NCBI GenBank assembly: GCA_019057385.1 | Contig: JAHQJS010000007.1 | Location: 192,001-256,000 of the forward strand | From: Candidatus Borrarchaeum weybense | GTDB lineage: Archaea > Asgardarchaeota > Sifarchaeia > Borrarchaeales > Borrarchaeaceae | Length of the DNA stretch: 64,000 nt | Direction of reading: 5' to 3' | Shown here: positions 1-64,000 of the stretch, piece by piece | How the letters are laid out: each line of letters opens with the position of its first letter | Position numbering within the stretch: position 1 is the first letter of the stretch | The notes under the pieces: model-generated | The model's input: only the letters and a program-made list of their open reading frames with translations | The model's database searches: none | What the model was told of the DNA's origin: nothing | Position numbers and translations under genes: made by a program

Positions 1-1
1 G

Positions 2-880
2 CATTTCTGGTATTGGTCTACTGATGGAAGCCAGGACGAAGCGTATCATGTGAAGTTACAACACTTGTTAGAATATAGCGATTCCGATTGTGACGATGAA
101 TTTGATAATAATGAACAGGTATCAGGTGGTGCCTCATTTTCATTAAGTAGTGGCAAATGGGAATTCAGTGGCTTTACAACGGAAGATGGGGATTCTCTAG
201 AATCTGGTGATACTGCAGACTCAGTAAAATTCAGTTATACTTTAGTTGGACCAATACGTGGCAAGCAAGAAGGACAACCTGATCAGCCTGGACAACAACC
301 CGAAGAACCTCCTGGGGAATCTCCAGATCAGCCTGGACAACAGCCGGATGAGCCACCTGGACAGCAAGAATCTCCAAATGAAATGAAACTCTCCTCAGAG
401 AACCTAGTGATCGTCTTAACTTGTCATATCAGTGCTGCTGATGGAAATAAAATGAAGATAGATGTTTATATAGAAAATTGGAACTTTGAGAGCCAAGAGA
501 ACAGGTTAGCGCTACGTACTGATTTTACTACGGATAATAGTTCAGATATTACTGAAGAAAGTAATAATGGTTACCAGATTGGTAAAGCCTTCTTTGCCTA
601 TGAAGATTCGGCAACAGCCGATGGGCAGTCTGTTACAGTAGTAGCAAATTCTGAACAAATAGAACAAGCTAAGGGTTTAAAAGTCTGGTTTAACTACCCA
701 TCGTTTACAGAAACCTTAGATCACGATCCAACCATTGGAATTGGCGATTTAACCGCAGAAATTGCGCTTATTGGTGAAACTGGAACTGAGCTTCTTTCTA
801 ACTCAACGTTTGGTATTTATGCTACCTTTGTAGTGATTGTCGTAGTAGTTGTCGTTATTTTTATAGATAGAAGAAAGTAA
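2..880 (+). CDS. Secreted/cell-surface protein with Pro/Gln-rich repeat insert and C-terminal membrane anchor (5'-truncated by window edge)
   Basis: The frame is open from position 2 (HFWYWSTDGSQDEAYHVKLQ...), so the listed GTG at 50 is probably internal. Acidic beta-rich body; C-terminal hydrophobic helix (IYATFVVIVVVVVVIFI) followed by DRRK. Confidence 0.75.
   Translation, partial: HFWYWSTDGSQDEAYHVKLQHLLEYSDSDCDDEFDNNEQVSGGASFSLSSGKWEFSGFTTEDGDSLESGDTADSVKFSYTLVGPIRGKQEGQPDQPGQQPEEPPGESPDQPGQQPDEPPGQQESPNEMKLSSENLVIVLTCHISAADGNKMKIDVYIENWNFESQENRLALRTDFTTDNSSDITEESNNGYQIGKAFFAYEDSATADGQSVTVVANSEQIEQAKGLKVWFNYPSFTETLDHDPTIGIGDLTAEIALIGETGTELLSNSTFGIYATFVVIVVVVVVIFIDRRK
275..376 (+). repeat. 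Imperfect intragenic tandem repeat encoding PDQPGQQP(E/D)EPPG-ESP
   Basis: gatcagcctggacaaca occurs twice about 45 nt apart; protein reads QPDQPGQQPEEPPGESPDQPGQQPDEPPGQQESP. Confidence 0.85.
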
Positions 881-1005
881 CTTTTTGCCTAAAACCTCAA
901 TCTATTTATTTTTTATTTATCAGTTTTTAATGAATAATCTGATTTCTATTGAAAAAGTTGAATAGAAAGTAGCAAAAAGGCAGAACAGTTTAAACTGGGA
1001 TTCAG

Positions 1006-1809
1006 ATGAAGAATAGTGACGGTTCAGATGTACATTCAATTTTGAATCATCCAATTCGTCGCAAGATTCTTAGACTCATTGCAGAGAAAGGATATGCCAC
1101 TTTTACAGATTTTAAAAATTCCCTCAACCTTAAGGTAGGAACATTATATTATCATCTGGACAATTTGGGCGACTTTATTTCACAAGATGATCAGAAACGA
1201 TATCTCCTTACTTCCCGTGGCATTGAGGCACTTAAATTAATGGATCGAAGCGAAGACATAACAACTACAGACGAAACAGTGCTTTTGAAAGCTTTTTATG
1301 GTATAGGTCTTAAACCGATTGTCGACTATATTCTAGAAAAACCAAAAGAATTTCTACCTTTTGGTATTTTGATAGTATTTCTTCTATCATATGTTACGTA
1401 TCTTGCAGAACTAAATACGATTTTATTATTTTTCACTGAAAGTTCAGTCTCTTTACTTTCAATGGTATTTATTCTTAGCTTTGTGCGATGGTTTTACATC
1501 TATTTATTCATAGAAATCTTCTGTGGACTTATTTTTAAAAGAAGTATATTTAGTTTAGGAACATTAACGGGAACATTATGGGCACAATTTCCACTTATTT
1601 TTTATGTTCTTCTATGGAGGTTTGGAGGGGTTTATCGAATTGGGAATGATTTCTTTCAATTAATGTTTCAACTCTTTTTCCAAATTTGGCTACTCCTTGT
1701 AATAACATATGTTATTACAAAAAGCAAACAACTCAAGATAGAAAAAGCATTCTTAATTTCAATATTGATTCATTATTTCAATATTGTCATTTTACAATTC
1801 ATTATTTAA
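1006..1809 (+). CDS. ArsR-like winged-HTH protein fused to a ~5-TM membrane domain
   Basis: N-terminal LNHPIRRKILRLI...GTLYYHLDNL...YLLTSRG wHTH signature; C-terminal hydrophobic helices. Confidence 0.8.
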   Translation: MKNSDGSDVHSILNHPIRRKILRLIAEKGYATFTDFKNSLNLKVGTLYYHLDNLGDFISQDDQKRYLLTSRGIEALKLMDRSEDITTTDETVLLKAFYGIGLKPIVDYILEKPKEFLPFGILIVFLLSYVTYLAELNTILLFFTESSVSLLSMVFILSFVRWFYIYLFIEIFCGLIFKRSIFSLGTLTGTLWAQFPLIFYVLLWRFGGVYRIGNDFFQLMFQLFFQIWLLLVITYVITKSKQLKIEKAFLISILIHYFNIVILQFII

Positions 1810-2050
1810 TTATTGAACCATGGTCATCCTTTTCGTTCTTTTTTTCTTCTTCCTCCTCATTGTCCTCTAATGAGTTACTTATTTGCTGATTTATTATTTC
1901 CATTAGATGTTTATCTAAAACCTCAACTTGCTCCGCATCAAAAAATTCCGTACCACATTTGGGACATCTCCAACAGGGTATCTCTTTTATGCCTTTAAAA
2001 TCAGTCATTGCTTTTTCCAGAATACCCCCACATTCACATTCTTTTTTCAT
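1802..2050 (-). CDS. Small zinc-ribbon protein (YgiT/MqsA-type zinc finger) with acidic tail
   Basis: CECGG...CPKCGTEFF pattern; ATG preceded by GGTAGTGA. Confidence 0.65.
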   Translation of the reverse strand: MKKECECGGILEKAMTDFKGIKEIPCWRCPKCGTEFFDAEQVEVLDKHLMEIINQQISNSLEDNEEEEEKKNEKDDHGSIIK

Positions 2051-2190
2051 GAATTTTCACTACCATGCAAACTTAACAGGGATCTATCTAGTAGAATTGT
2101 TTTTAAATAGACTTGGCGGAAAGTTCCCTTCCGAAAGGTGGGGGATAAGAGCCAAAATCCTTTTATAGTTATAAGAAAATATTTGTAACT

Positions 2191-2619
2191 ATGCGATATA
2201 AGTTAGATAAGTCATCACATTCGGTATATGCACTACAATATCATCTTGTTCAGTGTGTCAAATATAGACGAAATGCATTAGATAGCAAAGAGATTGTAGA
2301 CGTGCTCAAACAAAAGGTATATGAAATAAGCGAAACTTTTGAGGTGGGAGTGCTCAATATAGAATGTGATAAAGATCATTTTCACATGATTTTCAAAAGT
2401 AAACCCACTTTAGACATTCCAAAATATATGAACACCTTAAAAACTATCACATCCCGAGAAATACAACGTAATTTTCCAGCAGTCAAAGAAAAACTCTGGA
2501 AAGGAGCATTCTGGTCAAGATCATATTTTTTAGCTACTACAGGACAGGTAACTTTTGAACTATTGAAGAAATATGTTGACAATCAGGGGATAGATCATGC
2601 AACTAACACAACAGATTAG
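2191..2619 (+). CDS. tnpA: IS200/IS605 Y1 HUH transposase
   Basis: YHLVQCVKYRR, HUH motif DHFH, FWSRSYF and catalytic Tyr in KYVDNQ. Confidence 0.95.
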   Translation: MRYKLDKSSHSVYALQYHLVQCVKYRRNALDSKEIVDVLKQKVYEISETFEVGVLNIECDKDHFHMIFKSKPTLDIPKYMNTLKTITSREIQRNFPAVKEKLWKGAFWSRSYFLATTGQVTFELLKKYVDNQGIDHATNTTD

Positions 2620-3880
2620 GATTTTTCCCACCTTAGAACAGGAAGAGGTACTCTGGGTACTCTCAGAGAAATGCAGACTTATCTATAATTTCGCGCTTGC
2701 TGAAAGAAGAAATGCTTATAAAAATGGTGTCAAGGGAGTAACCTATCGCAAGCAACAAAACGACCTACCAACAATCAAGGAACAATACCCAGAGTATAAA
2801 TGGGTTTATTCTAAAGTATTGCAATATGTTCTAAAAACGCTTAACGCTGATTATAAATCATTCTTTGCTCTTCGGAAAAATGGGTATCAAGACGCACAAC
2901 TGCCCAAGTTCAAGGGTACACAGTACTTTACCACAATGGTTTACAATCAATCGGGGTTCAAGGTTGAAAAACGGAAAGTGGCCGTATCTCATTTTTATAA
3001 TGATATTCCTTTGGAGTTTGTTGTTCCAGAAAAGTTCTCGTTCATTGAAGATACATGCATCAAACAAGTCTCTATTTTCAGCAAAGATGAGAGATATTTT
3101 GTCGCGATAACCTATGAGGTTGAAGACCCCTCCTATATTGATAACGGTCGGTATCAAGCGATTGACCTCGGTATCACTAACATAGTAACCGCTGTAAATA
3201 CTACTGGAAAGTTCTTAGTGGTGAAAAATAAGCGACCAGATAAGTATTGGCATCCGAGAATCATAAAACTGCAAGCAAGACGAGATAAGTGCATAAAATG
3301 CAGTAATAGATGGAAACATTTTGATAGAATTGTGAAACACTATCAGAAGAAATGCGCAGATCAAACAAAGGATTTCCAGCATAAACTCAGCAAGAAGTTA
3401 GTGGAAAATACCAAAGCACACACCATCATTGTGGGCGATCTTAAAGTTAAAAGTATGGCACACTCAACTAAAGTACCAAAGCACATGAGAAAAGGTCTGA
3501 ATAGAGCTACCCAAAATACTGGATCATTGGGACGGTTCGTACATTTTCTAACCTACAAAGCTAAGAGAGTAGGTAAAAGCACAATAGAATTTGACGAACG
3601 AAATACCTCCAAAGAGTGTTATGTTTGTGGAAAACTCCATGATATGCCGATTTGGAAGCGAATTATGAATTGTGAGTGTGGTAACGTGATAACTAGGGAT
3701 AAAAATAGTTGTGTGGTGCTCATGAAACGTTACCTATCACAGAATGCCAAGTGGACGGGCTATCAAGAATTTCTTGATAATCTGCGATACACAGCCAAAG
3801 GTAAAACGAGAGTACCCAGTCCGAAATTCGGATATGGTTTGGAGGACTCGCAGGAAGCCCCATCCTTCAGGGTGGGGTAG
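2597..3880 (+). CDS. tnpB: RNA-guided endonuclease TnpB
   Basis: N-terminal IRIFPT...CRLIYNFAL; RuvC-I AIDLG; RuvC-II IVGDL; TSKECYVCG..CECG zinc finger; RuvC-III RDKNS; ORF runs into the right-end hairpin. Confidence 0.93.
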   Translation: MQLTQQIRIFPTLEQEEVLWVLSEKCRLIYNFALAERRNAYKNGVKGVTYRKQQNDLPTIKEQYPEYKWVYSKVLQYVLKTLNADYKSFFALRKNGYQDAQLPKFKGTQYFTTMVYNQSGFKVEKRKVAVSHFYNDIPLEFVVPEKFSFIEDTCIKQVSIFSKDERYFVAITYEVEDPSYIDNGRYQAIDLGITNIVTAVNTTGKFLVVKNKRPDKYWHPRIIKLQARRDKCIKCSNRWKHFDRIVKHYQKKCADQTKDFQHKLSKKLVENTKAHTIIVGDLKVKSMAHSTKVPKHMRKGLNRATQNTGSLGRFVHFLTYKAKRVGKSTIEFDERNTSKECYVCGKLHDMPIWKRIMNCECGNVITRDKNSCVVLMKRYLSQNAKWTGYQEFLDNLRYTAKGKTRVPSPKFGYGLEDSQEAPSFRVG

Positions 3881-4063
3881 TTCACATAGACTTGGATTAT
3901 AGAGTAGATATCTGAGAACGATGGATAGAAATAACGGTATCCTTTTATGAAAAACTAGAAGTATGAACATCGAACTAGTTCAAAAGAAAATATGATTTCA
4001 ATAAAGATGGGGCATTTACTAATAAGATATGCAACTTTAAAGTAATATTACGGATTTAAATAA

Positions 4064-5056
4064 TTGGTGATGATTTTAATGGATGTTGAGAAAGCAAAAT
4101 TAGTTGAAATGTATCGAAAACTCTTAGAACTTAGAAAATTCGAAGAGAAATGTTGGGATTTGTTCTCACAAAACCTGATTCCAGGTACAATTCATTTATA
4201 CTTAGGTCAAGAGGCAGTTGCAGTTGGTGTGTGCAGCAATCTTAATGAAGATGATTATGTGCAGAGCACCCATAGAGGGCATGGGCATTGCCTTGCTAAA
4301 GGTGCTCAAATGGATAAGATGTTTGCAGAGTTGATGGGCAAAGCGACAGGCTATTGTAAAGGAAAAGGAGGCTCTATGCATATTACTGATGCCAATGTAG
4401 GTCTTCTTGGCGCTTGTGGTGTAGTCGGCTCAGGTATTGTAATGGCACCAGGTGCAGGTCTTTCAGCTAAACTGCGGGGGACAAATCAAGTAGTGGTTTG
4501 TTTCTTTGGAGATGGTGCTTCAAACACTGGCAACTTCCACGAAGGAATTAACATTGCTGCCGCTTGGGATCTTCCTGTTGTTTTTGTATGTGAAAATAAC
4601 CTATATGCCATGGGAACTAAACAAACTGATGTAATGAAAGTCAAGAATATCGCAGATAGAGCTTCTGCATATGGTATTCCAGGCGTTATATGTGACGGAA
4701 ATGATGCTGTTGATGTATATAAAAAAGCATATGAAGCAGTAACACGTGCAAGAGAAGGTAAAGGTCCAACTCTCATTGAATGTAAGACATATCGCCATAG
4801 AGGTCATTCACGATTTGATCAGGGAAAATATCGACCAGAAGAGGAAGTAAACGAGTGGCTAAGGATGGATCCTATAATACGTATGAGAGAGCGCTTAACT
4901 TCAATGGGAATTCTTACTGAAGAGGAAGCAGATGTTATTGTAAACGAAGTTGATGAAGAAATAGAAGTGGCCGCTAAATTTGCCATTGAAAGCCCATTTC
5001 CAGATCCAAAAACTGCATTAGAAGATGTCTGGGTTGAGGAGCGTGAGTCAGAATGA
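4064..5056 (+). CDS. pdhA: TPP-dependent 2-oxoacid/acetoin dehydrogenase E1 alpha subunit
   Basis: HLYLGQEA, STHRGHGH, GKGGSMH, TPP motif GDGA...FHEGIN, ENNLYA. Substrate (pyruvate vs acetoin) not determinable. Confidence 0.9.
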   Translation: MVMILMDVEKAKLVEMYRKLLELRKFEEKCWDLFSQNLIPGTIHLYLGQEAVAVGVCSNLNEDDYVQSTHRGHGHCLAKGAQMDKMFAELMGKATGYCKGKGGSMHITDANVGLLGACGVVGSGIVMAPGAGLSAKLRGTNQVVVCFFGDGASNTGNFHEGINIAAAWDLPVVFVCENNLYAMGTKQTDVMKVKNIADRASAYGIPGVICDGNDAVDVYKKAYEAVTRAREGKGPTLIECKTYRHRGHSRFDQGKYRPEEEVNEWLRMDPIIRMRERLTSMGILTEEEADVIVNEVDEEIEVAAKFAIESPFPDPKTALEDVWVEERESE

Positions 5057-6036
5057 GAGAAATTATGGCGATTGAAGCATTACGAGAAGCATTTAGAGAA
5101 GAAATGCTAAACGATAAGAGAGTTGTACTTATTGGTGAAGACATTGGTAGTAAATGGCATGGTGCATTCAAAGTCACTCAAGGACTCGCAGATGAATTTG
5201 GAGAAGAAAGAGTAAGAGATACACCCATTTCAGAAGCAGCCATAATTGGCACAGCTGTAGGAGCCGCCATGACGGGTCTTAGACCCGTTGCAGAAATTAT
5301 GTTTGGCGATCTGATAGCACTTGCAATGGATGCTATTTGTAATCAAGCGGCAAAAATTCGATATATGTTTGGAGGACAGGTTAAAGTACCTGTCGTTATA
5401 AGAACACCCTTTGGAGGAGGAAAATCTATAGCGGCTCATCATAGTTCCTCATTTGAAGCTTGGTTTATGCATGCCGCAGGATTAAAGGTTGCAATGCCTT
5501 CGACTCCCTACGATTGTAAAGGGTTGCTAAAAACTGCTATAAGAAATGTAGATGATCCAGTTTGCTTTTTTGAACATAAATTATGTTATTTACTTAAAGG
5601 TCATGTCCCAGAAGAAGAATACTTTATTCCATTTGGCGAAGCTGATGTTAAAAGAGAAGGTGATGATGTAACTATAGTTGCTACATTCTTAATGGTACAT
5701 AAATCACTTAAAGTGGCTGAAGAACTAGCCAAAGAGGGCATTAGCGTTGAAGTCATAGATCCAAGGACATTAGTACCTCTTGATATAGAGACCATTGTAA
5801 ATTCGGTAAAAAAGACAGGACGAGTCGTTATCGTTTCTGAAGACATTAAACGTGCTGGAGTCACAGCAGAAATTGCTTCTCAAATAATGGAAGAAGGAGG
5901 ATTCGATTATCTTGATGCTCCTATCAAACGAGTTGCCTCTTTGAACACACCAATTCCATTTTCACCTACGCTTGAAGATTATGTGATTCCCAATGAGAAA
6001 AGGATCACAAAAGCAGTGAAAGAAGTCCTTGCTTGA
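5053..6036 (+). CDS. pdhB: 2-oxoacid/acetoin dehydrogenase E1 beta subunit
   Basis: IGEDIG, RVRDTPISEAAIIG, GLRPVAEIMF, EVIDPRTLVPLD; ATGA overlap with E1 alpha. Confidence 0.92.
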   Translation: MREIMAIEALREAFREEMLNDKRVVLIGEDIGSKWHGAFKVTQGLADEFGEERVRDTPISEAAIIGTAVGAAMTGLRPVAEIMFGDLIALAMDAICNQAAKIRYMFGGQVKVPVVIRTPFGGGKSIAAHHSSSFEAWFMHAAGLKVAMPSTPYDCKGLLKTAIRNVDDPVCFFEHKLCYLLKGHVPEEEYFIPFGEADVKREGDDVTIVATFLMVHKSLKVAEELAKEGISVEVIDPRTLVPLDIETIVNSVKKTGRVVIVSEDIKRAGVTAEIASQIMEEGGFDYLDAPIKRVASLNTPIPFSPTLEDYVIPNEKRITKAVKEVLA

Positions 6037-6071
6037 ATTCCCAAAAGAACTCATCTTAAAGAGGGATTTAA

Positions 6072-7295
6072 ATGGTGACTAAAGTAGTGATTACAAAAAT
6101 GTCAATGGTTATGGAAGAAGCCACAATTGTAGAATGGCTTAAGAATGAAGGCGATACTGTAGAGAAAGGCGAGCCTATTGTTGAAATTTTAACAGAAAAA
6201 GAAACTGTTGAATTAGAAGCACCAGCGTCTGGTGTTTTGTTAAAGATTCTAGCTGAAGAAGCAATGGAACTTCCTGTAGATGCAGTAATTGCATTAATAG
6301 GTGATCCTAATGAACCTCTTCCCGACCTTGAATCACTAGTTACTGCCTTGCCTCAAGAAGCGAGTGTAGTTGAAATAGAATCTGCAACAGAGACGCCTCC
6401 ATCCTTGAAGCCCGAGTTTGCACATCAGGAGGCCATTACATCCACTGACCTCGTTGAAGAATACACAAAACGAATCATTGCATCACCCCGAGCAAAAAAA
6501 TTCGCTACTGAACGTGGAATAGATCTAAATTATATCACAGGTACAGGACCCGGAGGACGCATAGTTGAGCGGGATGTTGAGGCATTTTTGAGCCTAATGG
6601 TTTCAGAAGGACCTAAAATAAAGGAAGAACGGAAATTTTTCGGCATTCAGAAAATGACTGCTAAAAAAGTCACTGAAAGTTATCAGACAATCCCTCAGTT
6701 GACACACGTGATGGAAATAGATGTGACAAACATAATGAACTATCGCACTAAACTTACTGAAGAAAAGGGTATGAAAATTTCTTATACAGCGTTTTTAGTG
6801 AAAGCTGTCGCTGAATCTTTAGTAAAGCATCCTATCCTTAACTCCACCCTTTCTGGAGACATAATTAAGATTTACGAAGATGTCAATATCGGTGTGGCTA
6901 TAGCGACCCAAGATGGGTTAGTAGTTCCTGTCGTCCATAAGGCTAGCACTAAGCCAATTGAATCAATTTCAACTGAAATCAAAAGTCTGATTAAAAAAGC
7001 AAGAGAGAAAAAACTTCGTTCAAATGACTTTATGCAACGTACGTTTACAGTCTCAAATCTAGGAATGTATGGTATTGAGTTTTTCACAGCTATAATAAAT
7101 CCTCCAGAAGCAGCTATTCTAAGCGTTGGAAGAATGGCTGAAAAACCGGTTGTGATTAATGGAGGTATTCATATTCGTTCAATGATGTATCTAAGCCTCA
7201 CCTATGACCATAGAATCATAGATGGTGCACCAGCTGCCGCATTCTTACAAACTTTGCGTGAGTTATTGGAAAACCCTAATGAAGTGGCTTGGTAG
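6072..7295 (+). CDS. pdhC: Dihydrolipoamide acyltransferase E2
   Basis: Lipoyl domain (ILTEKETVELEAPASG), subunit-binding domain (ASPRAKK...GTGPGGRI), catalytic DHRIIDG. Confidence 0.92.
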   Translation: MVTKVVITKMSMVMEEATIVEWLKNEGDTVEKGEPIVEILTEKETVELEAPASGVLLKILAEEAMELPVDAVIALIGDPNEPLPDLESLVTALPQEASVVEIESATETPPSLKPEFAHQEAITSTDLVEEYTKRIIASPRAKKFATERGIDLNYITGTGPGGRIVERDVEAFLSLMVSEGPKIKEERKFFGIQKMTAKKVTESYQTIPQLTHVMEIDVTNIMNYRTKLTEEKGMKISYTAFLVKAVAESLVKHPILNSTLSGDIIKIYEDVNIGVAIATQDGLVVPVVHKASTKPIESISTEIKSLIKKAREKKLRSNDFMQRTFTVSNLGMYGIEFFTAIINPPEAAILSVGRMAEKPVVINGGIHIRSMMYLSLTYDHRIIDGAPAAAFLQTLRELLENPNEVAW

Positions 7296-7325
7296 TTACG
7301 CAAAATCCTTGCATCTTTTTAATTT

Positions 7326-8108
7326 TTGGTGAACTTGGTGAATGTTCAATGGTGTCTGTTAGATGTAGAGTTCGATGATCCCTTCTTTAACATGGCAGTT
7401 GAAGAAGCAATACTAATTTATGTTGGAAAACAAGTTGTTCCAGGCACAATTCGATTTTGGAGAAATAAGAATGCAGTGTTTATCGGGCGATTCCAATGTG
7501 TTAGTCGCGAAGTTGATTTAGCATTATGCAAAAAAAATGATGTTAAAATTGTCCGAAGATTTACTGGCGGCGGTGCAGTATATCACGATTATGGGAATCT
7601 CAATTATTCGATTTTCTTGCATAAGACTCATCCTTTAATACAAGCTGAAATTCCAGATCTAATAGACTCACAGATATTTGGACATAGTATAATTCTTGGT
7701 TTGAAGAAACTCAATATCGAAGCTAATCTGCTTGCAGAAGGCGCAATTGGTGTAAAAGGCTTAAAAATATCAGGAACTGCTCGTACTCTTAGAAAAGGAG
7801 CTTTTCTGCATCATGGTTCACTACTGGTAAATTCAGATCTAGTTTTTTTACAAAAAGTATTACAAGGTAAACGGATTGATCCTGGTAAGAGATGTCTAGA
7901 CTCCAAAAGGTCTCCAGTAACCTCAATAGAACATGAACTGGGTAAGAAAATGAATATTAAAAAAGTAAAAGAAGCGTTGAAAACTTCATTTGAAGAAGTT
8001 TTCAACATGAAATTAAATCCAAGTCAATTGACAAAAGATGAACTACGTCTTGCTAAGCGCTTATATGATGAGAAATATGCTTCGAATGATTGGACTTTTC
8101 AGCGCTAA
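7326..8108 (+). CDS. lplA: Lipoate-protein ligase A family
   Basis: NMAVEE, VRRFTGGGAVYHD, KISGTA, HHGSLL. Confidence 0.9.
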   Translation: MVNLVNVQWCLLDVEFDDPFFNMAVEEAILIYVGKQVVPGTIRFWRNKNAVFIGRFQCVSREVDLALCKKNDVKIVRRFTGGGAVYHDYGNLNYSIFLHKTHPLIQAEIPDLIDSQIFGHSIILGLKKLNIEANLLAEGAIGVKGLKISGTARTLRKGAFLHHGSLLVNSDLVFLQKVLQGKRIDPGKRCLDSKRSPVTSIEHELGKKMNIKKVKEALKTSFEEVFNMKLNPSQLTKDELRLAKRLYDEKYASNDWTFQR

Positions 8109-8110
8109 TG

Positions 8111-8125
8111 CGAAACCTTTTAAAT
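8111..8125 (+). promoter_or_regulatory. Putative archaeal BRE-TATA promoter
   Basis: CGAAACC-TTTTAAAT about 60 nt upstream of the ATG at 8184. Confidence 0.4.
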
Positions 8126-8183
8126 GCAATATCGTTCACTCATAACGTTATCTTTTAAACTTTGAAGAAACAGAGGTTTCAAT

Positions 8184-9077
8184 ATGAAAGTAAAGCCAGT
8201 TTGCGCTATTTGTCTGCTTGAAAGAGGTTTTAAACAAGCAAAAATGGCAACCGATGACGAAGAGTTGCAAAGAAAAGCAGTAAAGCGATTACTAGAATTT
8301 CTAGCGAAAAACTTTGACTCTAATCACACTCCTCCACAAATTGGCTATTTACGAGATAAAATCGTACTTGAAGCCATTGGTATGGATGATGAAGACATAT
8401 ATTCAAAATTAAAAAAATATTCAAATGAAATTGCATTAGAAATCCTACCAGACGTTCGCAATTGGATTGAAGAAGCTGCTGATTCACAGAAAGAACGCTT
8501 TAGAAGAGCATGTATTATATCAATAGTAGGCAATATTATGGAATTTGATATAAGTGGACACAGTTTTGATTTAAAGGATCTTCCAAAGGTTATCAATGAT
8601 GCAGAAACTGAATTAGTTATTGATGATATCGACAAAGTTTTCCAGATTATCCAAGAAAAGAAAAATATCCTGTTTCTTCCAGATAATGCAGGAGAAATTG
8701 CCTTTGATACTCTTCTGGTAGAGGAGTTCAAAAGGAATGGGTGCCATGTTACGGTTGCAGTGAAAGAGAAGCCTATAATGAACGATGCGACAATGGACGA
8801 CGCTTTGGAAGTTGGAATGGATAACGTGGCTGATAAACTTATGACCACTGGAACAGATCCTGTAACCGCTGGATTAAATATTAATGAAGCTTCGAAAGAG
8901 TTTTTAGAAGAATATAAAAAATCAGAGATAATTATCGCAAAGGGCATGGGACATTTTGAAACATTGACAGAATTTGAGCTTCCTATCCCGTTAGTACATC
9001 TATTAAGAACGAAATGTGAACCGATTGCAAACTCTCTCGGTGTAGCTCGTCACCGTAATGTAGCTAAAATCGCGTAA
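8184..9077 (+). CDS. DUF89/ARMT1-like damage-control metal-dependent phosphatase
   Basis: CxxC at N-terminus, GNIMEF, PDNAGEIAFD, PIMNDAT, AKGMGHFETL, KC. Confidence 0.88.
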   Translation: MKVKPVCAICLLERGFKQAKMATDDEELQRKAVKRLLEFLAKNFDSNHTPPQIGYLRDKIVLEAIGMDDEDIYSKLKKYSNEIALEILPDVRNWIEEAADSQKERFRRACIISIVGNIMEFDISGHSFDLKDLPKVINDAETELVIDDIDKVFQIIQEKKNILFLPDNAGEIAFDTLLVEEFKRNGCHVTVAVKEKPIMNDATMDDALEVGMDNVADKLMTTGTDPVTAGLNINEASKEFLEEYKKSEIIIAKGMGHFETLTEFELPIPLVHLLRTKCEPIANSLGVARHRNVAKIA

Positions 9078-9081
9078 TATT

Positions 9082-10131
9082 CTAGGGAATTATGGCAATT
9101 TTTATGTTTTCGCCCTTTTGTAGCAACTCTAGCGCATCACTTACCTGATTTAATGGCATTTCTTTTGTGATAAGTGGTTTAACTTTTACTATACCCGATG
9201 AAATTAGATCTAATGCTCTCTTAACGCAGGCTGGCGTATGATGGAATATGCCTTTTATTGTTAAGTCTTCATAATGTATACGGTGAGTATCTACAGAGAT
9301 TTTTGTTCCTGGGGCTGCCCCTCCAAATAATATGGTGGTTCCTGCCTTCCCTGTCATTGCAATTGCATTTTCCCATGTTTGGGGTAAACCGACACATTCT
9401 ATGACGATGTCTGCTCCTCGTCCATCGGTTATTTTCTTGACTTTTCCCACAGGGTCTGTTTTTGCGTTAATTACATGATGGGCGCCGACCTCTAAGGCTT
9501 TTTGAAGCCTATATTCTATTAAATCAATTGCAATAACATTTTTGGCTCCTCTTGCACGTGCTAGCTGTATATGAAGCAACCCAATAGGTCCCGCTCCAAT
9601 AACCACAACGTTATCCGTTAAATTAATGTCTGCGATTTCATTACCGTTAACAACGCATGCAAGTGGTTCTGTGAATGCTGCTTCTTGAAATGAAACATGA
9701 TCTGGTATTTCATACATATTTTGACGTGCAATTCTTTCTGGGATGCGGATATATTCCGCATATGCTCCATCTACACTAAATCCAATTAAAGTCTCATCTA
9801 ATTCTTCACAAAGATTTTGTTTTCCTTTTTTGCAAGAATAGCATTCATTACAGGGAGCTGAATTGGCTGCAACTACACGCATACCTCTTTTAAAATTTCT
9901 GACATTTTTGCCAACTACCTCAATAATACCAGAGAATTCATGGCCAAAGGTCAATGGGGGTTTAACTTTTGGATGACCTCTTTTGTATACTTTAAGGTCT
10001 GTGCCACAAGTCAAGATAGCTTTTGTTTTAACTATAACATCACCTTCATGTTCTAGTACTGGAATATCAACATCTTCTAACTTTATTACGCCTGGTTCAT
10101 AGAACCTTATTGCTTTCATTGTTTTTTCCAC
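9082..10131 (-). CDS. Zinc-dependent medium-chain dehydrogenase (threonine/sorbitol/butanediol DH family)
   Basis: CGTD, GHEFSG, structural CxxCxxC-x7-C, GAGPIG. Start is likely the GTG at 10131 or the ATG at 10119, not 10203. Confidence 0.9.
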   Translation of the reverse strand: MEKTMKAIRFYEPGVIKLEDVDIPVLEHEGDVIVKTKAILTCGTDLKVYKRGHPKVKPPLTFGHEFSGIIEVVGKNVRNFKRGMRVVAANSAPCNECYSCKKGKQNLCEELDETLIGFSVDGAYAEYIRIPERIARQNMYEIPDHVSFQEAAFTEPLACVVNGNEIADINLTDNVVVIGAGPIGLLHIQLARARGAKNVIAIDLIEYRLQKALEVGAHHVINAKTDPVGKVKKITDGRGADIVIECVGLPQTWENAIAMTGKAGTTILFGGAAPGTKISVDTHRIHYEDLTIKGIFHHTPACVKRALDLISSGIVKVKPLITKEMPLNQVSDALELLQKGENIKIAIIP

Positions 10132-10518
10132 AGCCTTCAAGCCTCCATGAAATGCTAGAGCGCTTTTTGTTGAGAAAATTCTTTGCAATTCTTTTAAAAG
10201 CAAATTTTATTGCTGTAAATCTATTATCTAATCAGATAATGTTGTACTAGGACGTATTATGAATATATTTAAAAAACATATGCCTTCGACAACTGTTTTT
10301 TAATCTTTAATAAAATCTACATAATTTAATTTTACAAAAATCCGTGAAGCGATTTTTTCTATTAAGAAAATTTTATGCAATTTAAAATGATTTTTTCAGC
10401 GTTAAATTGTGACAAAACGTATAATGTTTATTTTGAATGTGACAAAACATATTGAGGGGGTTATAAAAGTAATTGAATTTTTTCTTTGGTCAAATACATA
10501 TAATTTGTCGAGGGGATC

Positions 10519-10788
10519 TTGAGTGGAGGGAAAAATGTGGTTTTTATTCATAAAAAATGTGGTCAAAGCCCCGATCTCATTAAAATTGTTGAAAAACAAA
10601 TTATTAACACTCTCAAAAAACAGCCAAACGGACACTATCGACTTGAAATAGTCTTCAATGAAATATCGGGTCACGAATACATTTGTGACAAATGTAACAC
10701 TACCTTAGATGACGAAGAAATCGTAGAAATACTTAAAGAGATTTATATTCCAGAAGAGCACGAAAATAGCTATACAACAACTACCTAA
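10519..10788 (+). CDS. Small putative zinc-binding protein
   Basis: HKKCG...CDKC pairs; GAGGGG upstream of TTG start; followed by a T-run. Confidence 0.55.
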   Translation: MSGGKNVVFIHKKCGQSPDLIKIVEKQIINTLKKQPNGHYRLEIVFNEISGHEYICDKCNTTLDDEEIVEILKEIYIPEEHENSYTTTT

Positions 10789-10990
10789 TTGACCTTTTTT
10801 TCTTTTTTACAATAGAAAATCAATGCTAAAAAGAATTGAGCTGTATCCAAAATGATTTTTTTCTTATAAAGAGTAACTACGTCAGTAGTAACGTTTATAA
10901 ATGGATTCACCCCCCCATCGCTTATTACTGCCTATTTATAATCATTTTTGCATCAATAAAAATTATATACCTCAGATGAGGGTATTGTAA

Positions 10991-13900
10991 GTGATCTTTG
11001 ACCGGCTAGGAAAAAAAATTGTACGTTTTAATAAGTTCCTGATCATTACTTGGATCGTAATTGCTATAATCTTAGCTAGTCGCGCAGCTCAAGTTAATGA
11101 TATGTTAACATCAGATTTCTCTGATTTTGTACCTCAAGACATGGAGTCAAGAAGGGCTAGTGATATTTTAAAAGAAGAATTCCCAGACCTACCTGTAACT
11201 TCTCTTATAGTTGTAATTCAGACAAATCCAAGTCATAGTGGGACATCAACGACGCAAGCTGCAGAAAATAATGATATTTTTGATCCCACAATTCAAGATT
11301 TTATTGAAACGCTGGATGATGAAGTTGAAAAATATCCGCATGTCATAAATGTAGACAATTATTATGTTATGAACGAATCTCTCCATCAATCTTATTATGA
11401 AGGAACTTATAAAGGCTTACTTGAAGCTATAACAGAAGCTCATGAAGATTTTAACAAAACACAATCTTTTTACGATATGTCTGACAAGGAACGTGATGAA
11501 TATCTTACTGGACTTGCTCAATTCTTTGCCAGTGATTTCAATATGGACTCAGATGAATTAGAAGACTTTGTGTATGATATTTATGAACTAAAATTCAAAT
11601 TTGATCAAGTTGATGGTGAAGAGTTCTTAGCTCTTGCCAAAAACTATACCCACGAATGGGATCTTAGAGCTTCCCATTTTGAAGCCAATTTTTCTTACTA
11701 TTATACATTCTTAAACACCAATTTTACTCCTTCTCCTTCAATTTTTGATTTTACAACTTATCCACTCCTAACAAATGAAACAAGTGCATATGGAGACTTT
11801 TACACCTGGACAATGCCGAATCTGCTTGGGGCAACCCAAGAAACGATTAATAGAAGCCCAGTATTAATGATGAATGAAGCAGATTTCGTCTTTATAGTGT
11901 ATACTTATTTTGCCATTTATCATTGCTTAGATCTACAATTTGATATGTTCAACCCTGCAAAGTATACTCAAGACCCTGATGATCCTACAACAAATGCTAC
12001 ACTGGTGGATATTGCTAGTGTAATACCAAAGGAGTTAGACCCTGAATCAGTAGCTTATAATACTGTAAAAAGTGTTTTTGGACTTGGTGTTCTAGCAAAT
12101 AATGATCCAAGATATAGTCCGCCAGGTGGAACTGTGGGTCTTAGAATGGCATTAGCAGATATTTTTGCAGGGGAAGTAAAACGGGAACTTAGAGACCAGA
12201 TTAAATTCTATTATGAATTTTTTGATACTGAAATGAATTATTTCGATTTGTCATCTGATTTCGTTAGTATGCTTTTTGAAGCTTTGGGAGGCGATTTAGA
12301 TGACTTCGAACTCGATCTTATGATGGATATCTACGACTTAGGTCCGAATCCCTCAGATGATGATATAGCAAAGTTAGCTAACGAAAAAACTGAAGAGTTC
12401 ATCGAGGACAATCAGCTGAGCGAAAGTTCAATAAAAGAAGTTCTTGAACGATTCGTGAGCGATGATAATGACACTATGATTGTCTTCATAAATTTAGACA
12501 CTAGTTCCAGCGCTGAAGAAACAAAGCACATACTTGAGCAATTAGATGAAGATATCCCTCAAATAAAAGCAGAAGTGATGCCTCAGCAAACTAATGAAAC
12601 GACTTTAAATGCTGAGACAATTGATTTTGAAGTATATGTTACTGGAGAGGCTGCCTTCAACCTGGAAGGTGGTGAAACAGCAGAATCAGACATGGCACTA
12701 ACTGATATGGTTTCGATAATCCTTATTTTAATAATTTTAATGCTGATATTTCGATCTCCAGCAGCTGCTGTGCTTCCTTTAATAGCAATGGGCATTTCAA
12801 TTGTTATTGTGCGAGGCGTATTTTATTCTCTTGGTTTCATGGGCATCCAGATTCATACAATGGCAAATATGTTTACGACACCAGTTTTGCTTGGCGCTGG
12901 AAGTGATTATTGCATTTTCATCATTTCTCGGTTCTTTGAAGAGTTAAGAGGTGGCAAAGATAAGAGACAAGCAATTAGAAAAACAATGGAAACTGCAGGA
13001 AAAACTGTTGCCTCAAGTGGTGGAACCGTTATGATTGGTTTTGCCAGCATGCTTCCAACGAAATTTGGCTTAATGCGCATAATTGGTATGTCTGTACTTC
13101 TAGGAATAGGGGTCGCACTCATATCTGCCCTCACTCTTATACCATCAATACTATTATTATTAGGAGATCGAATATTCTGGCCTCGTCGCAAGACCACGGT
13201 ACAATCAAAGAATTCATCTTCAACAAACAAAAATGGTGGCCTCATAAAAAAAGTTTCGAATGTTGTTGTCAAAAAGCCAAAACTTACTTTAGTACTAATT
13301 TTGGCGGTGTCAATTCCACTTATTTCTCAGATTGCATTTCTTCACCTGTCTTATGATTCTATCGCAATTATGCCTCCTACCGAATCGAAGCAAGGCTACG
13401 ATATTTTAGCAGAAGAATTAGGAGAAGGTGAAATCTCTCCAATGGATGTGGTAATTCACTTCACAAACGAAAATGCAACAATCTGGAACACCACGATTTT
13501 AGAAGAAGTGGGGGTTATGTCAGACTACTTGGAAGCACTCAATGGTACCGATAAAGTAATGTCAATTAAAAAACCATTTGGTACAGAGGAAATCAAGTAT
13601 CTTAAATTCGAGAAAAACGAGACTGCACGTGCACTTATGGAAATGTACGTAAGTGAAGATAATGATACAACCTACATATCAGTCCTTTTAGAGAGAGAAC
13701 CCTATTCAGATGAAGCTATGAATCTGGCAAGGGAAATTAAAACATATTTAATTTCTTATCAGGCGAATAGCACAGTACTAGGCGAAGATCAATGTGAAAT
13801 TCTTCTAGGAGGTGCTAGCCAAGGTAATGTCGAAATGGATAAATTGCTTTGGAATGACTTTTACGGCGTCATGTTGCCCATCACTTTCGCTGGAATATTC

Positions 13901-14422
13901 ATCGTACTTCTAATTCTACTATTATCGATTCCAACTCCGCTTCGGTTAATTGGGACAATATTATTATCAGTATTACAGATTCTAGGACTCACAACTCTTG
14001 TATTTCAAACCGTATTGGGAATTCCTATTGAATTTACTCTTCCAATCATAGTATTTGTTTGTCTAATGGGATTGGGAATGGATTATGATATATTCTTAGT
14101 TTCTCGAATGCGAGAAATTAGATTTGAGCCAGGAAAAGAAACAGATGATGCAACTGCTATACAACAGGCGTTGGAAAAAACTGGTGCGATTATTACCTCT
14201 TGTGGTTGTATAATGGCAGCCGCATTTGGTTCTATGATGCTCTCTTCAACCATTACAATGAAGATGTACGGATTTGCCTTAGCAACTGCAATTATACTAG
14301 ATGCAACAGTGGTACGGTTATTCCTTGTTCCTTCAGTTATGCTTCTGGCAGGTAAATGGAATTGGTGGCCTCCTAAGCTAGCAGAGGTTATTGGATCTAG
14401 ACTCGGAAAGATTGAACATTAG
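10991..14422 (+). CDS. MMPL/RND-family transporter with a large extracytoplasmic insertion
   Basis: Two 1+5 TM repeats; GAGSDYCIF and GLGMDYDIFLVSR motifs; LDATVVR...VPS...WNWWP. Confidence 0.92.
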   Translation: MIFDRLGKKIVRFNKFLIITWIVIAIILASRAAQVNDMLTSDFSDFVPQDMESRRASDILKEEFPDLPVTSLIVVIQTNPSHSGTSTTQAAENNDIFDPTIQDFIETLDDEVEKYPHVINVDNYYVMNESLHQSYYEGTYKGLLEAITEAHEDFNKTQSFYDMSDKERDEYLTGLAQFFASDFNMDSDELEDFVYDIYELKFKFDQVDGEEFLALAKNYTHEWDLRASHFEANFSYYYTFLNTNFTPSPSIFDFTTYPLLTNETSAYGDFYTWTMPNLLGATQETINRSPVLMMNEADFVFIVYTYFAIYHCLDLQFDMFNPAKYTQDPDDPTTNATLVDIASVIPKELDPESVAYNTVKSVFGLGVLANNDPRYSPPGGTVGLRMALADIFAGEVKRELRDQIKFYYEFFDTEMNYFDLSSDFVSMLFEALGGDLDDFELDLMMDIYDLGPNPSDDDIAKLANEKTEEFIEDNQLSESSIKEVLERFVSDDNDTMIVFINLDTSSSAEETKHILEQLDEDIPQIKAEVMPQQTNETTLNAETIDFEVYVTGEAAFNLEGGETAESDMALTDMVSIILILIILMLIFRSPAAAVLPLIAMGISIVIVRGVFYSLGFMGIQIHTMANMFTTPVLLGAGSDYCIFIISRFFEELRGGKDKRQAIRKTMETAGKTVASSGGTVMIGFASMLPTKFGLMRIIGMSVLLGIGVALISALTLIPSILLLLGDRIFWPRRKTTVQSKNSSSTNKNGGLIKKVSNVVVKKPKLTLVLILAVSIPLISQIAFLHLSYDSIAIMPPTESKQGYDILAEELGEGEISPMDVVIHFTNENATIWNTTILEEVGVMSDYLEALNGTDKVMSIKKPFGTEEIKYLKFEKNETARALMEMYVSEDNDTTYISVLLEREPYSDEAMNLAREIKTYLISYQANSTVLGEDQCEILLGGASQGNVEMDKLLWNDFYGVMLPITFAGIFIVLLILLLSIPTPLRLIGTILLSVLQILGLTTLVFQTVLGIPIEFTLPIIVFVCLMGLGMDYDIFLVSRMREIRFEPGKETDDATAIQQALEKTGAIITSCGCIMAAAFGSMMLSSTITMKMYGFALATAIILDATVVRLFLVPSVMLLAGKWNWWPPKLAEVIGSRLGKIEH

Positions 14423-14450
14423 ATATTCCTAAAAGGGTGTTAATTTCACA

Positions 14451-15578
14451 ATGGATTCCACAAAAAGTAGAAGATCACAATTTAGGCCGATGTACTTTTT
14501 AGCACTCTTTTTGCTAATTTGTTTGCTTATGGGAGGATTACATGCTCCTAACTCATTGACAGTGATAGCAGAGCAAGATGATAAACCCCTCTCAACTGAG
14601 GATGACTTTGCAGGAATAAAAGTATTAATTGACCAAGTAAAGTCAGAAAACCGTTCATTACACAGTATGGTCGGTTATTTAGAGGCCGAGGGAGCATCAG
14701 TTGATATACTTGAGGATAAGGTGTTTAATATTAAAAATATTCAAGAATATGACATTTTGATTCTAATTGAGCCGTTATATGATCCTAGCGCAGAAAAGGT
14801 GATAGAAAAATACGTAAAAAACGGCGGAAGCGTGTTGTTTTCAGGTGACAATAGATGGGAAGATTACACGAAATATGTAGACTTTGCAAATATCTCATAT
14901 CAAAAAACAAATCCTAGCGAGGGTTATACGAAAGAAATAAATGGGCATCCAGCAACTCTAAATGTTCAAGAAATATATTGTGCAGAGCCTCAATCAAGTT
15001 TGATAGTTGGAACTAACGCAAGTACGATTGTAATGAAAGACGGGTATGTTGAGGCCGCAGCAGCATGGATAGAAAACGGGAAATTCATGGTTGTTGCCGA
15101 TGAACATATTTTGCTTGATGATTATTACAAGAGTGGTGACAACCACTTATTTATGCATAGCATCCTTAAATGGCTCAGAAATATTGGTTTTTCAATTGAC
15201 GTCACAACAACTATCAAAAAAGGTGAACAAATAACAGTTCAAGCCGAATTCGTGAATTATAGAACCAACGAAATTAGTATTAAAGCAATAACTGAAAGCA
15301 AAAATTTCGAAGAAATAAATAATCACTTTGTTTTGCAACCAGGTAAAAACGAAATAGAATTTCAATTGAGTGAAAATATCATTGAACTCTTTTTCCTTGG
15401 AGAAAAAGAATTGACACTAAAATTTGAATACAATGGCAGGACACTTTTTTCTGAGGACTCAATTATTGATGTGCAATATTCATCAATTTATATCGGTATA
15501 GTTGCTGCTCCTTTGGTCTTTATAGGATTAATCTTACTAATTTTCAAAACTAATTCTAAAAGATCACCTAATTCTTAG
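14451..15578 (+). CDS. Secreted, C-terminally anchored protein with DUF4350/GIFT (GATase-like) domain and Ig-like domain
   Basis: Signal peptide; KVLID...YDILIL...YVKNGGSVLFSGD...HPAT...GKFMVVAD...DNHLF..LKWL pattern; C-terminal TM. Confidence 0.65.
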   Translation: MDSTKSRRSQFRPMYFLALFLLICLLMGGLHAPNSLTVIAEQDDKPLSTEDDFAGIKVLIDQVKSENRSLHSMVGYLEAEGASVDILEDKVFNIKNIQEYDILILIEPLYDPSAEKVIEKYVKNGGSVLFSGDNRWEDYTKYVDFANISYQKTNPSEGYTKEINGHPATLNVQEIYCAEPQSSLIVGTNASTIVMKDGYVEAAAAWIENGKFMVVADEHILLDDYYKSGDNHLFMHSILKWLRNIGFSIDVTTTIKKGEQITVQAEFVNYRTNEISIKAITESKNFEEINNHFVLQPGKNEIEFQLSENIIELFFLGEKELTLKFEYNGRTLFSEDSIIDVQYSSIYIGIVAAPLVFIGLILLIFKTNSKRSPNS

Positions 15579-15675
15579 TTTTTCAAGATTGATACACTAT
15601 TCTATCAGCAGCAACACAGATAATTAAAAAGAAAAAATGTTTGATAGAATCTTGTGCTATTCAAATTTTGTAGAA

Positions 15676-17091
15676 TTAATTGTGTTCTTGGATGATGACG
15701 GCGTAGTCCATGTGTTCGTCACCGGCAAACCGTGCTTTGTAGTGGCAGGAGGGGCAGACAATTGTCCGGTCCTCGTAGCACACATCGGTGACCTGTTGGC
15801 AGATGGGGCATTCTTTCAGTTGCTGTTTGCTGAGCTTCCGATAGGCGGGGAATGTGTAGTTACCGTGTTCACAGACTGCTTGGAAGAAAGTATCGACCTT
15901 TTCGGGGTCGGTATCGTTGGTCAGTGCCGCTGGCGAGATCATAACTGGTAGGTTTGCCTGCACGCTGGCTTCTGCGATTTCTTTAACCTTTTGGTAGATC
16001 TCTTCTTTGCTGGCATCCCGCATGAAGTAAGGTAGGATGGTAGCGGTGTAGGGTTGGTTGTATTCCTTGCATAGCCGGATCATGGCCTGGTGATCGCACT
16101 CTAGATCACCGTTGGCGTTGATGGGGAAGGTTATGGCAGCGGGTAGTGAGATGGTAGGCAGGTACTGTTTATCATTGACGGCGTAATCGAACAGAATCCT
16201 CCAGCGCTCCACGCTGTCGGGGTAATAGGTGATACCCAATGGATGGTAGCGTTTCACGCTTTTATACATCTCATAGATATGGGGGTAGACGTAGGTCAGG
16301 AACTCATCGACATCCAGGCTGGGTGGACTGGCGTAGAGTTCCCAGAAGACGCAGCCGGTGGGATCGATGCCGTATTCCTTATAACGCTGGAGGGTGGCAA
16401 ATACTAATTCGGAGTAGGTTTTCATTTCGTCAACGAAGAAGGTGGGGTAGGTGCCTAAATTCTGGCAGTAATCCTCGATCTGGCGTTTTTCCCGTTCGCT
16501 CTCGGCCTGTGTGTACCGCTGGTAGCATTTAAGGTCTTCCAGCAGCAACTCGGTGGACCGTAGAAAGCAGCCCAGTGTGAAGGTAGAGGTCAGAAAGGGG
16601 CTCACCAAGATGGCTGGCAGTTCCTCTTGGACCTTGCAGAACACCTGGAGTGAGGTTTCGAAATAACCTTCGATTTCTGGGGGATGGATGGTATCCATGT
16701 CGTCGGCGATTTTGATGATGTTGTCGGTGTTGGTGGGGTAGTTCCATTCCGTGAACTGGAAGGGTACTCCCATTTCGTAGAGACCGGAACCTAGCAAAGG
16801 TCCCCCCCAGTAGAGCATGGTAAGGCTGTCGGCGGGGTAGCGTTGGTAGAGTTTTTTGGTGAGCTCAACGTTTTTATCGACGTTATGAAGGAGGTCAATC
16901 CAACTGAGCGAGGGGTCGATGAATTGCGGGTGGATATTGGCGACTGCCAGGATGGTAGCTACCCGATCAGGCAGTTTATTTAAGTTAAACAGCAAGATGC
17001 GCTCCAACGGGGTGAGTTTTACCCCGAAGCCGCGTAATTTATTCTTGACGGATGCTTTAATGACCAATTTTAACAGTTTTAACAAACCCAT
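15676..17091 (-). CDS. Uroporphyrinogen decarboxylase/MtaA-fold (cobamide methyltransferase-like) protein with C-terminal zinc ribbon
   Basis: FTLGCFLRSTELLLEDL, ASPPSLD..EF..YVYP, DTDPEKVDTFF; tail CPIC..CPSC; directly downstream of a corrinoid protein. Confidence 0.7.
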   Translation of the reverse strand: MGLLKLLKLVIKASVKNKLRGFGVKLTPLERILLFNLNKLPDRVATILAVANIHPQFIDPSLSWIDLLHNVDKNVELTKKLYQRYPADSLTMLYWGGPLLGSGLYEMGVPFQFTEWNYPTNTDNIIKIADDMDTIHPPEIEGYFETSLQVFCKVQEELPAILVSPFLTSTFTLGCFLRSTELLLEDLKCYQRYTQAESEREKRQIEDYCQNLGTYPTFFVDEMKTYSELVFATLQRYKEYGIDPTGCVFWELYASPPSLDVDEFLTYVYPHIYEMYKSVKRYHPLGITYYPDSVERWRILFDYAVNDKQYLPTISLPAAITFPINANGDLECDHQAMIRLCKEYNQPYTATILPYFMRDASKEEIYQKVKEIAEASVQANLPVMISPAALTNDTDPEKVDTFFQAVCEHGNYTFPAYRKLSKQQLKECPICQQVTDVCYEDRTIVCPSCHYKARFAGDEHMDYAVIIQEHN

Positions 17092-17131
17092 TTGATTTCA
17101 CCTTAATTTAATTCTTAAAATAGCCAGTTGC

Positions 17132-17911
17132 TTACTCAACACTTGTTAATTCCCAGTTATAGTGCCCTTCTTTTAACTGGGTCACAACTTGGACGGCTTC
17201 TTCAGCGTTATTACCATAACCGTCGGCGCCGATTTCTTTAGCGAACTTGCGGGTGACAGAGGGTCCACCAACTATGATCTTGAATTGATACTGGACTCGT
17301 AGTGGATCAAGGGCTTGAATGGTTTGCTTGAGAGAGAAGTTGGCAGTAGTATCCAACCAGGCACTGAGCCCTACAAATACAGGATGGTGCTGTTTGATGG
17401 CTTCTATAAAGCGATTGGGAGAGATGTCTACTCCCAGATTAATCACATCATAGCCAGCACCTTCCAAAAACAGTTCGACGATTTTAGGACCGATGCTATG
17501 CACATCACCCTCTACGGTGCCCATGACGATTTTTTCCCGGTCCGTGTCGAGTCCTTGTGATTTTATCAGCGGCTCGATAGCGTTCTTGATGAGTTCCACA
17601 CAGCGTGCAGCCATCCATAGGTCGGCAATAAACAGTTCTCGGATGGAAAACTGGTGTCCGACGGTGTTCATGGCGTCGCTGACAATCTCAAGGATTCGTA
17701 ATGGGTCGATATCCGCCTCCAATAATTGAGCCAGGAGATCTTTGATTAAATGGGACTCTCCTTTGATAACCATGTCTCTTAACTGTTCATATAATGAAAT
17801 GAGTTCGAAAGTGTCACCAGTAAATTTAGTATGGTAGTCGATTGGTTCCTCTCTGAGTGTATTGTTCAAGGGCTTATAATTTTCTTGAATGGTAGAAATG
17901 GGTTTCCTCAA
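17132..17911 (-). CDS. Corrinoid (B12-binding) protein, MtaC/MtbC-like
   Basis: Cap domain (AMNTVGHQF..ELFIADL), DxHxxG as GDVHSIG, NLGVD, GLSAWL, VGGP, GADGY. Confidence 0.92.
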   Translation of the reverse strand: MRKPISTIQENYKPLNNTLREEPIDYHTKFTGDTFELISLYEQLRDMVIKGESHLIKDLLAQLLEADIDPLRILEIVSDAMNTVGHQFSIRELFIADLWMAARCVELIKNAIEPLIKSQGLDTDREKIVMGTVEGDVHSIGPKIVELFLEGAGYDVINLGVDISPNRFIEAIKQHHPVFVGLSAWLDTTANFSLKQTIQALDPLRVQYQFKIIVGGPSVTRKFAKEIGADGYGNNAEEAVQVVTQLKEGHYNWELTSVE

Positions 17912-18632
17912 ATTGACATACCTCCAATTCGTTCAGGGTGATAAAAAACTGATAGACCTCCAGTAGGTCGATATCAAAGGGAGAATATAACTTCCATAAA
18001 CTGAGGATGGTGATTTTGTTGTTGACTCCTTGTACCAAGTTGGTGATCAAGTCCATGGGGTAATCACTCACCAGTTTAGAGGCGATTTCTCCCCTTAACA
18101 CCTTGTCTTTTTGTTCAGGAGTCATGACCGGGATTTTCATGCCCGCTTCTTTCATGAGATCCGATTTTTTTACAAACAGTGGCTGGGGAGTTGGTAGTTT
18201 TAAACGGTCCTTTAACTGTTGTGCATTGTCACAGAGAAGACGCAACTCATTACGCAAATAGTTTTGATCACCGCCAGTGCGTCCCAACAACTCATTGGCC
18301 AGTTTATCAGCTTCGTCTGTAGAGATGTCATCCTCAATGATCACGATTAGAATGTCCTTAGCGTCGGTGCCCTCTATGATGCGGTTGCGACGGGCGATCA
18401 CCATGCGTTCGCCCTGCTTTTCTATAACATCAACATCGGTCTCGGCTAGCCCCATATGGAACTGTGCCAGAATGATGGGATCCTTTAGGGTTTCTGCTAC
18501 CTTACTTTCAGAGCATATGCCCTCAAAGGCAATATAAGGCCCTGCCATGATATCAAATTTGAGGAGCAATATCGATTTGATGCCGCACTCCTGCAACGGA
18601 TAGGAATTTAAAAACAAGGGTTCACCGATCAC
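17874..18632 (-). CDS. Longin/uDENN-like (NPRL2-like) domain protein with probable C-terminal winged helix
   Basis: N-terminal ILLLKFDIMAGPYI matches the hhhxF(D/H)xxxGP hairpin of uDENN/NPR2 longin domains; GGAGG RBS; lies 3 nt after the GTPase stop. Fold is inferred. Confidence 0.55.
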   Translation of the reverse strand: MIGEPLFLNSYPLQECGIKSILLLKFDIMAGPYIAFEGICSESKVAETLKDPIILAQFHMGLAETDVDVIEKQGERMVIARRNRIIEGTDAKDILIVIIEDDISTDEADKLANELLGRTGGDQNYLRNELRLLCDNAQQLKDRLKLPTPQPLFVKKSDLMKEAGMKIPVMTPEQKDKVLRGEIASKLVSDYPMDLITNLVQGVNNKITILSLWKLYSPFDIDLLEVYQFFITLNELEVCQFEETHFYHSRKL

Positions 18633-18635
18633 TAC

Positions 18636-19187
18636 TCACGCCTCCCTTTCCGTTCGTTGCACCAATTCAAGAAACGCTTCCTTAACATTTGCACCTGTTA
18701 CTGCTGATGTGGGAAAAATTATAGTAGGATCATTTATGTCCAAATGATCAGCAATAGCCTCAATAGGCAAGGAGTTTGGTAGATCCTGTTTATTTGCACA
18801 TATTACATATGGTAGATGTAATTCTCCGACAATCAAATGATGAATATCTTTTGTGACTGCAAAACTATCTATATTCGAGGAATCAATGATCAAAAACGCG
18901 CCAGTTGCACCTCTCCACCAGAGTTTCCACAGCGGTTGATAACGCTGTTGACCTCCCAACTCCCAACTCACATAACACTTACCATTATTCAAGGGCACCT
19001 TATAAAATGCAACTCCTGGCGTCGGGATATATGTGCCAGAAGAATTTAACTGAGTTTCCTCAATTATACACTCAAGACAGGATCCAAAGGTACTTTTCCC
19101 AGCACCTGCGCTGCCCATTAGCAAAAATTTTGCTACTTTTTCTTGTGTACTAGTAATCTTGTTAGCGGATAGCTGTTTAACTCCCAT
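18636..19187 (-). CDS. Small Ras-superfamily GTPase (Arf/Arl-like)
   Basis: G1 GSAGAGKST, G2 PTPG, G3 WELGGQ, G4 ANKQD, G5 TSAVTG; RYQPLWKLW switch II; GGTGA RBS. Confidence 0.92.
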   Translation of the reverse strand: MGVKQLSANKITSTQEKVAKFLLMGSAGAGKSTFGSCLECIIEETQLNSSGTYIPTPGVAFYKVPLNNGKCYVSWELGGQQRYQPLWKLWWRGATGAFLIIDSSNIDSFAVTKDIHHLIVGELHLPYVICANKQDLPNSLPIEAIADHLDINDPTIIFPTSAVTGANVKEAFLELVQRTEREA

Positions 19188-19361
19188 TAAAGTTTCACCA
19201 CAGACTTTTAATAACGAATTATTTAAAGTCCGCGTTTTTCTGTACCAAATTTGACTTTTGCTCCATTATAAAAATAGGACGAATTATTTACTCTTTATAT
19301 GAATTTTAAAACGACAAAACTTAGAAAAAGCCTATCCAAAATTTTGAGACATGTTAAGAAC

Positions 19362-21284
19362 TTATTTCTGATTCAGAATCATGTTTAAAGCAGATTTTGT
19401 TTTTTCTAACTCTTCGAAAGACAAATGGGATAGTAATGTATTTGAAAAATGCCCATATTGTTGGATATATTTGAATAACGCAGCAATTAGAGGAATGTTT
19501 ATTGACTCAGCTAGTTTATATGACCCTAAAATAATGAGTTTTCTCTTTGCTCTTGTAATTGCTACATTAATCCTACGACTATCTTGCAGTACCTTAGCAG
19601 CCTTAGGATTAATGCCGTCATCTACTAGTGATATAATGACAATGTTGTTTTCTCGTCCCTGATATGAGTCTATTGTGCTTGATTTTGTAAATGACCAAAG
19701 ATTATAGACATTGTTTATCTGTTTCGGGAATGTCTGCTTGATCAACCGCCCTATTAGTGTGGCTTGAAGACGAAATGGTGTAACTACAGCTATGTCTTTT
19801 TCAAGATAGAAACCCGCTTTGTGATATTCTTTCATGATTTTAATGACCAAGGCAGCTTCGCTTAAATTACATGCAGAATATCGTTTACCGAATAATTTCC
19901 AGTCAAAACCTTGCCCCCCATTATAGTTAAACGTATCAATCCATACGATAGGGTATCGACCAGAGAGACTATGACTCCAATTATCTCGATTTTGAGGAAA
20001 GTAGTCAATTTGAGTATTTTCTATTCCATAGGCAGTTTTCAATTGATCATTGTAGATAAAATGACTTGGAAACATCGAGATGTATTTATTAGAACGATAC
20101 TGTGTGTTCAAAAAAATGCTATGATTTGGATATTTGGAAATAAGGACTTCAAAAAGTGATTTTTCTAGCTGCTGCTTTATTGGTACATTAAAAATGGGTG
20201 GCAGTTGAAGATGGTCGCCTACCAGGATTATTTTCTTACCAAACACCATGCCTACAAGCGTTAAAGGTATGCTTGCCATACTAGCCTCATCAATAATGAC
20301 ATAATCAAATGGTGGATTGTTCCAATCAAAATTAGAATGAAGAGTGTATAATCCGGCTTTTGTTAATGTAGAACCGACGATTTTATGTGATTTCAAGTCC
20401 TCAAAATTTCTTATATTACCTAAAAGCGGTCTGATGTTTGGCAATAACTTGGCATTTACGCCTAATCGAAGAACTGAATGTCTGATGTCATGCTCTTTTT
20501 TTTCTTTAAGAGCTTCTATGATCTTTTCAAGAGCGTTATCTACGGCAATGTTAGTATGTGACGTTATAAGTACTCTTTGATTTCTTTTAAGCAACTGTAA
20601 AACCAATTCTGAGATCACGGTAGTTTTTCCAGTACCAGGAGGCCCATGGATCAGAAAGAAATAATTATCATCCGTTAAATTAAGGCAATGTGCTACAGCT
20701 TTCTGTTGTGATTCGTTTAGAAGTTCTGTGGTATGATTTAGAGTTATTGGTGTTATAGAATCATAGATGTCTTTATCTTCAAGAAGTGTTCTAAGCTTTC
20801 GTAGCTGTTTACTTTCGCTATTCTGAATCCTTTCCAAAATATTTTCTTGAATTCGTAGCAGAATTTGGTTATCAGCTTTTCGTAGATTAACTATGTCACA
20901 ATATTTTAGCTCCTGAGATGAAAATCTACCCGAAAATGAAATATAATAATCCTTGGAATCATAATCAATAATAATCCCATAAAGTTCATTCTTTGGGTAT
21001 GAATGTGTATTTAATGTATTTATGGTCGAAAAGAGCTTTTCTTCACCATTTTCCCACGTTGCTATAATTGCATCCCCAGGTTTAACTCTGAAATCGCCTA
21101 TTGTACGTATTTTTTCAACCTTTACGTCCGCTAAATAGGAATAATCCTTTGGTATATTAAAAGAAGGCTTTCCAATTAGCCTTGGGACTGCTCTTTCACT
21201 AGTATGTTCCTTATTCTTTGCCCTAGTTAAATAGTCCCATAAATAAGTATACGTAAATCCTTCAATGCCTGTTTCTAGACTCAT
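19362..21284 (-). CDS. Superfamily 1B helicase (DNA2/NAM7/Upf1-like)
   Basis: LNESQ, HGPPGTGKTT, SHTNIAVDN, IIDEAS, VGDHLQLPP, QYRSN, TIDSYQGRE, RINVAITRAK. Confidence 0.93.
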   Translation of the reverse strand: MSLETGIEGFTYTYLWDYLTRAKNKEHTSERAVPRLIGKPSFNIPKDYSYLADVKVEKIRTIGDFRVKPGDAIIATWENGEEKLFSTINTLNTHSYPKNELYGIIIDYDSKDYYISFSGRFSSQELKYCDIVNLRKADNQILLRIQENILERIQNSESKQLRKLRTLLEDKDIYDSITPITLNHTTELLNESQQKAVAHCLNLTDDNYFFLIHGPPGTGKTTVISELVLQLLKRNQRVLITSHTNIAVDNALEKIIEALKEKKEHDIRHSVLRLGVNAKLLPNIRPLLGNIRNFEDLKSHKIVGSTLTKAGLYTLHSNFDWNNPPFDYVIIDEASMASIPLTLVGMVFGKKIILVGDHLQLPPIFNVPIKQQLEKSLFEVLISKYPNHSIFLNTQYRSNKYISMFPSHFIYNDQLKTAYGIENTQIDYFPQNRDNWSHSLSGRYPIVWIDTFNYNGGQGFDWKLFGKRYSACNLSEAALVIKIMKEYHKAGFYLEKDIAVVTPFRLQATLIGRLIKQTFPKQINNVYNLWSFTKSSTIDSYQGRENNIVIISLVDDGINPKAAKVLQDSRRINVAITRAKRKLIILGSYKLAESINIPLIAALFKYIQQYGHFSNTLLSHLSFEELEKTKSALNMILNQK

Positions 21285-21579
21285 ATTTATTCAACCAAAG
21301 GAAAAATTCAATTAAGAAATCAAAAATTTCTTTCGTTTTACATTCACTTGTGCTTTCAAGAGATTCTTGTTTTTTAAATCTCAAACTATAGTTTCAAGTC
21401 AAATCTATTCAAAGACTCTATCAAACAGTTGAATACGAGAACGTATATAAACCCCGCTTTTTGAAATAGTACGAAAAAGATATCGCATTTCAAGAAGGCA
21501 TCGCAATATAAAGCCATCCAACTTGTTGGAAACTCAAACAAAAATGCGCTGGCTTTTTATATATGTGTTAAAATAGAGT

Positions 21580-21858
21580 ATGAGTGTAAGAATTATGCAG
21601 GTCGAAAGTGATCCTTGGGAAAAGCTAGATCGACTTCAAGAACTACCAACATTGTTAACTGATACGTTAACCAATACGATGAGTTTTATTTTTCGTATAG
21701 GCTGGATGGTCGGTGGTTTTGTCTTTGCAATTGGCTTAATATGTTACATGTCAGGGATTGATGAACGTAATGGCAAGAAAATGATCTTCGGCGGCTTTCT
21801 TTTGTTTATGCTATTTCTCTATTTAGATACTGGTGTTTGGATAACTCTGTTTGGATGA
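21580..21858 (+). CDS. Small two-TM protein, VirB2/TrbC/CedA1-like pilin candidate
   Basis: Amphipathic N-terminal helix plus a Gly-rich TM hairpin (IGWMVGGFVFAIGLICY-SGIDERNGKK-MIFGGFLLF); TTTTATATA box about 25 nt upstream. Confidence 0.5.
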   Translation: MSVRIMQVESDPWEKLDRLQELPTLLTDTLTNTMSFIFRIGWMVGGFVFAIGLICYMSGIDERNGKKMIFGGFLLFMLFLYLDTGVWITLFG

Positions 21859-21986
21859 AAATTGAAAATTAGATTGATTTTGTAGAGATAAACATCAAAA
21901 CCTGCTATTTTAATTTCTATAATTTATTATGAGAATATATCAGTTTTTTGAATGTCCATAAAAGACTAAATTTGCTTTGTCTCATA

Positions 21987-22032
21987 GTGACATCCTCCCC
22001 AGCCTTTCGGAAGGGGACTTCCCGCCGCATAA
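21987..22032 (-). mobile_element. Minimal IS200/IS605 end remnant (PATE-like palindrome)
   Basis: Minus strand reads TTTAA-CTTATGCGGCGGGAAGTCCCCTTCCGAAAGGCTGGGGAGGATGTCAC. It shares CCCTTCCGAAAGG with the IS left end near 2126 and ends in TCAC like the right end at 3885. Confidence 0.7.
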
Positions 22033-22263
22033 GTTAAAATTCAAAATTTTGTATGTCAGTGAGTTTCATATCAGTTCAAAATACATTCACTTAACTCTCT
22101 GCGAATTTAGTTCATCACATCCAATGAACTATTTGTTCAATCAAGTAGATATTCTTTATTAAAAATACTTATAAGATCAAAAGAACATCTATAAAAAATA
22201 TGGATTTATCTTATCATTAAACATTTTCCACCTTTTCATAATATGTCTCCTTGGTGGTGAAAG

Positions 22264-23280
22264 ATGAGCGAATACAGCCTTCAAACATGTAATGAATGTA
22301 AAGGTAATATAGTGCTAAATAGAGGGCTCTATGTATGTGAAAAATGTGGTCTGGTGGCTGAAACCCACTATGTTCCTCAAGACTACATTATCTCAGTGTT
22401 TACTGACGAAAAAGAAATAGCAAAACAATATGTGAGTCCTGGTGAGAGAATTGACATTGTTGATGGAATGGGTAGTTATATCGGAAATTATAATGAAAAA
22501 AACAGTCGAGATCATAAGGGGAAACATCTTTCAAAAGAGAAAGAACTCTATTTCAGAAAGTTAAACCGAATTTACAATTTTAGAGCGCGAATACGTCATA
22601 AAGAATCTCAATACAGAGTATTAAAATCATTGAATAGAGCTGTAACTCTTCTTCATCTTTCGGATAAAATAAAACAGAGAGCAGCATATATTTATCGTAC
22701 GAGTCTTAAGCAGGTTAGCCAGGATGAAATTTTAACGCACCCTGTTTTAATGGTCGCTGCTCTTTTCATAGCAATTCGAGAACGAAGAGCACCTGTCACG
22801 TTACAGGAAGTAATAAAAACGTTTGGACAACTAGGTCATAGGATCCCACCAAGAAAAGTCATCCGTGCAATTGAACTTCTAAAGAAATCTCCAGGAATTG
22901 AACTTGTACAAAGAAAAAGCGAAGATTACATCCCCAGACTAGTCAGTAAAGTCCTTAAGCACCCTGAGGTTATATTGAGACTTAAGAGAAGATTTTGGAC
23001 ATCATTTGAGTATCAAACACTTATCATGAAGGCAGCAAATACACTCTTAGAAATAGTAACTACTGAGCAACGCGGCGGTAGACATCCCTACATATTTGCA
23101 ACCTCAGTACTTTATGGAGCCGATTTATTAATTGCTAAACAGTTTGAACGGCGATCAGTCCTCACACAGAAATTGTTGGCAAAAATAGCGAATGTCGCTG
23201 AATATAGCATCCGCGATCATTACTGCACGTTGTTGAAAAAATACGTTAAGGGAGAACAAAAACCAAAAATGTTCGTTTAA
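22264..23280 (+). CDS. tfb: Transcription initiation factor IIB (TFB) paralog, divergent
   Basis: Zn ribbon CNEC..CEKCGLV, two cyclin-like repeats (AALFIAIRERRAPVTLQE; GRHP..A), terminal HTH TQKLLAKIANVAEYSIR; GGTGA RBS. Confidence 0.85.
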   Translation: MSEYSLQTCNECKGNIVLNRGLYVCEKCGLVAETHYVPQDYIISVFTDEKEIAKQYVSPGERIDIVDGMGSYIGNYNEKNSRDHKGKHLSKEKELYFRKLNRIYNFRARIRHKESQYRVLKSLNRAVTLLHLSDKIKQRAAYIYRTSLKQVSQDEILTHPVLMVAALFIAIRERRAPVTLQEVIKTFGQLGHRIPPRKVIRAIELLKKSPGIELVQRKSEDYIPRLVSKVLKHPEVILRLKRRFWTSFEYQTLIMKAANTLLEIVTTEQRGGRHPYIFATSVLYGADLLIAKQFERRSVLTQKLLAKIANVAEYSIRDHYCTLLKKYVKGEQKPKMFV

Positions 23281-23326
23281 TTTTTTTAAATTTTTCATAG
23301 GTATTGATGATTAATAGTTACTGGAT

Positions 23327-24034
23327 TTACCAAATTAGGATTTTTAGGAGGCTTTGGGTTAGTAAAAAAATGATAAAGAAGATCATTGCAGATAGAATGA
23401 GCATGGACCAAGAAGATTCCCCATCAGTGAATTCTGTGAGTTGGTAAGCAGTAAATATTCCAATGAAGAAAAAACCTACAAAAGCAGGCCAAAAACTTAG
23501 TGGATTAAAAGCCAGATTATTAGTAAGCTCTGAGACATTTTGTTGCCGAAGTAGGAATAGCATTGAAAAGAGAGGTGTAAGAGCGGCTATGTAACCCATC
23601 ACTAATGAAGTTCCTAATGATAAGATTTTGGTTTTAAGGTTTTTTGCTCTCAAGAAATGATTACGCTTTTTAATCAAGTTATTATTTTCCTCTAAGGCTC
23701 TAACCATAGAAAGTAGAACTTTGCCAGCCTCTATAGAATCTTTTTCTAGAAATTTACAGGTGAGCTGTAATAGATATCGACTGTTAAGATTATTGAGAGA
23801 TAAAGCAAGATCTTTCAAGATTTGTTTTAGGGGTAAAGCCCCAACAAATAACTGACGAACTGCTATCATAAAATGTGGTTTTAAAAACCCGTTATATTTA
23901 CTTAAAGCATAGGTAAACGCCTGTTCTGGGCAGATACCAAGTTTCAACTCATCAGCAAAAAAGCTTAGAAAACAAGCAATTTCACTCAATTCTTCATCTG
24001 ACTGTTGTAATACTATAGTTGACTGTTGTTTCAT
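23327..24034 (-). CDS. Type IV pilus platform membrane protein (TadC/GspF-like)
   Basis: ELKLGICPEQAF soluble domain followed by 3 TM helices; overlaps the upstream gene; downstream of the pilus ATPase. Confidence 0.7.
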   Translation of the reverse strand: MKQQSTIVLQQSDEELSEIACFLSFFADELKLGICPEQAFTYALSKYNGFLKPHFMIAVRQLFVGALPLKQILKDLALSLNNLNSRYLLQLTCKFLEKDSIEAGKVLLSMVRALEENNNLIKKRNHFLRAKNLKTKILSLGTSLVMGYIAALTPLFSMLFLLRQQNVSELTNNLAFNPLSFWPAFVGFFFIGIFTAYQLTEFTDGESSWSMLILSAMIFFIIFLLTQSLLKILIW

Positions 24035-24852
24035 CCGACCAGCTCAATTCTGTTACTTAAGACCTTATTCTTAATGATATACAATAGGCAAATGTGTAAA
24101 GGGATAATGAACAAGATGAAAGGAGAACTAGCAAACCCGTTGATGGATAAAAAGATGCCTAAAAAGATTGGAAGAAAAGTGGTTATTCCGATAGTTAAGG
24201 TTAAGCGGCTGTCTAATTCAATAGTGAAGCGATCGTAGGCATTACGCACCTCTGATTGAGTTGAATCTTTCATCAATTCAATGGTCGTTTCTAAATCATT
24301 AATCGCGAATAAACTAGATAGATGTTTTCGAAGCGTAATGGAAGGCTGTTTCTTAGCGTAATCTAATAAAAGCGTTTCTGGATCTTCGTTGTTGTTAACC
24401 TGAAAGAGTATTTTTTCGAAATCTTTTGAAACTTGTGGGAAATCACTTTTAGCAACGAAATATATCGCATCGAACGTTGACCCAGCTAATAACGCTAATA
24501 ACAGAGTATTCAAGATCAAGTCAGCATATTTCTCAATGTTTAGTCTTTCATGAGCATATCTTAGAGGAAGAAAACGCATTAATAATCCGTGAATAATATA
24601 TGCGAGAAGTAAAGCAACTGATGAAAAAAGCAGTGGAGAAAGGTCTAAAATAAGTGAAAAACTGGTAATTATTAGGAAAATAATGGTTGCGAAGGCTTTT
24701 GATCCAGCTGAAATATCCTCTGGAGTGAGATTTAACTCCTCATAATAACGACATGGCATTAGCAAAGCAGTGGGACAAAGTTTTTTTCCTATAAATTTGA
24801 AAGGTTGGATGGAAAGTGCTTTGCATATATTCATAGGCAGATTTGAAAACAA
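24031..24852 (-). CDS. Type IV pilus platform membrane protein (TadB/TadC-like)
   Basis: 2 TM + soluble (AIYFVAKSDFPQVSKDF...PETLL..YA..QPS) + 2 TM topology; in an operon with the ATPase. Confidence 0.7.
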   Translation of the reverse strand: MFSNLPMNICKALSIQPFKFIGKKLCPTALLMPCRYYEELNLTPEDISAGSKAFATIIFLIITSFSLILDLSPLLFSSVALLLAYIIHGLLMRFLPLRYAHERLNIEKYADLILNTLLLALLAGSTFDAIYFVAKSDFPQVSKDFEKILFQVNNNEDPETLLLDYAKKQPSITLRKHLSSLFAINDLETTIELMKDSTQSEVRNAYDRFTIELDSRLTLTIGITTFLPIFLGIFLSINGFASSPFILFIIPLHICLLYIIKNKVLSNRIELVG

Positions 24853-24866
24853 TTTGCAAACCTCAG

Positions 24867-26510
24867 CTATTCTTTAATCTGGTTAACAACATATTTGTAG
24901 AGAGAAGACCAGTCTATTTCGTTATAATGCATTCTATGTCTGAGTTTTTCAGTGTGTAGCCCATGGAAGATTTGTACATTGAGATAAGGGTCAAATAATT
25001 GGTTCTGAACCAGATAATTTAGTAGTTTTATGTATGTAGACATTTCTTCAATGAATTCTTCTAACGTTAACCCTTCAACCATTCTGATAGATTTCATGGT
25101 GGGGACGTCATATTGTTCTGTTAATGTTTTTATTAGCTGCTTATCAAGATCAAAGACATCGAATAACTGTATAGAATTAACTTTCAGATCGATTTCCAGC
25201 GGTATATCGGTTTTTTCAAATGGTTTTTCGACCTCACTTACTCGCCTTACCTTACGGATAAGTTTTTGATGGTAATAAGCCCGCATAAAGACGATGAGGT
25301 CTAAAGTTAATAGATTAATGGGAGCAATACCATGATGTTCTACCCAGCGGACAATCAGATTTTCAGGCGACGATGCGTGGCAGGTTTGAATTAAGTGTAG
25401 ACCTGCTGTAAGTGCATGAAATACTGCTTGAGAATGTTCCTGGGTTTGAATTTCCCCTAAGAAAACGTAATCAGGCGATCGATGTAATAATTTAACAATC
25501 TCTTTACTTTTGCTTCGTGAAGCATTCTCGCCTTCAAAGGGTATTACCTGTAGCCGTACTTGATGTTTATCGTAAGTATGTTGGGGGACGCTTTCGATGA
25601 CATCTTCGATGGTTATTTTTCGCCACTCAGGAGGAGTGATCAGATCCAGTGCATTAACTAGTGTGGTTTTACCCGAATTAGGTTCCCCAATGACCGTAAT
25701 ATTACAGCGTCGTAGCATAGCAAAATACAGGTAAGCGGCGATTTCCACAGGTAAAGTGCCATTCGCTACCAATTCTGGCAAAGTAAAGGCTTTACGCTTT
25801 AGTTTACGCACATCTAAATGCAAGCCATCGACAGCAAGAGGAGCGATGTCCATTGAAGTGCGAACATGAAAATTGTCAGTGATCAATTCTGTTTTGATAG
25901 AAGGATTACTTTCGTCCAGTAACAGACCGCTTTCATAGCGTAACCTTGTTTTTATACGTTCTAAATCAGCTTCAGATAAAATAACATTAGTCTTACAACG
26001 TCCCCAGGTGCGATGGTCTAAATAGAGCTGGGTGTTAGGACAATCTAGATAAAACTCTTCTATATGTTCATCCATAAGAAAAGGGGCAACCTTAAAGATA
26101 CCCGTTAGTTTATAGCAGGCTAGATCTATTAATTCATCTAAATCTTTCATTGATGCAAATTCAGGGTAATGTTTGTAAATATGCTCTTTAATTAGTGTCT
26201 TCCTCGTATTGAATAACTCTTGTAGGCTATAGAATCGAGGATCCAGAGGTTTGTTTTGAGTATCATTATCAAAGATCATACTTCCTGAAAGATGTTTCGC
26301 AATTGATTCAACGATTTCACCAAAAGGTGAAGTGTCTACTAGACTGTTATAGGCGTATAGTGCTTCGTTGGTATATTTTCCTGCACGCCTATATATTTTA
26401 ATATGATAAGGACCTATCTTGTACTGTTCAATTACTTTTGAGAATTCATCCATTTCCGAAAGATGAGAATGGGTCGAATCTTCATTAAGTTTGCATCTGT
26501 TCTTCTGCAA
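24867..26510 (-). CDS. Type II/IV secretion / pilus assembly ATPase (TadA/VirB11/CpaF family)
   Basis: PFLMDEHIEE, Walker A GEPNSGKTT, Asp box IEDVIE, Walker B PDYVFLGEIQ, His box TCHA. Confidence 0.9.
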   Translation of the reverse strand: MQKNRCKLNEDSTHSHLSEMDEFSKVIEQYKIGPYHIKIYRRAGKYTNEALYAYNSLVDTSPFGEIVESIAKHLSGSMIFDNDTQNKPLDPRFYSLQELFNTRKTLIKEHIYKHYPEFASMKDLDELIDLACYKLTGIFKVAPFLMDEHIEEFYLDCPNTQLYLDHRTWGRCKTNVILSEADLERIKTRLRYESGLLLDESNPSIKTELITDNFHVRTSMDIAPLAVDGLHLDVRKLKRKAFTLPELVANGTLPVEIAAYLYFAMLRRCNITVIGEPNSGKTTLVNALDLITPPEWRKITIEDVIESVPQHTYDKHQVRLQVIPFEGENASRSKSKEIVKLLHRSPDYVFLGEIQTQEHSQAVFHALTAGLHLIQTCHASSPENLIVRWVEHHGIAPINLLTLDLIVFMRAYYHQKLIRKVRRVSEVEKPFEKTDIPLEIDLKVNSIQLFDVFDLDKQLIKTLTEQYDVPTMKSIRMVEGLTLEEFIEEMSTYIKLLNYLVQNQLFDPYLNVQIFHGLHTEKLRHRMHYNEIDWSSLYKYVVNQIKE

Positions 26511-26549
26511 AACACTTCACCATGCTTATATGAGCTAAACGGTTTGACC

Positions 26550-29480
26550 TTACAAATCTAAAGTAATGTCATCAAACAATTTTCGTTTCCCAATAACAGT
26601 TAAAATTAAGCCAATGCAACTCACTGCGCTGATTCGAACGCCTAAAGAAACCGTAGCTAGATTAAGACCTTTTACGACTGTGAGATTATACTCTAGTTGT
26701 GAGGTTTGGTAACCCGATTTTTCGACAGTGACAGTCAATAGGTATTCACCTGGAGTTAACTCTGAAGTATCTAGCACTGCTTTATAGATGCCTGGTTCGA
26801 CTTCTTGACATTCGAGTGTATAATTGGTGTTCAATGTGATAGTAACATGGGCTTGCTCGATCGGGGCACCTTGGTCATCGTTAATTGTCACAATAATTTC
26901 TTTTTTAGTATTTGAGTTGAGTTGGATGTTATTTTCCAAGTTAACTGTCACTAGTAATGATGCTGTTTCAGTTGATGAGCCATTTCCCCCTCCGTTGTCG
27001 TCATTTCCGCTACTTCCATTGCTGCCGCCATCTCCATCTCTCGGGTTGTCAGTGTCTTTGGTTTCAAGTGAGATATTAGTCCCTATATATGCATCGGCGA
27101 TGGTTATCCCATAGCACAGCCCCGAACTGCCACCCTGAGGGGAGTTGGCATCTTCAGTAAAACTGGCGTGATACCAGTAGGTTTCCTGTGCGCCGATTAA
27201 GGCGTTGGACATCCCCAGAGTATCGCTTGAGGTGGCCACCATCTGTCTGGAGGCCGCATTCACCAAGTCCGCCCGGTTTTGTAACTCAACATCACTAAGG
27301 TAGTTGGCCAGTTTCTGCAGCGCATAACTGCTACCGTAGGCCGGTCGTAGGGCGTTGAGTTCCACTGAGGTGGCGAATGCTCCTTTGGTCTTGAAATTGT
27401 GGTCTCCCAGCCGTGAACTACCGGTGAAGGGAACGTTCCAGGCGTATTGCCAGGTTATCAGCCACTCGGCGGTCAGGTTTGCTTTGGTCAGGTAGAGGGT
27501 ATTATCGGTCAGTTCGTAAAAGCGAAGTAGGCCCTTGAGCATATATTCAGCAGTTTTAGAATCGATGATATGCTTTTTGTAGCCGTAACTAAAGTCGTAG
27601 CGCCCGGTATCCACCCCAAAGAAGCGGGCCTTATCTACAAATTCGGTGATGTAATGATTCATGGCCAGCATCGCAGCGTCCGAATAGGTGGTATTGCCGG
27701 TTAGCGTAGCTAATTCCATCAGGCTCAAGGCAACAGTTACGCCGCCGGCTCCTGCGATATCGTTGCAACTGGAACTGATGCCGTTGGTCCAGGTGTTGCC
27801 AAACGTCCCGTTAGCAAACTGCTTGACCACAAATATGTTGATAGCTGCTTCCACATATGCTAGCCAGTCGGGGTGGCTATCACCATACTGTTCTGCCACT
27901 AGATAGCATTGCAGCAGGTTGTATAGTACCTCTCCGCTTTTGGAGGTATGTACGTCGCCGCCGTGATCTCGTGCGTTAGCATACGAGGTATTGGTCTCCA
28001 GGTAGTAATCGGGTAATAGCCAGCCGTACTCACTCAGCGTAACGGCCGAGGGGTTACGGCTCAGGTCAATGAATTCATCGATTATCTGGTTGGCAGTAAC
28101 AATCATGGAAGTGTTCCCTGTCTGATAGCCATAATAAAGCAACGCATATGCCAGGGCGTGTTGTTGCCCCAGTTGACCGCCTATGGAGCCGCTGCTTCCG
28201 CCTATGAATTCCACGGGGGTTCCATCGTTGAAAAAGCCCGCTAAGAACAAGTATTCGTTATCAGTATCATTTTTATGATAAAAGGTGCGGTAGGCGAGTT
28301 CGGCTTTGAGTTGTAGGACATCTTGCATGCTTAACGTGGGATTGGTCGCCGAATAATTACCGTTAATCCAAGCCCACCCCAGTTGTACCGGTTCGATGAA
28401 CCCGTAATTCGGGGTAGTTGTCATACCCAGATAGAGCCGGTAGGTTTTGTTGAGAGTGGTAGTGGCATCGACGGTCAGGGAGTTCTTGTTGAAGGCCCAC
28501 TCATACTGGTCACGGCAACCTGGATTATCCTGATTTATTTGCTGGTTTATATGTTTAGTATAGGTATATCCTTCTCGTTGTGAGCCACCACTGGTCCAAC
28601 CACCTAAATAGTTGATGAGGTCGAAATGATCATCATGCCCTTGATATCCCAGTGAGGAGTTACCAGTATGCTCCTGTCCATCATACACATAAGTAGGAGC
28701 GGTCAGTAAGCCACACACAAAATCATCGTATTCCCAGATAACTGCCGGTACGCTAAGGCGTTCTTGCTCCACGATGAGATACTGGGACTGGTTGCTTAAA
28801 TCAGACATGGGGAAATCAGGTGTTACCTGCCGCTCTGCGGTATTCAAGTCGTATAAATTGCCGTTATAAAAGCAGCCGGGCATCATCAAGGTGTCAGCTT
28901 TACGTGGGGTAATTGCTCCGGGGTAAGTGATTGATAAATTGAATGGTAGTAGCACTGCTTCTTCCACCGAATTGTTCAAATGTTCCCAGTGCCGTTCGAT
29001 CTCCACATAATCCCACCCGTCCCGGAGGGTGTAATAATCGGTGACCTGCCACAAATGGCCGTTAGCGTCTGTGATGGTGACACATTCCTGATAAAATTCT
29101 TCCCAACTGACATCCACCTGTTTAGGATAGATTTCTCTGATGGTGTACTTCGTAACGGGCGATTGCGAGGTATCTGGGGCTATCGAAACTTGGAAATGAC
29201 CCATGGTGGCAATTTCAGTCCAGTCATTCCCATCCCACACGAAGAAGTAGGGTAAATAGGTGATTTGTTGTCCCGGGGGATTCTCCAGCCGTTCCTCAGT
29301 CATGAAACTGATGCGGATCCGCCCATTATCGATGGTAGGATCCATAAATCCATCACCGTTATAATCGGTTGTCCCATCAAAGGAGATGTCGGCCTTGGCC
29401 TGCGGACTATAAAAGGGTAAACCGAGTAATAACATCCCTATGAGGAACAAAACACTATATTTTGCAGAATGAGGCACCAT
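26550..29480 (-). CDS. Large secreted, membrane-anchored protein; probable beta-sandwich + (alpha/alpha)6 glycoside-hydrolase-like domain, Gly/Ser/Asn linker, Ig-like domain
   Basis: Signal peptide ending QAKA; repeated helical motifs (ALLYYGYQTGN, LMELATLTGN..Y, LLRFYELTDN.LYL..A...AEWL..WQ); linker DGDGGSNGSSGNDDNGGGNGSS; PGIYKA..PGEY..VEKSGY Ig-like domain; C-terminal TM. Confidence 0.7.
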   Translation of the reverse strand: MVPHSAKYSVLFLIGMLLLGLPFYSPQAKADISFDGTTDYNGDGFMDPTIDNGRIRISFMTEERLENPPGQQITYLPYFFVWDGNDWTEIATMGHFQVSIAPDTSQSPVTKYTIREIYPKQVDVSWEEFYQECVTITDANGHLWQVTDYYTLRDGWDYVEIERHWEHLNNSVEEAVLLPFNLSITYPGAITPRKADTLMMPGCFYNGNLYDLNTAERQVTPDFPMSDLSNQSQYLIVEQERLSVPAVIWEYDDFVCGLLTAPTYVYDGQEHTGNSSLGYQGHDDHFDLINYLGGWTSGGSQREGYTYTKHINQQINQDNPGCRDQYEWAFNKNSLTVDATTTLNKTYRLYLGMTTTPNYGFIEPVQLGWAWINGNYSATNPTLSMQDVLQLKAELAYRTFYHKNDTDNEYLFLAGFFNDGTPVEFIGGSSGSIGGQLGQQHALAYALLYYGYQTGNTSMIVTANQIIDEFIDLSRNPSAVTLSEYGWLLPDYYLETNTSYANARDHGGDVHTSKSGEVLYNLLQCYLVAEQYGDSHPDWLAYVEAAINIFVVKQFANGTFGNTWTNGISSSCNDIAGAGGVTVALSLMELATLTGNTTYSDAAMLAMNHYITEFVDKARFFGVDTGRYDFSYGYKKHIIDSKTAEYMLKGLLRFYELTDNTLYLTKANLTAEWLITWQYAWNVPFTGSSRLGDHNFKTKGAFATSVELNALRPAYGSSYALQKLANYLSDVELQNRADLVNAASRQMVATSSDTLGMSNALIGAQETYWYHASFTEDANSPQGGSSGLCYGITIADAYIGTNISLETKDTDNPRDGDGGSNGSSGNDDNGGGNGSSTETASLLVTVNLENNIQLNSNTKKEIIVTINDDQGAPIEQAHVTITLNTNYTLECQEVEPGIYKAVLDTSELTPGEYLLTVTVEKSGYQTSQLEYNLTVVKGLNLATVSLGVRISAVSCIGLILTVIGKRKLFDDITLDL

Positions 29481-30235
29481 AATCCCCGTAAATCTTTGAA
29501 TTATGCATTACAGTTAGCATTCTCTGTCTTCCAGCGACCTATATAAGTCCCCCTAAAACTCTAACTAGTCTAACTTGCCGTATGAAAGTAAAGTGATGAG
29601 AGCCAAAATAGAAAATCTAGTATATAGAAATGAATAACTTTGAAGAAATTCATTATAGTTACGAGAAAATTAAGAATACTCATATTGCATAACCGACAAA
29701 ATGTATGCTGTTCTCAAAATCGGTGACATGTTTTTTCATACAAAATACTTTTCTAAAAGTCTTATAGTCTGCCTCTCGTGAACTTAAAGAAACTTAAATC
29801 AGAATTCTTGATAAAATTAACAATAATCGCATAAAAAGAATTGTTTCACTTACACAGCACTCCCACTGTTAGTTTAAATCTAAGCTATCGCAGTATAAGA
29901 TAAATAAAAATCACTTGTATCTTATCGAAAAGTAAAAGCGTCTGCTATTTGATAATTGTGTTGTCCTTATATAGAGCCATTAAAATAAAGAGATGTAACC
30001 ATACGTTAAATGTGATAGTAGAGTGGAATAGATCGTCGATATAGAGTTGACGGTGTTGCATACTTAAAATATGATATACTCTAACTGTCAGAACAAACAC
30101 GTGGATAAGGGGGCTGTAATAGCCTTAAGAACAGGAGTAATACTTAAAGAAAAACTCAAATAAGGATATGCCGACTCAGATCTTATAAAAATCTATTGTC
30201 AAGAATAAGAAACGTTATTTAGAAGGAAAGAAAGA
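29481..30235. other. 755-bp AT-rich intergenic region upstream of cdc6; candidate replication origin or divergent regulatory region
   Basis: Longest non-coding gap in the window, adjacent to orc1/cdc6. Only loose ORB-like motifs (CACGTGGATAAGGGGG near 30098; CCCCC..ACTCTAACT near 29549-29566). Confidence 0.35.
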
Positions 30236-31435
30236 ATGTTACTATCCGATATCTTCGAAGAGGAATTGAGAAGTCCAACAGTATTTAGGGACGAATCTAA
30301 ATTAAACGAATCATATATGCCATCTTCTTTACCTCATAGAACTTCTGAGCTCCGAGAGTTGATTCGCCTATTTTTAGGTTTGATGAAAAATCCTGGTGAA
30401 ATGAGTCAACGAGTTACTATTAGTGGAAGTATCGGTACTGGAAAAACGGCGCTTTCTAAATGTTTTGGAAAAATCTTGGAAGAGTATGAAACAACACATA
30501 ACAAGAATTTACATTATGTTCATATTAATTGTCGACGTAAAAAATCACGCTTCTTAATACTCAGGCAAGTTGTATTTCATTTCAATCCTACAGTGCCCCA
30601 TAGAGGTTATTCACCAGAAGAACTACTTTACATGCTTGATTGCTTATTGGAGTCACAAAATGCTCATTTAGTTCTAGTACTCGATGAACTTGATTTTATT
30701 TTAGGTAGAAATGACAGATCTCTTCTCTATGATCTAACACGATGGACTGATGAGCAATTAAATGGCGTTCAACGTGTATCCCTGATACTCATTGTAAGGG
30801 ACAGGGCTTATCTGAAGAAGTTAGATGCAAGTACACTGAGTTCACTTCAAAATAATCATATCTATCTAGCGCCTTATTCTGCTTCTCAACTTGTGGATAT
30901 TTTACAGGAGCGGGCAACTGAAGCATTGTTTGACTACGCAGTCAATTCTGAGGTTCTCAATCTCATTGCCGATATTGCCAGTGAACGAGGTGATGCTCGT
31001 TTTGCTCTGGAACTCTTATGGCGCGCCGGAAAATATGCTGACCGTGATAGAGTCCCCTCTATTCTTCCAGAGCATGCTCGACTGGCCAAAGCTGATGTTC
31101 ATCCGCGCGTTAGAAAAGATTTCTTTCATGAATTGTCACCACATCAGCAATTAGTATTATTGGCTATTATCCGCCAATTGAAAAAACACGAAGCCGCCTA
31201 TACGACCACAGGAGATGTTGAAATCAACTACAATGTTATCTGCGAAGAATATGATGAAACTCCACGAAAACATACCCAACTGTGGGAATACATTAAAGAA
31301 CTTGAACAATTGGGCATTATCACAACTAAGATCTCCAGCAAAGGTATACGTGGTAAAACCACTTTAATTGGATTGCCAGATGCACCACTGTCCCTACTCG
31401 AAAAAGAACTTCAAAATAATCTAAAAGAGTATTAA
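30236..31435 (+). CDS. cdc6: Orc1/Cdc6 replication initiator family AAA+ protein
   Basis: LPHR, Walker A GSIGTGKT, VHINC, Walker B VLDELD, PYSASQL.DIL..R, GDARFAL, wHTH ending GIRGKTTLI. Confidence 0.95.
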   Translation: MLLSDIFEEELRSPTVFRDESKLNESYMPSSLPHRTSELRELIRLFLGLMKNPGEMSQRVTISGSIGTGKTALSKCFGKILEEYETTHNKNLHYVHINCRRKKSRFLILRQVVFHFNPTVPHRGYSPEELLYMLDCLLESQNAHLVLVLDELDFILGRNDRSLLYDLTRWTDEQLNGVQRVSLILIVRDRAYLKKLDASTLSSLQNNHIYLAPYSASQLVDILQERATEALFDYAVNSEVLNLIADIASERGDARFALELLWRAGKYADRDRVPSILPEHARLAKADVHPRVRKDFFHELSPHQQLVLLAIIRQLKKHEAAYTTTGDVEINYNVICEEYDETPRKHTQLWEYIKELEQLGIITTKISSKGIRGKTTLIGLPDAPLSLLEKELQNNLKEY

Positions 31436-31456
31436 AAATAAGGGAGTATATAAGAA

Positions 31457-31783
31457 ATGACGCTTGATTTGTCAAATATTCTTACTCAACAAGAACCATT
31501 TCCACCTATAGAAGAAGTGCTTTCTTCAAAAGGAAAAATTAAAATTCTAAAGATTTTAACCCTTTACGATGAATTAAACATCTCTGAGATCGTACGAAAA
31601 GCGCAACTTAACCATGCCACTGTTACTCAACATCTTGATTACTTTAAATCCATCGCAATTGTAGAAGAAAAAGCATTTGGACGAATAAAAATCTATCAGT
31701 TAACAGATGACATAAAAGTCAGAGTCATTCGTGAATTAATAGAATTCTGGGAACGATCAGAGTCCTCATCCGCATTAAAATGA
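31457..31783 (+). CDS. ArsR-like winged-helix protein downstream of cdc6
   Basis: SSKGKIKILKIL..ELNISEIVRKAQLNHATVTQHL...EKAFGRIKIY. Confidence 0.85.
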   Translation: MTLDLSNILTQQEPFPPIEEVLSSKGKIKILKILTLYDELNISEIVRKAQLNHATVTQHLDYFKSIAIVEEKAFGRIKIYQLTDDIKVRVIRELIEFWERSESSSALK

Positions 31784-31998
31784 TAATGCTGTAATTGATG
31801 AACTAAAAGCGTTCCAGCATTAGAAATCAATTATTTTTTCCTTTGAGTGAACAGAAGTTTGTGTATGAAGTGCTATTGCCTTCAAAGAAAATTGTGGTGC
31901 TTAAATAGTAGACAATATACTTTTTAATGAATAATAATGAGTTCGTGGACTTTACAGCCGAAAATTGATAAAAATCTTATTTTGATGAGGCGGGAATT

Positions 31999-33312
31999 GT
32001 GAGAGTCATAATTAAAGAAGAGAATATCGATTTAGAGACTCATAGTTTTTTACGAGAATGTGGCATCACGGCTGTAGTTTTACTCAAATTTGATCTTGCA
32101 ATGGGACCATATATCGCTTTTAAAAGCGTGTATGAGCAAAATGTAAATAGTATAAGACCCCTAGAAGATCCTGAATATCTTGCACAATTTTATGTTGGCA
32201 TTTCAGGAACTGAAATGGATACTCTCGAAAAAAATGAAGAACGAATCGTCATTGCTCGCCAAAAATACGTTATAGACGCCACACATGTTACTGATGTTCT
32301 ACTTCTCTGCATAGACAATGAAATATCAACTTCTTCGGCTATTACCTTTGCTCAAGAACTAATAACTAATTCGAATGCTGAGCCTCATCACCTTGAAGAG
32401 TTACTTGTACAACTTAAAGAAACGGCACCGGATTTGGAATTCCAATTGAAAATTCACCCTCAGAGGATACCTTTAGAACTACAAAGCTTGAATAGAGTTC
32501 AAAAATTGAATAAATTAACAAAATTTAAAAAATTTGTAACCAAGCCTTTGGATTTATTTCAAAAAATAGAAACTAATGAAATTGAACTCATGTTCACTCA
32601 ATTACGTAAATCTATGTTCTTCATTCGAATACCTTTTGAGGATCTAGATATCACTCGCTTTTTTGAAACTTTTCTCACCCAAATTTCAATAGATAAGAAT
32701 ACTGTCTTTTCTATTGAAATGATCCAAATTAATGCGAGATTCTATTTAGTTATGACATTAGTTTTACCACCCAATCAAAGAAATTTTATAGAACGTTTAG
32801 CTGGCAGTTTGAATATGAGAGGCTTTTCCATCTCACTTGTAAAAGAAAAAGATTTGAAAAAACATTGGATTGCACCCTTAGGGATCACGAACGGTACATC
32901 AATTCGAATCTCGCGAAAACACAAAAACTATATTCAAGTGCTTAATTCACCACAGCGTTTGATCTCCTTGTATAAAAGCAAGACAATACTACCACTCACC
33001 TTAACAACACTTACACAAATTCAAGAATCATTGTGTACTACTATCCTCTGTAGAGGTTTAAAGAAGAATAAGGCTTGTGTTGAAATACTATTTGCAAAAG
33101 TACACTCGTCTAAAGCAGAGATCGATCAATTTGAGCTTCCTAAAGAACTTTCTAGGTATTTTTTTAAAGTAAAAGGTAGACGAGCATTAACAGACACGAT
33201 AAAGGCCCTATTATTAAGAGATTGTTCGAAAGGTATTAAACTCTCATTAAAAGAATTATATGAATTCTTTCTAGGAATAGATTTAGTAAATCTTGAAAAA
33301 CTTGTTAAATAA
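31999..33312 (+). CDS. Longin/uDENN-like N-terminal domain fused to an uncharacterised alpha/beta domain resembling the N-terminal part of the neighbouring VirB4-like ATPase
   Basis: ECGITAVVLLKFDLAMGPYIAF... is clearly paralogous to the 17874-18632 protein; GAGG RBS before GTG. Confidence 0.6.
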   Translation: MRVIIKEENIDLETHSFLRECGITAVVLLKFDLAMGPYIAFKSVYEQNVNSIRPLEDPEYLAQFYVGISGTEMDTLEKNEERIVIARQKYVIDATHVTDVLLLCIDNEISTSSAITFAQELITNSNAEPHHLEELLVQLKETAPDLEFQLKIHPQRIPLELQSLNRVQKLNKLTKFKKFVTKPLDLFQKIETNEIELMFTQLRKSMFFIRIPFEDLDITRFFETFLTQISIDKNTVFSIEMIQINARFYLVMTLVLPPNQRNFIERLAGSLNMRGFSISLVKEKDLKKHWIAPLGITNGTSIRISRKHKNYIQVLNSPQRLISLYKSKTILPLTLTTLTQIQESLCTTILCRGLKKNKACVEILFAKVHSSKAEIDQFELPKELSRYFFKVKGRRALTDTIKALLLRDCSKGIKLSLKELYEFFLGIDLVNLEKLVK

Positions 33313-33344
33313 TACAAATTCCAAAAAATATTGCTACCAGGTTA

Positions 33345-33602
33345 TCAAGAAAGAATGATTCTTTCTACTTGTTTTTCTTTAGATATTTCGTTAAACAAAC
33401 TAGAGAAGTGTTCCTCGGCAGTTTTTAGTTCCTCAAATTCATAAAAATCATTAATTTTTGTTTCTTCAGAAATAAAAAGAAAGTATTTATCACCACAGCC
33501 TCGAATTAAACACAAGAATGTGTCTTCATCAAAGCAGAAGCTTTGAATTAATTCCCATCTGCACCCGCTAGAGACTTTTTTTACCAATGTTTCTACTACC
33601 AT
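33345..33602 (-). CDS. Small hypothetical protein translationally coupled to the VirB4/HerA-like ATPase
   Basis: TAATG stop/start overlap at 33602 with GGAGG upstream. Confidence 0.65.
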   Translation of the reverse strand: MVVETLVKKVSSGCRWELIQSFCFDEDTFLCLIRGCGDKYFLFISEETKINDFYEFEELKTAEEHFSSLFNEISKEKQVERIILS

Positions 33603-36445
33603 TAAACATTCCCTCCTTCATTCATGGCAGTTTTATGTGTTGATCTATCACTTTTCATGTATGATTTTATGCTAAGATCGTCCCAATACTCCATAGATTC
33701 CTCTGCCGTGCACTCCGAAAAGATGGTTTTTTCCGCTTTTGCTAGAATTCCTTCATTTTCTTTTGTGCAAGAAGTCACTTTCGCGTACAAATTTGGATAA
33801 TTCAATAGGTTATGTGCGCGGATTACTTCCTCATCGACATTGCTACTCTTAAAGTCGTTTGTACGTATACGTGTTGGATGCTTCAATGTAGGTGAAAAAA
33901 TCAGACATTCCTGTGATCTTATACGCTTCAGATAGTTAACTTGTCTCTCGTCTAAGTTCATGTATTTTTGAAGTAATTCTGCATCTTTTGTCAATTGAAA
34001 TGAAATGATAGTGTAACTATTGGCTAGACTGTTCTCAGCGAAAAGAGGACGTGTCCCTACGAAGACGAAACCAACTCCATATGCTCGTAATAATATGCTA
34101 AGATCTTCAGTTGGTGTTGCATCAATGCTCGTCTGTTTTCTATATAACTCAGGAACAAGAAACTGACATTCCTCTACCACAATTAAGTTGCGTAACTGCT
34201 GCTGAAGCCCTCGCTTAATGGAATTAGCCCCATATAAGCGCACTAAAATATTCATTAAAAACCTAATATCATCCTTTGGAACGCGTTGAGACTGAAGGAA
34301 ACCTAAATCAATAATAACCTTCTTTTTAATGAGTTCATCAAAAGATATGTTCGATCTACTTACATCAAAGATTTCTTTTAGTACACCTCGAATAAACTTG
34401 TTTAGACGATTTTGCAATGCAGTAACTGTCTTCTCCAAATATGAAAACTTGTTCTTGTATTGTATCGCATAGTTATCAAGCGCTTTCAGAAAGCCTTTAA
34501 ATCCGTTGAGGCGTGCTGTTGTATCTGCAATATATTCATCAAGAACGTCTTTAAGCACGCGCTCCATTTGTACTGAAAGATCAATATCCTGTTGCAACAT
34601 AGTAGAATAAACTTCACGTATGAGGGAAAATACTCTGTCTGCATGTTCCTCAGGAGAAAATCCGCAAGGATCGAAAATATTTATCTGCAATGGTGCATAT
34701 TCTGAACCTGGAGCAAATATAAGGATATCATTAAGTATCTCACGTGGAAATAGAGGAAGCAATTGTGTGTATTCAGATTTATAATCAAAAATAATCCAGT
34801 CAATCAGTGGGAATTCACTTGAGAGCAATAGAACAATATTTTTTGTAAGACACGTTTTTCCACTTCCGATCAACCCAATAACTGTTGTATTGCGTCTTAA
34901 ATCTTCAATTTTAACTTTTAAAGGCTGTAAAATCTTATCTCTAGAAACAACATGCCCAATTTCTATTCCTTCAACTAGGTCAGTCACTTCAAGAGGTATC
35001 TCAAACTCTGGAATAAAATTGCTGTCTATTCCACGTACTGGTCTCTCTGGTAGATGTGTAAACGGCGATAAGTGAAATATATTCATCTTGGTTTCATTTT
35101 CTATCGATAATTTCATTCCAGCACGTTTATATGCGCGTCTAAGTTTTCTACCTTCTAAAATAGACGTTTTAATACCATAATGAACTCCTGAATAAATAGT
35201 ATTGAGTGAATTTTCAATGTTTAATGTCACACGCCTACATATTTCTTCATCTTTTGCAGAGACTAAGACATAAGTCGATACTTTAGTAAATCCAGGTTGC
35301 ATTTCATTTAGATATTCTAAGGATTCCTGCTTTTTCTGGCTTTTAAAAAAGTTCACGGGCTCATTAATTAAAGCAATGTCGTTTGTATCCGTTATTAGTT
35401 GTTCTAATTCTTTTTCACGAATATTAAAACTCTTGAAATTCGTCACGAAATTTATTTCTGCTTGTAAACTAAGACAATGCCTGATAAATTGGTCGTGTTG
35501 TGTTATTACCCTGTGTGGTTTTTTCTCAGGTTGACCTTCAACAGCAATAATAGAAACATGACGAATATCATGAGATGATATTATTTGGGAGATTCCCTGA
35601 ACATAAAGCACCGATCTGTCTTGTCCGTGTCTTAAGAATTTAGGTAGTACTGTAAAAGCTGATAATTCTTTTTCAGACACGATTTCACTTTCAACCTCAA
35701 ATGAAAGCGATTCAAGACTCCCTTTCATGCGATTAAGAGCGGATTGGGCTGCTTCTATTGCTTTGTTTTCCCTTCGACCTGTTCCAAAAACATATCGTCT
35801 TATCTTGACGGTTCCTCCTTCTTTTATAGAAATCTCATGTGCACCTTGTTTACACTTCTTTAGGTATGCTGAGATATCTTCATTTTCATATTTTTGAAAA
35901 TTTGTGCTTTTTGAAACATCTTGGAATATAGAGGGACGTTGTGCATAGTTCATAACTTCCCTTGACAGACTTTTGATTTCTAACGCTTGAATCACGAAAT
36001 ATCTGTCTGGAAACATGAAGAAAGCAAAAATACTAAATAGCCACATAAATTTACGAAAAAAATTCGGCAATGGAAGCTTTCGCTGGAAAATGATTCTATT
36101 TGAACCAAGTGAATGTAATTCGTACTCTGAAAAGATACGAACACTAAGAACACTGATAAGAGCAAAAATGACGAAAGTAATAACGAATGGATAATCGAGA
36201 ATTTTGGATCCTAAACTTAATGAAGTAAAAGGAAATTGAGCAAGTACATTCTTGAAAACGAAATAGTCTAGAAAATAGATAGCAAAACTTGAACAAAAAG
36301 TGAAAAAAAGCATATGAATAATGATCGCTTCCATTTTCTCCTTAAACAAACCCTCTGAAAACCTTGAGTGTTTTAATACAACATATATAGAGAAAAAGAA
36401 GCAGGAAATTACTATAATGAACAAATGTACGATATTAATGAACAT
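33602..36445 (-). CDS. Membrane-anchored HerA/VirB4-like (DUF87) ATPase
   Basis: 3-4 N-terminal TMs; IEIGHV, RNTTVIGLIGSGKT (Walker A), IFDYKSEY, INIFDP, VIIDL, Walker B IVVEECQ, LRAYGVG. Confidence 0.85.
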   Translation of the reverse strand: MFINIVHLFIIVISCFFFSIYVVLKHSRFSEGLFKEKMEAIIIHMLFFTFCSSFAIYFLDYFVFKNVLAQFPFTSLSLGSKILDYPFVITFVIFALISVLSVRIFSEYELHSLGSNRIIFQRKLPLPNFFRKFMWLFSIFAFFMFPDRYFVIQALEIKSLSREVMNYAQRPSIFQDVSKSTNFQKYENEDISAYLKKCKQGAHEISIKEGGTVKIRRYVFGTGRRENKAIEAAQSALNRMKGSLESLSFEVESEIVSEKELSAFTVLPKFLRHGQDRSVLYVQGISQIISSHDIRHVSIIAVEGQPEKKPHRVITQHDQFIRHCLSLQAEINFVTNFKSFNIREKELEQLITDTNDIALINEPVNFFKSQKKQESLEYLNEMQPGFTKVSTYVLVSAKDEEICRRVTLNIENSLNTIYSGVHYGIKTSILEGRKLRRAYKRAGMKLSIENETKMNIFHLSPFTHLPERPVRGIDSNFIPEFEIPLEVTDLVEGIEIGHVVSRDKILQPLKVKIEDLRRNTTVIGLIGSGKTCLTKNIVLLLSSEFPLIDWIIFDYKSEYTQLLPLFPREILNDILIFAPGSEYAPLQINIFDPCGFSPEEHADRVFSLIREVYSTMLQQDIDLSVQMERVLKDVLDEYIADTTARLNGFKGFLKALDNYAIQYKNKFSYLEKTVTALQNRLNKFIRGVLKEIFDVSRSNISFDELIKKKVIIDLGFLQSQRVPKDDIRFLMNILVRLYGANSIKRGLQQQLRNLIVVEECQFLVPELYRKQTSIDATPTEDLSILLRAYGVGFVFVGTRPLFAENSLANSYTIISFQLTKDAELLQKYMNLDERQVNYLKRIRSQECLIFSPTLKHPTRIRTNDFKSSNVDEEVIRAHNLLNYPNLYAKVTSCTKENEGILAKAEKTIFSECTAEESMEYWDDLSIKSYMKSDRSTHKTAMNEGGNV

Positions 36446-36844
36446 TTAACAAGCCTCAAGATCTTCAACTAAAGAAAAAAGAGTAAAAGATTTCAAAAAG
36501 TAAAGACATTTGCATACTTCATCAAAAAAACATTTAATCATGGCCAATGTCCGCCTGAATGTAATAATTAACTCTCATAAAATATTACTATGTTTTAGCG
36601 TTTCAAATACTGAATTTTAATGAATTATAAAAGATCAACGACTTTTTTATAAATAAGGATTATTTTAAAAAGAAAATGAGTTATCTAAAGCTCAAATTAA
36701 GTTTATGGAGTCCTCAGTGAAAGTATTAGCTACCAAAAAATTTGCAGAATTATCTAAATCATATTGAACGAGAATTTCGTTAAAAATCGAGGGGCTTAAT
36801 AATATACTCCAATTATCATCTTCAGTTAAAGTTGAGGACAAGAA

Positions 36845-37174
36845 ATGAGATATCTAAACGCAGTATTAGGATTAATCCTTCATGTCATAATTATAATTCT
36901 CGCTTATCTACCGTTATTTGTACGATGTCTCAATTTGGGGTTCCATGAAACCTATCCTGTACTTATCCTTTTTTGGCTTCTATCTCTCAATGAGTTATTG
37001 TTGGCTATAACTCCACCTTCAGTTTTAGTCTTGCCAGTATGCTCGTTTTCAATTAGTATGGTTATTGGCTTTTTTTTCACTCATATTTTTCCATGGGTTT
37101 ATCCTTTTCTTGTATTCGGATTCATTCTTTTTGTACTGGGACTTCTCCTTCAGTTTTTGATAACCTTAATTTGA
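36845..37174 (+). CDS. Small 4-TM membrane protein
   Basis: Almost entirely hydrophobic ORF with GAGG RBS; divergent from the ATPase and upstream of the pilin. Confidence 0.6.
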   Translation: MRYLNAVLGLILHVIIIILAYLPLFVRCLNLGFHETYPVLILFWLLSLNELLLAITPPSVLVLPVCSFSISMVIGFFFTHIFPWVYPFLVFGFILFVLGLLLQFLITLI

Positions 37175-37304
37175 TCTGAAAGAATTACAAAAGTCGTGAG
37201 GTTTTTATATCTACATGCATGTAGCTTGTAAAGATTTTACAAATAAGAAACCTCTATTATGGGAATTCTTAAGGAGACTAAATACATAGAGAAAGGTGTG
37301 TTAA

Positions 37305-37490
37305 ATGATAAAGAAGTTTTTTCAGAATAAACGAGGTTCTCCTTTGATTGAAGAGGTTATGTTAATCGGAATGGCCATTCTTATGTTTGCACTGGTAATC
37401 AGTTTGATATTTGATATCTTTAATTGGACTGGTGCATCAACCTCCGAACTCTATCAAGAACTGGCCAATCTTTGGAGTGAGTTTCGTTGA
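37305..37490 (+). CDS. Small type IV (Flp-like) pilin with class III signal peptide
   Basis: MIKKFFQNKRG/SPLIE: basic leader, G at -1, E at +5, then a hydrophobic helix; AGGTG RBS. Confidence 0.75.
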   Translation: MIKKFFQNKRGSPLIEEVMLIGMAILMFALVISLIFDIFNWTGASTSELYQELANLWSEFR

Positions 37491-37547
37491 TGAAAATATT
37501 GTCTAAGGACAATATCTTCCAGTTCATGTTATTAAGGATCTAGGGAT

Positions 37548-40298
37548 TTAACTATTATTAACCAGATTTCTTAGAACTGTATGCAATATACCGCCGTTAC
37601 AGTAATATTCCACCTCAATAGGCGTGTCTAATCTTATAAGAACTTGAAATTTTATCTCATTTGCCTTCTTATCCTTAGCAATAACAGTTAACTCTCCTTT
37701 TGGCTCAATGTTCCTGATACCTAAAATATCGTAAACTTCATCGCCTTTTAGACCTAGTTTATTGGCGTTCTCTCCTTCCATGAACTGTAAAGGTAAGACC
37801 CCCATTCCTAATAAATTGCTTCGGTGAATTCGCTCAAAAGATTCGGCTATTACTGCTTCAACCCCTAAAAGTTGTGTGCCTTTAGCCGCCCAATCACGAG
37901 AACTTCCAGTACCATATTCTTTGCCTGCAATGATAATAAGCGGTAAATTTTTCTCTTGATAACGCATTGAAGCATCGTAAATCGGTATTTCCTCACCAGT
38001 TAACTGAAATAAAGTCCATCCGCCTTCCTTGTCATGAACCAATTTGTTTCTGAGACGTATATTACCAAATGTGCCTCGCATCATCACATCGTGATTGCCT
38101 CGTCTTGATCCAAAAGAATTGAAATCATCGATTTGAACTCCTTGGGATATTAGATACAAACCCGCTGGTTCATTAGAGGGAATTGCGCCTGCAGGGGAGA
38201 TATGATCTGTTGTAATGGTATCACCTAGAAGTGCAAGTAACCTAGCATCTTTAATATCATCTTTCTCAGGGGGCTCAAGCGGGAAATCAATAAAGAAGGG
38301 AGGCTCCTGAATATATGTTGAATTTGGATCCCATTCATAGAGTTTTCCTACTGGAACATCAAGTTCCTTCCAGAGTTGTGTACCTTCAAAGATTTCAGAA
38401 TATTGTGTGTCAAACATCTTGGCATCAACAGTTTTTTCCACAATTTCTTGGATTTCCTCAGATGTTGGCCAGATATCTTTGAGATATACTGGATTACTAT
38501 TAGGATCATAACCTAATGGCTCTCTTATTAGATCTATATTTATTGTACCTGCTATAGCATATGCAACTACTAGAGGCGGCGAGGCGAGATAATTTGCTTT
38601 AACAAGAGGATGTATCCTTCCTTCGAAATTTCTATTTCCACTGAGAACAGCAGCTACTACTAAATCATTTTCTTGAACAGTTTTTGCTATTTTTTCGGGA
38701 AGAGGCCCGCTGTTACCAATGCAGGTTGTGCATCCATAACCTGCTAAGTGGAAACCCAAAGCTTCTAAGTATGGTAAGAGTCCTGATTCTTTAAGATAGT
38801 CAGTCACCACTCGAGAACCGGGCGCAAGGCTTGTTTTAACGTGGGAGCTGACCTTAAGCCCATGTTTTACTGCCTTTCTCGCTAATAGTCCTGCTCCCAA
38901 CATTACTGAAGGATTTGAAGTATTTGTACATGATGTTATAGCCGCGATCACAATTGAACCATTAATAATATCAGACGATTTGAAATGATCTACTGGACTT
39001 GTTACGCTGTAATCTTTTACATTATCCTCCAGCAAGCGTTTATAGTTATGGTTTTCTAACTCTTTCCTAATTTCTATTTTCTTGCCGAAAGTTCTATCCA
39101 TAGCTTCCAGAAATGTGTTCTTCATCTCGCCAAGAGGTATGCGATCCTGTGGTCTTTTCGGTCCCGCTAGGCTTGGTTCTACAGTTCCTAGATCTAATTC
39201 TAATGTTTCGCTGAAAAGTGGCTCAGGTGCATTCTCGGTCAAAAAAAGGCCTTGTTCAATGGCATATAGTTTAACTAATTCAACTTGCTCCTTCTTCCTT
39301 CCAGTTAACAAAAGGTAATCTAATGTCTTTTCATCAATTGGAAAGAAGCCGATTGTAGCGCCATACTCTGGTGACATGTTGGCGATGGTAGCTCGGTCAG
39401 GCAGGCTAAGCTTACTGACTCCTGATCCATAAAATTCAACGAATTTGCCTACAACGCCATGTTCCCTTAGTATTTGAGTAACCCTAAGGACAAGATCTGT
39501 GGCTGTTACACCTTCTTTTAATTCACCATATAACTTAACACCGACTACTTCTGGAACTGGCATATAATAAGGTTGACCAAGCATAACAGCCTCAGCTTCT
39601 ATTCCACCTACACCCCAACCCAAAATCCCTAAGCCATTTATCATAGTTGTATGAGAATCAGTACCAACAAGATTATCTGGATAGGCAACTAACTCACCGT
39701 TTACATTTCTTAACTGAACAACTTTGCCAAGATATTCCAAGTTTACTTGGTGTACAATTCCTCTTCCAGGAGGAACAACTCGAAAGTTATCGAAATTTAA
39801 CTGAGCCCAGCGTAGGAGCGCATAACGCTCGCGGTTACGTTCAAACTCCTTTTTCTCGTTAAATTGTCTGGCATATGATGTGCCAAAATAATCAACCTGA
39901 ACAGAATGATCAATTACAAGATCTGCGGGTATAAGAGGGTTAATATTAGCAGGATTTCCACCAAGTCTTTTAATGGCTGATCTCAAGGCTACAAGATCAA
40001 CTACTGCTGGGACTCCAGTAAAATCTTGCAAAACTACCCTTGCCGGAATGAAAGGAAGCTCACGTTCAAGTGTTTTATCAGGACTCCACTTAGCTAGTGC
40101 TTCTACATCTTCTTTAGTGACAATTCGACCGTCGATCTGACGTAAGAGTGCCTCTAATAGTATTCTAATAGAATAAGGAAGACGAGAAACGTTTCCAATC
40201 CCTATCTCTTCAAGTTTGCTAAGACGGTAGATTGTAATTTTTTTTTCATTGAGCTCAAGAGTATCTTTAGCCCCAAAAGCGTCTATGTTTGAACTCAT
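37548..40298 (-). CDS. acnA: Aconitate hydratase (AcnA/IRP type)
   Basis: LQDFTGVPAVVD, DHSVQVD, GTDSHT, SCTNTSNP, GCTTCIGNSG, YGTGSSRDWAAKG. Start placed at ATG 40298 (GGTGA RBS). Confidence 0.97.
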   Translation of the reverse strand: MSSNIDAFGAKDTLELNEKKITIYRLSKLEEIGIGNVSRLPYSIRILLEALLRQIDGRIVTKEDVEALAKWSPDKTLERELPFIPARVVLQDFTGVPAVVDLVALRSAIKRLGGNPANINPLIPADLVIDHSVQVDYFGTSYARQFNEKKEFERNRERYALLRWAQLNFDNFRVVPPGRGIVHQVNLEYLGKVVQLRNVNGELVAYPDNLVGTDSHTTMINGLGILGWGVGGIEAEAVMLGQPYYMPVPEVVGVKLYGELKEGVTATDLVLRVTQILREHGVVGKFVEFYGSGVSKLSLPDRATIANMSPEYGATIGFFPIDEKTLDYLLLTGRKKEQVELVKLYAIEQGLFLTENAPEPLFSETLELDLGTVEPSLAGPKRPQDRIPLGEMKNTFLEAMDRTFGKKIEIRKELENHNYKRLLEDNVKDYSVTSPVDHFKSSDIINGSIVIAAITSCTNTSNPSVMLGAGLLARKAVKHGLKVSSHVKTSLAPGSRVVTDYLKESGLLPYLEALGFHLAGYGCTTCIGNSGPLPEKIAKTVQENDLVVAAVLSGNRNFEGRIHPLVKANYLASPPLVVAYAIAGTINIDLIREPLGYDPNSNPVYLKDIWPTSEEIQEIVEKTVDAKMFDTQYSEIFEGTQLWKELDVPVGKLYEWDPNSTYIQEPPFFIDFPLEPPEKDDIKDARLLALLGDTITTDHISPAGAIPSNEPAGLYLISQGVQIDDFNSFGSRRGNHDVMMRGTFGNIRLRNKLVHDKEGGWTLFQLTGEEIPIYDASMRYQEKNLPLIIIAGKEYGTGSSRDWAAKGTQLLGVEAVIAESFERIHRSNLLGMGVLPLQFMEGENANKLGLKGDEVYDILGIRNIEPKGELTVIAKDKKANEIKFQVLIRLDTPIEVEYYCNGGILHTVLRNLVNNS

Positions 40299-40350
40299 AG
40301 CTTTCACCTTGATATCCACATTTAAAGTAGCAAGAACTCTTAGGAGTTCA

Positions 40351-40926
40351 TTAGTCATGGATTTTCTTTAACAACCAGGCCATGTTTTGACCGAGTACCT
40401 TCATTGTACGTAAACCTTCTTCATCTTGTTCAACTTCTCCTTTGTTGCGACCGATTCCCATATTCCAGTAACTAGAACCAGGAACCAACCACTGCCCTAT
40501 TAGGAAGAAATGGTTTATAGAATCGAAGGCATGGATTGAACCAGCTCGCCGAACTGCAACGACTGCAGCACCGACTTTACGCTTAAACATATCATCATTT
40601 GCTCTTGCAACTAATCCAGCACGATCAATTAGTGATTTCATTTCTGAAGTTATGTCTGCAACGTAAGTAGGTGAACCCAAGATTACGCCGTCAGCATCAA
40701 GCATTTTTTCAATGCATTCATTAGCTATATCATTTTTTACGGAGCATTGCTTATCCTTATTTTCGAAGCATTTGTAGCAAGCGATACAACCATTGATTTT
40801 CTTACCGGCTAGTTGAATCATCTCAGTTTCAATACCTTCATTCTCAAGTTCTTGGAAAACATGCTTGATAAGTATAGCGGTGTTTCCATCCTTACGTGCG
40901 CTTCCATTGAATGCCACAACTTTCAT
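40351..40926 (-). CDS. Iron-sulfur flavoprotein / multimeric flavodoxin (Isf/WrbA family)
   Basis: [16 protein letters not shown]-x7-C, LGSPTY. Confidence 0.9.
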
Positions 40927-40932
40927 TTTATT

Positions 40933-41508
40933 TTACTCCTTTTTTAATTTCTTGCCGATTCCCCACGCTTTACCTAAATATTCACCTACAGCCCAGAAAC
41001 TGTTATCAGGCATGGTTAAAACGAATGGGTTGATTTTTTTGATATCAGGTTTGCCATCCTTGGTGAGATATTTCTCCTCAGTATAGGCTGCAACTATCTC
41101 ACCAATATACAAATTATTTGTAGGAAGTTCGTGGATATCAAAAAGTCTACACTCAATATTCATTCGGCATTGTTTTATCATTGGGGCAGTTTTCAATTCT
41201 CCGTAAAATACATCAAAAAGGTCTGATTTATCGGTTTTTCTTCCTGAAACCAGTCCACAATAATCCGTTTCTTCAATCATCTCAATGCTTGGAATGTTTA
41301 CACTGAAGGTTTCGTTCTCTCGAATACCTTCTGATGTATAATGCCGATTATTTATTCCTGCAACAAGTAGTGGCGGTTTGTAATTGCATCTGTTGATCCA
41401 CCCCACAGCCATAAAATTGGGGCGTCCTCCGACGTTTACACCAACCAACGTCATTGGCATGGGATATACAAAAGCTGTAGTTCCGATATTGATTTTTTCC
41501 ATTATCAT
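40933..41508 (-). CDS. Flavin reductase / flavoredoxin family protein
   Basis: YPMPMTLVG, NFMAVGW, FSVNIP, CGLVSGR..DK, NIEC. Confidence 0.9.
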   Translation of the reverse strand: MIMEKINIGTTAFVYPMPMTLVGVNVGGRPNFMAVGWINRCNYKPPLLVAGINNRHYTSEGIRENETFSVNIPSIEMIEETDYCGLVSGRKTDKSDLFDVFYGELKTAPMIKQCRMNIECRLFDIHELPTNNLYIGEIVAAYTEEKYLTKDGKPDIKKINPFVLTMPDNSFWAVGEYLGKAWGIGKKLKKE

Positions 41509-41572
41509 TTTGCTCCATTACCTATTTATTGTGAATTTATCATTTTATCTTTAATTCTATATGAAGTTTTTC

Positions 41573-42427
41573 TTAGTGGCTATCCAATTGTGTGAGTTCT
41601 ACACTAATGTCCCATAATTTTTGAGCAATTACTTCGTCATATGACTCTGTTGACGACTTTGCTACTTTTTTTCTTATGAAATATTTTCCAGTTACATTTT
41701 CGACATCGGGAGACGTAGCTAAGAAAATCGAAGTTTCTGCGCCCCTGCGAAGTTTATTGAAAGATTTTGAGGATATCTGGTGTTCTACATGAGTAGTTGA
41801 TCCAATATTAGTATCAATAACGCCTGGGTGTAAGCAATTTACAGTAACATTTGTATGCTTTAGTCTTTTGGCTAGTTCATAAGTAAAAAGTATAAGGGCT
41901 AGTTTAGATTGGCTGTATGCTGTCCATGCGTCATATCTATTTTCATTTTGAAGATCGTCAAGATTAAGATGAGACCATGTATGAGTTGCGGATGAAACAT
42001 TAATAATCCGTGCCGGTGCACTGGCTTTGATTGTATCAAGTAGTAAATGTGTAAGTAAGAATGGTGCTAAGAAATTAACTGCAAAGGTTGTTTCAATTCC
42101 ATCTATCGTCACTGAACGATTCTGAAGCAAAACACCAGCATTATTAATCAGTACATGGAGGTTTTGATATTTACTTTTGAAATCGGCGACCAACTGTATC
42201 ATAGCCTTTTGTGATGACAGATCGGCAATCAACAGATCAACTGATTGATTCCCTGTTTTTTCACGAATTTCTTCCCTTGCATCCTTTCCCCATTTTTGAT
42301 TACGACAAACCATAATCACTGTTGCATCCATTTCTGCCAAACCTAGAGCTGTTGCTTTCCCAATTCCAGAATTAGCTCCTGTGATCATGCAAATTTTTCC
42401 GTTCATGTTGAAAACCACCCTCATCAC
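41573..42427 (-). CDS. Short-chain dehydrogenase/reductase (retinol-DH-like)
   Basis: TGANSGIG, INNAG, NVSS, YSQSK, HPG. Start may be the ATG at 42406. Confidence 0.92.
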   Translation of the reverse strand: MMRVVFNMNGKICMITGANSGIGKATALGLAEMDATVIMVCRNQKWGKDAREEIREKTGNQSVDLLIADLSSQKAMIQLVADFKSKYQNLHVLINNAGVLLQNRSVTIDGIETTFAVNFLAPFLLTHLLLDTIKASAPARIINVSSATHTWSHLNLDDLQNENRYDAWTAYSQSKLALILFTYELAKRLKHTNVTVNCLHPGVIDTNIGSTTHVEHQISSKSFNKLRRGAETSIFLATSPDVENVTGKYFIRKKVAKSSTESYDEVIAQKLWDISVELTQLDSH

Positions 42428-42528
42428 CCAAATACTATTCTTTGAATAAAGGCAAAAGAGATTATATCATAATATCTATCTAGGCATTAGTTCTAATGAA
42501 CAACTCTACCAATAAAATTGCGTTTGTA

Positions 42529-43569
42529 TTATCCTCTTAATGCCCGATATGTCATATAAATGAAGATTACTGGTCCAAAAAGAAAGATTGCAAGAAATGC
42601 AATTGTAGAGATGATCAAGAATGGTTGCGGAATAATACAAAATACTACTGATAATCCCACGAATAAACCACTATAGATAAGAAAATCTCTGAAATTGAAT
42701 AAGCGTTCTTTGAAGTACGAATCATTTAATGGTATTTCATTCTCAATTGGTTTGCTAAACTTGACAAGTAAAATAATAGCCAGGTAAATTAATATCATTA
42801 AAATGATCGGTAAGAAACCTGGAATTCGTTCTGGAACTAAAATGAAGAAAGTAACAACGTATAATATTGCCAGATATACTATAGTGACAATAAAACCCGT
42901 TTTCCCAAGTTGCAAAGAATGAATTGAAAACGATTGTCTTTGAGCTAGTTTTGTAAAAAGTACAATTAATACTACTGTTCCGAGTGATGCTCCAATTGTC
43001 AGTAGAACATTATAACCAGTATTTAACGACAAAAAGAGTGAACCAATAATAACTAACAATATAATGAATACGATATTTTTTCTCTTCGGATAAAGATATT
43101 TAGCATGATTTGGAAGAATTTCTGTAGTGATTTGTTCAGAGTTCTTGTTTTCTGTTACAAAAACTTGAAACACCATTATCGGCATAATAAACGCTAAAAA
43201 AGGATGCCAAAAGAACACCAAAGTCGAAAATTCAAGGATAGCAATTCCACCTATAGTACCAAGTATAGGATCCTGCCCGATATAACCCGCCCAGAGAACT
43301 TTAGTTATCCAAGATTCATATAAAGCAAATAACATACCCCACAGATACAATTGATGCATTGAGGTGCGTTTTGTTCGAAAGGCAAGATTGAGAAAAAATA
43401 TTGTATGAGCAAAATATAGTGGCCATGTCACAATCAGCGACCAGGGATCAATAAACCAAAGCCGAGTTGCAGACGCACCGGAAAAAATTTCTGCAAAGAA
43501 CATCGATAATGTACCAATTAGGAGAAAAGAAATCAATCTTGTCTTTGATGTTGACTCTGTTTGAATCAT
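42529..43569 (-). CDS. Polytopic membrane protein of unknown function
   Basis: About 10 hydrophobic segments; LFALYESWITKVLW. Confidence 0.8.
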   Translation of the reverse strand: MIQTESTSKTRLISFLLIGTLSMFFAEIFSGASATRLWFIDPWSLIVTWPLYFAHTIFFLNLAFRTKRTSMHQLYLWGMLFALYESWITKVLWAGYIGQDPILGTIGGIAILEFSTLVFFWHPFLAFIMPIMVFQVFVTENKNSEQITTEILPNHAKYLYPKRKNIVFIILLVIIGSLFLSLNTGYNVLLTIGASLGTVVLIVLFTKLAQRQSFSIHSLQLGKTGFIVTIVYLAILYVVTFFILVPERIPGFLPIILMILIYLAIILLVKFSKPIENEIPLNDSYFKERLFNFRDFLIYSGLFVGLSVVFCIIPQPFLIISTIAFLAIFLFGPVIFIYMTYRALRG

Positions 43570-43612
43570 ATTTTAAAACCGGGCAAACAACTACAAAAAG
43601 ATTCCCGATAAC

Positions 43613-44230
43613 TCATTCACCGGCAAGTTCTCGTTCCCAGCAAGGGATGCAGTAAAATTTGTCATTTAAAACCCTTGCTCTAGTTTCCATGACCATGAGC
43701 CCGCATTTTGAACATTTTACTGAATTAAGAATCCGAGCACGCTCTGGAATCTTGATATCAACATTTTTGACGACGAAAAGTTCATCATCGGAAATAGTCA
43801 GCAGTTTTTTCAGCATATCTTGTCTAGCTTTTCGTAATACGGCGTTTTCTTCTTCAGTCAAAGGTATGTTCTGATTCTGTTTTCGCAATATCTCACGTCT
43901 CTGTTCTGATTCCTCTTGAAAAACATCTGCTTTAAGTTCGATTCTTATTTGTTTCCCAGAATTCCGTTCTATGAACGTATAGGCATGAAGACCGTGATCT
44001 TGAAACACCAGATTTCCTTTACCAAAAGTCGTACCATTTATGTACTGGATTGCGTCGACTGCGCAAGTATCATTCTCCACGATTGCTACTAGTTCTTCAT
44101 CCCCACTACGATCAAGTTTAAGTTCCTTTCTGGCTAATATTGCGACTCTGTATCCTATAACAACTCCAGGACAAAAGTGTCCATGAAATTCAACTGCATT
44201 TTTCAATTCCAAGGGGATTTCTTCTTGCAT
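43613..44230 (-). CDS. fmdE: FmdE/FwdE family protein with C-terminal zinc finger
   Basis: FHGHFCPG, ENDTCAVDAIQ..GTTFGKGN, CSKCG...CIPC. Confidence 0.9.
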   Translation of the reverse strand: MQEEIPLELKNAVEFHGHFCPGVVIGYRVAILARKELKLDRSGDEELVAIVENDTCAVDAIQYINGTTFGKGNLVFQDHGLHAYTFIERNSGKQIRIELKADVFQEESEQRREILRKQNQNIPLTEEENAVLRKARQDMLKKLLTISDDELFVVKNVDIKIPERARILNSVKCSKCGLMVMETRARVLNDKFYCIPCWERELAGE

Positions 44231-44239
44231 AATATTTCC

Positions 44240-45208
44240 TCAAAGGTTTTCTTTGGGTTTTGCTTTTTGTTGAATTGCTAGATTATATGTGAACTACCAC
44301 CCAACAAGTTAGGTGGCTTCTGTCCTCCTAGACTGTTCTGCTTAGCCAACACGGTTGGTTACATTAAGCCTAGTCATCGACAGTTCGGGCTGGTCCACGG
44401 CAGCCCCCGTCCCTCAAGGGACACTTGAGGTCCGACAGTACCCTCATCGGTACTGTGTCTTGTGTACGCTCCCAACGCCAAGCCAGACACCTCGGCATAC
44501 TGCACACTGAGATGGTAGCTAACTGCTATTTAAGTTTTAGGGAGAGCGGTGTGAAAGTGAAACTCTCTACCGCAATTCATCCCCCCAACACGTTGAGGGG
44601 TCTTCTTGCGAATTGGTTATAAATTTTTGATCTTTATTATTTTCAGTTAAGGCAATTACTTCGTCAAACATTTCATTTGCTGTTTCTTTGTTCCCAATTC
44701 TACGGTTTATCTCTGCCATTAAGTATTTAGTTGCAAAAACCCGGTCACTAGGAACTTGTCCTTTACCAACCGCCTTTTCGAAGTAGTCTAAAACAATCGC
44801 TCCAAATCTTTTTTCTTCTTCATTGCTTTCTGCCCACCAGTATGGATCTATCCAGTTATTTGCAAGGGCAAATTCATCTTTCTTAGTTAGTTCCAATTCA
44901 TTCATCGCTTCTAGGCATAACATTGCGCGTTCAAGTTTTTTTGATAACGAATTTCTTGAAAGAGAACCCATTTCATTAATCTTTTTTCTCAATTCTGCAT
45001 TTTCCACTTTAGCATCAAACATTTTTTTAGGCGCACAGAAACCACAATTAGGACAAAGATGGTAAAAAAATCTCACAGGATTAAAGCCCCAATAATTAGG
45101 TCGAAAATCTGTGCGCTTAGATCCATATCCACAGCTTCCTATCTCATTGCTAGTAAAGAGGTTGTCGCAAATTGGACACGTAAGGGAAATCGGGTAAAGA
45201 GTAGTCAT
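44240..45208 (-). CDS. DUF2225-like Zn-finger/TPR protein, interrupted near its 3' end by the MITE
   Basis: CPIC...DFRP...CPNCGF, YLMAEINRRIG. Currently ends inside the MITE at 44567; the native tail FIYNLAIQQKAKPKENL* lies at 44288-44240. Confidence 0.8.
44270..44500 (-). ncRNA. Putative orphan TnpB omegaRNA (reRNA) scaffold plus flank-derived guide
   Basis: Stems at 44435-44456 (ACAGTACC/GGTACTGT), 44412-44430 (CCTCAAG/CTTGAGG), 44387-44406 (GGGCTG/CAGCCC), 44344-44360 and the right-end hairpin, all downstream of a BRE-TATA. Boundaries approximate. Confidence 0.55.
44289..44618 (-). mobile_element. 330-bp non-autonomous IS200/IS605 derivative (MITE)
   Basis: Minus strand: TTTAT target motif (44619-44623), left end AACCAATTCGCAAGAAGACCCCTCAACGTGTTGGGGGGATGAATTGCG, right end GAAGCCACCTAACTTGTTGGGTGGTAGTTCAC. 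Removing it restores the host ORF. Confidence 0.88.
44527..44538 (-). promoter_or_regulatory. BRE-TATA promoter inside the MITE
   Basis: AAAACTTAAATA on the minus strand just inside the left-end hairpin. Confidence 0.55.
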
Positions 45209-45477
45209 GGTTAAATACTTAGTTTAAACAAAATTAAATCTTTGCAGATCAATTAACAGGAAATTTTCTCTCGAAAGAAGGCTAGATTATTTAACGTCAA
45301 ACAAATCGGAGCTCCTTTTTATTAATCCATTGACTTATTTGCTATTATCAATAGATACACACTAATTCTTTTAACCAAAGTTTGCAAAGTATTGATAAAC
45401 TAAAGGAACTATGACTAACATCATAATCCAAAATAATTTAAAAAATTTCAACTCTTTATGAGCTGAGAGGTGGTCTC

Positions 45478-47250
45478 ATGGTCGTGAGAGATCCATTCTG
45501 TGGAATGCCTGTAGATCCCGAAAAATCAAAATTCAAGGTTGAGGTTTGGGGGAAAGTATATTACTTTTGCAACGAGCGTTGTATGCACGGTTTTCTAGAA
45601 GCTCCCAGGATCGCATATTTTTCTATGGAAATTGGTATAAAAAGCGAAATCCCTACTTATAGTGGGGGCTTAGGAGTATTAGCGGGAGATACAATACGCT
45701 CCAGCGCTGATTTAAAAATTCCCTTAGTTGCAGTTACACTAGTTAGTAGGAAGGGGTATCTAAAACAAAGAATTACTGAAAAAGGAGAACAAATAGGATC
45801 TCCCGATGAGTGGAATCCTTCAAAATTTATGAGCTTGCTGCCATCTGATGTAAGGGTACGAATAAAGGGGAGAGATATAGGAATTAGGGCTTGGCTTTAT
45901 GAGCATCAAAGCCTGACGGGCGGTGTAGTCCCAGTAGTGTTCCTTGACACGGATATTGAGAAAAACGCCCCTGAAGACAGAGCAATTACGGACTATCTTT
46001 ACGGAGGTGACGATAAATACCGATTAAAACAAGAAATCGTCCTGGGAATTGGTGGCATAAAGATACTTGAAGCACTAAATTTAAACATAAAGAAATATCA
46101 TATGAACGAGGGTCATTCAAGCCTTCTCACTTTGGAATTGTTAAGAAATAATGGGATGAACCCTGATAAGGTAAGAAATCAATGTGCTTTTACCACTCAT
46201 ACACCAGTTGAAGCAGCATTTGATAAATTCTCTTATGACACCGTTCAAGAATTATTGGAGAGCGAATATCCATTAGAAATTCTGAAGGAATTTGGAGGGC
46301 GGGATAGACTTAATATGACTCTTTTGGCTTTAAATCTAAGTCAGCATGTAAACGGAGTAACTACAGCCCACATGAATTATTCGCAAAAGCTTTTTCCAGG
46401 ATACCATATCAGTGCAATAACTAATGGTGTTTACTCATATTTGTGGACTTGCCAGTATTTTAGAAAACTGTATGATAAGTATATACCGGGTTGGGCGAAT
46501 GAGCCTGAACTTCTCGTGAGGGTTGATCCAATCCCAGATGATGAGTTATGGGATGCTCATTTATTAGCAAAGAATGATCTTTTCAACTTTTGTAAAGAAA
46601 GAACAGATATAGAACTGGATATCGACATATTGACGATAGGATTCGCCAGGAGAGCTACGGAGTACAAGAGAGCCACGTTACTTTTCTCGGATTTGATGCG
46701 ACTAAAAAAAATAAATAAGAGAGGAAAAATACAGTTGATTTTTGCCGGAAAGGCGCACCCTAAGGATTTGGGTGGTAAAATGTTGATTAAAAAAATCTAT
46801 GACTACATGACTCAACTGAAAGATGAGATCACTATCGTGTATCTAGAAAATTACAATATAGACATCGCTACTAAGCTTACCTCTGGAGTTGATGTTTGGT
46901 TAAATACGCCTCTACCTCCCTTTGAGGCGTCTGGGACAAGCGGAATGAAAGCTGCACATAATGGCGTAATGAACTTTAGTGTGTTAGATGGCTGGTGGAT
47001 TGAAGGCTGCATTGAAGGAGTTACTGGTTGGTCTATAGGTCCCCCGCCAGATGAAATTATTGGAGATAAAGAAAGAAGAACCAGAGAATTGGACGATCTT
47101 TATTCCAAACTAGAATATATAATCATTCCTACATTTTATAAAATGAGAGATGAATGGATGGATCTGATGACGAATTCTATTGGAAAGATCGCTTATTACT
47201 TTAACAGCCACCGGATGATGCGAAGATATGTCACAGAAGCGTACCTGTAG
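45478..47250 (+). CDS. glgP: Alpha-glucan (glycogen/maltodextrin) phosphorylase with N-terminal YHS/TRASH domain
   Basis: DPFCGM...YYFCNERC; AYFSMEIG..YSGGLGVLAGD, HMNEGH, GFARRATEYKR, EASGTSGMK (PLP Lys). Confidence 0.93.
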   Translation: MVVRDPFCGMPVDPEKSKFKVEVWGKVYYFCNERCMHGFLEAPRIAYFSMEIGIKSEIPTYSGGLGVLAGDTIRSSADLKIPLVAVTLVSRKGYLKQRITEKGEQIGSPDEWNPSKFMSLLPSDVRVRIKGRDIGIRAWLYEHQSLTGGVVPVVFLDTDIEKNAPEDRAITDYLYGGDDKYRLKQEIVLGIGGIKILEALNLNIKKYHMNEGHSSLLTLELLRNNGMNPDKVRNQCAFTTHTPVEAAFDKFSYDTVQELLESEYPLEILKEFGGRDRLNMTLLALNLSQHVNGVTTAHMNYSQKLFPGYHISAITNGVYSYLWTCQYFRKLYDKYIPGWANEPELLVRVDPIPDDELWDAHLLAKNDLFNFCKERTDIELDIDILTIGFARRATEYKRATLLFSDLMRLKKINKRGKIQLIFAGKAHPKDLGGKMLIKKIYDYMTQLKDEITIVYLENYNIDIATKLTSGVDVWLNTPLPPFEASGTSGMKAAHNGVMNFSVLDGWWIEGCIEGVTGWSIGPPPDEIIGDKERRTRELDDLYSKLEYIIIPTFYKMRDEWMDLMTNSIGKIAYYFNSHRMMRRYVTEAYL

Positions 47251-47332
47251 ATATATCAACTTTTATTTATTTTAAGATTTTGAATGCCCGAAAAGTTGTT
47301 TCTTTGCAACATCAAGTACTTTATTAAGGATC

Positions 47333-48580
47333 TTATTGAAGATCATGATATATTCGAACGGTTTGTTCAGCTACTTTCTTCCACGTAAAGTACTGCAGAA
47401 CTCTTTGACGCCCATTTTCACCCCATATTTTCGCTCTCTCACTATCTTTCAATACTTCTTTGACACCCCATGCGATGTCTGCGGGGTACTCGCCGTTCAC
47501 ATGAATACCATTTTGACTAGGACCCGAAGGTACAATCTGTTCTCGGAAGCCGACGATACCATGGGCTCCAACCACAACAGGCTTCGCCATAGCCATAGCC
47601 TCTAAGCTAACTATGCCGAAAGGCTCATAAACTGATGGAAAAATACAGACATCAGCAGCAGCGTAATGTAGGATTCTTTCGTCTTCAGGTACAAATTCGA
47701 AACGACAAACTAACTTATCATTAATTCCGAGTCGATTTGCCGTCTCAGTGATATCTTTCTGTTCTTCTCCCTTACCTAAAATTACTAGTTTTGTCTGGGG
47801 ATATTCCTTTAATATCATTGGCATAGCCTGAATAAGATTTCTCACTCCTTTAACCCATGTTAGTCGGCCTAAGAAAAAAAGCATATTTTCATTTTCTTTG
47901 ATATCATATTTGCCTCGAATTTTTTCAATAGCCTCTGGAGTATATTTATTAGGGTTGTAACGTTCTGGATCAACACCGTTCCAGACTGAACTTATTTTTG
48001 TTTCAGGCCAGCCATGTCGAATAAGATCATCTCTCATTACATGGCTAACAGTAATTACGCGATCTGCGAACTGGGAAGTCGCTGACTCAAAATGAGAAAC
48101 TACTTCAGAGCCGTGTCCTCCGCTTCTTCCCCACTCAGTGCTGTGAACATGAAATACAACTGGTATGTGTGTTTCGTTTTTAATTATGATGCCAGCAATA
48201 CTGCTTAGCCAATCATGAACGCACACTAAATCGAATTTATAGTCTTCTTTCTTGATTAATTCGTTGATGAATTTGGTTGCACTAAGAATATTATAAATAA
48301 AGATGTCGTTAAAGAATTGGATGTTTGTCCCCCATTTTTTTAAGTCATCGGTGACAAAAATTGGTAAAACATTGCTTGCATCAGCAATTATAGGGCGATG
48401 GACTTCTACACCCTTCAAGATCTCTCTTGTCTTCAAATCGCCTGTATTGAGCGTAAAAACAGAGACATCGTGACCTAACTCAACGAATTCGTGAGTTATG
48501 TATTCTGCATATGTACCTAAACCGCCTACAATTCTCGGTGGATACTCATAAACAAAAAAACCAATTCTTAATGGATTCAC
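47333..48580 (-). CDS. GT4 glycosyltransferase (glycogen synthase-like)
   Basis: EYPPRIVGGLG, HDWL, HVHSTEWGR, GRL..VKG, YEPFGIVSLEAMA. Start is probably the GTG at 48580. Confidence 0.9.
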   Translation of the reverse strand: MNPLRIGFFVYEYPPRIVGGLGTYAEYITHEFVELGHDVSVFTLNTGDLKTREILKGVEVHRPIIADASNVLPIFVTDDLKKWGTNIQFFNDIFIYNILSATKFINELIKKEDYKFDLVCVHDWLSSIAGIIIKNETHIPVVFHVHSTEWGRSGGHGSEVVSHFESATSQFADRVITVSHVMRDDLIRHGWPETKISSVWNGVDPERYNPNKYTPEAIEKIRGKYDIKENENMLFFLGRLTWVKGVRNLIQAMPMILKEYPQTKLVILGKGEEQKDITETANRLGINDKLVCRFEFVPEDERILHYAAADVCIFPSVYEPFGIVSLEAMAMAKPVVVGAHGIVGFREQIVPSGPSQNGIHVNGEYPADIAWGVKEVLKDSERAKIWGENGRQRVLQYFTWKKVAEQTVRIYHDLQ

Positions 48581-48757
48581 CCTCTTACAATTTATATTAT
48601 ACTTAAATGCATATAACATCAACTATTTCCATATTAATAACTGTCTGTGACTGTTAATCACCAGTCACATTCATTTAAAATAACATTTTTCGTTTTTAGA
48701 ACTATGTGTGCTAGCAAAATATGTCTAATGATCTTGAAGTTAAATCCTTTTTAATCG

Positions 48758-50197
48758 GTGAGAACTGTGACCACAATCCAATTTGGAACTGATGGTTGGC
48801 GTGCCATTATAGACCGAGATTTCACACTAACTAACGTAAAAATTGTCGCTCAAGCTATAGCAGATTATATGAAGAATCATAATTTAGATGGAAAAGGAAT
48901 TATAGTAGGATACGACACAAGAAAGGGATCGCAACATTTCGCAGAAGGTGTATGCAGGGTAATGCTTGGCAATGCTATCAGTACATTCGTCACTGAAAGA
49001 GATGCACCTACGCCTGTCACAGCTTTTGAGGTCCTCAACGAAAAAGCAGGCGGCGCAGTGATGATTACCGCTTCACATAATCCACCAGAATGGAATGGCA
49101 TTAAATATATTCCAGACTATGCAGGTCCTGCCTTACCTGATATCACTGAAGAAATTACCAAAAACATTGACCAAGTTCTTAAAGCCAAAACAGTAAAGGA
49201 GACTTCTATCGAGAGAGGAACAAAAAGACATCTTTTCAAATCAACTGATCCCAAGATACCGTATACCGAATTCGTTGAAAAACAGATAGATCTTGCAACT
49301 ATGAAGAAGGCAAAATTGAAAGTTGTTATTGACCCAATGCACGGAACCGCCAGAGGCTACCTAGATTACATCTTGCGCGATTTAGGATGCGAGATCACGA
49401 TAATTCATGATGACCTTGATCCTACTTTTGGAGGCGCACGCCCAGAACCTCTTCCAGAGTTTCTCGTCAGCCTAAAGAGTAAAGTTGTCAGTCTTAAAGC
49501 TGATTTAGGTTTAGCAACGGATGGTGATGCTGATCGATTGGCTGTCTTTGACAGTGATGGTACTTATTTAGCAGCAAATCAACTACTACCTCTTTTATAT
49601 GACTATCTCATCAAGATAGGCAAGAGAGGAGGAGTCGTTCGCAGTGTATCCACAACCCATTTCGTCGATCAAATCGCCAAAAAGCATGGTTTTCCTGTTT
49701 ATGAGGTGCCTGTTGGATTCAAGTATGTAGGACAATATTTACGTGAACAGGATGTTATTATTGGTGCGGAAGAAAGTGGTGGCTTTAGTTTTAAGGGACA
49801 CATATCTGAAAAAGATGGTATTTTTACATGCATTAAAGTAGCGGAAATGAGGGCTAAACTTAGAAAACCTCTCTCACAATTGCTTGACGAAATGCAATCT
49901 GAATATGGATCATTTTATAGTGGAAGAACTGAAATCCAATGTCAAGAAAAGCAAAAACAAGTTGTTATGGAAAGATTATCTTCAACTATTCCTGACAAGA
50001 TTATTGGGATAGCGGTGTCGATGGTGAATCGAATAGATGGGTTAAAGTTAATCTTGGAAGATGGAGGATGGTTGCTCATCCGACCTTCAGGAACTGAATC
50101 CATTCTTAGAATCTATGGAGAAACTAGCACTAAAGAGACTTTAAAAATGCTGCTGAAAGCTGGTAAGAGTCTCGTTTCTAAAGCGCTAAATGAATAA
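48758..50197 (+). CDS. Phosphoglucomutase/phosphomannomutase
   Basis: FGTDGWR, TASHNP, DGDADR, GAEESG, RPSGTE. Confidence 0.95.
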   Translation: MRTVTTIQFGTDGWRAIIDRDFTLTNVKIVAQAIADYMKNHNLDGKGIIVGYDTRKGSQHFAEGVCRVMLGNAISTFVTERDAPTPVTAFEVLNEKAGGAVMITASHNPPEWNGIKYIPDYAGPALPDITEEITKNIDQVLKAKTVKETSIERGTKRHLFKSTDPKIPYTEFVEKQIDLATMKKAKLKVVIDPMHGTARGYLDYILRDLGCEITIIHDDLDPTFGGARPEPLPEFLVSLKSKVVSLKADLGLATDGDADRLAVFDSDGTYLAANQLLPLLYDYLIKIGKRGGVVRSVSTTHFVDQIAKKHGFPVYEVPVGFKYVGQYLREQDVIIGAEESGGFSFKGHISEKDGIFTCIKVAEMRAKLRKPLSQLLDEMQSEYGSFYSGRTEIQCQEKQKQVVMERLSSTIPDKIIGIAVSMVNRIDGLKLILEDGGWLLIRPSGTESILRIYGETSTKETLKMLLKAGKSLVSKALNE

Positions 50198-50518
50198 GCC
50201 TTGGCTCAAATTTGACAACTTGATGAAATCTCAGATTCATTAACTAATTTTCCTTAAGAATAGAGCTACACTCTGCAAAATAAGTAATTCTCTCGTTAAC
50301 AAATTTATAAAAAATCCTTTAAGGAAATTCTACGACAAGAAAGACTAACTAAAAAAAGTAGAGGGTGTATAAAAGAATTTGAAAGTTGATTTGTCTCTTA
50401 TACGCTCTTTCTGATCTCTATTTCAGCGAAGGTTTCTATTCCATTATGTTTTTTCTCAAAATCTTTTTTACCAAACTTTATTAAATCATTTTAGTAGAAA
50501 AGTAAAAGTTCAAAGCAA

Positions 50519-50992
50519 TTATCTACGCAATGTTGATCTTAGTTTATTAGTATCAAGAAACAAGTCTAACGCATACGCTGGGTCAGTAACTAGGATATCT
50601 GCAACATTAATTGTCTTGAACGCTGCACCTTCTCTCCCTATTACAGCAATGCTGATTTTCGCTTCTTCAAGCATTTTGTTATCATTAACGCCATTGCCAA
50701 TAGCTGCGGTATTTTCAACACCTAATTGCAAGATCAGTTCCTTCTTTTCTTCATCTTCTGGTTGTTCTAATTTCAAGTGATAGGTGTCAACTCCTAATTC
50801 TTCTCCTATTTCTTTCAAGTTTCCCCGAGAATCTGACGAAGCAATAATTACTCTGACCTTGTTCTTTAACATCTTTAATTTCGCTTTGACCTCATTACTA
50901 ATCTGCCCTGTCATGGCTAATGTGCCGTTAAGATCGCATATAATTTGTTGAATCATAATTTTTTCCATGCCTGGTATTTCAATTACAATCAT
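50519..50992 (-). CDS. HAD-family soluble P-type ATPase-like protein
   Basis: DLNGTLA, SSD, K, IGNGVND, LRSTLR. Confidence 0.88.
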   Translation of the reverse strand: MIVIEIPGMEKIMIQQIICDLNGTLAMTGQISNEVKAKLKMLKNKVRVIIASSDSRGNLKEIGEELGVDTYHLKLEQPEDEEKKELILQLGVENTAAIGNGVNDNKMLEEAKISIAVIGREGAAFKTINVADILVTDPAYALDLFLDTNKLRSTLRR

Positions 50993-51614
50993 TTGTTTTT
51001 CCCGCTTCAGTTATTCATCTTTAATATATCATTTTTTTACAAAATTCCATAATGTTTCAAACAAAATCAAGAAGTGTAAGACAATCCGCATTTTTTTTGT
51101 GAATTATATGATTCCAAAATTAGTAAAATATCTTTTAACACCTCTATTTAACTATAGTTGCTGTGTAATCGCGTTTTTATAATATTTTGTTACTGTTACA
51201 TAACAGACACATATAATTAAGAATTTAATTCTGCATTGTCCATTTATACATTTCGAATTACGAAACTAACTGGAAGATGCTATGCAATAGACGCTTTTGA
51301 AAATATAAATGCACTAAATCTATTGAAGGCATATAAAGTGGATACTGATAGTGGGGATTATGAATTAAGAAGGACAATAGTGATCATAATAGTTTTATTA
51401 TTATTTATAGCGTTTGCCTTGGTTCATGGATAATATAAAACACAGAATAACTTAATATTGTCTATTTTATGCGCTAACGCAAATGAAGTGAATGACGTAC
51501 TTCAAAGTTGAGTTACATAATTTTAAATGGAGGATTTGTCAGTAAACGAAACACAAATAATTTTCTATTCTATTTCTGGACATATTTTTTGAGGGTAAAA
51601 TCATTTGAAGGAGC

Positions 51615-53090
51615 ATGGGTTTTATGACACTCACTCAACAAGAATCTGAAAGGCATTTTTTTATTGATACTGAAACTACACCTGGATACTTGCGCCATCT
51701 TCCAGAATTTCTTGAAAATTATTACGTTCTACAACACAAAGAGTTTCGCGCCGTTAAATATATGCGCAAATTTCAAATTGATAAACGATACTATCTTATT
51801 TTTAGGGTATTTGTACCAAAATCATCTGATTATGTTGACGTAACGGTAGAGACTAGTACAGAAGTAGGTCATCCAATTCATGTGATAATGAATCTTAGTC
51901 GGCCCACAATTTCCTATACGTTTTTACAAAGAATTTATGATGACCTTCTCATTAATGTCCAATTCTTCGAAGAATATGCCAGACAATTCACGCTTTATTT
52001 AGCATTTATTCCAGGGCAAAAAGTTACAGAAGAACGATATGGGCGGAACATCTTTCAGAAGTTATTTACCGATTCGATGGTTAATATATTCATATTTTTT
52101 ATCCCCATTGCTTTTATAGCATTTGCACTGCTTGGCCCATTAATCGCCCCAATCGTTATCGTAGCGGCAGAATTAGTTATAATTGCATTTGCTGGAAAAT
52201 TAATCGCAGTAACTTCAGATTGGAAAATTACGAAAGATCGCCCTGAAGTTACAATACTTGAATATACCTTGACGGAAGAGGAAGCGATTATTTTAAGAAA
52301 AAGACACAAAAAAGCACTTCCTAAAATTAGAAAGGAAATTTATGACAAAACGTTAGCAGTAGGCGAGCCAATAAGTTGTGAGGTCGCTCACGACGTTTTC
52401 CAGAAATACGAAATAGAGTGTACTCCCGCATATTTCTCTATCAAGACGATAAATCTATATAATCTTGTCAACTCTGCGGCAAAAAAGTTCAATTTATCAA
52501 TTCCAACGATAGTCGTAAGTAATGTATTAGCAGCTAATGCGGCAGCTACTGGTCTTAATTCAAGAATTGGGACTATGTTAGTAACTACGGGCGCTTTAGT
52601 CCAATTAGAAGAGGATGACCTTCTTCAGGTTGTTGGTCACGAATTAAGCCACCTTAAGGGGCACGATCCAGTCATTATATTTTTACTTGTGTCTCTAGAA
52701 TATTTGGGACGGATATATATAGTAACGTTCATTCCACAACTCGCAAATGTAATTCAGAGTTTGTCCTTGCTTTACTATATCGTGCTTATTGGAACGATCT
52801 TTTTTGTGGGCAAATTTTTTGAGGCAAAGTGCGATTTAGAAAGTGCAATATACTTGAAAGATCCAAAACTTTTGGCAAATGCTTTGAGAAAAATAGGATT
52901 TAGGCAGTTGGTTCATAAGGGGAGAGTCTCGTTTTCTCTATTGGGCTGGCTTCGATTAGATCCTCATCCACCGATTGGTTGGCGCATTAGACGATTGGAT
53001 GAGATTGAGGATCCTAGTCGGATAAAGCATCCCTTCCTAAAATCAGCCTTTGACTGTATAAAGGGATTTTTCTCATCATTTATCCCATAA
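51615..53090 (+). CDS. M48/HtpX-family membrane zinc metalloprotease with long N-terminal extension
   Basis: ANAAATG, LVTTG, GHELSH (HExxH), EAKCD, LANALRKI, DPHPP..RI. Confidence 0.88.
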   Translation: MGFMTLTQQESERHFFIDTETTPGYLRHLPEFLENYYVLQHKEFRAVKYMRKFQIDKRYYLIFRVFVPKSSDYVDVTVETSTEVGHPIHVIMNLSRPTISYTFLQRIYDDLLINVQFFEEYARQFTLYLAFIPGQKVTEERYGRNIFQKLFTDSMVNIFIFFIPIAFIAFALLGPLIAPIVIVAAELVIIAFAGKLIAVTSDWKITKDRPEVTILEYTLTEEEAIILRKRHKKALPKIRKEIYDKTLAVGEPISCEVAHDVFQKYEIECTPAYFSIKTINLYNLVNSAAKKFNLSIPTIVVSNVLAANAAATGLNSRIGTMLVTTGALVQLEEDDLLQVVGHELSHLKGHDPVIIFLLVSLEYLGRIYIVTFIPQLANVIQSLSLLYYIVLIGTIFFVGKFFEAKCDLESAIYLKDPKLLANALRKIGFRQLVHKGRVSFSLLGWLRLDPHPPIGWRIRRLDEIEDPSRIKHPFLKSAFDCIKGFFSSFIP

Positions 53091-53158
53091 TTTTTGGCAA
53101 GTAAAAGCCTTATATTTACTTACTTTAACGCTATTCAGACTCTGGGTGGATAGACCGG

Positions 53159-53186
53159 TGTTAATAGTTGTTAATAGTTGTTAATA
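53159..53186. repeat. 10-bp tandem repeat (TGTTAATAGT x2.8)
   Basis: tgttaatagt-tgttaatagt-tgttaata, 35 nt upstream of the ATG at 53221. Confidence 0.85.
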
Positions 53187-53220
53187 TCTGTCTATAATGA
53201 AAGGAACGGTCGGATTATAG

Positions 53221-53763
53221 ATGAAAACTGAAAAAGCAAACAATTCAAAATTAACAAGACTTTTGCTCATCCGTCATGGAAAAACAGAGGAAAACTGGCA
53301 AGGAGAGTATCGCTTACCACCTGGTCCTCCTCTCTCGCTTGAAGGACGAACACAAATAATCGCTCTCAAAAACAAACTAATGAAGTTTCCGGCTGATAAA
53401 ATATATGTTTCTCCGTACAAGAGGACAGAAGAAACTGCGGAATTACTAACAAATAAATTCAGTAAAATAATCGTAGATGAACGATTAGATGAAAAAACAT
53501 ATGATAAGAGTTTTGAGAAAGTAAAAAAAAGAGTTTCTAAATGGCTTAAAGAACATATAAAATACGATAGAAGCACAATTTGGGCAGTATCACACGGTTT
53601 CCCGATTAATGCGATAATTCTGTTGGTTTCCCCGAGTGATTTCGAAGGAAAGAGCACAGAAGATGAACATTCACATGTTCCTAGAGGTGGCGTGTGGATC
53701 ATGGAATGGGAGGACAAGACACTCACCAGAAGCGAGTTGTTAATAGGAAAAGAATACGTCTGA
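53221..53763 (+). CDS. Histidine phosphatase (phosphoglycerate mutase-like) family
   Basis: LIRHG, SPYKRTEETA, DERLDE, VSHG. Confidence 0.88.
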   Translation: MKTEKANNSKLTRLLLIRHGKTEENWQGEYRLPPGPPLSLEGRTQIIALKNKLMKFPADKIYVSPYKRTEETAELLTNKFSKIIVDERLDEKTYDKSFEKVKKRVSKWLKEHIKYDRSTIWAVSHGFPINAIILLVSPSDFEGKSTEDEHSHVPRGGVWIMEWEDKTLTRSELLIGKEYV

Positions 53764-53946
53764 GCTAAAATTGATTCTATTTCTCTTAAAACATCACTGT
53801 TATTATGAGAAATGATGTGTCTAAAGAAAACTTTCTTTCATAGCCAGATAGTGTAGAAAAAAACCGCTACTTCGTCCTGTACATATAGTAATTGTGGATA
53901 TATCTCTTAAGTGAAGCAGAAAGTCCCTTATGTAAAAAAAGCGGAG

Positions 53947-55479
53947 TTATCCAAGAAGATTACTTGCAGCACGTAGAGTAAAGTCTATAAATGGGCCTGG
54001 GTATACTCCCAGAATAACAATAAAGATGGCAAAAAGGACAATAACAAGCTTCATTAGCCCACTATTCTTAAAATTCATATTGTCGAAGCCTTGAACATAT
54101 TTTTCCTCCATAGTTGATTTATCCATGACAATAAATTTAATGATCCATAGGTAACCGGCTGCTGCAAAAAAAGTAAATACTAGCATACTCCAACCAGCAA
54201 TTATGCCGATGGGACTGCCATTTTCGAACAGACCTAGGATAATTTGCAATTCTGACCAGAAACCACCGGTGAAAGGTATCGCAGCTAGTGAAAAAAGACC
54301 AATCACCAAGCATGATCCAATAACTGGGTCTCGTCTTCCAAGTCCTTTGTAGTGATCAAGGGAGTGCGAACCCGTTGAAAAAATGAGATATCCGGCAATC
54401 ATAAACAACAAACTTTTTGCAATAGCATGGTTGAGGGCATGTAATAGGACCCCGCTTAACCCCATAATATTTGCAGCACCAAGGCCTGTGATAAGGTAGC
54501 CCATATGTGTGATCGTGGAAAATGCTAAAATGCGTTTGAAATTTCGTGCGTGTGAATCTGATCTCTTGAATTGGATGAGAACAAAAAGATTTCCTTGTAA
54601 TGAGGTAATAATGCCAACAGACATCAATAGATTGCCCCAGCTACCGCCAATACTGATGTTTAACGGAATGATAAGTAGTGTAAATGTTCTTAATATACCA
54701 TACGTCCCTGCAATGACAACAACTCCTGATAGCATCGCGCTTGCAGGTGCAGGTGCGGCCGGATGAGCATCCGGAAGCCAAGTATTAAGGAAAAACATTG
54801 ACCCAGTGACACCAAATCCTACGATCATCAAAATGAGTGTCACTGAGGTCATAGGATTATTTTGCAGGGTTGCTGTTTCAAAATAAACAAAATCTAGCCT
54901 ACTGGTTGCTCCATACAGTAGAGCTAATCCAAAAAGAATTAACATGTTCCCCGTTGAGCTCATCACTAAGTACTTAAACCCTGCTTCTGACGATTCTTTG
55001 CTACGATAATAACTAACCATACTATAACTACCTAGAACCATTCCTTCATATGCGATAAACAAGGTGAAAAAATCAACTGCCAATACTACCAGATTAAGAC
55101 CGGTTATTACTGCAAACAACAAAGCATAGAAATATGCTAAGTCTTCATAGGCATCCATAAAATTTATGCAATAAATGTTAACCGCAAAATGGATCAATGT
55201 AAAGATTAGTATAAAAAAGAGAGAGGTCATATCTGCCTGTAAGACAAGGAAAGACGTCTCTTTAAAGAATTTTTCTCCTGTTGTTAAAATTGAAGTGCTA
55301 AACAGAATGGCTAATGAAATATTAATTGATGCTCCAATAAACGCAATGGCGTGTACTAACTTTTTTTTCAACCAGGAAGTCTTTAGTAGTCTTTCTATGA
55401 ACATAAGAAGAAAAGAGCTTAGAAGAGGGACAAAAACGAAGGAGAGCAATGATATATTAAACCCTATAATTTCAATCAT
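53947..55479 (-). CDS. Proton-translocating antiporter-like subunit (NuoN/M, MrpD/MbhH-like) of the hydrogenase complex
   Basis: EAGFKY, WLPDAHPAAPAPASAMLSG, KRILAFSTITHMGY, NHAIAKSLLF. Start placed at ATG 55479 (GGTGA RBS). Confidence 0.9.
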   Translation of the reverse strand: MIEIIGFNISLLSFVFVPLLSSFLLMFIERLLKTSWLKKKLVHAIAFIGASINISLAILFSTSILTTGEKFFKETSFLVLQADMTSLFFILIFTLIHFAVNIYCINFMDAYEDLAYFYALLFAVITGLNLVVLAVDFFTLFIAYEGMVLGSYSMVSYYRSKESSEAGFKYLVMSSTGNMLILFGLALLYGATSRLDFVYFETATLQNNPMTSVTLILMIVGFGVTGSMFFLNTWLPDAHPAAPAPASAMLSGVVVIAGTYGILRTFTLLIIPLNISIGGSWGNLLMSVGIITSLQGNLFVLIQFKRSDSHARNFKRILAFSTITHMGYLITGLGAANIMGLSGVLLHALNHAIAKSLLFMIAGYLIFSTGSHSLDHYKGLGRRDPVIGSCLVIGLFSLAAIPFTGGFWSELQIILGLFENGSPIGIIAGWSMLVFTFFAAAGYLWIIKFIVMDKSTMEEKYVQGFDNMNFKNSGLMKLVIVLFAIFIVILGVYPGPFIDFTLRAASNLLG

Positions 55480-55490
55480 AATATTATCAC

Positions 55491-57449
55491 CTAAAAGAGT
55501 AGAAGAACAATAAGAATTGCAAGAAGAACCACAACTATTCCCACTGTATTGTAGTTGAGATCGCCAGATTGTAATTTGCGTAATTTCCAATTGAATCTCA
55601 TGAATAAGTCCAGTAACTCGTTGTAAAGCACATCTAAGTAAAATCCTTCTTCAGCGATATTATAAAAAGCGCTAAGAACCCAATATTTCCGTACTGTTGG
55701 CATGATGGTTCTAGGGCCTTTATAGTAGATGAGATAACTAATGGTAAATCCAACAGCTACTAGCGAGATTGCCAGAATCATGTTGAAAAATGCCATTGGC
55801 TGGTGTACGAGATCGGGTATATATCTCAGTGGGTTATGATATGCCACATGCTCGAACATAGGTTCGAAATAGTTATTTAGGAGAATTGGTCCAAGAAACC
55901 CAGTTGCTATGACAAGGATTGCTAAAGAACTTGTAACTCCTCGCATTATTGGCCCTGGCTTGTAGATTTTCAATTTTTCTGGCTTTTCGCCATAAAAAAT
56001 CAAGAAAAAAAACCTAAACGCGTATATAGCTGTTAAAGGCGCGGTTATTATACCAGCGCCATAGACTATCCAACCAAGGGAAGCTAGTCTCGCACCACTA
56101 GAAGCGTAATTAATTGCGCTACCTAATATTGCCTCTTTGCTATATCCACCGTTAAAGAGGAAAGGAACACCCGCTAAGGCACATACTCCTATTAATGTTG
56201 ACCAGTGAAGAACTGGCAAGTCATTTTTTAATCCACCCATATGTTTGATGTTCCGTTCATCGTGCAGAGAATGAATGATTGCTCCAGCCGATAGAAAGAG
56301 GAGTGCTTTGAAGAGACCATGAGACAATAAATGAAACTGAGTGGCCATAAAACCTTCAATACTAATGGCTTGGTTCTCATAATACGCTAAATAACCAACT
56401 GCAAGTCCCATGAACATATAAGCAATTTGACTAACTGTTGAATATGCCAATACTCGTTTGATATCAATAGAGACCAAGGCGGAGGCGGCACTAATGATAG
56501 CGGTAATAGCGGCTATGAAGGCAATGGTAATGAAAAAAGGTTCCACCTCAGTTGGACCAAAGACGTTGTAAAATCGTGATAGGAGATATACTCCAGCTTT
56601 TACCATCGTAGCTGCATGTATAAGTGCACTAACCGTTGTAGGCCCCTGCATTGCATCAATATTAATTCGACGAGGGCTACTTAACCAAGTAATGAGAGGA
56701 AATTGAGCAGATTTACTAATAGCGCCGAGCAAAATGAATAGCGCAACAAGTGTTTGAAGATCTGGTGATACGTTGGTAGCAAATTCTACCGTAATTATTT
56801 TTATATTTATCGTGTTTAATTCTAGCCAGAGGATTCCAAGCGCAATTAGAAGAGCGATATCGCCAACAAATGTCATGAGAAATGCTTTTATTCCAGATTT
56901 GGCGCATAGTGTACCTTGTGGGTCAGGTTTATGGAACCAATGTGCAATCAGGAAATAAGAACAAACTCCCATTATTTTCCAGCCGAAAAAGAGGATTACA
57001 AGATCTCCTGCAAGAACAAAAAGAACCATTCCGCCTACGAAAAGTTGTAGGAAGAAATAATATCGACCTTGTGCATCATCATCCTTCATGTATTCTAAGG
57101 AAAATAGGGCAATTAAAAAACCCAAACCAGCTGCAATGAGTGCGACAAAGGCCCCCAAAGGATCGACCATGATGGAATTGTTGAAGAACCCATGGATGTT
57201 ATAATTAAATACCGTAGGGTTTAATAGAATTACCTGTTCTTCCCAATTCCCCGCAAAAACAAGGTAACTTGCAAGAAGTGCTGAAATACCAATCGTAGCA
57301 ACCGAAAAATAGTTTCTTATCTCTGTACTAAATTTTCCAATAATTGCAGAAATGACCGCTCCGAGAATGGGAATAGCAAATATTGAAAACCAAGGCTGAA
57401 GAAACAGAAGAAAGACGCTTTGCAATGTGTTTATATGCCAACTTGCCAT
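55491..57449 (-). CDS. NuoL/MrpA-like antiporter subunit
   Basis: KSAQFPL, AMQGPTTVSALIHAATMVKAGVYL, DIKRVLAYST, HGLFKALLFL. Confidence 0.92.
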   Translation of the reverse strand: MASWHINTLQSVFLLFLQPWFSIFAIPILGAVISAIIGKFSTEIRNYFSVATIGISALLASYLVFAGNWEEQVILLNPTVFNYNIHGFFNNSIMVDPLGAFVALIAAGLGFLIALFSLEYMKDDDAQGRYYFFLQLFVGGMVLFVLAGDLVILFFGWKIMGVCSYFLIAHWFHKPDPQGTLCAKSGIKAFLMTFVGDIALLIALGILWLELNTINIKIITVEFATNVSPDLQTLVALFILLGAISKSAQFPLITWLSSPRRINIDAMQGPTTVSALIHAATMVKAGVYLLSRFYNVFGPTEVEPFFITIAFIAAITAIISAASALVSIDIKRVLAYSTVSQIAYMFMGLAVGYLAYYENQAISIEGFMATQFHLLSHGLFKALLFLSAGAIIHSLHDERNIKHMGGLKNDLPVLHWSTLIGVCALAGVPFLFNGGYSKEAILGSAINYASSGARLASLGWIVYGAGIITAPLTAIYAFRFFFLIFYGEKPEKLKIYKPGPIMRGVTSSLAILVIATGFLGPILLNNYFEPMFEHVAYHNPLRYIPDLVHQPMAFFNMILAISLVAVGFTISYLIYYKGPRTIMPTVRKYWVLSAFYNIAEEGFYLDVLYNELLDLFMRFNWKLRKLQSGDLNYNTVGIVVVLLAILIVLLLF

Positions 57450-57460
57450 TTTTAGACACC

Positions 57461-57793
57461 TCAGCCTTTGAGTGTTGTAAGATCGTCAATTTCAGTGGTC
57501 TGAAAATGTTCGTACACTTTTCGTATAAAGGCTAATGCAAGTCCCACGACTGCAGCACCGACTGATAGTGTAATCAGGACAAATGTCTGTGTTTGTGGAT
57601 CCACATTTACACCTTGAGTGAATCCAAATGCAATGAACACAATATTGGGTGCACTGACGAGCATTTCTAATGCCATGATTACTCTGATCGTTGATCGTTT
57701 AGTAGTTAGGCCATAAAACCCCATTAATAGCATAATAAAAGATAATGCAAGTAAAACTTCAAAATCCGTGAAAGAATCGAAAGTAATGCTCAT
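57461..57793 (-). CDS. NuoK/MnhC-like subunit
   Basis: 3 TM; IRVIMALEML; AAVVGLAL; terminal LKG. Confidence 0.85.
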   Translation of the reverse strand: MSITFDSFTDFEVLLALSFIMLLMGFYGLTTKRSTIRVIMALEMLVSAPNIVFIAFGFTQGVNVDPQTQTFVLITLSVGAAVVGLALAFIRKVYEHFQTTEIDDLTTLKG

Positions 57794-58068
57794 TATTGCT
57801 CATCTTCCTGCTGGTTCTTTTTTATTAGAGGGTTAAACACCATATTCATTCCTAAAAGTGCTACATAGAATACAAACGCCTGAATTATAGTCGCAGTTAC
57901 AACGGTTGTCCACAATAAACGTAAACTCACTTCATTAGCAGTTCCACGATTGACAGTTGATAGCGTCTCAGCCCACATTCCTGATCCTAGTGAGTTTAGG
58001 AGGAATAATATGAGGAAAAAAGAAACTAGGGTTATTCCAATTTTTCCGAACATTTTTTTGTAACTCAT
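57793..58068 (-). CDS. Small membrane subunit (C-terminal half of a split NuoJ-like protein)
   Basis: 2 TM; lies between the NuoJ-N and NuoK genes with TAATG coupling. Confidence 0.6.
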   Translation of the reverse strand: MSYKKMFGKIGITLVSFFLILFLLNSLGSGMWAETLSTVNRGTANEVSLRLLWTTVVTATIIQAFVFYVALLGMNMVFNPLIKKNQQEDEQ

Positions 58069-58352
58069 TACTTCACCTCTCCGATGACTTGATCTTTCTC
58101 AGCGGTCTTTCCAGTAGATTGTTCGGGTAAAGTTGAAGCGACAACCATGATCAAGACTGTTAAGACTCCAGCGTAAAGTAAGAGTTGAAAAAGAGCAGCG
58201 TAAAACGCGTCAACTAAATAGTAAATGGCCCCGATCCCGAAGGCTGATAGCGCTAGGGCTACAATTCCACGTGATATTTTTTCTGATTCAAGCGCTATAA
58301 TCGCCATAACCAAGGTAAATAAAGCCAGAAAAATGATTTCAGGTGTTGCCAT
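58068..58352 (-). CDS. NuoJ N-terminal half / MbhD-like subunit
   Basis: 3 TM; AFYAALFQLLLYAGVLTVL. Confidence 0.8.
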   Translation of the reverse strand: MATPEIIFLALFTLVMAIIALESEKISRGIVALALSAFGIGAIYYLVDAFYAALFQLLLYAGVLTVLIMVVASTLPEQSTGKTAEKDQVIGEVK

Positions 58353-58373
58353 ACAATCATCTCCTTTGCGGGT

Positions 58374-58808
58374 TCATTTTTCTTTTCTGCCTCTATAAAC
58401 AATTTTAGTTTCTATGGCATCTTTAGGATTAAAATACGTCTGTCTCCATCGATCAGGATTTAAGAAGATGGCAGGTTGACCCTTAAGACCTACTGGACAA
58501 GATTCTTGGCATTGGGAGCAACGTAAACACTGTCCGAGATTAATTGAAAAACGAAAAGGCTTTCCTTTTTCCGGAGAGATGCCAAGATCAGATAATTCAT
58601 CAGGCTCAATTTGTACTATACTAATACAATGTGAAGGGCAGACTTTCTCGCAAGTTAAACAAACAGTACATAAGGCGGGGTTAACTTCTGGCGCACCCCT
58701 GAATCCCTTAGGGATCTCTATACGTTCACTCGGATATAGAACAGTGAGGGGTTTCTTAAATAAATCTTCGACTGTTTCAATTAATACGCGGTTATTTATT
58801 TGCGCCAT
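58374..58808 (-). CDS. NuoI-like 2x[4Fe-4S] subunit
   Basis: TVLYP..GFRG; CTVCLTCEKVCP; CLRCSQCQESCP. Start placed at ATG 58808. Confidence 0.9.
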   Translation of the reverse strand: MAQINNRVLIETVEDLFKKPLTVLYPSERIEIPKGFRGAPEVNPALCTVCLTCEKVCPSHCISIVQIEPDELSDLGISPEKGKPFRFSINLGQCLRCSQCQESCPVGLKGQPAIFLNPDRWRQTYFNPKDAIETKIVYRGRKEK

Positions 58809-58810
58809 AT

Positions 58811-59959
58811 TCAAATCACTCCTACTAGAAAAACTATCATAAAGAGTGCAAGTAGTGCGACAGGCAAATAATATCGCCAAAAGTAGCGAATTAGTTGGTC
58901 GATACGAAAACGGGCATGGATCGCACGAACCAATGTAATAAGAAACACGATCACTGTAGTCTTAATAAAAAAGGTTACTATATTAATTAGATATTGAAAA
59001 ATGTCCCATGAGCCAATAAATAGTATGCCATTAACCCATGTGTTTAAGGGGCTAAAGCCTGGTCCGCCAAAAAATACTGCTGCAATAATTCCTGCCAATG
59101 CAAACTCAGTCACGCGATTTGCTAGAAGACAGAATAGAAATTTTTTTCCGCTAAGTTCTACCATCCAACCACCAACAATCTCTACTTCAGCATGCTCAGG
59201 ATCGAATGGAACTTTTTCTAGGACAGCATTAGCGGCTAAAATGGCGATTGCAAAGAGGATCAAAAGAGGAATGAGATACAATAAATGCATCATAGTAAAT
59301 CCATTTCTTTGAGAGATTACATTTAGAGGAAGATCGATTAAATTGAACTTGCTTCTAACGATATCTGATATGCGAAGTGATCCTGCTAAAATAGCTGGCC
59401 CAATAAATGCGATTGTTAATGGAATTTCAAACGAAAATTGTGCAACCGCTGCTCTTGATCCACCAATTAAACCGTATGGGTTGTTACTCGTCCATCCAAG
59501 TAACAATATTGAACTACCAATTACTGCTAATAAGAATAGAAAGAAAATCAAATCAACTTCAAATGAGATTAATCCTTCTGCAATATACACGGGCATAAGG
59601 AACGCTATTATTAGGGCTATCAATAATTGAAAAGGGGGAATCATACTGAATTCGGGCTTATCTACACCATCGGGAGTAATGTCTTCTTTTGCGAGGAGTT
59701 TGAGAACATCAAAAACTGGTTGAATAAATCGCGGACCAATTCGCGTTTGCATATGCGCATAGACTTTACGCTCATACCAATCGTAAAACAAGGCTCCAGA
59801 GATCAAAAAAAGAATGCCTGGGAATATAAAATACTTCAAAATGATAATTATCACAGGAAATCCTTGAAATAACAAAAACAAGCCTGCTATAACTAGGGCA
59901 TATATTGCTATATAAATTGGATATTTTACTCTTGGGTTGAAAGATGTCATTTTGGTCAA
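58811..59959 (-). CDS. NuoH/HyfC-like membrane subunit
   Basis: ERKVYAHMQTRIGP..QPVFDVLKLLAKE, SNNPYGLIG, PFD..AEVEIVGG..VE, RFRIDQ. Confidence 0.92.
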   Translation of the reverse strand: MTKMTSFNPRVKYPIYIAIYALVIAGLFLLFQGFPVIIIILKYFIFPGILFLISGALFYDWYERKVYAHMQTRIGPRFIQPVFDVLKLLAKEDITPDGVDKPEFSMIPPFQLLIALIIAFLMPVYIAEGLISFEVDLIFFLFLLAVIGSSILLLGWTSNNPYGLIGGSRAAVAQFSFEIPLTIAFIGPAILAGSLRISDIVRSKFNLIDLPLNVISQRNGFTMMHLLYLIPLLILFAIAILAANAVLEKVPFDPEHAEVEIVGGWMVELSGKKFLFCLLANRVTEFALAGIIAAVFFGGPGFSPLNTWVNGILFIGSWDIFQYLINIVTFFIKTTVIVFLITLVRAIHARFRIDQLIRYFWRYYLPVALLALFMIVFLVGVI

Positions 59960-59966
59960 TCTCAGT

Positions 59967-61772
59967 CTAAAAATTTAGAACTTTAATACCCGAACGATAT
60001 GCACGGTTTGCTCGACTTATTAGTTGTTCGCCTAACAACTCAACTTTTTTTCCTTTCTTTAAATCTACAAACGTTACTCTATCCATGCAGCCTACGCAAG
60101 GATCGATTACTCGTATGACGGGAGGGAGATCTGCCACATTCACACCAGTTAATCGATGAACTAAACTCGGAATGTTGGCAAGTGTTGGAGTACGGACTTT
60201 ATGACGCTCAGGTTTATCGGTTCCAATGGATCGGACGTAATGCATGTTTTCTCCACGTGGACCCTCTACTCGACTAATTCCTTGATCTTCTGGAATTTTC
60301 CGTGGAAATCGAATTTGTAGTTCACCTTGCGGCAAAGTTTCAAGCGCTTCAATAATCAGATCTATAGAGATGGAGACTTCGTCTAACCGTACTTCCAAAC
60401 CACTGAAAACATCACCTTCAGTTAAGACAGGTACATCAAAAGAAAACTGATCATAGGCGGCATAAGGATCCGCTTTTCGAATATCTCTTTTGATACCACT
60501 CGCCCGTGCGGTAGGTCCAACTGTACAATAGCGTAAAGCATCTTCCTTTGACAATATTGCAATGCCTTTTTGACGTGCAAGAAAGCTTCGTTCATGCAGT
60601 AATTCCTCTCGATGATGCTTGCCCCTTTTACGGAGTTCCTTTAGCTTTGGGATAATTTTAACTATCTGCTCTGGAGTAATATCCCGTCGAACACCTCCAA
60701 GAGTATCCATACTATAATTGACTCGATTTCCAGAGATAAGTTCAAGAATATCCATAACAAGTTCTCTATCCTGCCACGTAAAATGAAACAATGTATCAAA
60801 GCCTGCTTCGTGGGCTAGGAGACCAATCCATAATAGATGCGAATGAATACGTTCAAGTTCAGCGATAATCACGCGAATATATTTTGCTCGATCTGGTACT
60901 TTATCAGACAGGTTGGCACATTTTTCTGCAGCTTGACAGTAGCAGAGTTGGTGACAATTACTGCATATACCACATATTCTTTCTGCCAGATAGAGATTTT
61001 GAAGCCACGTGCGACTTTCAAACGCTTTTTCAATTCCTCTATGGTTGAATCCTAAACGGACATCTACTTTTTTTACCGTTTCTCCCGTAACATGGAAAAT
61101 AAAACGAACTGGCTCTTCAAGCGCCGGATGTTGAGGACCGATGGCAATAGCAAAATCTGACCTTTCAGGAACATAATCGATATATGCACCCATTGGTCCT
61201 CTCCTCCTTGCACTAGCGTAATCAATATGGCGCCCCGCGGCTTCTGTTTCTCCTAAACTAGCAACTCCTCCAACTTCCTTCTTCTTCAATGATTCTGCTA
61301 GTCTCTCAAATATTTCTTCATAACTAATGTCTTTTCTGAGAGGAAATATATCCTCTGGCATGAAATCCGCTGTTAGTAAGCGCCGAAGGTTAGGATGGTT
61401 TGTAAATTGAATTCCTAGCATATCATAGACCTCTCTTTCATACAGAATAGCACCAGGAATTTCTGGAACGAGTGAGTCTATTCTTGGATCCTTCTTATCA
61501 ACTGTGACGTCAAGAATCAATTTCCCCCATTTGTTATTAGACAAGGTTATCGAAAATGGATAAAGTAGGTGATATCCATCATCTTGATCTTGTCCGATAA
61601 TAGTTGACAGATGAGTCACGTTGTATTTTTCCTTTAGTTGCGTGATGACCTCAAGCAACTTTTCTGCTTTTACTTCAGCATACAGATCTAATGGAAAATC
61701 AGGTTGTGCACGAACTAGAATGTTTAATGAAATTGCAATTTCCTTTAATGTTTGAGGTACGGTTCCTATCAT
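59967..61772 (-). CDS. Group 4 [NiFe]-hydrogenase large subunit, fused NuoC+NuoD-like
   Basis: NuoC part (YEREVYDMLGI.F..HPNLRR..FPLRKD); GPQHP, HRGIEK; Ni ligands L1 RICGIC and L2 DPCVGCMDR. Confidence 0.92.
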   Translation of the reverse strand: MIGTVPQTLKEIAISLNILVRAQPDFPLDLYAEVKAEKLLEVITQLKEKYNVTHLSTIIGQDQDDGYHLLYPFSITLSNNKWGKLILDVTVDKKDPRIDSLVPEIPGAILYEREVYDMLGIQFTNHPNLRRLLTADFMPEDIFPLRKDISYEEIFERLAESLKKKEVGGVASLGETEAAGRHIDYASARRRGPMGAYIDYVPERSDFAIAIGPQHPALEEPVRFIFHVTGETVKKVDVRLGFNHRGIEKAFESRTWLQNLYLAERICGICSNCHQLCYCQAAEKCANLSDKVPDRAKYIRVIIAELERIHSHLLWIGLLAHEAGFDTLFHFTWQDRELVMDILELISGNRVNYSMDTLGGVRRDITPEQIVKIIPKLKELRKRGKHHREELLHERSFLARQKGIAILSKEDALRYCTVGPTARASGIKRDIRKADPYAAYDQFSFDVPVLTEGDVFSGLEVRLDEVSISIDLIIEALETLPQGELQIRFPRKIPEDQGISRVEGPRGENMHYVRSIGTDKPERHKVRTPTLANIPSLVHRLTGVNVADLPPVIRVIDPCVGCMDRVTFVDLKKGKKVELLGEQLISRANRAYRSGIKVLNF

Positions 61773-62242
61773 TTTTGATCCACCTCTTCAGTCGCTTTAT
61801 CAGAAGTTTCGATATCTAAGCGAGTTCTTTGAATTAATTTGATAATTCCATCAACAATTGCTTCAGGGCGAGGTGGGCAACCGGTAATATACGCAGAAAC
61901 AGGAATAACCTTGTCTACTCCGCCTAGTGTATTATAACTTTCTTGAAAGACGCCTCCAGTGGTTGCACATGTTCCCACTGCTACCACATACTTGGGCTCT
62001 GGCATTTGCTCATAAAGCCGTTTGAGTCGTGACACAGTTTGAAAAGTTGCTGTACCAGTAGCCACCAAAACATCACAGTGGCGGGGCGATCCTTGAAGTA
62101 TGATACCGAATCGCTCAACATCATAACGAGGTATAAAAGTCGCAAGAACTTCGATGTCACATCCGTTACAAGATCCAGAATTGACGTGCATCACCCATGG
62201 ACTGTTTGTTAATGCTTTTACGACCAATTTTTTCTTAAGCAT
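61769..62242 (-). CDS. Group 4 hydrogenase small subunit (NuoB-like)
   Basis: GSCNGCDIE, SPRHCD, VGTCA..GG, GCPPRPE. Confidence 0.93.
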   Translation of the reverse strand: MLKKKLVVKALTNSPWVMHVNSGSCNGCDIEVLATFIPRYDVERFGIILQGSPRHCDVLVATGTATFQTVSRLKRLYEQMPEPKYVVAVGTCATTGGVFQESYNTLGGVDKVIPVSAYITGCPPRPEAIVDGIIKLIQRTRLDIETSDKATEEVDQK

Positions 62243-62267
62243 TTTTTAACACCTCTTATTGATCAAA

Positions 62268-62645
62268 TTAAGTTCGTGCTGGCCTTTTCGCAAATATAAA
62301 AATCGCATATATAGTGATGGCAAAATATACTAGTGGGTATACCAAATCGATTTTTGAAACTAAAGTAAGAATCAATAACGTAGATAGCATAAGCGCTATC
62401 GCATGAACAGCCATAAAATAAGGCATCTCAAGTAACGTTAGTTCAAAGTAACGCCGTTTCCGAGGGCGCACAGTCTCCCCACTTTGATATAACTGCTGTT
62501 TTAATCTCGTTTTGGGGTAATCAGTTATTTGTAGCCAACGTGATAAAAGGTATAGAACAATAACCGCAATAAAAGCGGTTAATCCTCCTATCAACATTTC
62601 GATTAGAACGTCCAAAGTTGCTACACCAAAACTGGCTTTACACAA
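62268..62645 (-). CDS. NuoA-like 3-TM membrane subunit
   Basis: TM-loop(K..LYQSGE)-TM-TM; first intact gene of the operon. Start codon uncertain. Confidence 0.6.
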   Translation of the reverse strand: MCKASFGVATLDVLIEMLIGGLTAFIAVIVLYLLSRWLQITDYPKTRLKQQLYQSGETVRPRKRRYFELTLLEMPYFMAVHAIALMLSTLLILTLVSKIDLVYPLVYFAITIYAIFIFAKRPART

Positions 62646-62649
62646 ATTG

Positions 62650-62806
62650 AATGAAAGACTTACACAAACGTGCAGTACTCGGTATACTCATCAATATTAG
62701 TTGGAACTGGGTTTTCATTTACTAATTCATAAGCACCAACGGGACAGTTTTGGAAACAATATGAGCGGCGGTGCATTTGTTGTATCAATTGTAATGGTAC
62801 GCCCAA
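62650..62806 (-). pseudogene. Degenerate 2x[4Fe-4S] ferredoxin
   Basis: Across frameshifts: ITID / KCTA / YCFQNCPVGAYELVNENPVPTNIDEYTEYCT / CVSL. Cys positions of the second cluster read Tyr (TAT/TAC). Confidence 0.65.
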
Positions 62807-62956
62807 GCTTTCACATTTCCATTTAGGAAGGTTACCAACTATTATAATAAACTTCTAGTTTTTTAGTTAGTAAAGATAAAGGATGCTTATTCTTGAATAT
62901 ATGTGTGTGTTATATAACAGTCACAAAGTGAAAAGAATAAATCTACTCTTCATTAA

Positions 62957-63265
62957 TTAGATTAAATGCGTTTCTTTTACACCAAAATTATTCTTATGTG
63001 CCCACAATCTAACCCACTCTAAAGCAAACCACACGTCCTCAATCGACTTCTTGTGTTCTAATGTTCGGTGTTCTTCTTCAATGAACTCTAATTTTTCAAC
63101 ATCTTTAAGGGACTCGAATTTCAAATGTTTATCATATTTTGGTGAAAACATATCGTATAATATCTCTTGCACTGTCACATCGACAATAAATTTGACTATA
63201 ATAAAACCATCTGAGGTTTCAAGCCAAAATTCTGTATCACTCGTTTTTTCACCTTTCATCGCCAT
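62957..63265 (-). CDS. Hypothetical protein
   Basis: 102-aa ORF with host-like codon use and AAGGA upstream; no recognised motif. Confidence 0.6.
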   Translation of the reverse strand: MAMKGEKTSDTEFWLETSDGFIIVKFIVDVTVQEILYDMFSPKYDKHLKFESLKDVEKLEFIEEEHRTLEHKKSIEDVWFALEWVRLWAHKNNFGVKETHLI

Positions 63266-63377
63266 GCCTTTTTCCTTTAAGAAAGTTAATAAAACTGAAG
63301 CAGGAATAGCAATCTTCTCCTATCAAGTAGATCATTCAATGATCCAAGTAAATATAAGGAACCCATTCTCTTAGCAG

Positions 63378-64000
63378 TTACTGATGAGATTTCGCCTTTT
63401 CATATGCAGAAGATAAACTTTTGTCTGTTATTACTCCTATAACTTGGTTAGGATTGTCTTGTTCGACCACTGGCATCATATCTATATTTTCCTTAGTCAT
63501 CTTCTTATAAATTTCTAAGATTGAATCGTTTGGAAAAACTGTGATTAGTCTTAAAGGCAATTGACTAATTTTTATGGAGTCTCTTTGCTCCGGAAGTATT
63601 TGTAAGATATCATTCCATGCAATAATTCCCATAAAATTTCCATCTTTTTCAACTAGAGCATCATGATATTTTGCGCGAAACATGACTTCTAGAGCTTCAT
63701 TAAGGCTATTCTCGGGCGTTACGGTTGCGATCTCTAAGCTCATTATATCTTTGGCGCTTACTTTAGACTCAGTGATGGATCTTATAGGCCTTTCTCTCTC
63801 TTCTGTGGCGCCTACATAAATAAACACACCAATAAGTATGAGCCACCAATCTACTAGAACCCCCACTCCAATCATAATAAGTGCCAGAAGTCTTCCAATC
63901 CATGAGGTGTACTTTGTAGCATCAGACAATCCCCTTTTTTCCGCCAGATATGCTCTGAGAACCCTACCTCCATCCATTGGAAATGCAGGGATTAAGTTGA
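63378..64000 (-). CDS. Site-2 protease (M50 family) with tandem CBS domains (5'-truncated by window edge)
   Basis: NLIPAFPMDGGRVLRA motif at the window end; CBS pair (AKDIMS..TVTPE; MPVVE..VIGVIT). Confidence 0.9.
   Translation of the reverse strand, partial: NLIPAFPMDGGRVLRAYLAEKRGLSDATKYTSWIGRLLALIMIGVGVLVDWWLILIGVFIYVGATEERERPIRSITESKVSAKDIMSLEIATVTPENSLNEALEVMFRAKYHDALVEKDGNFMGIIAWNDILQILPEQRDSIKISQLPLRLITVFPNDSILEIYKKMTKENIDMMPVVEQDNPNQVIGVITDKSLSSAYEKAKSHQ

Follow-up and report, generated by a model that had tools for sequence, protein, structure and literature searches.

The longin domains of the eukaryotic GAP proteins FLCN, NPRL2, SMCR8 and C9orf72 are marked by a GP motif, a Gly-Pro pair at which the loop between strands 1 and 2 ends and strand 2 begins, and this motif is specific to longins directed at GTPases (PMC12290439). 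Asgard genomes encode dozens each of small GTPases and of longin and roadblock proteins. The two rarely share operons (PMC10933270), so the Asgard regulators are not matchable to their GTPases. Here we analysed a window of 64,000 nucleotides of the Candidatus Borrarchaeum weybense genome (positions below are those of the window). In an earlier note, a domain used twice in this window had been read as a portable GTPase-docking domain through which a single GTPase, P0003, could regulate both a corrinoid module and a VirB4-like/pilus module.

Homology, fold and GP motif of the shared domain

Both open reading frames were real. P0001 (type A, 252 aa; 17874..18632, minus strand) combines an N-terminal domain, predicted to be a GP-motif longin (about residues 13-145; 18198..18596, minus strand; delimited by AF2 model, VIA and alignment), with a conserved stretch of about 100 aa at the C-terminus. 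P0002 (type B, 437 aa; 31999..33312, plus strand) carries its N-terminal longin domain at about residues 18-150 (32050..32448, plus strand; delimited by BLASTP and alignment), followed by about 280 aa. The common N-terminal domain spans about 135 aa. BLASTP aligned residues 13-152 of P0001 with residues 18-159 of P0002 (56 of 142 positions identical, 39%; 65% positives; 2 gaps; E 2e-30), a similarity far above chance, and the same motifs were kept in every further copy found. Past the shared domain nothing scored better than E 0.9, and the C-terminal parts are therefore unrelated. These results uphold the earlier observation of one domain in two proteins 14 kb apart that share nothing after it. 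The corrinoid and VirB4-like modules taken for their C-terminal parts are in fact separate neighbouring genes. Neither C-terminal part matched a known family: a PDB profile search with that of P0001 returned chance-level coiled-coil-like rows only, an Atlas feature search with residues 185-437 of P0002 gave no usable match, and the AF2 model of full-length P0002 (17 homologues, mean pLDDT 38.5) was unusable. A resemblance of the P0002 C-terminus to the N-terminal region of its neighbouring ATPase was rejected at the sequence level (BLASTP best E 0.30).

The AF2 model of the shared domain (pLDDT 88) has the longin order of elements, strand-strand-helix-strand-strand-strand-helix-helix (DSSP: E11-20, E24-32, H45-56, E62-65, E68-79, E82-92, H98-112, H116-128). 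The roadblock/LC7 order was not found: in place of its long N-terminal helix, only 5 helical residues precede strand 1, and strand 5 is followed by two helices. The best 20 VIA rows were all longins (Z 8-9.2, rmsd 2.7-3.5, 101-118 residues). The leading structural matches, all of them longins, were the VAMP7 longin (Z 9.2), BLOC-3 (8.7), AP mu/sigma (8.4-8.9) and NPRL2 (8.4 over 128 residues), whereas roadblock chains were weaker (Z 6.6-7.0). The longest structural alignments (126-138 residues, with the extra helix included) were to NPRL2, Npr2 and C9orf72. Atlas neighbours comprised C9orf72 (TM 0.68), Npr2 (0.63-0.65) and a cluster of Promethearchaeota GTP-binding (Arf-domain) proteins, and the top Foldseek rows were chains from SEA and GATOR1 complex entries. 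The longin-like character named in the earlier note is thus borne out by model and structural neighbours. By sequence, the shared domain of P0001 and P0002 had no Pfam match at E <= 1, including to the NPR2 (PF06218), Folliculin and C9orf72-like families, and a PDB profile search with the domain returned no longin, with chance-level coiled-coil-like rows only. The sole lead toward NPR2 was an Atlas cluster (feature score 0.89) in which 19% of the members carry PF06218.

Six residues are invariant in the family (G17, F26, D27, G31, P32 and E75 in P0001 numbering). They include an FD-x3-GP motif, in which G31-P32, invariant across 34 sequences of all four architectures described below, follows the invariant F26-D27. 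In the model G31-P32 (residues 24-25 there) opens strand 2, and its position and spacing agree with the GP motif and the C9orf72 WD-x3-GP motif of PMC12290439. On the basis of the model, the domain is a longin of the GP-motif class, that of eukaryotic FLCN, NPRL2, SMCR8 and C9orf72. In the family alignment types A and B retain R76, and every type A member also has R81, R82 and R84, of which R81 and R84 recur in some type D proteins. The family as a whole has no invariant arginine: these four columns hold none in type C and vary in type D. A GAP role would therefore be at most type-specific.

Architectures and gene neighbourhoods

The domain is rare. Among 1.84 billion proteins, 28 cluster representatives matched it at E <= 0.001. 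Four architectures (A-D) were found overall, three of them in this genome, which holds six copies (two each of A, B and C); the portability claimed for the domain is thereby supported. Type A proteins have 252 aa and type B proteins about 430 aa, while type C proteins are giant Ig/LamG surface proteins with the domain as their cytoplasmic tail; a single genome thus holds soluble and membrane-tethered forms of the same family. In hhalign, types B and D aligned over the first ~170 columns only, and the region shared is the longin domain.

P0003 (18636..19187, minus strand) lies 3 nt upstream of P0001 and belongs to the Arf family, as judged from its Pfam Arf score (67.6 bits against a gathering cut-off of 22.3) and its G1-G5 motifs (P-loop, PTPGVAFYK switch I, WELGGQ and NKQD). 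The elements GxxGxGKS, PTPGVAF, WELGGQ, NKQD and SA were conserved across 22 homologues, and the best PDB matches were mostly Arf and Arl proteins, with which P0003 shares the Arf-like W-x-x-GGQ...PLW interswitch/switch II signature. The operon continues past the GTPase and longin genes with a corrinoid (B12-binding) protein of the MtgC/MtbC-like kind (17132..17911, minus strand) and a UROD-fold, MtaA-like protein (15676..17091, minus strand). The same order recurs in a JGI metagenome contig, in three further genomes (G001-G003) and in G005 from another family, and the operon stays tight even at 35% longin-protein identity.

The four-gene operon is duplicated within the genome. The segment 15674..19247 has its second copy split over two contigs, the end of C3 and the start of C5, with 91-93% nucleotide identity, and the two GTPases are 82.5% identical. 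A tract of ~900 bp (17598..18497), spanning most of the type A gene, is 99-100% identical between the copies with flanks at 75-94%, which likely represents gene conversion. In four sediment metagenome runs long contigs extend into both ends of the repeat, up to 15709 and from 19037 onward; among the listed pieces no single contig spanned the whole duplicated operon. An extension of the duplication to the GIFT-like gene (14451-15578) was rejected, this gene being only 20% identical to the C5 GIFT gene.

Contrary to the notion of a single GTPase, the genome encodes at least 37 small GTPases (Arf/Ras-like), four of them, including P0003, in the P0003 clade. Among the 31 genomes searched (23 genera), the clade occurred in two genera, the same as types A-C, and type D longins were present in genomes in which the clade was not detected (E <= 1e-25). 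One of the four clade members (C7:58613-59209) has no longin neighbour. Another, a paralogue of the operon GTPase, is the divergent neighbour of P0025, the LamG-type type C protein, and this pairing of a type C gene with a clade GTPase is kept in five assemblies (the P0025 locus and four others). P0024, the other type C protein, has no GTPase neighbour. A complex prediction for P0003 (with GTP and Mg) and the P0001 longin domain, both supplied as alignments, returned "no answer" (score 0.01) and counts neither way.

Type B has different company. The gene of P0002 is convergent with that of P0026 (947 aa; 33602..36445, minus strand), a membrane-anchored HerA/DUF87-type ATPase; a gene for a conserved 85-aa protein (33345..33602, minus strand), present in all B1-type loci, lies 3' of the ATPase gene with a 1-nt overlap. 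Directly upstream of P0002, a Cdc6/Orc1 gene and a small ArsR/MarR-like HTH gene (30236..31783, plus strand) form part of the conserved B1 context. The genome has two type B and two ATPase genes, each B convergent with one ATPase, and other genomes preserve both contexts: the ATPase is the invariant neighbour, Cdc6-HTH is added in B1 loci, and no GTPase stands beside type B in either. B1 and B2 are 52% identical and their ATPases 59%; type B and the ATPase were duplicated together. The VirB4-like label had to be dropped for 33602-36445. No VirB4/CagE match was obtained; Pfam gave only a weak AAA_22 match for P0026, with DUF87/HerA in its orthologues and paralogue, and the NCBIfam matches (CedD, HerA_antiphage) were weak and far below cut-off. 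Judging from its sequence, P0026 would more aptly be called a membrane-anchored HerA/FtsK-superfamily ATPase.

The distance between the type A and type B genes is 14 kb here and ~18 kb both in the paralogous locus (across the C3-C5 contig gap) and in G001. As the spacing recurs in the paralogous locus, a common history of duplication accounts for it no less well than function would. The 14-kb spacing probably reflects the history of two paralogous super-loci, and a joint circuit is not thereby demonstrated. The earlier note had also held that many scattered copies would make the proximity a matter of chance; the six copies go halfway toward this.

Functional readings of the longin modules

On balance, we lean toward the reading that a lineage-restricted GP-motif longin serves varied outputs, with types A and C directed at clade GTPases, type B at a HerA/DUF87 ATPase, and the spacing a matter of super-locus history. 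In type A, the longin domain would most likely dock on the Arf-like GTPase encoded 3 nt upstream and regulate it, as GAP or effector, and the pair would act together with the corrinoid protein and the UROD-like methyltransferase, whose genes are presumably co-transcribed with theirs. The cytoplasmic longin tail of the LamG-type type C protein probably recruits the adjacent paralogous GTPase. Type B would have the convergent membrane ATPase, together with the 85-aa protein, as its conserved functional partner, and nothing points to a GTPase contact, which would have to be made in trans. The GTPase binding, the GAP-like action and the type B-ATPase partnership are what we infer. The proposed GTPase-docking role receives support, from gene neighbourhoods, for types A and C and none for type B. 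Several points stand against our reading: the arginines are not common to the whole family, the C7 clade GTPase lacks a longin neighbour and P0024 a GTPase neighbour, type D occurs in genomes in which the clade was not detected, and the domain reaches no Pfam longin family by sequence.

The recurrent 14-18 kb distance in both paralogous loci and G001 also counts against it, and in favour of the unlikely alternative that P0003 docks on both longins and couples the corrinoid methyltransferase with the HerA-like ATPase/pilus module, comparable to MglA/MglB and type IV pili. The domains of P0001 and P0002 keep all family-invariant residues plus R76, a Tad-like pilus ATPase cluster lies between the two genes, and type B, with no GTPase gene close by, would depend on one acting in trans. 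However, the interval is full of unrelated genes whose order differs between the paralogous loci, P0003 is one among many GTPases, type B is constantly accompanied only by the ATPase and, at B1 loci, by Cdc6-HTH, and B1 and B2 are much more diverged than the GTPase pair. Control of P0002 by P0003, as the earlier note proposed, is accordingly not what the neighbourhoods point to. We consider it similarly improbable that the domain is mainly a dimerisation platform, by analogy with the catalytic and non-catalytic halves of NPRL2-NPRL3, FLCN-FNIP and SMCR8-C9orf72, on which A, B and C longins pair and the GTPase binds the dimer; type A could then be recruited to the receptor tails of type C or to type B. 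Eukaryotic GAP longins and Asgard roadblock/longin proteins do work as dimers (PMC10933270, PMC12290439), the arginines are asymmetrically distributed (those specific to type A are absent in C, and R76 is kept in A and B), and soluble and tethered forms coexist, but no operon pairs two different longin types side by side. There is rather little chance that the domain has no GTPase role, being a generic scaffold or ligand-binding longin/profilin-like module whose adjacency to GTPases reflects co-regulation of unrelated functions. SNAREs exemplify longin domains that work without GTPases (PMC10933270), a fold this small often gives middling Z values of 7-9 (profilins also reach ~7), and no GTPase adjoins type B, type D or one of the type C proteins; against this, two independent architectures adjoin the same GTPase clade, family and clade co-occur phylogenetically, and the GP motif itself is specific to GTPase-directed longins (PMC12290439).

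Comparison with known systems

The pairing of a longin-type domain with an Arf-like GTPase recalls the SRX domain of SR-alpha with SR-beta (Z 7.1 to SRX entry 5ck3), and several P0003 orthologues are named "signal recognition particle receptor subunit beta" by JGI. Unlike that receptor, the pair here has corrinoid and UROD neighbours and no SRP receptor context, and P0003 is of the soluble type, without an N-terminal membrane anchor. As in MglA-MglB of Myxococcus and archaeal roadblock-GTPase pairs, a small GTPase gene is followed by a gene for a small alpha/beta platform of the roadblock/longin superfamily, but the order of elements is that of a longin (no N-terminal helix, two C-terminal helices) and not that of the roadblock protein MglB. 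P0003 matches Pfam Arf and mostly Arf/Arl structures, like the Asgard ArfR/AArf GTPases (bioRxiv 10.1101/2024.02.28.582541; PMC11914678), whereas in the search of 31 genomes its clade was confined to two genera.

The GP-motif GAP longins (NPRL2 of GATOR1, FLCN, SMCR8/C9orf72 and the Asgard FLCN/SMCR8-type proteins; PMC12290439) share with this family the longin fold with a GP starting strand 2 and, in C9orf72, an aromatic-Asp pair four residues before GP; the known members have Arf/Rag-type GTPases as partners. They differ in that the present family lacks a family-wide arginine finger, a DENN or other known C-terminal part, and sequence matches to the Pfam NPR2, Folliculin and C9orf72 models, and in that its domain is fused to unknown modules or surface-protein tails and shares an operon with corrinoid methyltransferase genes. 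The family offers matched pairs, a narrow Arf-like clade beside a narrow GP-motif longin family, adjoining twice, in a conserved operon and at a transmembrane protein with a longin tail. With such pairs, the archaeal origin proposed for the longin GAPs of GATOR1, folliculin and C9orf72-SMCR8 becomes testable with a few small soluble proteins, and a receptor-to-GTPase link is possible in the closest prokaryotic relatives of eukaryotes. More speculatively, and with low probability in our view, one longin module may constitute, in Asgard archaea of this genus, a receptor-to-GTPase system in which the non-catalytic type C tails of giant surface adhesins or receptors and the arginine-bearing, soluble type A half form a heterodimer, a membrane GAP or platform for the clade GTPase, with type B connecting this switch to a membrane HerA-like translocase. 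If true, the longin GAP complexes of the GATOR1/FLCN type at membranes would have in this system a prokaryotic forerunner, tied to B12-dependent methyl transfer.

A shared domain in four architectures

In the earlier note, two ORFs of the window had been read as one N-terminal domain on two proteins with different C-terminal parts. Both ORFs are present, and this reading was correct. The type A protein P0001 (17874-18632, minus strand, 252 aa) and the type B protein P0002 (31999-33312, plus strand, 437 aa) aligned over 142 residues with 39% identity (56/142), 65% positives and two gaps (E 2e-30), and nothing further aligned beyond residue 152 of P0001 and residue 159 of P0002. Neither protein matched a family in Pfam or NCBIfam. 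Going by the source names of homologues, the organism is one of the Promethearchaeota, the Asgard archaea. When 1.84 billion cluster representatives were searched with a profile, 28 proteins came up at E <= 0.001, and these represented four architectures: type A (~252 aa); type B (~430 aa); type C, in which the domain forms the last 130-150 residues of 400-1,560-aa proteins made of Ig-like or LamG domains; and type D (~390-410 aa), more distantly related and found in other Asgard families. The longin part was the sole part common to types B and D.

Six copies of the domain were found in the genome of the window (G000; 4.18 Mb, 8 contigs): P0001 and a 98% identical type A copy at C3:145192, P0002 and a second type B protein, P0023 (C5:16591), which were 52% identical over their full length, and the C-terminal tails of two type C giant surface proteins, P0024 (1,658 aa, C7:30803-35779) and P0025 (1,531 aa, C7:437816-442411). 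The portability proposed for the domain was borne out by the four architectures. One of the two surface proteins is built of LamG and Ig domains and the other is multi-Ig/macroglobulin-like, and both end in a TM helix followed by the longin domain. P0024 and P0025 have a signal-like N-terminal helix and a single hydrophobic helix ~60 and 35 residues ahead of the domain, and because basic residues come after this hydrophobic helix, the longin tail should be cytoplasmic.

Association with an Arf-like GTPase clade

The gene of the Arf-like GTPase P0003 (18636-19187, minus strand; Pfam Arf, 67.6 bits) lies 3 nt upstream of the P0001 gene, which is followed 3' by genes for a B12-binding corrinoid protein (MtgC/MtbC-like) and a UROD-fold protein. 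This four-gene operon (GTPase, type A, corrinoid, UROD-like) was found at several other places: on a JGI sediment contig, where it adjoins ribosomal and RNA polymerase genes; in G001, G002 and G003 of the same genus; and in G005 of another family, where the longin protein has only 35% identity and the genes either overlap or are separated by 10 nt. All close orthologues of P0003 start with Met-Gly, like myristoylated eukaryotic Arfs, several gene calls among its homologues carry a 28-48-aa upstream extension, and several orthologues are labelled 'signal recognition particle receptor subunit beta' by JGI.

At least 37 GTPases of G000 matched the Arf model, four of which form the P0003 clade (100, 83, 47 and 43% identity; all others <= 32%). 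One clade member (C7:436622-437293) is divergent from the type C gene P0025, ~520 bp apart, and its orthologues P0092 and P0095 are likewise divergent beside giant proteins in four other assemblies (2,120-2,127 aa, except on the fourth contig, where a fragment of 1,167 aa lies at the contig end). Two of these giant proteins were compared with P0025, and their tails were 48-49% identical to its tail. In the 31 related genomes searched, clade members turned up only in g1 and g2, which are also the genera carrying types A-C. In GCA_048940565.1 (L035), GTPase genes flank a giant longin-tailed protein on either side, the second one (435-1061, 208 aa, Arf/Ras/Gtr1_RagA-like) immediately downstream.

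Two independent architectures, A and C, therefore adjoin one GTPase clade, which is the main support for the 'GTPase-docking' function proposed for the domain. The pairing did not hold throughout, however: the fourth clade GTPase (C7:58613-59209), directly downstream of a Hel308-like helicase, has no longin neighbour, GTPase genes are absent near P0024, and no GTPase was found in type D contexts. These results indicate a well-supported association, by neighbourhood, of types A and C with a specific Arf-like GTPase clade, from which we infer that the domain docks a GTPase. The Hel308/Ski2-like helicase itself (C7:59394-62348, L039, 984 aa) is extended at its C-terminus by a segment with many Cys-x2-Cys pairs.

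Type B proteins and the duplicated locus

P0003 had also been proposed to govern P0002 and the ATPase/pilus cluster; this was not supported and keeps a low probability. In convergent orientation to type B there was always a gene for a DUF87/HerA-type ATPase with a membrane anchor, its constant neighbour. In the window, Cdc6, HTH and P0002 face an 85-aa gene and the ATPase P0026 (33602-36445, minus strand) on the opposite strand; this order (B1), with aconitase next, recurs in G003, in G004 and on four further metagenome/MAG contigs at 60-87% identity. The 85-aa protein (33345-33602, minus strand) is soluble and belongs to no family; it is conserved, with 78-86 aa, at every B1-type locus, and its gene overlaps the ATPase stop codon by 1 nt. 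The context of P0023 is a different one (translin and the B2-type gene, with MoaB, MoaC and the ATPase P0027 on the other strand) and is conserved equally well. Of B genes and of such ATPase genes, G000 has exactly two each, and every B gene is paired with one of the ATPase genes (52% and 59% identity). That the two were duplicated together and are constantly adjacent suggests that the ATPase is the partner of type B. P0026 had been taken as VirB4-like, but it fitted no VirB4 model and gave weak matches to CedD and HerA only. Derivation of the P0002 C-terminus from the ATPase N-terminal region found no support (E 0.30).

A second locus (G000 C3:110438-147211 plus C5:1-22706) carries paralogues of nearly every window gene in 15676-36445; the C3 end adjoins the C5 start in the genome, as shown by contig C106 of G001, which is collinear across the gap. 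Identity to the window copies was 97-99% for the UROD-like, corrinoid and type A proteins, 86% for the surface protein, 82.5% for the GTPase, 81% for Cdc6, 79% for the Tad-like ATPase, 77% for TFB, 76% for HTH, 70% for the helicase (SF1) and for two small pilus-cluster genes, 59% for the HerA-like ATPase and 52% for type B. A 92-aa ORF likewise has a paralogue within this 52-99% range. Gene order is partly collinear and partly rearranged, with B on opposite sides of the operon, and the A-B distance, 14 kb in the window, is ~18 kb in the second locus and the same in G001. The A-B proximity is conserved in the genus and present twice, but as both occurrences go back to a shared history of duplication, they do not count as independent evidence for a function.

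The duplicated operon spans exactly 15674-19247. Within it, ~900 bp (17598-18497) are 99-100% identical to C3:~145300-146200, with flanks at 75-94%, and this stretch is likely a recent gene-conversion tract. Conversion fits the A genes of G000, which are closer to each other than to their positional orthologues in G002, while the GTPases sort by locus; it also fits the breaks in short-read assemblies at the repeat (at the end of C3 in G000 and, in G004, on contigs C85 and C18, each of which stops immediately past one of the two GTPase genes), and the metagenome contigs that enter the repeat from both flanks, with higher depth within it. Contig C129 of G002 independently joins helicase, GTPase and A1.

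Domain fold and comparison with known longins

A domain model was built from an alignment of seven domain sequences (pLDDT 87.9, pTM 0.84). Its element order, strand-strand-helix-strand-strand-strand-helix-helix, is that of a longin and not of a roadblock. In an exhaustive structural comparison, the highest-scoring matches were all longins (VAMP7 longin, Z 9.2; BLOC-3, 8.7; AP mu/sigma, ~8.5; CPLANE, 8.2; GATOR1, 8.0), with roadblock and profilin chains ranking below them (Z ~7). Foldseek ranked chains from SEA and GATOR1 complex entries best, at E 4e-3 only; re-examination of Foldseek's own list agreed (for NPRL2, 128 residues at Z 8.4). Of the named ESM Atlas clusters, C9orf72 (TM 0.68), Npr2 (0.63-0.65) and DENND11/Avl9 came closest, together with a 341-aa cluster of Promethearchaeota GTP-binding (Arf-domain) proteins. 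The label 'longin-like' of the earlier note was right.

Across 34 aligned family members, G17, F26, D27, G31, P32 and E75 (P0001 numbering) are invariant. R76 is retained in types A and B, and R81, R82 and R84 in every type A member; the surface-protein tails have no arginine in these four columns, and an arginine finger in the family is less clear. Strand 2 opens with G31-P32. A 'GP motif' situated where the pre-strand 2 loop ends or strand 2 starts is specific to the GAP longins FLCN, NPRL2, SMCR8 and C9orf72, and is present in some Asgard longins (PMC12290439). C9orf72 carries W33-D34 and G38-P39 (PMC12290439), with spacing identical to that of F26-D27 and G31-P32 here. Asgard GP-motif longins have already been described as a class (PMC12290439); new here are the type A longin operon matched with GTPase and corrinoid methyltransferase genes, the giant surface proteins with longin tails adjoining a paralogous GTPase, and the pairing of the type B fusion with a HerA-like membrane ATPase.

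Follow-up and report, generated by a model that had tools for sequence, protein, structure and literature searches.

A TFB paralogue, Tad/Flp-like pilus genes, a Cdc6 paralogue and a VirB4-like ATPase share a conserved neighbourhood in Asgard archaea

The 16-kb stretch described here, which lies in a window of 64,000 nt from Candidatus Borrarchaeum weybense (the window being the whole stretch of DNA analysed), is an Asgard-wide neighbourhood of three modules rather than a single operon. The first is a type IV filament set of the Tad/Flp-like kind, with a FlaI/TadA-family ATPase, a platform split into TadB- and TadC-type proteins and a prepilin of 61 aa; it is tied to a dedicated TFB, called TFB-T. 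The second consists of an apparently Orc1-2-type Cdc6 plus a small wHTH partner, and the third of a membrane-anchored VirB4-type ATPase. An 18-nt DDRE-like element is found upstream of TFB-T across Asgard classes, a finding that is new here. In the Sulfolobales damage response Orc1-2 (Cdc6-2) and TFB3 induce the Ups pili and the Ced importer (VirB2-like CedA1 and VirB4/HerA-like CedB) from dispersed genes. The best explanation of the Asgard neighbourhood, and one that we favor with modest confidence, is an Orc1-2/TFB-controlled, damage-inducible pilus module, in which VirB4-driven DNA transfer is a lead only. If so, our closest archaeal relatives may respond to DNA damage with machinery for cell contact and perhaps for the exchange of DNA.

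An earlier sequence-only reading had proposed a DNA-exchange and competence locus built around cdc6. Every gene that it listed is a clean ORF at the position given there, although two large genes, encoding the 976-aa surface protein and the 437-aa longin-like protein, had been missed. The features are as follows.

19362..21284, minus strand: Upf1-like SF1 helicase in the flank (Pfam AAA_11/AAA_12, E 1e-41 to 1e-44)
21580..21858, plus strand: 92-aa two-TM protein, no Pfam or NCBIfam match
22080..22097, plus strand: DDRE-like element AATACATTCACTTAACTC, a diverged variant 184 nt upstream of TFB-T
22264..23280, plus strand: TFB-T, a divergent full-length TFB paralogue with a Zn ribbon and TFIIB repeat, two cyclin folds (NCBIfam PRK00423, E 2.6e-23)
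23327..24034, minus strand: TadC-like half of the split platform protein, a membrane protein with homologues downstream of the ATPase in other classes
24031..24852, minus strand: TadB-like half of the split platform protein, a membrane protein assigned on the same basis, 4-nt overlap with the next gene
24867..26510, minus strand: FlaI/TadA/VirB11-family secretion ATPase (Pfam T2SSE 2.2e-18; NCBIfam FlaI 8e-29, TadA-type 5.8e-25, VirB11 6.7e-18)
26550..29480, minus strand: 976-aa secreted protein with a C-terminal TM anchor and Ig-like stalk, from its translation (weak Invasin_D3 and CarboxypepD_reg matches)
30236..31435, plus strand: Orc1/Cdc6 paralogue, apparently Orc1-2-type (Pfam Cdc6_C, Cdc6_lid)
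31457..31783, plus strand: 108-aa ArsR-like wHTH (Pfam HTH_5)
31999..33312, plus strand: 437-aa protein with a longin-like N-terminus, a genus-level partner of the VirB4-like ATPase
33345..33602, minus strand: 85-aa ORF whose start overlaps the ATPase stop codon by one base, no family match
33602..36445, minus strand: membrane-anchored VirB4-like ATPase, 947 aa, with a P-loop and N-terminal TM helices; homologues carry PF01935
36845..37174, plus strand: 109-aa polytopic membrane protein, from its translation, no family match
37305..37490, plus strand: Flp-like 61-aa prepilin with the class III signal peptide KRG|SPLIEE

TFB-T is an Asgard-wide orthologue: of 41 genomes, 35 have one each, and the B. 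weybense genome contains two copies. That it is full length agrees with the sequence-only reading. Most Asgard classes have TFB-T at the head of an operon that also encodes a FlaI/TadA-type ATPase, a platform of the TadB/C type and a short prepilin resembling Flp, and in most Asgard loci it adjoins or shares an operon with the TadA-type ATPase. The two genes are no more than about 4 kb apart in 16/20 loci of other families and adjacent or overlapping in about half, and the overlap or abutment indicates operon-level linkage. The tight core of the neighbourhood is TFB-T plus the ATPase, and the picture of a locus built around cdc6 was not borne out. In family f14 TFB-T is found beside the Cdc6-wHTH pair although the ATPase is absent.

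Across Asgard classes, some 150 nt separate the 18-nt element from the TFB-T gene downstream of it. Its Thorarchaeota form, AWTASTTTCGGNNAYCTC, precedes TFB-T in 41-42 of 44 loci and Cdc6 in 40 of 44, and 86 of the 104 matches in the 913 kb scanned fall at TFB-T or Cdc6 upstream spots. Loci of the Frey, Jord, f3, f4, f5 and Borr types have the same element between -108 and -185. The published Sulfolobus DDRE is AATAGTTTCRGWDTACTCWS (PMC6061795), to which the Jordarchaeia site is equal at 17 of 18 positions. Thorarchaeota genomes have 1-6 element sites each, and the element there also precedes nre and DUF763, in two genera each, as well as uvrB and a Rad51-like gene. Overall, the Orc1-2-type gene, TFB-T, radA, uvrB and nre are preceded by a near-match to the Sulfolobus DDRE. 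Deoxyhypusine synthase, an additional target in two genera, is a misfit with a pure repair regulon, and genome-wide enrichment of the motif was modest in three of the five genomes scanned.

The window element AATACATTCACTTAACTC forms a conserved block in seven Borr/Sif-type upstream regions, and its position and orientation equal those of the AWTASTTTCGGNNAYCTC element of other Asgard classes. It matches the S. islandicus DDRE consensus at 14/18 positions. As a copy of the motif it is diverged, with a PWM score of 6.7 (about the 98th percentile). In the B. weybense genome the variant pattern matches six sites, four of which served to build it, and the control gave none. Two of the sites belong to the TFB-T copies and two to the radA copies; a fifth precedes an ORF for a 50-aa Zn-ribbon protein and the sixth is intragenic. 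No clear motif copy was seen upstream of the window Cdc6, the Tad operon or the prepilin gene. The DDRE-like element is a separate line of evidence in favour of the regulatory part of the proposal.

The genome encodes four Cdc6 paralogues. The best PDB match of the window protein is 1FNN (Pyrobaculum Cdc6, 199 bits), with Sso Orc1-1 at 151 bits. The copy on contig C5 gives 340 bits to both Ape ORC1 and Sso Orc1-1 and is the canonical Orc1-1; given this far better candidate, assignment of the window Cdc6 as Orc1-1 was rejected. Moreover, its winged-helix residues R344/T347/R372/K374 have offsets equal to those reported for R353/T356/R381/R383 of Sis Orc1-2. From its best matches and this residue signature, the window Cdc6 looks to be of the Orc1-2 type. 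The wHTH gene follows the Cdc6 orthologue in 8/9 loci and in 54/55 of a larger set.

Conserved co-localisation reaches well beyond the genus. The same gene families recur together in other Asgard classes, indicating that the physical clustering noted in the sequence-only reading exceeds chance. Among 80 species loci with TFB-T, which are mostly Thorarchaeota and hence not independent, the ATPase is present in 72, the prepilin in 56, Cdc6 in 55 and the VirB4-like gene in 54. For the 50 loci with full flanks the values are 50, 44, 44 and 45, respectively, with all four genes in 36. A Cdc6 plus wHTH pair is found within 5-10 kb in at least seven families, and a membrane ATPase within 4-8 kb in Thorarchaeota and the Borrarchaeum-like genus. 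In most families the VirB4-like gene is not linked to pilus genes and is surrounded by housekeeping genes.

Part of this linkage, including the proximity of Cdc6, may be inherited synteny, since genes for S10, L3, L4, L23, L2, S17e, Lsm, TGT, Urm1 and a SPOUT methylase are found in the neighbourhood about as often as Cdc6. A core region slow to rearrange since the Asgard ancestor would then carry an ordinary Cdc6 initiator at a nearby origin, a plain adhesion pilus and an unrelated VirB4-like ATPase. The variable order and orientation of the modules fit this account, as does the distance of Cdc6 in families f18, f12 and f17 (25-105 kb). Thermoproteales, which retained the Orc1-2 cluster only (PMC3914693), also have Orc1-2-cluster proteins as their sole initiators. 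However, synteny leaves unexplained the 18-nt element common to TFB-T, the Cdc6 gene and repair genes. A canonical Orc1-1 exists separately, ORB-type repeats were sought upstream of the window Cdc6 and none were found, and the TFB-T/ATPase linkage is at the level of the operon. We consider inherited synteny unlikely, though still plausible enough to be taken seriously.

The secretion ATPase has a match of E <= 1e-20 in 38/41 Asgard genomes, mostly at 35-48% identity. Fused platform homologues of 480-510 aa exist, one of which scores 0.94 against T2SSF clusters (Atlas). The Thorarchaeota locus is without a platform gene. Eleven prepilin orthologues have in common the motif [KR]G[SG]PL[VI]EE, a single TM helix and a GW motif, and in loci of the Thor, Frey, Jord and Baldr types the prepilin gene neighbours that of the TadA-type ATPase. 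The gene of the 976-aa protein, which is restricted to the genus, heads the Tad operon here with a 39-nt gap to the ATPase gene and has a GC content of 0.44 versus about 0.36 in the surroundings, and different Ig-like surface proteins occupy the equivalent position in Thorarchaeota.

Conceivably these genes form a repurposed non-pilus machine, with the TFB paralogue working alongside the secretion ATPase and platform in membrane signalling or in a process related to transcription, and with the "pilin" as an accessory membrane peptide. Pilus genes are expected to diverge faster than the phylum-wide ATPase identity implies, which would suit such a machine, as would the Thorarchaeota locus that has no platform gene. 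A transcription-related role was suggested for the clade 4D system of Thermoproteales, whose operon combines genes for an ATPase and a membrane protein with one for TFIIB (Makarova et al. 2016, PMC4858521), and 4D components are present in Asgard according to the 2026 T4F census (PMC13705601). We nevertheless regard this reading as improbable, because in many classes the operon includes a conserved prepilin gene whose product has Glu at +5 and a cleavage motif of class III, the B. weybense genome encodes a prepilin peptidase and TFB-T, unlike arCOG05559, has two cyclin folds.

The named Atlas language-model look-alikes of the 92-aa protein are all T4SS pilin families (TrbC, T4SS_pilin, DUF3852, DUF4134 and DUF2976; 0.82-0.87). 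Weak homologues are found in seven families, unlinked to the VirB4-like gene, and we treat the protein as a candidate VirB2/TrbC-type pilin, a lead only. The SF1 helicase, of which a 70% identical copy lies on contig C3, is linked to the locus within the genus only; the loci of other families gave no clear homologue and one marginal match (E 0.004, in L049). Archaeal integrated elements typically carry Cdc6, VirB4-like and VirB11-family ATPases, a two-TM pilin-like protein and a helicase, and both the left and the right half of the locus have a second copy in the genome, on C3 and C5. A conjugative or plasmid-like element that has integrated here with its own Cdc6 replication gene and VirB4-, VirB11- and VirB2-like transfer genes is very improbable, however, as orthologues occur in nearly all Asgard genomes, beside ribosomal operons and with identities as for vertical descent, the duplication is shared by other members of the genus, no tRNA gene is present in the window, no integrase was found among the proteins scanned (18.6-41.5 kb), and GC content is host-like except in the 976-aa gene.

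The membrane ATPase, present in 32/41 Asgard genomes, has the architecture of VirB4, in which TM helices are combined with an N-domain of the VirB4 type and a motor of the VirB4/HerA class. Residues 170-480 match TrwK/VirB4 only (14 matches at E 4e-7 to 1e-4, the next at 0.08), and the motor domain of the AF2 model gives Z scores of 28.5 to VirB4, 28.7 to DndH-C, 27.1 to TrwB and 25.7 to HerA (Sso). Its closest curated sequence family is CedD (VirD4-like), at 44 bits versus a cut-off of 600; the NCBIfam matches to CedD (1e-11) and HerA (HerA_antiphage, 4e-10) are both far below cut-off. The latter match, that of the PADLOC HerA models (1e-10) and the motor fold would suit a defence or repair HerA having an unrecognised effector, an idea we find hardly credible given the conservation of the ATPase, its N-domain that matches VirB4 only and not the HerA HAS barrel, the N-terminal TM helices of every homologue checked, and the lack of Sir2, DUF4297, NurA or another effector beside it. 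In Thorarchaeota no DDRE-like motif was found at the VirB4-like gene.

Among its neighbours, the 85-aa ORF and the 109-aa protein are kept in genomes G003 and G004, and the latter has a 52% identical paralogue on C5. In the genus a copy of the 437-aa protein lies near each of the two best-sampled ATPase paralogue groups; the third paralogue (L023) has none within the fetched stretch. The N-terminus of the 437-aa protein is 39% identical to an ORF beside an Arf GTPase. Separately, Atlas gave a lead from the 437-aa protein to NPR2.

We infer the working of an Orc1-2/TFB-controlled, damage-inducible pilus module from the gene identities, conserved linkage, motif and motif targets observed. When DNA is damaged, or under a similar stress, the Orc1-2-type protein would bind the 18-nt element at TFB-T, at its own gene in some classes, and at repair genes such as radA, uvrB and nre. 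TFB-T, once turned on, would drive the pilus genes, and short Flp-like filaments could then give cell-cell contact or aggregation, like Ups pili in Sulfolobus. In the weakest step, the VirB4-like ATPase, possibly with the two-TM protein at 21580, might transport DNA through the membrane, the role proposed for the VirB4-like CedB of the Ced system; for both proteins this role is a lead only. The sequence-only reading is partly supported. Checks on co-localisation, ATPase type and Cdc6 type, which it had named as possible refutations, all favoured the idea. The DDRE-like element, found at repair genes as well as at TFB-T and the Orc1-2-type gene, speaks for its regulatory half, whereas DNA transfer or competence is so far not supported.

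Compared with known systems, the ATPase resembles VirB4, CedB and TedB in its N-terminal membrane anchor, VirB4-type N-domain and VirB4/HerA-class motor, and like CedB it is chromosomal and conserved. Unlike in those systems, no VirB6/CedA/TedA or VirB2/CedA1/TedC gene adjoins it, and in the Borrarchaeum-like genus it pairs with a longin-like protein. The filament set resembles bacterial Tad/Flp and archaeal Epd-like pili in its TadA-family ATPase, separate TadB and TadC, mature pilin of about 50 aa and motif G|xxxxE (Glu at +5) followed by one hydrophobic helix. In contrast to those pili, the locus gave no sequence-level Pfam match to Flp_Fap or T2SSF and no TadV-type peptidase, secretin or minor pilins, and the operon contains a transcription factor gene.

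The Thermoproteales 4D T4P-like system likewise combines a TFIIB homologue with a secretion ATPase and a membrane protein of the platform type, there in one predicted operon (PMC4858521). The 4D set is without a pilin, has a single-cyclin TFIIB (arCOG05559), occurs in Pyrobaculum and Thermoproteus only and is linked to RPB8, whereas in the Asgard set a prepilin is conserved, the TFB has two cyclin folds, and the linkage is to the Orc1-2-type Cdc6-wHTH pair and the DDRE-like element.

Sulfolobales TFB3 is a truncated TFB and UpsA/B are Ig-domain-type pilins. TFB-T, in contrast, is full length, and the Asgard pilin is a minimal Flp-like peptide with Glu at +5, unlike the Ig-domain pilins described for archaeal type IV pili. 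Moreover, the Asgard parts are physically clustered with the TFB co-operonic with the pilus ATPase, no CedA/VirB6-like channel or CedA1 orthologue was identified in the window or fetched Asgard loci, and the motif lies further from the start codon (60-185 nt versus 23-55 nt in Sulfolobus). The Asgard targets include radA, uvrB and nre, whereas those reported for Sulfolobus are mainly ups, ced and tfb. The Asgard system shares with the Sulfolobales damage network an Orc1-2-type Cdc6, a paralogous TFB, pilus genes for a FlaI-family ATPase, a platform and a pilin, and a VirB4-like ATPase in the membrane. The promoter elements ahead of the TFB paralogue are nearly identical in the two: AATAGTTTCRGWDTACTC in Sulfolobus, AATACTTTCGGTTTACTC in Jordarchaeia and AWTASTTTCGGNNAYCTC in Thorarchaeota.

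The locus is built around a tight operon-level core, the TFB paralogue TFB-T together with genes for a Tad/Flp-like filament. The window, G000:C7:192001-256000, belongs to a 4.18-Mb Asgard MAG of eight contigs (C1-C8), and every gene listed by the sequence-only reading proved to be a clean ORF where that reading had placed it. Two further genes, for proteins of 976 and 437 aa, were absent from its list. The features discussed here are:

19362-21284, minus strand: Upf1-like SF1 helicase (Pfam/NCBIfam)
21580-21858, plus strand: p92, a 92-aa two-TM protein
22080-22097: window copy of the DDRE-like element, AATACATTCACTTAACTC, within a conserved block; a TATA-like box that is also conserved follows about 60 nt downstream
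22264-23280, plus strand: TFB-T, Zn ribbon and TFIIB repeat (PRK00423, E 2.6e-23)
23327-24034 and 24031-24852: two membrane proteins encoded 3' of the TadA-type ATPase gene, no family match
24867-26510, minus strand: T2SSE/FlaI-TadA-family ATPase (FlaI 8e-29, TadA-type 5.8e-25, VirB11 6.7e-18)
26550-29480, minus strand: 976-aa secreted, C-terminally anchored protein
30236-31435, plus strand: Orc1/Cdc6 (Pfam/NCBIfam)
31457-31783, plus strand: ArsR-like wHTH protein (Pfam/NCBIfam)
31999-33312, plus strand: 437-aa protein
33602-36445, minus strand: 947-aa VirB4-like membrane ATPase
37305-37490, plus strand: 61-aa predicted prepilin

The TadA-type ATPase scores 66.5 bits against Pfam T2SSE (cut-off 24.9) and has FlaI and TadA matches in NCBIfam. 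The products of 24031-24852 and 23327-24034 are homologous to genes 3' of the ATPase in other Asgard classes, in which the homologues are fused into forms of 480-510 aa. Pfam gave no match for either half nor for the fused forms. One fused homologue has an Atlas score of 0.94, with 206-208 features in common with Asgard T2SSF clusters, and this likeness, together with the homology to the post-ATPase genes, makes the two halves a probable split TadB/TadC-type platform. A search for the platform in Thorarchaeota yielded no more than marginal matches (E about 5e-4) outside the locus; as the query also failed to retrieve a known copy in another genome (G040), this search is uninformative. A gap of 39 nt separates the 976-aa gene from the ATPase gene that follows it, which puts the 976-aa gene first in that operon. 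Its GC content is 0.43-0.44 versus 0.33-0.37 around it, and no homologue of its product was found beyond the genus. In Thorarchaeota unrelated Ig-like surface proteins are encoded at equivalent positions beside TFB-T, the ATPase and the prepilin. A PDB sequence search with the 976-aa protein and the VirB4-like ATPase gave nothing useful, and tRNA and Rfam scans of the window returned no matches.

The 61-aa protein has 11 orthologues in at least six families, which have in common the pattern [KR]G|[SG]PL[VI]EE, one hydrophobic helix and a short amphipathic tail, as well as a GW motif. Its predicted class III signal peptide and the Glu at +5 identify it as a minimal Flp-like prepilin, and its gene directly adjoins that of the TadA-type ATPase in Thor-, Frey-, Jord- and Baldr-type loci. 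The sequence-only reading had seen no prepilin peptidase in the window. This holds for the locus as a whole; the genome nevertheless encodes an A24 peptidase (PF01478) on another contig, at G000:C8:138144-138485, beside another FlaI-type ATPase. The same reading described the TFB as full-length, unlike TFB3, and rightly so. TFB-T has 338 aa comprising a Zn ribbon, a linker and two cyclin folds, and its alignment spans both cyclin folds of canonical TFB. It is therefore neither truncated nor missing the cyclin core, unlike TFB3 of Sulfolobales, which we take to be a truncated TFB without that core.

One clear orthologue each of the ATPase, TFB-T and Cdc6 was found in most of 41 sampled Asgard genomes (18 families). 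In loci fetched around the ATPase, the distance to TFB-T was about 4 kb or less in 16 of 20, and in about half of the 20 the two genes are co-directional, adjacent and abutting or overlapping (by 22 nt in L041). The window is an exception in that TFB-T is convergent with the ATPase operon. Cdc6 and wHTH genes lie within 5-10 kb in families f1, f3, f5, f7, f10 and f15 and at 13 kb in f9. When a TFB-T profile was run against GTDB species genomes, 80 loci were recovered, all Asgard except for one mislabelled 2-kb contig. These loci, mostly from Thorarchaeota and hence kin rather than independent samples, contained the ATPase in 72 cases, the prepilin in 56, Cdc6 in 55 and the membrane ATPase in 54. 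Among the 50 loci with full 10-kb flanks the corresponding counts were 50, 44, 44 and 45, with all four genes present in 36. The synteny comparison proposed by the sequence-only reading shows a co-localised module. In Thorarchaeota the order is wHTH<-Cdc6 (-5 to -6 kb), TFB-T>ATPase>prepilin (+1.4 and +2.4 kb) and then the VirB4-like gene (+6.5 kb). In family f14 (L145, G019:C50:8071-12485) TFB-T lies 2 kb from an Orc1-2-type Cdc6-wHTH pair; the TadA-type ATPase is absent from that locus and the DDRE-like motif was not detected there. Note that a 2.1-kb contig labelled Thermoplasmatota (L063, JBNVCE010000141.1), which carries a Frey/Jord-type TFB-T with a DDRE-like site at -153, is probably mis-binned. 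Genes for S10, L3, L4, L23, L2, S17e, Lsm, TGT, Urm1 and a SPOUT methylase occur in the same neighbourhood, and the linkage may thus in part reflect ancient synteny in a housekeeping region.

The genome encodes four Cdc6 paralogues. The copy on contig C5 gives 340 bits against both A. pernix ORC1 and S. solfataricus Orc1-1, indicating that it is the canonical initiator. The window Cdc6 is a distinct paralogue, with 151 bits to S. solfataricus Orc1-1, 138 to A. pernix ORC1 and 93 to A. pernix ORC2. The sequence-only reading would have been undermined by a canonical Orc1-1 with no co-regulation at this position, a role that falls instead to the separate C5 copy. The best PDB match of the window protein is Pyrobaculum Cdc6 1FNN (199 bits). 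As Orc1-1 is inferred to have been lost in Thermoproteales (Raymann et al. 2014, PMC3914693), 1FNN should belong to the Orc1-2 cluster. In S. islandicus Orc1-2 the winged-helix residues are R353, T356, R381 and R383 (PMC12490963), and the signature tested was a recognition-helix Arg, a Thr three residues later and wing Arg residues at +28 and +30. The window Cdc6 has R344, T347, R372 and K374 at the exact offsets of the S. islandicus residues, the numbers of which come from the text of that paper and not from an alignment. Its winged helix and those of its orthologues read PR(K)HTQ.W ... G.RGK, with PR.HTQ.W...G.RGK conserved in the orthologues, whereas Orc1-1-type paralogues have RRISD. These data point indirectly to an Orc1-2-type protein.

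A replication origin at the window Cdc6 gene was considered and rejected. Upstream of the gene no ORB-like repeats were found, and the pairs returned by a repeat search were all short and attributable to chance. The mini-ORB pattern, with 30 matches versus 20 expected, showed no enrichment, and GC skew of the contig was noisy and tracked gene strand. An inverted pair of TACTTTTC at 29746 and 29934 was dropped, as it is not conserved in a second genome (G003).

The Cdc6 gene and the filament core also have a promoter element in common. Comparison of the upstream regions of cluster genes in 44 Thorarchaeota loci gave one k-mer that stood out before both TFB-T and Cdc6. This element, AWTASTTTCGGNNAYCTC, is always in gene orientation. 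It precedes TFB-T by about 150 nt in 41-42 of the 44 loci, and it precedes Cdc6 by about 95 nt in 40 of the 44. PWM matches of at least 11 bits numbered 104 in 913 kb, and 86 of these were at the TFB-T or Cdc6 spots. The same element precedes TFB-T at -108 to -185 in other lineages, including families f3, f4 and f5, and precedes the Cdc6 gene in Baldrarchaeota. The Frey- and Jordarchaeia form is AATACTTTCGGTT[AT]ACTC and the Borr/Sif-type variant is A[AT]TAC[ACG]TTC[AG]CT..A[AC][CT]CTC.

The S. islandicus DDRE, AATAGTTTCRGWDTACTCWS, contains ANTTTC, is bound by Orc1-2 and is required for induction of upsA, upsE, tfb3 and cedA1 (PMC6061795). Over its first 18 positions the Jordarchaeia element matches at 17, the Thorarchaeota consensus at 14 plus two N positions, and the window copy at 14, with the hexamer ACATTC rather than ANTTTC. 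The window copy is diverged, and none was found before the window Cdc6 gene. The Asgard element conforms to the DDRE consensus and, judged by sequence, is a putative Orc1-2 site. In about 40 Thorarchaeota loci (L101:5748-5852, minus strand, and equivalent places) the DDRE-like site before Cdc6 is closely preceded by a conserved element of ~85 nt with a GGCGAG/CTCGCC closing stem and two GATGA boxes. This element often follows a tRNA and has a weak C/D-box snoRNA-like Rfam match (E 0.19, under the gathering score).

Thorarchaeota and Freyarchaeia genomes contain only one to six sites each in a genome-wide scan, and motif enrichment was modest in three of the five genomes scanned. Other genes with an upstream site are nre and DUF763 (two genera each), uvrB, a Rad51-like gene and deoxyhypusine synthase. 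The last of these, found in two Thorarchaeota genera at L135 (G010:C52) and L143 (G030:C23), is at odds with a pure repair regulon. In the window's genome the Borr-type variant gave six matches versus none in the control, although four of the six sites defined the pattern and only two are therefore new. The sites precede both TFB-T copies, both radA copies (-59 and -69) and a 50-aa Zn-ribbon ORF, and one is inside a gene. The Zn-ribbon ORF (CPxCG...CxxCP) lies 26 kb before the window at G000:C7:166125-166368, where the DDRE-like GATTACTTTCACCGATCTCTC is followed by a TATA-like box and the ORF; it is a possible further regulon member. No element was found before the VirB4-like gene in any of the 44 Thorarchaeota loci at 11 bits or above. 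What may be a partial site before this gene in the window (36707-36727, minus strand, score 3.4) lies in a uniformly conserved region.

The sequence-only reading called the 947-aa protein a VirB4/HerA-like ATPase, and modelling agrees, giving it a VirB4-type N-domain and a motor of VirB4/HerA class. Its homologues carry PF01935, and all those checked begin with TM helices. The best curated matches, CedD (1e-11) and antiphage HerA (4e-10), are both far under their cut-offs, and the CedD model NF053655 of NCBIfam gave 44.1 bits versus a cut-off of 600. In the AlphaFold model (pLDDT 72) the motor domain was about equally near to several families, with Z scores of 28.7 for DndH-C, 28.5 for VirB4 4AG5, 27.1 for TrwB/VirD4 and 25.7 for HerA, and full-length TrwK/VirB4 was the top Foldseek match (1e-20). 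Folded alone, in a model of middling confidence (pLDDT 64), the N-domain (residues 170-480) matched only TrwK/VirB4, with 14 matches of E 4e-7 to 1e-4 and TMq 0.5-0.56, the next being at 0.08. N-domain, motor and N-terminal TM helices together indicate that the modelled architecture is VirB4-like, not that of HerA with its HAS-barrel.

The VirB4-like gene is present in 32 of 41 genomes. It is near pilus genes only in Thorarchaeota and in the window's genus and elsewhere has housekeeping neighbours. No VirB6/CedA-like partner was found in the window or the fetched loci, and BLAST clustering of its neighbours across families gave no conserved polytopic or 2-TM gene. Based on its architecture and on linkage in those two classes only, a Ced/Ted-like translocase is plausible. 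A defence-system reading was discarded, as PADLOC gave only generic HerA and Upf1-like helicase domain matches and no defence effector lies beside the ATPase. The SF1 helicase strongly matches the helicase part of Mokosh MkoA (PADLOC 5.6e-79) without the remainder of MkoA; a generic Upf1-like helicase is its probable identity. At its N-terminus the 437-aa protein shows 39% identity to an ORF beside an Arf-family GTPase (window 17874-18632; region 17874-19187), indicating that the same longin-like domain has been used twice. The 437-aa protein was rejected as a copy of the N-domain of the VirB4-like ATPase, since BLASTP found no similarity (best E 0.63).

In p92, 12 kb from the VirB4-like gene, two hydrophobic helices are visible in the sequence, and there was no Pfam match at E <= 0.01 and no family match. 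The named Atlas entries that resemble p92 are all T4SS pilin families (0.82-0.87), which is no more than a lead to a T4SS-type pilin. The weak homologues that occur in other families are unlinked to the VirB4-like gene. An 83-aa 2-TM ORF upstream of that gene in one genome (G032) did not align with p92 and was dismissed as a relative.

Much of the locus is duplicated within the genome. C3:110000-146000 is a copy of the left half with inversions, 70-86% identical in amino acids, and contains the Arf GTPase, helicase, p92, TFB-T, TadCBA, 976-aa protein, Cdc6 and wHTH. Right-half families are spread over about 37 kb at C5:16000-54000. There, paralogues of the 437-aa protein (52% identical) and of the VirB4-like ATPase (about 60%) are neighbours, about 10 kb away from the canonical Orc1-1, a prepilin copy (93%) lies about 22 kb from that ATPase and a copy of a 109-aa membrane protein (52%) another 9 kb beyond. 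The ATPase is duplicated likewise in other members of the genus, indicating a genuine duplication rather than contamination. Three VirB4-like paralogue groups were seen in the genus, and two of them retain a partner of the 437-aa type.

By sequence, a Cdc6-wHTH pair with an apparently Orc1-2-type Cdc6 is linked to the filament core both physically and via a common DDRE-like element, which recurs before recombination and repair genes. In the simplest model, drawn after Sulfolobus, the Orc1-2-type protein would activate TFB-T upon damage and TFB-T would then drive a contact pilus. That Asgard archaea inherited an Orc1-2/DDRE damage circuit from an ancestor common with TACK archaea, and that it switches on a dedicated TFB together with a contact pilus of Flp-like type and a DNA translocase of VirB4 type, is a speculative proposal that we consider rather unlikely. 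The analysis found an Asgard module, ordered and present across the phylum, whose TFB paralogue shares an operon with a pilus ATPase and a minimal prepilin. It also found the linkage of this module to a putative Orc1-2-type Cdc6, and a promoter element that is almost the same as the Sulfolobus DDRE and occurs before radA, uvrB and nre as well. Should the circuit operate as it does in Sulfolobus, this archaeal DNA-damage response would be far older than thought, and damage-induced cell contact, possibly with recombination-coupled DNA exchange, would be testable in the lineage nearest eukaryotes. The concrete 18-nt site and short target list are suited to experiments in existing Asgard cultures.

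To our knowledge, the network of Orc1-2, DDRE, TFB3, Ups and Ced has been described in Sulfolobales only, and the literature searched contained no paper tying Orc1-2 or the DDRE to Asgard archaea. The VirB4-like architecture resembles that described for CedB and TedB. Besides the Sulfolobus network, the closest described system is the clade 4D set of Thermoproteales, an operon of ATPase, membrane protein and TFIIB genes with no pilin and with a single-cyclin TFIIB, arCOG05559 (Makarova 2016, PMC4858521). As in that set, the Asgard ATPase, membrane protein and TFIIB homologue are co-directional and abutting or overlapping in most classes, but the Asgard set has a prepilin and a TFB-T that spans both cyclin folds. 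A 2026 census of type IV filaments described the Asgard components as scattered or remnant (PMC13705601), a view against which the ordered Asgard loci argue.
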